From: a virus
Lineage: Duplodnaviria > Caudoviricetes
Reading direction: 5' to 3' (one strand)
Virus record (IMG/VR): IMGVR_UViG_3300044708_000117
Coordinates: 1 to 24,437 of that record
Length of the DNA stretch: 24,437 nt
The notes beneath the pieces are model-generated. The model did not search any database. It saw only the letters and a program-made list of their open reading frames with translations, and was not told where the DNA came from. The position numbers and the translations under genes were made by a program. Of this stretch, positions 1 through 24,437 are shown piece after piece (position 1 is the first letter of the stretch; each line of letters begins with the position of its first letter).

Positions 1-84
1 CCGCCCCCGCCCCGCCGTTAGTCCGACACCTTCGCGGGCGACGGTACACCCGGCCCGCGCTTCTCCCCAACGGAGTTGCGCGCC

Positions 85-741
85 ATGGATGCACAAGCCC
101 GCCTCGCCCTTCTCGCCAAGAGCCTCGACGCCGATGAGCCGCTGCATGTGCAACGCGCCGAGGCGCTCGCCGATGTAGTCGAAGAGGATCGCACCGCTCG
201 CTTCATTGCGAGCGACGCGAGCGTCGATCGATACGGGGATGTCATCGAGCCGCGCGGGTGGGATCTCGCCAACTTCCGGCGCAATCCCGTTTTCTTGTGG
301 ATGCACTCCCAGTATCAGCCCATCGGCACGATCAAAAAGATCGGGCTTGAGGATGGCGCGCTCATGGCGACGGTGCGCTTCTATGATCCCGGCGACTCGA
401 AGATCGCCGACGATCTATGGCGCCTCGTGAAGAAGAAAAAGCTGCGCGCCGTCTCGGTCGGCTTCACGGTCAAGGGCGCCGAGGATTACGAATACATTCG
501 CGACGACACCGATCGCGTGACGGGCATCCGCTACTTGCGGCAAGAGTTGCTCGAATTGTCATTAGTTAGCGTGCCCGCGAATCCCAACGCGCTACAGGTA
601 GCGCGCTCGATGGGCCTCCCCGATGAACTCATCCGCCAAGCGCTGCCGCTCGATGCGTCAATCTCAGAGCAGCACCTTGCAATGCGTCGCCGCGCTTCCG
701 CGCTGCGGCTCGCGGGCATCACCAAAGCAGCGCCGCGTTAG
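85..741 (+). CDS. HK97-family prohead (maturation) protease
   Basis: Motifs DRYGDVIEPRGW, NPVFLWMH..PIG, LRAVSVGF and ELLELSLVSVPANPNA are typical of HK97-type proteases. GGAG at 72-75 favours ATG 85 over TTG 76. Confidence 0.93.
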   Translation: MDAQARLALLAKSLDADEPLHVQRAEALADVVEEDRTARFIASDASVDRYGDVIEPRGWDLANFRRNPVFLWMHSQYQPIGTIKKIGLEDGALMATVRFYDPGDSKIADDLWRLVKKKKLRAVSVGFTVKGAEDYEYIRDDTDRVTGIRYLRQELLELSLVSVPANPNALQVARSMGLPDELIRQALPLDASISEQHLAMRRRASALRLAGITKAAPR

Positions 742-779
742 GCCTCTCTATCTACCCCCAAACTATTGAGGCGAGTGCT

Positions 780-2186
780 ATGAAAGTTTCAGAAAGAATT
801 GCGGACCATACCAAGCAGCGCAAGGGCAAGACCGACGCGCTCGATGAATTGCTCAAGTTGAGCGAGACCGAGGGCCGCGCCCTCACGGGCGACGAGCAGC
901 AAAGCTTCGACGAGATCGAGAAGAGCATCGGCGACATCGACGAGACGATCACCCGACTCCGCGCGCACGAGGCGATCATCGCGCGCGGCGCGAGCCCGAT
1001 CATCCGCGAGAGCCCGCGCATCGAGGTGGCGAGCGCACCGAAGGGCGCACGCTTCGCGCGCATGTGCCAAGCGATTGCCGCCTCGCGCGGCAATCTGCCG
1101 CAGGCGCTTGAGATCGCCAAGATGCAGTGGCCCGAAGATAAAGACATGCACAGTGTCATCCGCGCGCAGTCGCTCGGCATCACGCGTGCAGCCGTCGCCG
1201 CTGCCACTACGACCGATCCGGCATGGGCGGGCGCATTAGTTAGTGCTCAGACGATGTCGGGCGAGTTGATTGAACTCGTGATGAAAGAGACTGTCATCGG
1301 GCAACTCACGCAAGTGCGGCGCGTGCCGTTTAACGTGCGCATCCCGCGCCAACTCACCGCCGTCGGCTCGGCGAAGTGGGTCGGGCAAGGCAAGAGCAAG
1401 CCGCTCGGTAAGGGCACGTATGACTTCGTCACTATTCCATGGGCGAAAGCCGCGCTCATCGTGGTGATCACCGAAGAGCTTGCGCGCTTCTCGAATCCGG
1501 CAGCCGAGGGCTTGATGCGCGATGCGTTAGTTAGGGGCATCACCGACTTTCTCAACGATCAATTCGTCGGCTCGGGCATCGCCCCCGTCGTGAATGAGTC
1601 GCCCGGTGGCATCACTAACGGGCTGCCCGTCGGGCAGACCTTCCCGAGCAGCGGCGAGGCGCTCGCGAATATCCAATACGATCTCACGCATGCGGTCTCA
1701 CTACTGCACGAGTTCAACGCACCGCGCGCACCGACGTGGATCATGCACCCGCAGAATCTCATCTACATCGGCAGCGTGCTCAACTCGTTTGGCTCGCCGG
1801 CTTTCCCGTCGGCAGCTAACAAAACGCTCATGGGCTATCCAGTGATCACCTCGGCGCACCTCGACACCGATGAGATCATCCTGCTCGATCAGGCGGGTGT
1901 GCTGCTCGCGAGCGATGACTCGGTGACGGTCGACGTATCGCGCGAGGCCTCGGTGCAGATGGATGACTCGCCCGTGACACCGGCCACCCCGTTAGTGAGT
2001 TTCTGGCAGCAGAACCTCATCGGCTTGCGCGGTGAGATGTATAGCTACTGGCAGCGCGCTCGCGATCAAGATGTCGTGATGATCACGGCAGTCGGATACG
2101 GGCAGACACCGCCCGCCGTGGTGCTCGGCACACCGGCGAGCAACGCATCGAAGCAGAGCGCATCCCCTAATAAGGCTGCGGTCTAG
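780..2186 (+). CDS. HK97-fold major capsid protein with N-terminal coiled-coil delta domain
   Basis: Helical N-terminus, AKWVGQGKSKP, VITEELARFSNPAAEGLMRD, WIMHP, VSFWQQNLIGLRGE. Lies directly after the protease. GAGG RBS at 768-771. Confidence 0.93.
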   Translation: MKVSERIADHTKQRKGKTDALDELLKLSETEGRALTGDEQQSFDEIEKSIGDIDETITRLRAHEAIIARGASPIIRESPRIEVASAPKGARFARMCQAIAASRGNLPQALEIAKMQWPEDKDMHSVIRAQSLGITRAAVAAATTTDPAWAGALVSAQTMSGELIELVMKETVIGQLTQVRRVPFNVRIPRQLTAVGSAKWVGQGKSKPLGKGTYDFVTIPWAKAALIVVITEELARFSNPAAEGLMRDALVRGITDFLNDQFVGSGIAPVVNESPGGITNGLPVGQTFPSSGEALANIQYDLTHAVSLLHEFNAPRAPTWIMHPQNLIYIGSVLNSFGSPAFPSAANKTLMGYPVITSAHLDTDEIILLDQAGVLLASDDSVTVDVSREASVQMDDSPVTPATPLVSFWQQNLIGLRGEMYSYWQRARDQDVVMITAVGYGQTPPAVVLGTPASNASKQSASPNKAAV

Positions 2187-2194
2187 CCTCGATA

Positions 2195-2232
2195 GCGGGC
2201 CCCGGGGTGAGAGCGACACCCCGGGCGCCCGC
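2195..2232 (+). promoter_or_regulatory. Strong GC stem-loop between capsid and portal (possible attenuator or mRNA-stabilising hairpin)
   Basis: GCGGGC-CCCGGGGTG / loop AGAGCGA / CACCCCGGG-C-GCCCGC. No U-tract follows. Confidence 0.55.
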
Positions 2233-2244
2233 CCCTAACTAGCC

Positions 2245-3681
2245 GTGAATCTCTTCGATGAAACTCTACTAAGGCTCGTGCGCTGGCGCACGCGGGCGAG
2301 CATGACTTCGATGCCCGCGCCGGCTAGCTACGGTGGCAACGCGCTGCCGCCACTCTCGCACGGCTCTTACGTGCACGAGCCATTCGCCGGGGCATGGCAG
2401 CAAAATAGAGAATGCTTCGGCCCGAGTGGCATCTTCTCGGCGGTGTATGCGTGCATCGCGATCATCGCAGGCGATCTCGCCAAACTACCGCCGCGCATTC
2501 GCCGCCGAAAGAGCGACGGCTCGAAGAGCGACGCCGAGAAGCACCCCGCCTCGACGGTGCTTTACTACCCTAACAAATACCAGACGCGTGTCGATTTTTG
2601 GGGCCAGTTCATGTCGAGCGCGCTTTTCACCGGGAATACATATGTATTTCTCGCGCGCGATGGCACCGGGGTGATACGTGAGATGCACATCCTCGACCCG
2701 CGCCGCGTCTCGGTGCTCATGGGCGAGGATGGCTCGATCTTCTATCGCATCGGGCAAGAGCGGCTCGCCGAGTTGCTTGAGAGCGATGTGATCCCAGCGC
2801 GCGACATCCTGCATCATCGATTGCTCACGCTCACGCACCCGCTCATCGGTCTGACACCGCTGTACGCTGCCGGTGTCTCGGCGATGACGGGGCAAACTAT
2901 TCAGCAGAATAGCTATGCGTTTTTCGCGAACATGAGCCGCGCTTCCGGCGTCCTAACTAGCCCGGGGAAAATCTCCAACGATCTCGCCGCCCGTCTAAAA
3001 ACCGAGTGGGATCAAAACTTCAAGGGCGGCAGCATGGGCCGCACGGCGGTGCTCGGCGAGGGCATGAAGTGGGAGCCACTCACCATCTCGGCAGCCGACG
3101 CGCAACTTATCGAGCAACTTCGATGGAGTATCGAGGATGTCGCGCGCTGCTTTCGCGTGCCGACCTACATGCTCACCGATGCGAGCAAGGTGAGTTTCAA
3201 AAACACCGAGCAACTCGCGCGCAATTACTACTCGCAGACTTTGCAGTATCACATCGAGAGCATCGAGGCGCGCATCGATCAAGCCTTCGAGTTAGCCGAG
3301 GATATTTACTGCGAGTTCGATCTCTCGGCATTGCTGCGGATGGAACTCGACGCGCGCATGGCTGCTTATCAGACCGGCATTAACGCCGGCATCCTAACTA
3401 TCAACGAAGCGCGGCGCATGGAAGAGCTTGAGCCGAAGGCTGGCGGCGACGAGCCGCTCGTGCAAGCGCAGTATCGCCCGCTCTCGATGGCCGGGCAGCC
3501 GATGAACATGAGCGCCGCGCCACCGCCCGAGCCCGACGCCTCGGGCGATACGGGCCTCGACGCCGAAGATCCGGCGCTCGATGACAGCACCGACGAAGCC
3601 ACGCTCGCCGACGAAGAGCTTAACGCGCTCACGCTGCGCGCCCGCGTGCGCGCTCGCGCTGCCGAGAGGTTAGCCGCATGA
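2245..3681 (+). CDS. HK97-family portal protein
   Basis: SAVYACIAIIAGDLAKLP, GNTYV, LIGLTPL, AVLGEGMKW, EDVARCFRVP, GILTINEARRME..GGD. Acidic C-terminal tail. GTG start is uncertain (alternative ATG at 2302). Confidence 0.93.
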   Translation: MNLFDETLLRLVRWRTRASMTSMPAPASYGGNALPPLSHGSYVHEPFAGAWQQNRECFGPSGIFSAVYACIAIIAGDLAKLPPRIRRRKSDGSKSDAEKHPASTVLYYPNKYQTRVDFWGQFMSSALFTGNTYVFLARDGTGVIREMHILDPRRVSVLMGEDGSIFYRIGQERLAELLESDVIPARDILHHRLLTLTHPLIGLTPLYAAGVSAMTGQTIQQNSYAFFANMSRASGVLTSPGKISNDLAARLKTEWDQNFKGGSMGRTAVLGEGMKWEPLTISAADAQLIEQLRWSIEDVARCFRVPTYMLTDASKVSFKNTEQLARNYYSQTLQYHIESIEARIDQAFELAEDIYCEFDLSALLRMELDARMAAYQTGINAGILTINEARRMEELEPKAGGDEPLVQAQYRPLSMAGQPMNMSAAPPPEPDASGDTGLDAEDPALDDSTDEATLADEELNALTLRARVRARAAERLAA

Positions 3682-4754
3682 AAGCCTTGCAAGTCGTCGA
3701 GGTGATCACCGATGCAGTGAGCGACGCGGTGCGCGAGTTACTGCCGCGCCTCATCGCCGAGCACCTCGAAGCGCGCCTCGCTGCCACCGTCACCCCGGCG
3801 CTCGCGCTCGTCGAGCGTGCGCAGTCGACGGTGCACGAGCGCATCACCGATATGCAGACCGACTTCGCGGTGCGCTGCGCCGCGCAGAGCGATGCGCTGA
3901 CAAATAGTTGGCAGCGGCAACTCGACGGGCTGCGCGGCATCATCGCCGAGCAACTCGAAGCGCGCCTCGGCGCCACGATCACCCCGGCGCTCGATACGCT
4001 GCGCCGCGATGTCGAGCGGCTCGGGCCGCACTTGCTCGATGCGAGTGCGCTCGATGAGACGCGCCGCGACTTCGAGACGCGCCTCGGCGCGCTGCGCACC
4101 GATATGCGCGTGATCGAGGCGCACACGGGCGAGCAGATCGGCTCGGCGGTGCGCGAGGCGCTCGACAAAGCCGTCGCCGCGATGCCCGCCTCGCCGGGCC
4201 CACCGGGCCCACCGGGGCGCGCTGGGCGCGACGCGGTCTTTACCCCGCCCGTGCTGTACAAGGCGGGCTCGCTGTACACGCACGGCGCCCTCGTGCAGCA
4301 CCGGGGCGGGGTGTGGCATGCCAACGTCGACACCGACGCCGAGCCGGGCGAGCCGTGCGCCGGCTGGGGGCTCGTGCTCGATGGCTGCGAGCCGCTGCGC
4401 GTCGAGGCATGGGGCGAGGCGGGCGAGTTGGCGCTCGTGTATCGCTACGCGTCGGGCACCGTGAAGCACATCGCGCTCGGCTTTCGCCCGATGCAGCACG
4501 TCGGCATCTACGACCATGGTCGCGCGTACCTCGTGAATGATTGCGTGACGTGCGATGGCTCGGTGTGGCTGGCGCGCTCGATGAGTTGTGAGGTGAAGCC
4601 GGGCACCGATGAGGGCGCTCGCGCGTGGCAGTTGATCGTCAAGCGCGGGAAAGATGGGCGAGAAGGCGCGCCCGGGCCGCGCGGTGAGCCCGGGCCCCAA
4701 GGCACCCCCGCCCCGGCGCCGCGCTCGCGCAAGATCAACGGGGCGGCACCGTGA
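3678..4754 (+). CDS. Portal-adjacent virion protein with helical repeat, collagen-like GXY stretches and two aromatic beta modules
   Basis: ATGA overlap with the portal stop. PGPPGPPG and GAPGPRGEPGPQG stretches. Modules YKAGSLYTHGALVQHRGGVWHA and YDHGRAYLVNDCVTCDGSVWLA. WQLIVKRGKDG. Confidence 0.7.
   Translation: MKALQVVEVITDAVSDAVRELLPRLIAEHLEARLAATVTPALALVERAQSTVHERITDMQTDFAVRCAAQSDALTNSWQRQLDGLRGIIAEQLEARLGATITPALDTLRRDVERLGPHLLDASALDETRRDFETRLGALRTDMRVIEAHTGEQIGSAVREALDKAVAAMPASPGPPGPPGRAGRDAVFTPPVLYKAGSLYTHGALVQHRGGVWHANVDTDAEPGEPCAGWGLVLDGCEPLRVEAWGEAGELALVYRYASGTVKHIALGFRPMQHVGIYDHGRAYLVNDCVTCDGSVWLARSMSCEVKPGTDEGARAWQLIVKRGKDGREGAPGPRGEPGPQGTPAPAPRSRKINGAAP
3752..3993 (+). repeat. 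Imperfect ~53-bp direct repeat (3752-3804 / 3941-3993)
   Basis: Encodes IAEHLEARLAATVTPAL and IAEQLEARLGATITPAL, 189 nt apart. Confidence 0.85.
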
Positions 4755-5440
4755 AGGGTGAATCGATCACCGCCCGCATACGTGCTTCGCGCCCGAGCAC
4801 GCGCGCGACCATGCCGACGCTCGACGAGATTAAAGACGCGCTCGGCATCCCGCCGAGCGACACCTCGCTCGATCAAGCCATCGCCGACGCTTTCGCCGCG
4901 ACGATCGCGATCATCGAGGCCTATCTAGGCCGGGGCATTGCATGGGGGCCGATGCTGCAGACCTTCGAGCCGGTCGATACGCGTAACCCCAAGCTTCTGC
5001 TCTATCGCTTTCCCGTTACCACGGTGCGCACGGTGACGGTCGACGACGCGCTCGTCGAGGGCTGGCGCGTGCTCAGTGCGCAAGGTGTGATCGAGTGGCG
5101 CGGGCCTCACTACTGGCCACACACCGAGTGCGGGCGCGAGCCCGTTGTCGCGATCGACTACGACGGGGGCTATGCCGACGACGCGTGGCCCGCCGATCTC
5201 ATGGATGCAATCATGCGCGCCTTCTACGCGCGGTGGCATGCGACCGGCGACACCGGCAACACCGCCGATATCAGCACGGGCGGGGCGATCACCTCGCTCT
5301 CGGTCGACGGCTCAAGCATCGCCTTCGGCGAGCCCGGCGTGAATGCTGCCGAGTTCGGCGGCAAGCCGTGGCCCCCGGAATTGCAAGGCGTCGTGGCGAT
5401 CTTGGAGCCCTACCGGCAACGCCTCGTGACGGGGGTGTGA
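4751..5440 (+). CDS. Head-tail connector/adaptor (HK97 gp6-like)
   Basis: TLDEIKDALGI..D, IEAYLGR, L.RFPV, YDGGY...PADL, ILEPYR. GTGA overlap with the upstream stop (alternative ATG 4811). Confidence 0.8.
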   Translation: MKGESITARIRASRPSTRATMPTLDEIKDALGIPPSDTSLDQAIADAFAATIAIIEAYLGRGIAWGPMLQTFEPVDTRNPKLLLYRFPVTTVRTVTVDDALVEGWRVLSAQGVIEWRGPHYWPHTECGREPVVAIDYDGGYADDAWPADLMDAIMRAFYARWHATGDTGNTADISTGGAITSLSVDGSSIAFGEPGVNAAEFGGKPWPPELQGVVAILEPYRQRLVTGV

Positions 5441-5441
5441 G

Positions 5442-5768
5442 GTGAGCGCGAACTCGATCAGCGCCGCGATTCGCACCTTGCAGAATGGCATCAAGCTACT
5501 CGGCAAGTCGGTGCAGTTTTTCGAGGCGGGCGCGATGAGCGGGCGCACGGTGCGCGCTCGCGTGGTGTACTTAAGTGCCGCAGAATTGCAGAACTCCGTC
5601 GAGCAATACCCGATGCGCGTCACCCTCGACGCGCGCGACTTCGCCACCCGCGCACCGCAGAAGGGCGACACCTTCGTGATCGATGATGCGCGGCGCGGCA
5701 TCATGCAAGTCGCCGAGTCGCACATCGGTGAGACGCTCGTGCAGTACACATGCGGGTGCAGCGGATGA
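5442..5768 (+). CDS. Putative head-closure/head-tail joining protein
   Basis: 108 aa and beta-rich, with PQKGDTFVID. Position right after the adaptor. Confidence 0.6.
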   Translation: MSANSISAAIRTLQNGIKLLGKSVQFFEAGAMSGRTVRARVVYLSAAELQNSVEQYPMRVTLDARDFATRAPQKGDTFVIDDARRGIMQVAESHIGETLVQYTCGCSG

Positions 5769-6187
5769 GCACGCTCGCAGTACGCGACGCTTTTCGCGCG
5801 CAACTATCTACCATGCTCGTGCCCGAGGGCTTCGAGTACATCGAGAGCATCAATCGCGCGGAGTCGACCAAGACGCTGCCGCTCAAGTGGTACACCCTCG
5901 ACTTCATGGCGAGCGATGACAATCGCGCCGCGCTCGGCGTGCCGACGCTCTTCCGCGAGAGCGGGCGCGTTGTCGTGGTGATCATGACACCCCAGCAACA
6001 ACTAGATAGCGAGGCCCTCGCCGCTGCCGAGATCGTGCGCAATTCAATGTGCAATTGGTTCGATGCGACCGGGCAGTTACGCGTGCAGAGCGCGCAGCCT
6101 CCTATCGATCTCGACGGCGGTGATTTTCGCGGCGCGTTTTATGGCATCACGGTGGATCTTCTCTACCAGTACGACCGGATCGTTTAA
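5765..6187 (+). CDS. Putative tail terminator protein
   Basis: ATGA overlap at 5765-5768. RESGRVVVVIMTP followed by a helix, as in tail terminators. Directly precedes the tube gene. Confidence 0.65.
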   Translation: MSTLAVRDAFRAQLSTMLVPEGFEYIESINRAESTKTLPLKWYTLDFMASDDNRAALGVPTLFRESGRVVVVIMTPQQQLDSEALAAAEIVRNSMCNWFDATGQLRVQSAQPPIDLDGGDFRGAFYGITVDLLYQYDRIV

Positions 6188-6199
6188 GGAGTAGTTAGA

Positions 6200-7312
6200 A
6201 TGGCTGTATCAGCGGACCTTCTGCGACTCGGCATAGTCCGAGAAGCGACGCCGGGGGTGACTCCCGCGACACCGGCGTTTCAATTATTGCGGGTAACTTC
6301 CGAGTCGCTGTCCTATCAACCTGAGACGCAACTCTCCAACGAATTAAATCCCGCTCGGCAAGTCAGCGATATTATTGTGACCGGCGGAAATAGTTCGGGC
6401 GAGTGCGGCATGGAGTTGTCGAGTAACCCGGGCTTCGAGTTGCTGCTCGAAGGCGCGCTCGGCAATCTGTGGGGGGGCGACGGCTTAGGCGATGATCTGT
6501 GGGTGAGTGGCTTACTACTCACGCACACCATCGAGAAGCGCTTCACCATCGACGCGGCGAATGTCGACCCGCTCAAGCAATACGAATTTAATCGATTCGT
6601 GCGCGAGATCGTCGATCAGATGGTGCTCACCTTCACGCCGGGCGGGCCGGCGACGGGCTCTGCATCGCTGCTCGGCGGTGCCATGACCCGCGACGAAGTC
6701 GATCTCACGGGCGCCACCTATCTAGATGCCGGGCAACTGCCGGTGATGGTCGGCGCCGGGGTGATCCCGATCACCTTCACCATCGAAGGCATCGATTACA
6801 CGACATGGTGCGTCTCGAATCTCGTCGTCACGTTGCGCAACAACGGGCGCGCCATCATGTGCCTCGGGCAAGACGTATCGAGCGAGACGGTGCTCGGGCG
6901 CTTCGAGTGCGAAGTCGCCGCCGAGATCTACCTCGCCGCCGACACGAGTGTCGTGATGGATGCGTTTTTGAATCGCACCGAGATTGCGATGAAATTCGAG
7001 GTGCACGACTCGCTCGGCAACGGCTATCAATTCACCTTCCCGCGCGTGCGCGTCTCGGCGTGCACCGAGGTGGCGAGCGGCACGAATCAAGATGTGATCA
7101 TGAGCACCTCGCTGCAGGCGCTCGTCGACACTGCGACGGTGACGCCGACGCTGCCGGCGACACCCTTCGATGTCGATAGCTGCATCCTGATCAAGCGCGT
7201 GCACGTCACAACGCCATGGCCCGAGGGCCCGCCGACGTTGCGGGAATTAAACGCGACGACGGGGGCCGCACTTAGCAGCGCGCCGGTAACACTGCACGAG
7301 GGCACCCCATGA
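6200..7312 (+). CDS. Major tail tube protein
   Basis: Strong RBS AAGGAG at 6186-6191. EATPGVTPATP..LRVTSESL, TIEKRF, GNGYQFTFPRV resemble siphovirus tube proteins. Precedes the chaperones. Confidence 0.85.
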   Translation: MAVSADLLRLGIVREATPGVTPATPAFQLLRVTSESLSYQPETQLSNELNPARQVSDIIVTGGNSSGECGMELSSNPGFELLLEGALGNLWGGDGLGDDLWVSGLLLTHTIEKRFTIDAANVDPLKQYEFNRFVREIVDQMVLTFTPGGPATGSASLLGGAMTRDEVDLTGATYLDAGQLPVMVGAGVIPITFTIEGIDYTTWCVSNLVVTLRNNGRAIMCLGQDVSSETVLGRFECEVAAEIYLAADTSVVMDAFLNRTEIAMKFEVHDSLGNGYQFTFPRVRVSACTEVASGTNQDVIMSTSLQALVDTATVTPTLPATPFDVDSCILIKRVHVTTPWPEGPPTLRELNATTGAALSSAPVTLHEGTP

Positions 7313-7707
7313 GTGCGCAGCCTAACGCCTATCGCTTCGGCAACTTCAACGACTGGCGCACCGATCCGGCGCTCTGCGCCAACGGGGTGCCCTACGATGC
7401 CAAGGGCGGGCGCACGTTGATAGTTAGACGGGCGGGCGGCATGAATCGCAAGCTCATGGTCGCGATCTCGGGGATCTCGCACGAGGATGAGCCCGCCTTG
7501 ATGCGCGCCTACGCCGAGCACGTCGTCGTCGGGTGGGAGGGTGTACTCGACGCCGACGGTGAGCCGATCCCGTACAGCCCCGAGGCATGCTTCGCGCTCT
7601 TCGAGTTCGCGCCCGAGTTGTTTCTTTCCATGCTGGTATTCGTCGGCGATCGGACTAACTACGGCGCCGAGAAGTTGCGGGAGTCGAAAGAGAATGTAAA
7701 AACCTAG
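7309..7707 (+). CDS. Tail assembly chaperone (gpG-like)
   Basis: YAEHVVVGWEGVLDADGEPIPYSPE..LF..PELF. Follows the tube gene and ends GTA AAA ACC TAG. Confidence 0.85.
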   Translation: MSAQPNAYRFGNFNDWRTDPALCANGVPYDAKGGRTLIVRRAGGMNRKLMVAISGISHEDEPALMRAYAEHVVVGWEGVLDADGEPIPYSPEACFALFEFAPELFLSMLVFVGDRTNYGAEKLRESKENVKT

Positions 7708-8081
7708 CCCGGTGGCAGACGCAAGTCGGCGCGCACCTCGGGGCACTGCGCGCCCTCGAAGCCACCGGGGTGCGGGTGCCGATGCTGCACGATGAGCCCG
7801 TGCTAGCACCGCGCGAAGAGATGGCGATTGTCGCTTTTCGTGACTTGCGCACCGAGCGGCAGATAGGCGTCAACGGGGTGGGCCCGATCCCATGGCGCGC
7901 CGTCGCGGCATGGTGTGATCGGTATGAGGTATTCGAGGCGGAAGAGTTGATCGAACTCGTGCAGACAATCGACGCGGAGTGGCTAGCTAGTGGGACAACT
8001 GAAAGGCCTACCAATCGAGGGCATACCGATAACGCGCCGGCTGAAAAACGGCGCGGAGTTGTATCAGGTGTTCGCCGCTGA
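7698..8081 (+). CDS. Tail assembly chaperone gpT-like segment, probably expressed as a -1 frameshift fusion (gpGT)
   Basis: The -1 frame is open across the gpG stop: KNLARWQ...AFRDLRTERQIGVNGVGPIPWRAVAAWCDRY...IDAEWL. A5 run at 7698-7702. No good RBS before GTG 7770. Confidence 0.75.
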   Translation, partial: KNLARWQTQVGAHLGALRALEATGVRVPMLHDEPVLAPREEMAIVAFRDLRTERQIGVNGVGPIPWRAVAAWCDRYEVFEAEELIELVQTIDAEWLASGTTERPTNRGHTDNAPAEKRRGVVSGVRR

Positions 8082-8826
8082 TGCGAAGGCGCTCGATACG
8101 GCGGGCACGGTGTGGATCAAGGATGTCGCCGGGCCCAAACATAGCGACATACTCAACGCCGGCAATCCCAAGTACCACACGACCGAGATCGACGGCACGA
8201 CGGGCAAGAGCGGCAACTCGCGCAGCGGCTTTCGCCCGGGCACGCTCGCCGCTGCGCACTCATCCGTGCGCTATCTATATCTCGGGCGCCAACTCGCCGA
8301 GCTAGCCAACGTGCTGCGGCCCGTGCTTCTGCAGGTGATCAACGAGACGTTTCCCAACGCCAAGACGCGCACCCTCGCACGAGAGTGGGCATGGTACGTG
8401 CAGCGCGGCGCGAGCGGCAAGAAGGGCACGGGCAAGAGCACGCCGAGCGTGCGCGTCGGTATGCGCGTGCCGCCCGACCTAACTATCTACGACGTGCTCT
8501 GGCTCGCACCCGAGGGCCGCGAGCCGGCGAGTTATGCGTGGTTTGCTAACTACTACGCGAAGAAGCGCTTCGGCTATAAATATAATATGCGCAAGCGCAA
8601 GAAGATCGGCAAGTATGTGCTGCGCAAGAAGTTGCGCGGGTACGCGTCCGAGGCTGCCATGCGCATGCGCGCCAAGAAACTCCCCGGTGTGTCGATCATG
8701 GCGATGTTTGTTAGAGAGCAACTCACCGGGCCCATTGCCGCGAGCCGACCGAAGCCGGCGAAGTGGGGTGTGCCCGTGATTCGCGTCGCCTTCGATCAGA
8801 TGCTCAAGACGGTCATAGACCCCTAA
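7990..8826 (+). CDS. Basic hypothetical protein; possibly a displaced tail-completion/neck protein
   Basis: 278-aa K/R-rich ORF with GGAG at 7976-7979 and phage-like codon use. Fills the gap between the chaperones and the tape measure gene. Confidence 0.6.
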   Translation: MGQLKGLPIEGIPITRRLKNGAELYQVFAADAKALDTAGTVWIKDVAGPKHSDILNAGNPKYHTTEIDGTTGKSGNSRSGFRPGTLAAAHSSVRYLYLGRQLAELANVLRPVLLQVINETFPNAKTRTLAREWAWYVQRGASGKKGTGKSTPSVRVGMRVPPDLTIYDVLWLAPEGREPASYAWFANYYAKKRFGYKYNMRKRKKIGKYVLRKKLRGYASEAAMRMRAKKLPGVSIMAMFVREQLTGPIAASRPKPAKWGVPVIRVAFDQMLKTVIDP

Positions 8827-8838
8827 CTAGGTGACACC

Positions 8839-10881
8839 ATGGCAGACGACAGACGCCGGCTGATATACGAATTGCTCGTCGAAGCCAAGGGCATGAGCGA
8901 CGCGAAGAAGCAACTCATGGATGTGGGCAAGCTCGCCGAAGAGATGGGCAGCAAAATAAAAAAGGGCCTCATGGGGCTCGCGGTGACTTTCACCATCAAG
9001 GGCATCGCCGACGCGATCAGCGAGGCAAACGTGATGCAGGCGCAACTCGGCACGCTCGGGCTCAGTGCCGAGCAGGCCTCGAAGGGCTTGCGCATGATCG
9101 AAGATATCTCGATCGCGACGGGCGCCTCGATGGCCGACGCATCGGCGGTGATGCAGACATCAATACAGATCATTCAGCAGCTAGGCGGCACACTCAGCGA
9201 TGCCGCGCACGCGGCGGAATCATTCACGAAGATCGCACTCAGTGAGGGCAAGAGCGCCGGTGCTGCCGCCGAAGAGATGCAGATGCTCAACTTCGCCATG
9301 CAGAAGGGCGAGGTGAGCGCGAAAGAATTCGTCACCATGCTCAAGTCGAGCAACGTGCTGCAGGGCGCCTTCGAGAGCGCGCTCGGCAAGAGCACGCAGC
9401 AACTCATCGAGATGGCAAAGGCGGGCGAGATCGGGCGCACCGAGCTTGAAGCCGTATTCAATGAGATGGTGAAGATAGGCGATAACACCACGGCGCCCGC
9501 GACGATCGAGGGCCTAACTAATTCATTCACCACGATGGCGAAGAGCCTCGTGAATGCGACGCTCGCGACGGCGGGCCTCGGCACCCAAGCGACCAATGTC
9601 TATGGGCCGCTCAACGTACTGGCTAACATGCTGCGCACCGTCACCTCATTCGCCGGCTTGCTGGTCGGGATGTTCATTAACCTATCTACCGCCGTCGTGA
9701 AGGTCGGCGTCGCGATGGCCCGCGCGGTGACGCATCCGACCGAGGCGCTACAGACGTTGGAGGTGTTGAGCGGTCAACTGAAAGCCAGTTGGGATGAGGT
9801 ACAAGCCTCGATGAAAGCCGTGCGCGAGAATGCGAAGTCGATCGTCGATGGCGTCACCGAGACCAATGAGAAGCTACAGAATGAGCACGCGGCAGCGCTG
9901 CGCCGCGCCGATGAGATCGAGAAGTTAGAAGAGCGCCGGGCGAAGTCGCTCAAGGAACTCGCCGCCCTATCTAAAGATCTTCAAGATGCCATCGAGAAAG
10001 AGTCGCGAGCGCGCGAGAAGGCGGCACGCGAAGCCGAGAAGGCAGAGCGCGAGCGTCTAGATAGAGAGCAGCACGCGCGCGACGCGTTACATGCACAGTT
10101 TCTCGAAAATCAGAAAGAGCGCGTCGATGAGGCTAACCGCCTCGTCGAGTTGCGCCAAAAAGCCGCCGACGACGTGCAGGCGCAACTCGTCGCAGAGTTA
10201 GAGAATGGTTTCCCGCAATTGGAAAAGGCAATCGATGAGAGCATCGGCACGATAGTTAGACTGGGCGACGCGCTCAAGGATACCTTCGCCAGCTTATTCG
10301 AGGGCGGGATACGCAACGCGCGCGAATTCTTTCAGGTGCTCTTGCGCGGCTTCGCGCAAGTTTTCGCGCAGAAGGCGGCGCTGCAAATGGGCGACTGGAT
10401 CGACAAAGGTATCGACGCATTGCTCAAGAGTTGGCCGGGCTCGACGGGCAGCACGGGCGGATATAACAGCACGACCGGGGGCGACTGGTACGGCGCCAAG
10501 GGTGGCGCCATCAATCAAGGGCACCTCATGCCATTCGCGGCGGGCGGGATAGTTAGGCGCCCGACGATGTTTGCGATGGGCTATGGCGGCACGGGGGTGA
10601 TGGGCGAAGCCGGCCCCGAGGCGATCATGCCGCTCAAGCGCGGCAGCGATGGCAAGCTCGGCGTCGCGGCGACTGCGCCGATGGTGCAGATCATCAATAA
10701 CACCGGCGTCGCGGCGCGGGCGCACACCGAGCAGCATAGCGACCGGCTAACTATCATCCTCGAAGCCGCGCAGATGGGCGCGAACATGGCCGAAGAGCGG
10801 ATGAATAGAAGCTTGCGCTCGGGCTATGGCGCGACGGCGCAGTCGGTGCAACGCACTTACGGGCTCACGAGGCGGATGTGA
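8839..10881 (+). CDS. Tail tape measure protein (680 aa; about 100 nm tail at ~0.15 nm/residue)
   Basis: Long Ala/Glu/Lys-rich helical protein with C-terminal FAAGGIV..PTMF...GVMGEAGPEAIMPLKRGSDGKLGV motif. Confidence 0.93.
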   Translation: MADDRRRLIYELLVEAKGMSDAKKQLMDVGKLAEEMGSKIKKGLMGLAVTFTIKGIADAISEANVMQAQLGTLGLSAEQASKGLRMIEDISIATGASMADASAVMQTSIQIIQQLGGTLSDAAHAAESFTKIALSEGKSAGAAAEEMQMLNFAMQKGEVSAKEFVTMLKSSNVLQGAFESALGKSTQQLIEMAKAGEIGRTELEAVFNEMVKIGDNTTAPATIEGLTNSFTTMAKSLVNATLATAGLGTQATNVYGPLNVLANMLRTVTSFAGLLVGMFINLSTAVVKVGVAMARAVTHPTEALQTLEVLSGQLKASWDEVQASMKAVRENAKSIVDGVTETNEKLQNEHAAALRRADEIEKLEERRAKSLKELAALSKDLQDAIEKESRAREKAAREAEKAERERLDREQHARDALHAQFLENQKERVDEANRLVELRQKAADDVQAQLVAELENGFPQLEKAIDESIGTIVRLGDALKDTFASLFEGGIRNAREFFQVLLRGFAQVFAQKAALQMGDWIDKGIDALLKSWPGSTGSTGGYNSTTGGDWYGAKGGAINQGHLMPFAAGGIVRRPTMFAMGYGGTGVMGEAGPEAIMPLKRGSDGKLGVAATAPMVQIINNTGVAARAHTEQHSDRLTIILEAAQMGANMAEERMNRSLRSGYGATAQSVQRTYGLTRRM

Positions 10882-11282
10882 TGGGCGCCCTCCCCGCATG
10901 GAATGAAGCCGCCTTCGGCTGCCTCATCCGCGACGCGGCGCAGTTTCGCTCGCTCATGCGCACCGCGATCACAGCGGGGGTGCCGATGCCCTTCGTCTCG
11001 CGCAAGGGTGACACCTCGGCATCGGTCGAGCTTGCCTTCGGCATCGAGTTGGATGAGGCGGGCTTCGAGTCTTGGGTGCAGTGGTACACCACGGATCTTG
11101 CCGAGGGCTCGCTGCCCTTTACGCTGCCGCTGCCATGGGGCACCGCGCAGATCGTCGCGCGTGCGTGCCTCGTCGGCAGTTGGAGCGCGACGCACATCGC
11201 GGCGGGGCACTGGGCGGTGAGCGGCACGGTGCAGATCGAGCGCGCCTCGCTGCCGCGCTTCTCGGGGGGCGCCGATGCCTGA
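10881..11282 (+). CDS. Distal-tail (Dit/gpM-like) protein 1
   Basis: TGATG overlap with the tape measure stop (GTG 10878 is an alternative). FESWVQWYTTDLAEGSLPFTLPLP. Confidence 0.6.
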   Translation: MGALPAWNEAAFGCLIRDAAQFRSLMRTAITAGVPMPFVSRKGDTSASVELAFGIELDEAGFESWVQWYTTDLAEGSLPFTLPLPWGTAQIVARACLVGSWSATHIAAGHWAVSGTVQIERASLPRFSGGADA

Positions 11283-11805
11283 ACCATCTCCCGAGCCGCG
11301 AGCGGGCGCGCCCGTGGCGATATGGCCGGCGACGCTGCCCGGGCCACAAGCCGGCGTCGTGCTGCTCTCGCCCGCGCGTGCCGAGCCCGCCGAGGTGCTC
11401 TTCGGCCCGATCCGCTACGCGGTGAAGGCGCGCACGGCGCCGATGTCGTGGACGTTTACGGTGTGGCTCACCGCCGATCAATTCGAGACCTTCGAGGGCT
11501 TCTATCGTGGCACGGTCGAAAACAATGGCGGGGAGTTCTACGCGCCGTGGATCGGTGGCGCCCGTATCGTCGCGTTCAGCGAGCCTTACACCTTTGTGCC
11601 GCTCGGCGTCGGCGTCGCCCTTAGCGGCACCCTCGTGCGCACCCGGATCGATCACACCATCTGCGATGCCATCATCGAAGCCATCTTCGGCGCTATCTAC
11701 CGCGCCGATCTCACCGCCCCGGATCTCTATCAAGCCGATCTCGCGGCGACCGACATCTACTCGAATGACTTCGACCTAACACTCATCGCCGACAACGAGT
11801 GCTGA
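11275..11805 (+). CDS. Distal-tail (Dit/gpM-like) protein 2
   Basis: WPATLPGP...QFETFEGFYRGTVENNGGEFYAPW. Overlaps the previous gene. Confidence 0.6.
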   Translation: MPEPSPEPRAGAPVAIWPATLPGPQAGVVLLSPARAEPAEVLFGPIRYAVKARTAPMSWTFTVWLTADQFETFEGFYRGTVENNGGEFYAPWIGGARIVAFSEPYTFVPLGVGVALSGTLVRTRIDHTICDAIIEAIFGAIYRADLTAPDLYQADLAATDIYSNDFDLTLIADNEC

Positions 11806-11809
11806 CGCG

Positions 11810-12337
11810 ATGCCCGCCACCTTCGATAAAGACTTCGCGCTATGGCTCACGCAACACGGCAACGAGCGCGCCGTCGCGGTGAACGTGCTCGAATTTCAGC
11901 ACGCGAAGTGGGGGCCCGGGGCTGGCGTGCCCGGCTCGCTATGGGTGAGCGACTACGGTGAGCCCTTCGATGCGAGCACCGAGACCGGGCTCGCCTTCAC
12001 CGCCGTGCCGCTCGGGCTAACGATCGACGTTGCCGCCGACAACGTCACGACCGAGCAGCGCATCATGATTCGTCTCGACAATGTCAACGGCGCCGTCGCG
12101 CGTGAGTTGCGCTCGCTCGACGATGATGACATACAAAAATCCGTGCTCGTCGTCTATCGCGCCTATCTAGATACCGATCGCACCGGCCCGGCGATCGATC
12201 CGCTCACGCTCGTCGCCACGACGGTGCGCATGAATCGCCCGCTCGTCGAAGTCGAGGCGAGCGCCGACGCGCTGCCGACGGTGCAGGCGGGCACGCGTTA
12301 CACGCTCGAAGCCTTTCCGGCGCTGGCTTTCATATGA
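11810..12337 (+). CDS. Minor tail tip protein (DUF1833/gpL-position)
   Basis: LEFQH, FTAVPLGLTI, IRLDNV, VVYRAYLDTD..P, RYTLEAFPAL. Position between Dit and NlpC/P60. Confidence 0.7.
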   Translation: MPATFDKDFALWLTQHGNERAVAVNVLEFQHAKWGPGAGVPGSLWVSDYGEPFDASTETGLAFTAVPLGLTIDVAADNVTTEQRIMIRLDNVNGAVARELRSLDDDDIQKSVLVVYRAYLDTDRTGPAIDPLTLVATTVRMNRPLVEVEASADALPTVQAGTRYTLEAFPALAFI

Positions 12338-12759
12338 TCGAGCACCATCCCGCACTCAAGTTAGTCGGCGTGCCCTATCGACGCGGGGCGGGCACCCCGC
12401 GCGAGGGCTTCGATTGTTTCACCCTCATGCGCTACGTGCGCCGGCATTGCTTCGAGCGCGACACCCCAGCCGGCGCACTGCCCGCCGAAGAGGTGCCGAG
12501 TGCACGGGCTGCGGCGCTCGCCATCTACCGCACGCTCGGCGGGAAAGAGCGCGTCGGCTCACCTTGGTATGAGTGCGCGCCCGAGCCCGGCTGCGCCGTG
12601 GCGCTCGGTCAATTCAAGGTCTCGCGCTTGCATCATTGCGGGGTGCTGATCGGCGACGGGGTGCTGCACGCGCTTGAGTCGTGCGGGGTGGTGTGGACAC
12701 CGCTCGATCGCACGCGCGAGCTTTATGCCCGCGTGGAGTTTTTTGAATGCCGAAGCTAA
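12334..12759 (+). CDS. NlpC/P60-family tail tip assembly protein (gpK-like)
   Basis: VGVPY..G.....GFDC (catalytic Cys) and HCGVLIGDGVLHA (His residues). Confidence 0.88.
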   Translation: MIEHHPALKLVGVPYRRGAGTPREGFDCFTLMRYVRRHCFERDTPAGALPAEEVPSARAAALAIYRTLGGKERVGSPWYECAPEPGCAVALGQFKVSRLHHCGVLIGDGVLHALESCGVVWTPLDRTRELYARVEFFECRS

Positions 12760-15700
12760 TCGTCGTCGCCGATCCCTTGAGCGGTGAGCGCCGCACGCAC
12801 GACGTGCGCGCGGGCGAGACGCTCGGCGCCGCGCTCGTGCGCTTGTGGCCCCGGGGCATCGACGGGGGCTGGCGCATCTATCGCGACTCGGTGCACCCCG
12901 ACAATGAACTCGCCGCCATGGAGTTGCCCTATCACGTCGCCATGGCCGGCGAGACGTACCTGATAGTTAGAGAGATGGCCGGGCCGGCGATCCCTTTCAT
13001 CGCTAACGTCGTGATGGCTTTCTTGCTGTCGAAGTTTGCCGAGGCGCTCACGCCGGTCAAGCATGTGCACGTCTGGGGCCCCGGCATCAGCGATATCGTC
13101 TCGCCTAACAATCAGATAGCCGGGCAGTCTAACCAACTGCGCCCCGGTGCGCGCGTGCCCGACATCCTCGGGCGCGTGCGCGCATACCCGGATCTTCTTA
13201 TCAGGCCGGTCGATACCTACTTCGAGGCGCAGCAAACTATTCAGCAAGTTTTTGTGTTAGGCATCGGCGCCTACGATGTCGATGATGCAAAGCTAGGCGA
13301 GACACCGCTCGCGAATATGCAGCACGACGCGCAGCGCCCACCGCTGCGCGTGATCCCGCCCGGCATCTCGGCGCCCGCGATGTATGTGCTACGCGCCTCG
13401 CCCGAGGTGCAAGGGATCAGCCTCATCTCTGACATCACCGCCGAGACGACACCCTCGCCCGGGAGTAGCTTCATCGCCTCGACGAAAACGATCAGCACGC
13501 TCTCAAGGCTGCTCACCGATGTTGAGCGCCCGATCGTGGTATCCGATTCGCTCTTCAATAACGGGGTGTTCTGGATCAAGACCGTGCCGCTCGACTCGCA
13601 GACGGTCGGCCCCTATCTATACACGGTCGACGGGCCCGTCGTAAATGAGAGCGACACCAACGCATCCTTCGCCTATCCACCCGAGATCTACACGGGCACC
13701 AAAATATGCAACTACGGCAAAGCGAATCCTTACGACATCTTTCCGCCTAACGACACTGCCGTCGAGATCATGCAAGCGACTGCGCAGCTTTTCGAGGTGG
13801 GTGATCTCTGCAGCTTTCACCTACAGACCGGCGCGATCTATCATGGCCGGGCCACCTCGGCTATCTACCCGATCCCGATCAATAACGCTTTCGTCGCCAA
13901 ACACCTCGACGCCTACGGCTTGCCGCAGCACTTCCCGACGCTCTCGAATATCTCGACGCTCATCCGCGCGTATCGCACGAGCGGCCTACCTACCCGCAGC
14001 GCGCCGCGTGATGCCGAGTTGCTCACGAATGCGCCGACCCCGTGGTATGCGAGCCCGATGCCCGAGGCGGATGAGTTGTGGATCGATGTCGCTTTCCCGC
14101 AGGGCCTCGCACAGTATGAGCACGGGGCGCGCAGTCTCTTGACGGTCGACGTGCTCGTCGAATTCAAGCGCGATCCGGCCACCGCTGCGCAGGTGAGCAA
14201 GCCCCTTAAATTCGTGTACGGCACCGCCACTCCGTTGCGCTTCACGCGCACCTTCAACGTCGAGGCGCTGATCGCCGACGGCCTAGCACCCGGGCCCGGG
14301 GTGATCGAGGTGCGGCTCACGCGCGTCACAAAGTTTCAAGCCGACGAAGAGGCTCATCAAATCATCGGCGACACACGGTGGCAGCGCTTCGCGGCGGCAA
14401 AGTTTTTCGATGCCTCGAAGTATGCGAATGCGACGGTACTGTTTCTCGATCTCTCCAACTCGCGCAGCGCTACGGCGCTCGGCGAGACATCGCTTAACGT
14501 GATCGCGACGCGGCGCCTACCTACATGGAGTGCGGGGGTGTGGAGCGCGCCGGCTGGCTCGCGGCGCTGGGCCGACAACTTCGTCGCGCGCTGCTTGGCA
14601 GTCGACGGGGCGCACCGCGCCGAGGCAGAGCTTGACATCGCGGGTATCTACAAATTGCAGGGCGAACTCGACGCGCTCGAAGGCGGCACCGGCAAGCTCG
14701 GGCAGATCAGCATGACACTCGACACCATGCAAGATATCGACACGGAACTCGCACAGATCGCCGATGTCGTGCGCGCCGTGGTGTACCGCGTCGGGCGAAA
14801 GTTGTTTGTTAGCCGGGATCAAGCGAACTCTACCGCCATTGCCCTATTCAATGCGCGCACCAAGGCGCCAGCCGGCGAGAGCGTGGCGGTGCGCATGACT
14901 GCCGACGCCGATAACGATTGCGTCGTGATCCAGTGGATAGATGAAAATCACGGATGGAAGCGCCGCGAGTACCAGTATCCCGAGGATGTGCTGCCGGTCA
15001 ATCCGCTGCGCTTGAGCCTCATTGCATCCAACTGGGAGCAAGCCTATCGCCGCGCGCTCTTCGAGTGGAATCGATTGAAGTATCGCCGGGAGCAGATGTC
15101 TTGCGACGTGACCGAAGATGGCCGGATGTGTCGGCCCGGTGATGTCATCAATATGACCGACGACGTAGCTAACCTAGCTACCTTCGCGGGCGAGGTGCTC
15201 GTCGTGGCGGGCGCGATCCTTACCCTCGATCGCGATGTCGAGTTTATCGCCGGCACACATACGCTCTTGCTGCGCGACGTGCAGGGCATCGAGATTGATC
15301 GGGTGCCCGTGCTGCCGGGCGCGGCGCCTAATAAGGTGGTGCTGCAGCGCCCGCCGATGGTCGAGATACGCGGGCGCGATACTGCGCGCGGCACGTTGTG
15401 GGCTTTCTATCCCGACGCTACCGCCAACGTGAAGCCGTGGCTGATCACCGGGCTCTCGATGAGTGGCCCGTATGTCACGCTCACCGGCTTCAACTATTCG
15501 CCGAAGGTGTACCTCGGCGACTCGGGCGCGATGCCCACCCCGCCCACCGAGGTGCCCGAGGCGATGAGCCCGATCACCCTCGATGATCTCACGGTGACAT
15601 CGCGCAACACCGGCACCCCCGGCGTCGCGCAGTACTCGCTCACGAGCGAGGGCGATGTGCTCGCGACGGCGGGCGGCATGGCGTTGATCGACGCGGGCGA

Positions 15701-16313
15701 CTGGATAACGACGAAGTCTAATTTCAGCCTGTACTCGGCGCGGGCCACGCTCGTGAGTGGCGCCGCGTCGAGCGGCACCTTCGGCGCGTGGCTGAATCTA
15801 GCTACCACTCGCACATGGACACTCAACGGTGTCGCCGGTGGCGTCGACGGGGTGTGGCTGATCGAGATCCGGCTTAACTCTGACGGCACCGTAGAAGATA
15901 GCGCGACCATCACCGTGCACGCGGAACTCGACACCACGCCGAGCCCGGTGATCTTGAGCGATGCGACCGTGAGCGCTTTCCACACCGGGAGCGCGGGCAT
16001 CGCGCAGTACTCGCTCACGAGCGCGGGCGACGTGCGCTATAACAACGGCACTAACACGATCGTCGATCATGGCGACTGGCTCGCGCCCAAGTCGGGGATG
16101 TCGCTGTACTCGGCACGCGCGACGATCTTGGCGGGCACCTCGACGACGGGCACCTTCGGCGCGTGGCTGAATCTAGCTACCACTCGCACATGGACCTTGA
16201 GCGGCGGTGGCGGTGGCGTCGACGCTGCATGGCTCATCGAGATCCGACTCGACTCGACCGGCGTCGTGCAGGACAGTGCGACGCTCACGGTGCATGCCGA
16301 GCGCGACGCCTAA
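12747..16313 (+). CDS. Central tail tip/host-specificity protein (gpJ-like) with C-terminal tandem domain duplication
   Basis: NQLRPGARVPDILGRVRAYPDL, IDVAFPQGL, LNVIATRRL, ALFNART, CRPGDVI. Follows NlpC/P60. Confidence 0.88.
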   Translation: MPKLIVVADPLSGERRTHDVRAGETLGAALVRLWPRGIDGGWRIYRDSVHPDNELAAMELPYHVAMAGETYLIVREMAGPAIPFIANVVMAFLLSKFAEALTPVKHVHVWGPGISDIVSPNNQIAGQSNQLRPGARVPDILGRVRAYPDLLIRPVDTYFEAQQTIQQVFVLGIGAYDVDDAKLGETPLANMQHDAQRPPLRVIPPGISAPAMYVLRASPEVQGISLISDITAETTPSPGSSFIASTKTISTLSRLLTDVERPIVVSDSLFNNGVFWIKTVPLDSQTVGPYLYTVDGPVVNESDTNASFAYPPEIYTGTKICNYGKANPYDIFPPNDTAVEIMQATAQLFEVGDLCSFHLQTGAIYHGRATSAIYPIPINNAFVAKHLDAYGLPQHFPTLSNISTLIRAYRTSGLPTRSAPRDAELLTNAPTPWYASPMPEADELWIDVAFPQGLAQYEHGARSLLTVDVLVEFKRDPATAAQVSKPLKFVYGTATPLRFTRTFNVEALIADGLAPGPGVIEVRLTRVTKFQADEEAHQIIGDTRWQRFAAAKFFDASKYANATVLFLDLSNSRSATALGETSLNVIATRRLPTWSAGVWSAPAGSRRWADNFVARCLAVDGAHRAEAELDIAGIYKLQGELDALEGGTGKLGQISMTLDTMQDIDTELAQIADVVRAVVYRVGRKLFVSRDQANSTAIALFNARTKAPAGESVAVRMTADADNDCVVIQWIDENHGWKRREYQYPEDVLPVNPLRLSLIASNWEQAYRRALFEWNRLKYRREQMSCDVTEDGRMCRPGDVINMTDDVANLATFAGEVLVVAGAILTLDRDVEFIAGTHTLLLRDVQGIEIDRVPVLPGAAPNKVVLQRPPMVEIRGRDTARGTLWAFYPDATANVKPWLITGLSMSGPYVTLTGFNYSPKVYLGDSGAMPTPPTEVPEAMSPITLDDLTVTSRNTGTPGVAQYSLTSEGDVLATAGGMALIDAGDWITTKSNFSLYSARATLVSGAASSGTFGAWLNLATTRTWTLNGVAGGVDGVWLIEIRLNSDGTVEDSATITVHAELDTTPSPVILSDATVSAFHTGSAGIAQYSLTSAGDVRYNNGTNTIVDHGDWLAPKSGMSLYSARATILAGTSTTGTFGAWLNLATTRTWTLSGGGGGVDAAWLIEIRLDSTGVVQDSATLTVHAERDA
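15567..16300 (+). repeat. Tandem 375-nt (125-aa) domain duplication at the gpJ-like C-terminus
   Basis: AQYSLTS.GDV...GDW...SLYSARAT...GTFGAWLNLATTRTWTL...WLIEIRL...DSAT.TVHAE occurs twice. 47 bp are identical at 15774-15820 and 16149-16195. Confidence 0.95.
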
Positions 16314-16330
16314 CAATCATGGAGAAATTA

Positions 16331-16531
16331 ATGGACGATGACAAAGTACAACGCGCACCGGGCGCCTCGACGTGCTGCGATGCTGCCGGGCGGATGTGTG
16401 CGCTCGCGATCAAGCCCGTGCCGCGTGAGGCGCTGATCAGAGCAGCCGTCGCGCGTGGCGATGGCACCGAAGAGCAGATGCGTGCGCGCGTCGATGACTT
16501 GCTCGCCTCGGGCTTGCTCATCGAAAGTTAG
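16331..16531 (+). CDS. Small hypothetical protein (66 aa)
   Basis: GGAG at 16321-16324 before ATG 16331. Fills the gap between the tip and fibre genes. Confidence 0.7.
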   Translation: MDDDKVQRAPGASTCCDAAGRMCALAIKPVPREALIRAAVARGDGTEEQMRARVDDLLASGLLIES

Positions 16532-16543
16532 GAGGGCTCGACA

Positions 16544-19500
16544 ATGGCAATCTATCTAGGCCGCTATGTAATTCTCACCGATCCGGCGAGCGTGTGGAGC
16601 GCGACGAATCCGCTGCTCTTAGATGGCGAGCTAGGTGTCGCCGACGTAGGCGGTGCCGCGCCCGTGCTCAAGGTCGGCGACGGGGTGCGCCATTGGTCGG
16701 CGCTGCCGGCGATCGTCGGCGGTGGCGGTGGCAGTGGCAGCGGTGCTAACTATGTGCCGGGCACGACGACGACACTGCCGCCCGGTAGCTTCGCGACGGT
16801 GGTGATCGATAACACCGTCGACCCGCCGACGATTAGCTTCGGCATCCCGCGCGGTGATCCCGGCCCGGCGAACTCGCTCGGCATCGGCACCGTGACGACG
16901 GGCGCGCCGGGCTCGCCGGCTGGCGCGAGCATCACGGGCACGGCGCCGAGTCAGACGCTTAACCTCACCATCCCCACCGGCGCCACGGGCGCCACGGGCG
17001 CCACGGGCCCCGATGGTATGACCGGCGCGACCGGCGCCACCGGCCCCGCTAACGTGCTCGACATCGGCACCGTTACCACGGGCGCGCCGGGCTCGCCCGC
17101 TGCCGCCACCATCACGGGCACGTCGCCGACTCAGACGCTTAACCTCACCATCCCCACCGGCGCGCAAGGGCCCGTCGGTCCCACCGGGCCGACGGGCCCG
17201 AGCGGCCCGGCTGGCTCGACAACGCTCGCCGATCCCGGCTCGCCCATCGGCCTAACTATGGTGCCCGGCGTGAGCGCCTTCGGCATGCGAGCCGACGGCG
17301 CGCCCGCGCTCTCGCAAGCCATCGCGCCGACGTGGACCGGGCGGCATATCTTCTCGTTGAATGGTGGCGGCACTGCCGCTGCGATCCGGCTGGTATCGAC
17401 ACAACCATCGATCAATTGGTTCGATCAGTCGGTCGGCACCGATGCGCATTCGTGGGATATCTCCGCGAATAGCGGCACACTTTCGCATCGCATTATCGAT
17501 GACGCTAACAGTGCGGTGCGTGCCTATCTAAAGGTTACGCGCAGCGCTTTTTCAATTGCTGCCCTCGACTTCGGCAACACTACCGACAATCCGGCGTACA
17601 ACTTTCTCGGCACGGGCGCCGCGACCTTTAACGGGATCGTCGATCTACTCGGGCCGCTGAAAGCATCGAGCGTCGAGGGCATCTCGGGGCAGGTGCTATC
17701 CAGTCAAGGCGCCGGGCTGCCGGCGATATGGCGCACGTCGAGCGGTGGCTCGATCGAACTCGGTTACAACTTCTCGACATCGGTCGGCACGGCTAACCCG
17801 GGCTCTCAGAAGATGTCGCTGAATAGCGCGGTGTATTCATCCGTCACGGTGGCAGTGTTCAACTCCACCGCCTTCACCAACTTCGATGCGAACACCATCC
17901 TCTCACTACTCGCAGTCGGCAATCGCTTCTATATTCAGCAGCGCAACGACGCGAGCAAGGCGGTGGTGTACGAAGTCACCGCGCCGGGCACTAACAATAC
18001 TGGATACTGGACAATTCCAGTTAAGTACATCGATTCGCGCGGGACTATCTTCCCGGCGAATGCCGATCTCAATTGCGTTTTCATTCTCTCGGTGTCGGCG
18101 TCGTCGCTCGCGAACCCTACCGCGCTCGTCGGGCTCACCGCCGTCAACGGCTCGGCGACGACGGGCATGCGATCCGATGGTGCGCCCGCACTCTCGCAAG
18201 CCATCGCGCCGACGTGGACCGGGCTGCATACCTTCTCGCCGACGCTCGGCTATATCTATGTTAGCGCCTCGAATGCGTCGCTGCGATTGAATTCCACGGG
18301 GGCGCCGGCTAATAAAAAGAAATGGGATTTCGTGGTGCTCGATGCCGACGGCTCGCTGCAGTTTCGCCACCTCGATGACACACCGACCGACAGCAAGGTG
18401 TGGCTCGCAGTCACCGCGAGCGGCAGCGGCGCCGAGGTAGATAGTATTGTTTTCGGCAATATCACCAACAATCCTTTCTACACCTTCAAGGGCTCGGGCC
18501 TCGTGACGTGGGAAGCCAACGCCATCCAACACAAAAAGCCCGGCGCGACGCATTACATCGAGACCGTCGCCGGCACCTCGGTGAATCCCGGCTATATCCA
18601 ATGGTTCAACGGCGGCACGCGCCTCGGCTATATCGGCTATTACAACGGCTCGACGCGTCTAACTATCAATGGCGACGCATGGGGCTGGGATTTTCTCGGC
18701 ATCCCGCCGACCATCGCCGGGGCGCCGATTGTCACGCTCTCGGGCGGACAGTTGTTGTTAGGGTATGGCACCGTTGCGGCGCCGACCTACTCTTTCGCGG
18801 GCCAGCCCGGCGCGGGTATGTCATCGGCGGGCGATGGCTCGCTGCGCTTCTCAACGTCGGGAGCGATCAATCTATTTCTAGACACGAGCGGGAGTCGCAT
18901 CGTCGTCTACAATAGTTTGCAGAGTGTCTACGACGGCACGGCTGCCGCGCCTAGCTACACGTGGACAGCGCAAACTAACAAAGGAATGTACAACGCGGGC
19001 ACGGATGCGATCGGCTTTTCTGCCGGTGGCATACAGGTGGCGCAATTTTCCACCGCCCTAATTAGCTTTCCTTACAATGCCGTGCGGGCGCCGCAGGGGG
19101 TGCAGAGCGCGAGCGGCTTCACTAACAACGCGGGCACGCATGGGATCGTGCCCAACTCGGGCGCGCTCACCTACGGCAGCGTTTACGCCATCGGCACGAA
19201 TGCGGCATACGCCGGCTATGCCATCAACGATGGCACTCAGTTTCCGACGTTTCTATCTAATGGCTCGTCGATGGGTATCTTCCTGCAGGGCACAGAGTCA
19301 TCGTGGCTGCTCGCCCGCGTGGGTGCACTCGCGGCAAAAACCGATTACAACTTCGCGATGCCCTCGTGCGTGGTAGGTAGTCCGACGAGCGGCAACATGG
19401 GCGCCGGCACGATCAACGCGCAGGGGCTCTACGTCAACGGGGTGGCGGTGAGTTCGGGCAGCGGCGCCGTCGGCGCGAATCCGAGCAGCGGAGTCGGCCT

Positions 19501-20215
19501 CACTACCGGCAACGGTGTGGCGACGACGTTCATGAGAAGCGACGCGACGCTCGCGCTCTCGCAGGCGATCGTGCCAACGTGGACCGGCGCGCACACCTTC
19601 AACGCTCAAGCGATCTTCAAGGGTGGCAACAATACCTCGCCGGGCTGGGGCTTCTTCGGCGACGAAGATACCGGCTCATTCCGCAACGCCGACGGCAGCG
19701 TCTCATTCACGAGCAACGGGACCGCGAGCCTAGCTATCACGCTCGGACGTACCTCGGTGTTAGGCGGTGGCACGGGCGCTGCAAATACTTCATGGGTCGA
19801 GTTTAAGGATGTGACCGGCGCCGTGATGGGATACGTCGGCGATCTCAGCAGCGGCGACAGCAATATCTCGCTCAACGCCACCGTCGCGGGCGCGAATATC
19901 ACCCTAACTGCCGGCAGCGGTGGCGTGATCAATATGGTGAGCGCCGCGCAGGCGCCGAGCTTTACCACGACATCGGCCCGCGCGGTGAAGCGCGAGACCG
20001 GCGCACCTCCTAAGCCGGCGAGCATCCTCGCCCGGCTGCGCCCGATTCTCTACCGGCTGCTCGCCGGGGATGATCGAGAGCAGCTAGGCCTCATCGCCGA
20101 AGAGGTGCGCGAGGTGTGCCCGCAACTCTCAGACGGCAAGACCGTGGCCTATGACCGGCTCGCGATCTTGCTGCTCGCCGCGTGGCAAGACGAGCACGCG
20201 CGGGCGGTGGCCTAA
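16544..20215 (+). CDS. Long tail fibre: Mtd-N/hyaluronidase-like N-terminal anchor, collagen repeats, repeated modules, C-terminal S74 intramolecular chaperone
   Basis: RBS AGGAGG. WSATNPLLLDGELGV...LKVGDGV..WSALP anchor. GATGATGATGP repeats. GDEDTG-type motifs. TSARAVK...LRPILY...GLIAEEV..VCP...VAYDRL at the C-terminus. Confidence 0.9.
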   Translation: MAIYLGRYVILTDPASVWSATNPLLLDGELGVADVGGAAPVLKVGDGVRHWSALPAIVGGGGGSGSGANYVPGTTTTLPPGSFATVVIDNTVDPPTISFGIPRGDPGPANSLGIGTVTTGAPGSPAGASITGTAPSQTLNLTIPTGATGATGATGPDGMTGATGATGPANVLDIGTVTTGAPGSPAAATITGTSPTQTLNLTIPTGAQGPVGPTGPTGPSGPAGSTTLADPGSPIGLTMVPGVSAFGMRADGAPALSQAIAPTWTGRHIFSLNGGGTAAAIRLVSTQPSINWFDQSVGTDAHSWDISANSGTLSHRIIDDANSAVRAYLKVTRSAFSIAALDFGNTTDNPAYNFLGTGAATFNGIVDLLGPLKASSVEGISGQVLSSQGAGLPAIWRTSSGGSIELGYNFSTSVGTANPGSQKMSLNSAVYSSVTVAVFNSTAFTNFDANTILSLLAVGNRFYIQQRNDASKAVVYEVTAPGTNNTGYWTIPVKYIDSRGTIFPANADLNCVFILSVSASSLANPTALVGLTAVNGSATTGMRSDGAPALSQAIAPTWTGLHTFSPTLGYIYVSASNASLRLNSTGAPANKKKWDFVVLDADGSLQFRHLDDTPTDSKVWLAVTASGSGAEVDSIVFGNITNNPFYTFKGSGLVTWEANAIQHKKPGATHYIETVAGTSVNPGYIQWFNGGTRLGYIGYYNGSTRLTINGDAWGWDFLGIPPTIAGAPIVTLSGGQLLLGYGTVAAPTYSFAGQPGAGMSSAGDGSLRFSTSGAINLFLDTSGSRIVVYNSLQSVYDGTAAAPSYTWTAQTNKGMYNAGTDAIGFSAGGIQVAQFSTALISFPYNAVRAPQGVQSASGFTNNAGTHGIVPNSGALTYGSVYAIGTNAAYAGYAINDGTQFPTFLSNGSSMGIFLQGTESSWLLARVGALAAKTDYNFAMPSCVVGSPTSGNMGAGTINAQGLYVNGVAVSSGSGAVGANPSSGVGLTTGNGVATTFMRSDATLALSQAIVPTWTGAHTFNAQAIFKGGNNTSPGWGFFGDEDTGSFRNADGSVSFTSNGTASLAITLGRTSVLGGGTGAANTSWVEFKDVTGAVMGYVGDLSSGDSNISLNATVAGANITLTAGSGGVINMVSAAQAPSFTTTSARAVKRETGAPPKPASILARLRPILYRLLAGDDREQLGLIAEEVREVCPQLSDGKTVAYDRLAILLLAAWQDEHARAVA
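16882..17163 (+). repeat. ~102-bp direct repeat (16882-16983 / 17062-17163) with (GGCGCCACG)x3 at 16979-17005
   Basis: IGTVTTGAPGSPA.A.ITGT.P.QTLNLTIPTG occurs twice, 180 nt apart, separated by collagen triplets. Confidence 0.92.
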
Positions 20216-20216
20216 C

Positions 20217-21002
20217 ATGGCGACGGGCTTCGTAGTGAGCGGGCGCGGCGATCTCGATGCGCTCTTCAAGGCGCGCACCACGGCGGCAGCGGCGAACACG
20301 GGCTTCATCGCTGCCGGCGCCGACATCGCGCAGAAGTATGAGCAGCGCGGCGCGGCGACTGCCATCGCGGCGACGGGCTTTAAGTCGGGCGCCACCGATC
20401 TAGCTTCTATCTTTCAAGACATCAACTACTCGCCGCCCTTCACCCCGGTGACGCGCACCTACACGACGGCAGTCACGGGCGCGACCGAGACCGTGCCCGC
20501 AGGCGCAACGTCGTGCGTTGTCACGGCATGGGGTGGCGGTGGCGGTGGCGGCATGAAGTTGACATCGACGGGCGGTGGCGGTGGCGGTGGCGGGCGCGTG
20601 ATCAAGACGGTCGCGGTGAGCGGCGGGCAAACCTTCACCTACACCGTCGGCGCATTGGCCCCGGGCACGGTGACACAAGGCACGAGCGGCACACCGGGCA
20701 AGGTGTCCACGGTCAGCAGCACCGCCCCATCGATGAGCATCAATGCCAACGGTGGCGGGGCGGGCACGCAAGTGCCCGGGGGCGGTGTGGCGGGCACCGC
20801 AGCGGGCGGCGACACCATGACGAGCGGCACCGCCGGACAAGCTACCGGCGCAGGCGGCGCGGGCGCTGGCGGTGGTGCGGGCGGCACGGGCGACGGTGGC
20901 AACGGCACGGCACCCGGTGGCGGTGGCGCGGGCGGCATTAGTTCGGGATCGGGCCATAGTGGCAACGGCGCAGCCGGTCAAGTGCAATTTGCGTACACCT
21001 AA
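20217..21002 (+). CDS. Glycine-rich putative fibre-tip adhesin/receptor-binding protein
   Basis: ATG 1 nt after the fibre stop. N-terminal TGF...DL repeats, then WGGGGGGG and GGGGAGG..GNGAAGQV motifs. Confidence 0.7.
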   Translation: MATGFVVSGRGDLDALFKARTTAAAANTGFIAAGADIAQKYEQRGAATAIAATGFKSGATDLASIFQDINYSPPFTPVTRTYTTAVTGATETVPAGATSCVVTAWGGGGGGGMKLTSTGGGGGGGGRVIKTVAVSGGQTFTYTVGALAPGTVTQGTSGTPGKVSTVSSTAPSMSINANGGGAGTQVPGGGVAGTAAGGDTMTSGTAGQATGAGGAGAGGGAGGTGDGGNGTAPGGGGAGGISSGSGHSGNGAAGQVQFAYT

Positions 21003-21021
21003 CTAATCAAGTGGAGGCTCT

Positions 21022-21159
21022 ATGCTTACCGTCTCATTAATTCTCGTGATAGCCGCGCTCTTCGTCGCCATCGCGGCGGCGATGAATAAGGCGCCGCTAT
21101 GGGTGGCGGTGATTCTGATCGCCATCGTGCAAGCGCTGCAGTTTCTACCCGTCCGCTAA
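21022..21159 (+). CDS. 45-aa two-transmembrane protein (holin-like candidate); not in the supplied ORF track
   Basis: GGAGG at 21013-21017. Translates to MLTVSLILVIAALFVAIAAAMNKAPLWVAVILIAIVQALQFLPVR*. Confidence 0.75.
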   Translation: MLTVSLILVIAALFVAIAAAMNKAPLWVAVILIAIVQALQFLPVR

Positions 21160-21173
21160 CTATTGGAGTCACC

Positions 21174-21419
21174 ATGCAAAACGGTCACGATCACACCCCG
21201 CACCAAGGCGGGCAGCAAGTGCAAGTCGATCCTCGGCAAGCCGCGCAGTATGCGCTCATGTTTCTGCAGCGCGTCTCGCACACCCGCGCCGAGCGCGAGG
21301 CCTACGACTTGAGCGAGAGCTTGCTGCAGGCGATAGCGAGCGGGCAGGTGATCCTCGCGCCACCGCCCGCGATGCCGGCGCAGACGGCAGTCGCGGGCGA
21401 GACACCGCCACCGCAGTGA
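21174..21419 (+). CDS. Hypothetical protein (81 aa)
   Basis: GGAG at 21165-21168 before ATG 21174 (MQNGHDH...). Helical core with a Pro-rich tail. Confidence 0.7.
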   Translation: MQNGHDHTPHQGGQQVQVDPRQAAQYALMFLQRVSHTRAEREAYDLSESLLQAIASGQVILAPPPAMPAQTAVAGETPPPQ

Positions 21420-21616
21420 GAGCGCTCGGCATGCTCGCGCTCGTGATCCTGCTCGCGGGCTGCATGGTGTGTCGGCACGAGGATGAGGGCACGAGTCGCA
21501 AGGCACCGCACACCGTGCGGCTCTTCTGCATCTTCGCCTACTGCCATCACATCGCGCAGCCCGCCGAGCCCGAGCCCGACGGGCATGAGCGGCAGCGTGC
21601 CGCGCCGAAAGATTAG
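21416..21616 (+). CDS. Small predicted lipoprotein
   Basis: GTGA overlap with the upstream stop. Signal peptide MRALGMLALVILLAG-C with LAGC lipobox. Confidence 0.65.
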   Translation: MRALGMLALVILLAGCMVCRHEDEGTSRKAPHTVRLFCIFAYCHHIAQPAEPEPDGHERQRAAPKD

Positions 21617-21921
21617 CGGCGCGGCACGAGCCGCGCGATCCGCCCCGGCTCGGGCTCGCTCGCGACGATCGCGATTGCACCGAGAGCGGCGAGCGCGCCC
21701 TCTTCGCGGGTGCGCGCACAAGCTCGCCGCGCGTGGCTGGCGATCCACGCGAGCCGGCCCGCGAGCAGATCGGCGCGGGCCCGCTGCTCGATAGCCTCGG
21801 CTTCGAGGCCCGCCAAACAAAGCCGGGCCGCTGCGGCTTCGGCTTGCGCCGCGCTCGCCCGCGCATGCTGCGCGATGGCTCGCCCGTTGTCGTAGGTGGT
21901 GCTCATGATGGCCGGCTGCAT
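21613..21921 (-). CDS. Hypothetical Ala-rich protein
   Basis: Fills the gap to the terminator. Its stop overlaps the convergent lipoprotein stop. Start is 21921 or 21906. Confidence 0.5.
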   Translation of the reverse strand: MQPAIMSTTYDNGRAIAQHARASAAQAEAAAARLCLAGLEAEAIEQRARADLLAGRLAWIASHARRACARTREEGALAALGAIAIVASEPEPGRIARLVPRR

Positions 21922-21935
21922 GGTGTCGCTCGTGT

Positions 21936-21968
21936 AAAAAAAAGCCCGCGCTCAAGGGCAGCGCGGGC
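21936..21968 (-). terminator. Rho-independent terminator
   Basis: On the - strand: GCCCGCGCT-gcccttg-AGCGCGGGC followed by T8, 37 nt after the HTH gene stop. Confidence 0.88.
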
Positions 21969-22004
21969 GGGAGTGTAGGCCGGGCGGGCCTAGCTATCAA
22001 TCGG

Positions 22005-22412
22005 CTAGCGCGACGGGCGCGAGGGCAGCCCGCCGACGCGCTTGTCGAGCACCCGCTCGATGCGCTTGAGCGCACGCTTCGCCCGCTGCCGGGCGAGCGC
22101 TGCCGTCGGTGCCGCCTCGATCTCGCGCCGTAACTTGTTTGCCTTGCGCGCGAGCGCCGCGCCCGACTCGTCGGCGAGCACGCGCGGGCTGCTCGCCTCA
22201 TCGAGCACCGCTGCGCAGTAGGCCTCGACGGCAAACTGCACGACGTATGGCGCGCTCACCTCGCCCGATAGATAGCGGCGCATCGCGCGCGGGGAGATCC
22301 CGAGCGCCCATGCGACTTCGGTCTGCGCGACTTGCGCGCCCTCGATGAGCGCTCGCAGGTGTGGGCCGCAGTCGAGGCGGTGCTGCCCGATGTGCGGGGC
22401 GAGCGCCTTCAT
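22005..22412 (-). CDS. Cro/XRE-like helix-turn-helix DNA-binding protein with C-terminal basic coiled coil
   Basis: LRALIEGAQVAQTEVAWALGISPRAMRRYLSG...APYVVQFAVE. Start 22412 fixed by ATGA overlap. Confidence 0.8.
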   Translation of the reverse strand: MKALAPHIGQHRLDCGPHLRALIEGAQVAQTEVAWALGISPRAMRRYLSGEVSAPYVVQFAVEAYCAAVLDEASSPRVLADESGAALARKANKLRREIEAAPTAALARQRAKRALKRIERVLDKRVGGLPSRPSR

Positions 22413-22618
22413 GATTGCACCCCGTCGAGCGCGTCGATCGCCGCGCGGCGCCGGGCGATGTCGGCGCCCACCTTGTCGCTCGGCACATCGAAGATATCGG
22501 CGACGAGCACTGCACTCAAAAGGCTGCCGCACTCGCGCGCATCGAGCGCGTCGGCATCCCCGGCCCCATCGTTGCGGGCTATCCAGTCAATTGCGTCTCG
22601 GTAGCTTGCGCGCTTCAT
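22409..22618 (-). CDS. Hypothetical protein (69 aa)
   Basis: MKRASYRDAIDWIARND...LVADIF. ATGA overlaps at both ends. Confidence 0.75.
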   Translation of the reverse strand: MKRASYRDAIDWIARNDGAGDADALDARECGSLLSAVLVADIFDVPSDKVGADIARRRAAIDALDGVQS

Positions 22619-22902
22619 AGAATCCCCCGCGTGATGGCTGCGACTTTGCCCTCGTCTGCACCCTGCAGATCGATGAGCCGAAACTTGCGCCGCTCGCCCT
22701 TCGGTAGTTTGGCGAGTGCGTCGGCGGCGAGCGTCTCGATGGTGCACGAGGTGTGCACCGTGCGCTCGATCATCAAGGTGCGATCCCCGAGCCCGCCGCA
22801 CACATGGCAGATCACCACGCGACGCACCGAGTGCGCGCTCGCCTCGGCGGGCATGTTATCGACGCGGCGCGCCGGGCGCGGCGCTTGCTTGGCGCGGCTC
22901 AT
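22615..22902 (-). CDS. Hypothetical protein with possible Zn-binding CxxC...HxxC
   Basis: CHVC...HTSC. ATGA overlaps at both ends. Confidence 0.7.
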   Translation of the reverse strand: MSRAKQAPRPARRVDNMPAEASAHSVRRVVICHVCGGLGDRTLMIERTVHTSCTIETLAADALAKLPKGERRKFRLIDLQGADEGKVAAITRGIL

Positions 22903-23501
22903 GGCGCACCCGCTGCCGGCGTCTGCGCCGGCTTCGAGGTGGGCGCGGGCGGTGGTGTCACCGCCCGCTGCGCCTCGCTGCGCGCCATACGCTTGAGCGT
23001 GGCGCGCAACTTCTTCACGGCGGTGCGCGCTCGCTTCTCGCGCGACTCCCATCGAGCGAGCCGCGCCTCGATGCTGGCGCGCTTGGCGTCGCGCCGCGCC
23101 TCGGGCGAGGTGCTCTTCTTCACCGGCGCGAGCGAGCCGGCGAGCCAGCCTTGCGCGACGACGTGCATCGCCATCTCGCGCTCAAGCCGAGCATGCGAGA
23201 TGTGATGGGGCGCGAGGTGCGGGTGCCGGTGGCGGAATACGCGGTGCGCTACGTCGTGCGTGAGGCGCTCCCACCCTTTCGCGAGCGTGACATTCGTCTT
23301 ACTCGTCGCCCAGCATCGGCGAGCGCGTGAGGGCAGCGGCGCCGGGGTAGTTTGATGGGGAGCACCGAGGGCGATAGCGCCGAAGGTGCGCGTCAGACGC
23401 CGAGCCGCGCGCAGTGCTTCGGCCATCGTGAGCGGCGGGCGCGTGACGCTCGCCCACACCTCGCCGACCGTGGCATATGCGCCCGTGTGTGCGGCGCTCA
23501 T
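22899..23501 (-). CDS. Hypothetical His-rich protein (200 aa)
   Basis: GWERLTHDVAHRVF..RHP...PHHISHARLE and a basic coiled-coil C-terminus. ATGA overlaps at both ends. Confidence 0.75.
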   Translation of the reverse strand: MSAAHTGAYATVGEVWASVTRPPLTMAEALRAARRLTRTFGAIALGAPHQTTPAPLPSRARRCWATSKTNVTLAKGWERLTHDVAHRVFRHRHPHLAPHHISHARLEREMAMHVVAQGWLAGSLAPVKKSTSPEARRDAKRASIEARLARWESREKRARTAVKKLRATLKRMARSEAQRAVTPPPAPTSKPAQTPAAGAP

Positions 23502-23758
23502 GACAGCACCCCGGCAGCGGTGAGCACCGCGACTATCTGCTCGCGGTATTTCGGCTTGAGCGACGGGATCGTGCCCACCATCCGCAGAAGGTCGGCCATC
23601 GCGGGCGCCGCAGCGATGAGGCGCGCATTCGCTTGCGCCTCGCCGGGCGCCATATGCGCTTGCTGTAGTGCCGCGTCGGCGATGTCGAAGTGCATCGAGG
23701 TGATCGTGTAATGGCCGTACAGATTCCACGGGCCGGGGGTGTGCTTCGGGGCGCTCAT
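23498..23758 (-). CDS. Conserved phage hypothetical protein (HTPGPW...ANARLIAAAP family)
   Basis: Contains the widespread phage motif KHTPGPW...EAQANARLIAAAP. ATGA overlaps at both ends. Confidence 0.8.
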   Translation of the reverse strand: MSAPKHTPGPWNLYGHYTITSMHFDIADAALQQAHMAPGEAQANARLIAAAPAMADLLRMVGTIPSLKPKYREQIVAVLTAAGVLS

Positions 23759-24258
23759 GAGCGCACCGCCTTGCCCGCGTTGAGGGTGGCACCGATGTGC
23801 TCGATCTCGCGCAAGACGTGCTCGCGCGCAGCGGTGCACTCTTCCGGGATATCGCAGAGCAACTCGCCGAGTTGATACTGCGCCGAGGCGAGCGATGCGT
23901 GCAGCGCTGCCTCGCGCTCGGTGGCGTGCGCCGGGGCGAATACGACGCGCGGGGTGAGGCGCGAGCGCATGGCCCACTTGATCGCCGAGGCGAGTGCGAA
24001 GAGGCGCTGCGCGAGCGGGTGCACGGTGCCACCCTGCACGATGATCTTCGCGACGTAGTCGAGGATGTCATCGGCGTCGGCGGCGATGCTGGCGCCGTGC
24101 GTGCGGGTGAGGTGCTCATCGGTCTCGGCGAGCCCGTGGCAGCACTCGCACATGCGCGCGAGGGCATGGTCGGCGTCGCGCTCTTCGCTGCAATGCAGAT
24201 TGCAGAGCGAGCACGCGTAAACCTGTACGACGGGGGCGGTGTTATTCGTGGTGTTCAT
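23755..24258 (-). CDS. Hypothetical protein with N-terminal Cys cluster (possible Zn finger)
   Basis: CSLC...CECC. AGGA RBS about 10 nt upstream. Confidence 0.7.
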   Translation of the reverse strand: MNTTNNTAPVVQVYACSLCNLHCSEERDADHALARMCECCHGLAETDEHLTRTHGASIAADADDILDYVAKIIVQGGTVHPLAQRLFALASAIKWAMRSRLTPRVVFAPAHATEREAALHASLASAQYQLGELLCDIPEECTAAREHVLREIEHIGATLNAGKAVRS

Positions 24259-24293
24259 TTGTCAGTGTCCTATCTAGTGGGAGTGGGAAGTTA

Positions 24294-24437
24294 TTAGGCG
24301 ATGAAGGGCAGGCGAATGGCATCGGCGCGGTCGAGATACACCTCGGTGAAGCGCGCCGGGGTGAGGCTGCGCAGCGAGCCCGCCGAGAGATACTCGGCGG
24401 GCTTGTTGCAATCGGGATCGACGAGCACGGTGATGGT
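24294..24437 (-). CDS. 3' end of a CDS truncated by the window edge
   Basis: Open frame ...TITVLVDPDCNKPAEYLSAGSLRSLTPARFTEVYLDRADAIRLPFIA, then tandem TAA TAA. Phage-like codon use. Confidence 0.6.
   Translation of the reverse strand, partial: TITVLVDPDCNKPAEYLSAGSLRSLTPARFTEVYLDRADAIRLPFIA

Follow-up and report, generated by a model that had tools for sequence, protein, structure and literature searches.

A short DNA word iterated across a clade of temperate siphophages provides putative docking sites for a conserved, likely host-encoded protein

Genes and organization of the window

The window, the whole stretch of DNA analyzed here (24,437 nt; IMG/VR record IMGVR_UViG_3300044708_000117, positions 1 to 24,437), is the virion module of a temperate siphophage. 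On the plus strand, genes for a prohead protease (76/85-741), an HK97-type major capsid protein (780-2186), and a portal protein (2245-3681), each recognized by PHROG/Pfam, are followed by connector, tail tube, chaperone, tape measure, tail tip, central tail, and fiber genes (3678..21002). Small leftward genes occupy 21613..24258 on the minus strand, and one of them encodes an HTH protein (22005-22412/22532). In relatives, a conserved parS site and the late promoter lie directly upstream of the protease gene; the window contig begins downstream of that region. The GC content of the window is 64.5%, not the ∼66% given in an earlier note on this DNA. The phage clade consists of viruses of soil bacteria, and its hosts are probably Steroidobacteraceae-like, an indirect assignment based on a single binned contig and a single kin element.

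A short word is strongly enriched in the window

Counted in both orientations, CTANCTA has 54 matches in the window (40 CTANCTA and 14 TAGNTAG on the plus strand), and 46 of the 54 are intragenic. All 53 coordinates in the earlier note are real; it had missed a TAGCTAG at 7984, and its middle-base counts (CTANCTA orientation) stand for A (22), T (20), and C (3) with G corrected from 8 to 9. The most frequent form, CTAACTA (TAGTTAG), has 22 copies, at 2235, 2953, 3394, 7655, 8479, 8546, 8823, 9514, 10747, 16746, 17252, 18659, 20999, and 21156 on the plus strand and at 563, 1237, 1528, 6192, 7421, 10253, 10550, and 12964 on the minus strand. CTATCTA (TAGATAG) has 20, at 748, 4921, 5804, 6718, 8271, 8483, 9682, 9967, 11693, 12163, 13613, 13861, 16552, 17524, 19253, and 24270 (plus) and at 6003, 10058, 18438, and 22269 (minus). 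CTAGCTA (TAGCTAG) has nine, at 2324, 7983, 15174, 15798, 16173, 18951, 19730, and 21990 (plus) and at 7984 (minus, overlapping 7983); those at 15798 and 16173 are not independent because both belong to a sequence that is duplicated within a single tail gene. Codon shuffling predicts 0.3, 0.8, and 0.3 copies of these three words in the window genes, where 17, 18, and 6 are found, respectively. CTACCTA (13986 and 14517, plus; 19374, minus) is a weak class, with a pooled enrichment of only 3-fold (13 versus 4.3).

Two related words were also scored. CTAACAA (TTGTTAG) has 10 copies, at 1816, 2570, 13105, 16310, 17991, 18975, and 19122 (plus) and at 8708, 14806, and 18755 (minus), with 9 in window genes versus 0.6 expected and 74 versus 4.5 in the pooled sequences. 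The earlier note had overlooked this stronger variant and named CAAACTA/TAGTTTG, whose eight coordinates (759, 2481, 2893, 13233, 18913, 18971, 22705, and 23348) are correct and which is moderately enriched (6 versus 0.7 in window genes, 18 versus 4.4 pooled). The word family is thus CTA[A/T/G]CTA plus CTAACAA. Most sites lie in the connector-to-fiber region, and the word is present among the leftward genes as well (21990, 22269, and 24270). Sites at 748, 2235, 6192, 8823, 16310, 20999, 21156, 21990, and 24270 are in noncoding DNA or at gene junctions, where several include a stop codon or directly precede the next start codon.

The strong enrichment that the earlier note had claimed holds against every null model used. 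Protein-preserving codon shuffles of the genes yield a mean of 2.06 CTANCTA matches (maximum of 7 in 1000 shuffles) versus 46 observed, and dinucleotide shuffles of the window yield 2.6 (maximum of 7 in 100) versus 54 observed. Markov models of order 1-4 predict 2.3, 3.0, 5.8, and 14.7 matches. Among all words of the form 3-N(0-15)-3, CTANCTA ranks first (log10 P of -49; next unrelated word, -21). When eight sequences were pooled, the three CTA[A/T/G]CTA words were 20-28-fold and CTAACAA 18-fold enriched over codon shuffles.

Selection on the word acts on DNA rather than protein

The 46 genic sites are distributed among the sense frames as 18/8/8, with 12 in the single open antisense frame. 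The 40:14 strand ratio stems from coding, since TAGNTAG fits just one of three frames on a coding strand. Protein-compatible positions are filled alike on the two strands (15/68 versus 10/57 in the window; 21/54 versus 15/56 in the relative G005), and fully noncoding sites are split 41:50. Construction of the copies from rare codons was confirmed, including the site within the conserved protease motif ELSLVSVPA, which is TTA-GTT-AGC at 562.

Site positions are conserved above compatible non-sites (30/79 versus 21/216, Fisher P = 1e-7), and silent sites are nearly saturated, with 0.47 of four-fold sites identical versus 0.41 at random. Turnover is nevertheless real: overall, conservation is seen in only 30 of 230 site comparisons. 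The use of all four usable frame classes and the retention of positions despite near-saturated silent sites support the proposal, already made in the earlier note, that selection acts on the DNA rather than on the protein.

Sites exclude one another over ∼150 bp

Site pairs separated by 5-150 bp are depleted (29 observed versus 92 expected), both on the same strand (21 versus 57.6) and on opposite strands (8 versus 34.5), and two control word sets lack a comparable deficit in this range. The effect is strongest at 20-60 bp (2 versus 36 expected), and pair frequency is back to expectation by ∼180 bp. It persists when the null is restricted to protein-compatible positions (9 versus 31 and 34 versus 56). 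CTAACAA also avoids core sites (41 versus 72.6); for the CAA[ATG]CTA class the shortfall is not significant (25 versus 34.2). Back-to-back CTAGCTAG double sites, of which there are 25, are tolerated. The exclusion distance of ∼150 bp, irrespective of orientation, physically constrains what the reader can be and offers a means of telling true variants from passengers. Enrichment, position conservation, and mutual exclusion are three independent signals that define the word.

The word is confined to a phage clade that carries host-type cis elements

The word is confined to one phage clade. Its density is 2.1 per kb in the window and 0.002-0.1 per kb in all 61 host-family genomes, whose chromosomes are not enriched in it outside integron boxes. 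A low-sensitivity search of unrelated phages found no dispersed excess. Among the ORFs of two complete relatives (G001 and G002), replication, recombination, and methylase genes were not recognized, and the only recognized nucleases are an HNH protein adjoining terS and a VRR-NUC protein. Many words are at zero in clade genomes, which are under strong restriction pressure.

Complete relatives carry host-type DnaA boxes and the host's parS palindrome with the word beside them; it lies ≤40 nt upstream of parS in 11 of 14 cases (0.9 expected). Conserved copies also adjoin the late promoter, the putative origin, terS, and the end of int. A replication-less phage, G442, has the same parS/DnaA-box layout, yet it lacks the word.

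The word may dock a conserved host protein

Of the roles that the earlier note had offered, a genome-wide protein-binding site fits best. Judging from these sequence patterns, we put about even weight on the word, 5'-T[A/T]G[T/A/C]TAG-3', being a set of putative docking sites for a conserved, likely host-encoded dsDNA-binding protein, whose capture would take place over the entire length of the phage genome. A sliding protein would treat two close sites as a single target; if a second site within reach of the first adds little, selection should spread the sites. Close operators do behave as one target (PMC4402528). The phage's own fast-evolving regulators are probably not the reader. The integron integrase IntI of the host is the best named, though tentative, candidate, and some other host protein is an equally tentative one.

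Of 401 host-family genomes, 159 have intI over the cut-off. IntI is also common across the class (144/401), though the low-sensitivity search of unrelated phages found no dispersed excess of the word. The R box of host-family attI, taken with 2 additional nt, is TAGTTAG in 12 of 23 cases (TTGTTAG and TAGTTGG, 2/23 each), and R'' of host-family attC is TTGTTAG in 76 of 145 (TAGTTAG, 23/145). The modal attI R box and the modal attC R'' are thus the words that rank first and second in the phage, a match that is a post hoc observation and names a specific, testable reader protein. At -2 and -1, the base preferences of the phage sites resemble those of attI, and the GTTAG core of the attI R box (G|TTRRRY) is present in two of the four main phage words. 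A preference for RY at +5/+6 (0.31 versus 0.22 and 0.40 versus 0.20) is shared with word-negative phages (0.38 versus 0.25, P = 0.05).

According to bioRxiv 2022.09.11.507474, genomic IntI sites are GWT, double-stranded, and without strand bias; GNT is also given as the core (PMC4618277). Phage words with GTT and GAT are enriched on both strands; the GCT word TAGCTAG, which fits GNT only, is enriched 20-fold although it falls outside GWT. TAGTTGG, a genuine attI box, is not enriched in the phages (3 versus 8.0), and TAGTTTG, which is no IntI box, is enriched (see above). Together, these two results fit IntI less well than a protein that reads two TWG repeats. Enrichment is just 1.9-fold for the common attC R' words.

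An inverted L box, which in attI precedes the R box by 5 nt, accompanies 23 of 615 phage sites versus 22 expected. Host-family attC profiles (E < 0.2) match the kin element L137, which has a related integrase, terS, and four host-type attC sites, and the host control L389; they match none of the 39 other phage sequences. IntI is absent among the relatives' proteins, and no cassette insertion was seen at phage word sites. IntI recognition sites (attI and attC R boxes and attG/secondary sites) resemble the phage words in modal sequence, in allowing GAT, in double-strandedness, and in lack of strand bias, whereas the phages have no L box, attC hairpin, cassette, or intI, and accept GCT and TAGTTTG but not TAGTTGG. 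In addition, attI is a single copy adjoining intI and followed by cassettes, whereas the phage word occurs in dozens of dispersed copies, inside essential genes.

If IntI is the reader, the word would be an R-box half-site, which in the absence of an L box IntI would bind but seldom recombine. It is possible, though on balance unlikely, that the phages outsource their DNA transactions to the host and carry within their genes roughly 40 to 150 such bind-only, capture-spaced half-sites, with which phage DNA soaks up IntI or borrows its strand exchange. The sites could serve as a sponge or docking lattice once SOS induces prophage and IntI together. Integron phage-defense cassettes can be reshuffled by SOS-induced IntI, as stated in bioRxiv 2024.07.02.601719. 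Replicating phage DNA that soaks up IntI might block this on-demand shuffling of anti-phage cassettes; alternatively, strand exchange might be borrowed in place of a phage recombinase. The phage would then counter an adaptive defense platform by DNA sequence alone, with anti-defense or enzyme piracy written in nothing but synonymous codons. The fixed place of the word beside parS and the DnaA boxes is left unaccounted for by IntI, and any benefit of titrating IntI is hypothetical. If the reader is not IntI, the clade still offers a 41-kb phage that seems to rely on cis elements of its host: DnaA boxes, parS, and one further site.

Alternative readers

The alternative that survives best, although we consider it doubtful, is that a phage regulator (the XRE repressor, the tandem HTH_17 protein, or a small unannotated protein) binds genome-wide and silences or organizes the prophage, as at stoperators. 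Noncoding DNA is denser in sites than coding DNA in 14 of 15 sequences, by up to 15-fold (3.95 versus 2.01 per kb in the window), and this, the conserved copies at the four loci named above, the restriction of the word to one clade, and its rarity in host chromosomes would suit such a protein. A 91-94-aa protein and an 84-88-aa protein occur only in word-positive genomes (the latter is absent from L136). Yet, compared with their G004 counterparts, the tandem-HTH and XRE proteins of the clade retain only 27-52% identity, with differing recognition helices, while the word is constant, and both are present in word-negative sisters. Furthermore, site orientation does not follow transcription, and the word is just 7 bp with the majority of its sites intragenic.

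It is improbable that a conserved virion or packaging protein (portal, terminase with an AT-hook-like segment at its N terminus, or tail-completion protein) recognizes the word while DNA is being packaged, condensed, or ejected. Such proteins are sufficiently conserved (portal, 74-86% identity) to read an invariant word, even and orientation-free spacing suits a ratchet or condensing protein, and TerL has a weak AT_hook match (E 0.003). However, word-negative sisters have the same module (portal 59-75%) and a TerL start of the same GRPRKW type, and complete genomes show no gradient of sites. We know of no portal, terminase, or tail-completion protein that reads a dispersed sequence.

Still less probable is that a nicking enzyme (giving T5-type nicks) or a base-modifying one (a host methylase) targets the word to the advantage of the phage. 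The restriction pressure on the clade and the avoidance of close pairs, as expected of harmful adjacent nicks, are consistent with it. T5-type sites are nicked on one strand of virion DNA, whereas the word is equal on the two strands, and the 25 back-to-back CTAGCTAG sites would yield double-strand breaks; the nicking role raised in the earlier note thus fits poorly. The base-modifying phage enzyme that it also raised is unsupported because no methyltransferase was recognized in the complete relatives, where the HNH and VRR-NUC proteins are the sole recognized nucleases.

Priming by host DnaG is very unlikely. The clade lacks a primase, DnaG of both proteobacteria and firmicutes starts primers at d(CTA) (PMC2978363), and matches in 31 kb number 0, 6, and 0 in three sisters that encode a CHC2 zinc-finger/VapE module of their own. 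Priming is strand-specific, yet exclusion is equal between opposite and same strands; the proteobacterial enzyme prefers CTG, which each strand already offers at intervals of about 100 nt; there is no second CTA in CTAACAA; and G442 has neither a primase nor the word.

A Chi-like recombination signal is more improbable again. No recombination module was recognized in the G001/G002 ORFs, as in lambdoid phages without a Rec module, where Chi accumulates as a polar, right-end-clustered, and host-abundant word (PMC12315714). The clade word is nonpolar, unclustered, and rare in host-family chromosomes, and recB was not over the cut-off in five of five hosts searched. Creation of the word by mutational or repair bias without selection is already largely refuted and scarcely credible: turnover is real, but one-step precursors are rare and not depleted, positions are kept above compatible non-sites, and mutual exclusion is not expected.

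Comparison with other iterated words

Dispersed, selected words are known in phages (Chi, stoperators), their readers usually not. The stoperators of mycobacteriophage L5 are dozens of nonpalindromic 13-bp sites in a temperate phage, denser at gene junctions, transcription-oriented, mainly intergenic, and bound by the phage repressor. The clade word is likewise present as dozens of nonpalindromic, junction-dense sites in temperate phages. It differs in being 7 bp, not transcription-oriented, mostly intragenic, and constant while the repressor-like protein diverges.

DNA uptake sequences are reportedly short words that are highly iterated, used in all frames, conserved by selection, and non-randomly spaced. 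HIP1 of cyanobacteria is similarly described (PMC5861425) as an iterated short word found in all frames, selected, and non-randomly spaced. The Chi-rich lambdoid phages LLS and MD8 (PMC12315714) also lack their own DNA-transaction genes and carry a host-enzyme word in coding DNA; the clade word differs from theirs in its lack of polarity, end clustering, and host abundance and in its ∼150-bp exclusion zone. A self-recognition signal of the Chi, HIP1, or uptake type, as suggested in the earlier note, is at odds with the lack of enrichment in host-family chromosomes and with the absence of strand polarity. In contrast to HIP1 and uptake sequences, the clade word is nonpalindromic and on a phage rather than the host chromosome, and its spacing effect operates over 20-170 bp, versus 10-90 kb in the HIP1/uptake comparison.

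Selection on the CTANCTA word

The window, which is the whole virus record (24,437 bp, 64.5% GC), has prohead protease, HK97-type capsid, portal, connector, and long-tail genes on its + strand and a few small genes on its − strand. It contains 54 matches to CTANCTA (TAGNTAG on the other strand); the 53 copies counted by hand in the earlier note were all recovered, and one further match was found at 7984. A dinucleotide shuffle of the window predicts 2.6 matches, and Markov models of order 1–4 predict 2.3–14.7. Under the codon-shuffled null that the earlier note had proposed as a control, the 46 matches in genes compare with 2.06 expected (maximum of 7 in 1000 shuffles), which upholds the claimed enrichment. 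The word falls 18/8/8 times in the sense frames and 12 times in the sole stop-free antisense frame, and no strand polarity beyond coding constraint was seen. Because contigs from four soil runs partly cover each of the 30 bins of window positions 1–20000, the window is not an assembly artefact; among the variants listed (40 of 279), one divergent block removes the site at 17252. Among the holders of window sequence listed, none was an RNA dataset.

The proposal that selection acts on the DNA and not on the protein was borne out when the window was compared with 12 relatives, which are not mutually independent, at protein-compatible positions. Of 79 window sites compared in this way, 30 were sites in the relative too, against 21 of 216 compatible non-sites (Fisher P = 1e-7), and identity with the relatives at four-fold sites was 0.47 compared with 0.41 at random. 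Sites turn over extensively, with 30 conserved in 230 comparisons overall, and the word fills 27% of compatible positions in the window, 40% in the relative G005, and 5–8% in the relatives G001–G003. CTANCTA is a selected, orientation-free, evenly spread double-stranded DNA word of a phage clade whose genomes also carry host-type cis elements.

Variants and phylogenetic range of the word

When eight high-density sequences were pooled and compared with a codon-shuffle null, the excess extended to several variants: CTAACTA (82 versus 3.0 expected), CTAACAA (74 versus 4.2), CTATCTA (64 versus 3.1), CTAGCTA (42 versus 2.1), and CTACCTA (13 versus 4.4). Read as TAGTTAG, the word prefers T at −2 and A, then T, at −1; the G is required, +1 is T, C, or A and hardly G, and TAG follows.

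On the 22-row portal tree, the word is characteristic of a single clade of 13 rows (support 96/92; 0.26–3.1 per kb), in which the window belongs to a dense subclade, and the nine rows outside have 0–0.23 per kb. Among 72 further capsid loci, only L026, L055, and L028 showed a clear excess; the closest capsid match among cultured relatives is 36% identical. Scans for the word together with parS gave 91 loci, with the excess confined to clade members. A triple-word scan had low sensitivity, failing to pick up known clade members; its 15 loci all lie outside the clade, and the four with an excess are tandem repeats. No unrelated phage with a like excess was found in these two low-sensitivity scans. 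An unrelated phage has, ahead of a primase-helicase gene, an iteron-like 27-bp tandem array (L496:48-675 and L499:4839-5574). The GAGCTC/CTCGAG excess in G001 and in the sister phage G442 is only ∼3-fold after codon shuffling and is a different phenomenon.

Probable host of the clade

The host family of these phages is probably that of G006, a Gammaproteobacteria metagenome-assembled genome in which one clade contig (L111) is binned. The kin element L137, whose integrase is 58% identical to that of the clade, borders on a gene with 79% identity to Steroidobacteraceae proteins. Profiles built from G006-family arrays recognize the attC sites of L137. This element (L137:10830-14410) appears satellite-like or defective, with a clade-related integrase, terS, and four host-type attC cassettes beside the integrase; the cassette array stands at the junction with Steroidobacteraceae-like genes. 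A search of 401 genomes of the host order at E ≤ 1e-60 detected the clade integrase in none of them, and inspection of 20 loci revealed no tRNA att target.

The word was also counted in the predicted host, as the earlier note had advised. CTADCTA (middle base A, T, or G) shows no excess, at 0.002–0.1 per kb in 61 G006-family genomes, so it is not a host-chromosome word, and the host dnaA/oriC/parS region has no CTANCTA.

Spacing between sites

In 11 sequences, pairs of sites 5–60 bp apart are depleted on the same strand (6 versus 22.2 expected) and on opposite strands (1 versus 13.3), as are pairs 61–150 bp apart (15 versus 35.4 and 7 versus 21.2), and beyond 150 bp the counts match random. 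The window alone has one pair at 5–60 bp (7.8 expected). In 20 sequences, two of which share 21% of 25-mers, 2 pairs versus 36 expected lie 20–60 bp apart; counts are about half of expectation to 160 bp, and the deficit is gone by ∼180 bp. It persists against draws from protein-compatible positions (9 versus 31 and 34 versus 56), and neither of two control word sets has a deficit of this kind (a single low cell, ATCGAG on opposite strands at 5–60 bp, 2 versus 6.4). CTAACAA likewise avoids core sites (41 versus 72.6), and no other variant tested was significant. Since same- and opposite-strand pairs are both depleted, a strand-specific process is ruled out for the spacing. No helical phasing or favored pair distance was seen, except for 15–16 bp pairs beside parS, and attC-like CTAAC...GTTAG pairs are avoided no more than the reverse order.

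A second site near the first may add little, in that a sliding protein would see two close sites as one target, as described in PMC4402528. The deficit is also consistent with coating or looping.

Candidate readers of the word

We propose that a conserved protein, probably encoded by the host, would dock on the word, and put the chance of a host reader at about even. Three complete relatives (G001–G003; 41 kb, with terminal repeats) encode a tyrosine integrase, tandem HTH_17 and XRE-like proteins, VRR-NUC, HNH, and terminase, and for a 220-aa protein atlas searches pointed to an HTH type, whereas for an 84-aa protein they yielded nothing named. The phage HTH proteins diverge to 27–52% and also occur in word-negative sisters, which favors a host protein; a phage regulator is a distinctly less probable reader. 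A virion or packaging protein is an unlikely one. A survey of 72 called proteins and another 118 ORFs, most of them from G001 and G002, recognized no polymerase, primase, helicase, SSB, initiator, recombinase, or methylase (G003 was scanned for three proteins and otherwise judged by homology). We regard a nick or modification target as quite improbable and a DnaG site as more so.

Chi-rich phages and HIP1 likewise have a selected iterated word, but the phage word fails their defining tests. With its low density in the host family, this speaks against the recombination or self-recognition signal that the earlier note had suggested, and we give a Chi-like role very little credence. That mutation creates the word is the least credible reading.

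Among individual candidates, LexA was rejected, as the host box that precedes lexA is of the E. coli type in four of five genomes (in the fifth, the other side was read). IHF was rejected because 641 flanks have no TTR arm and because CTATCAA shows no avoidance of core sites, and the XerD-like GTTAA is not enriched.

Resemblance to integron integrase boxes

If the reader is a host protein, it could as well as not be the integron integrase IntI, acting through a bind-only sponge or as a borrowed recombinase. Of the non-phage CTAACAA copies in G006, 24 of 39 lie in four co-oriented arrays, ∼500 bp apart, and these are attC sites; CTAACTA adjoining intI is attI. An intI over the cut-off (for example at C1:1773628-1774557 of G033) is present in 159 of the 401 genomes of the family and in 144 of the 401 of the class. 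These tallies include genomes flagged as unpublished (G684 and G599 in the family; G794, G1062, G1050, and G896 in the class), which underlie nothing else presented here. TAGTTAG and TTGTTAG, the first and second words of the phage, make up 12 and 2 of 23 distinct attI candidates, which were found among 51 loci by a pattern with −2 and −1 free, so that a few may be misassigned. In 145 attC from 21 arrays, the R'' box is TTGTTAG in 76 and TAGTTAG in 23. The study bioRxiv 2022.09.11.507474 describes IntI1 genomic sites as GWT, double-stranded, and strand-unbiased.

The phage word is neither attI nor attC. Counting against the IntI link, the phage sites have no excess of an L box (23 of 615 versus 22 expected), clade phages yielded no attC, TAGTTGG is not enriched (3 versus 8.0), TAGTTTG is (18 versus 4.4), and attC R' words reach only 1.9-fold in the phage. 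An RY preference at +5/+6 (0.31 versus 0.22 and 0.40 versus 0.20) is seen in word-negative phages as well (0.38 versus 0.25, P = 0.05). Placement beside parS is left unexplained by IntI, and the scans above turned up the excess in no unrelated phage. The match is also post hoc, with a chance of ∼1% allowing for many motif types, a rough guess that was not computed. Literature searches, subscription journals aside, found nothing relevant on CTANCTA, TAGNTAG, and four variants and no account of IntI-box iteration in phages. The word is real, and its mechanism is testable and possibly new.

Each of four cassette arrays in G006 begins with an attI copy, and the four copies are nearly identical (C1:222066, C11:39794, C11:568522, and C19:596878); only one intI, broken, was found.

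parS, a possible origin, and other features

The clade has GTTYCACGTGRAAC between terL and protease, a palindrome clustered beside dnaA in host-family genomes that we take to be parS. Of 14 related records, 11 have the word ≤40 nt upstream of this palindrome, in either orientation (0.9 expected), and none has it downstream. The host-identical palindrome stands just before a TTGAC-type late promoter (G002:C1:21098, G005:C1:6229, L001:9063, and other relatives), an arrangement that is clade-wide, occurs in some word-negative sisters, and lies upstream of window position 1.

In the early region of the clade, two DnaA-box-like 9-mers flank a CG-rich element with CG runs and CTA/CTG-CTA-CAG triplets (G004:C1:5286-5438, G002:C1:7174-7380, G001:C1:8520-8720, and L136:5340-5535). 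Judged by eye, its layout resembles the box-spacer-trio in PMC8287927, and it may be a host-DnaA origin in phages that lack replication genes. The word lies 15–48 nt from the right DnaA box in G001–G004 and L136 and not in the relative L133. The sisters G443–G445 encode a VapE helicase and have 0, 6, and 0 word matches, respectively; a CHC2 zinc-finger gene was recognized in G444 and G445. The sister G442, a circular 32-kb phage, lacks both replication genes and the word; it has a CsrA-like gene and a GH71 glycosyl hydrolase (L236:4763-4954 and 5776-7161) and a ∼3-fold excess of GAGCTCG/CTCGAG.

A conserved 505–517-aa protein near terL (G001:C1:35287-36840, G005:C1:985-2502), found in part of the clade only, has no Pfam or PHROG match. 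Between the tail chaperones and tape measure, the window (7990–8826) encodes a basic 278-aa protein conserved across the clade and its sisters, which has no family match and is perhaps a long tail-completion protein. Among many words fully avoided in the window, G001–G005, and G442–G454 are CCGCGG, CCWGG (in G004), GAGGAG, GGGCGT, and CCTCCG, pointing to strong restriction pressure, non-palindromic sites included.
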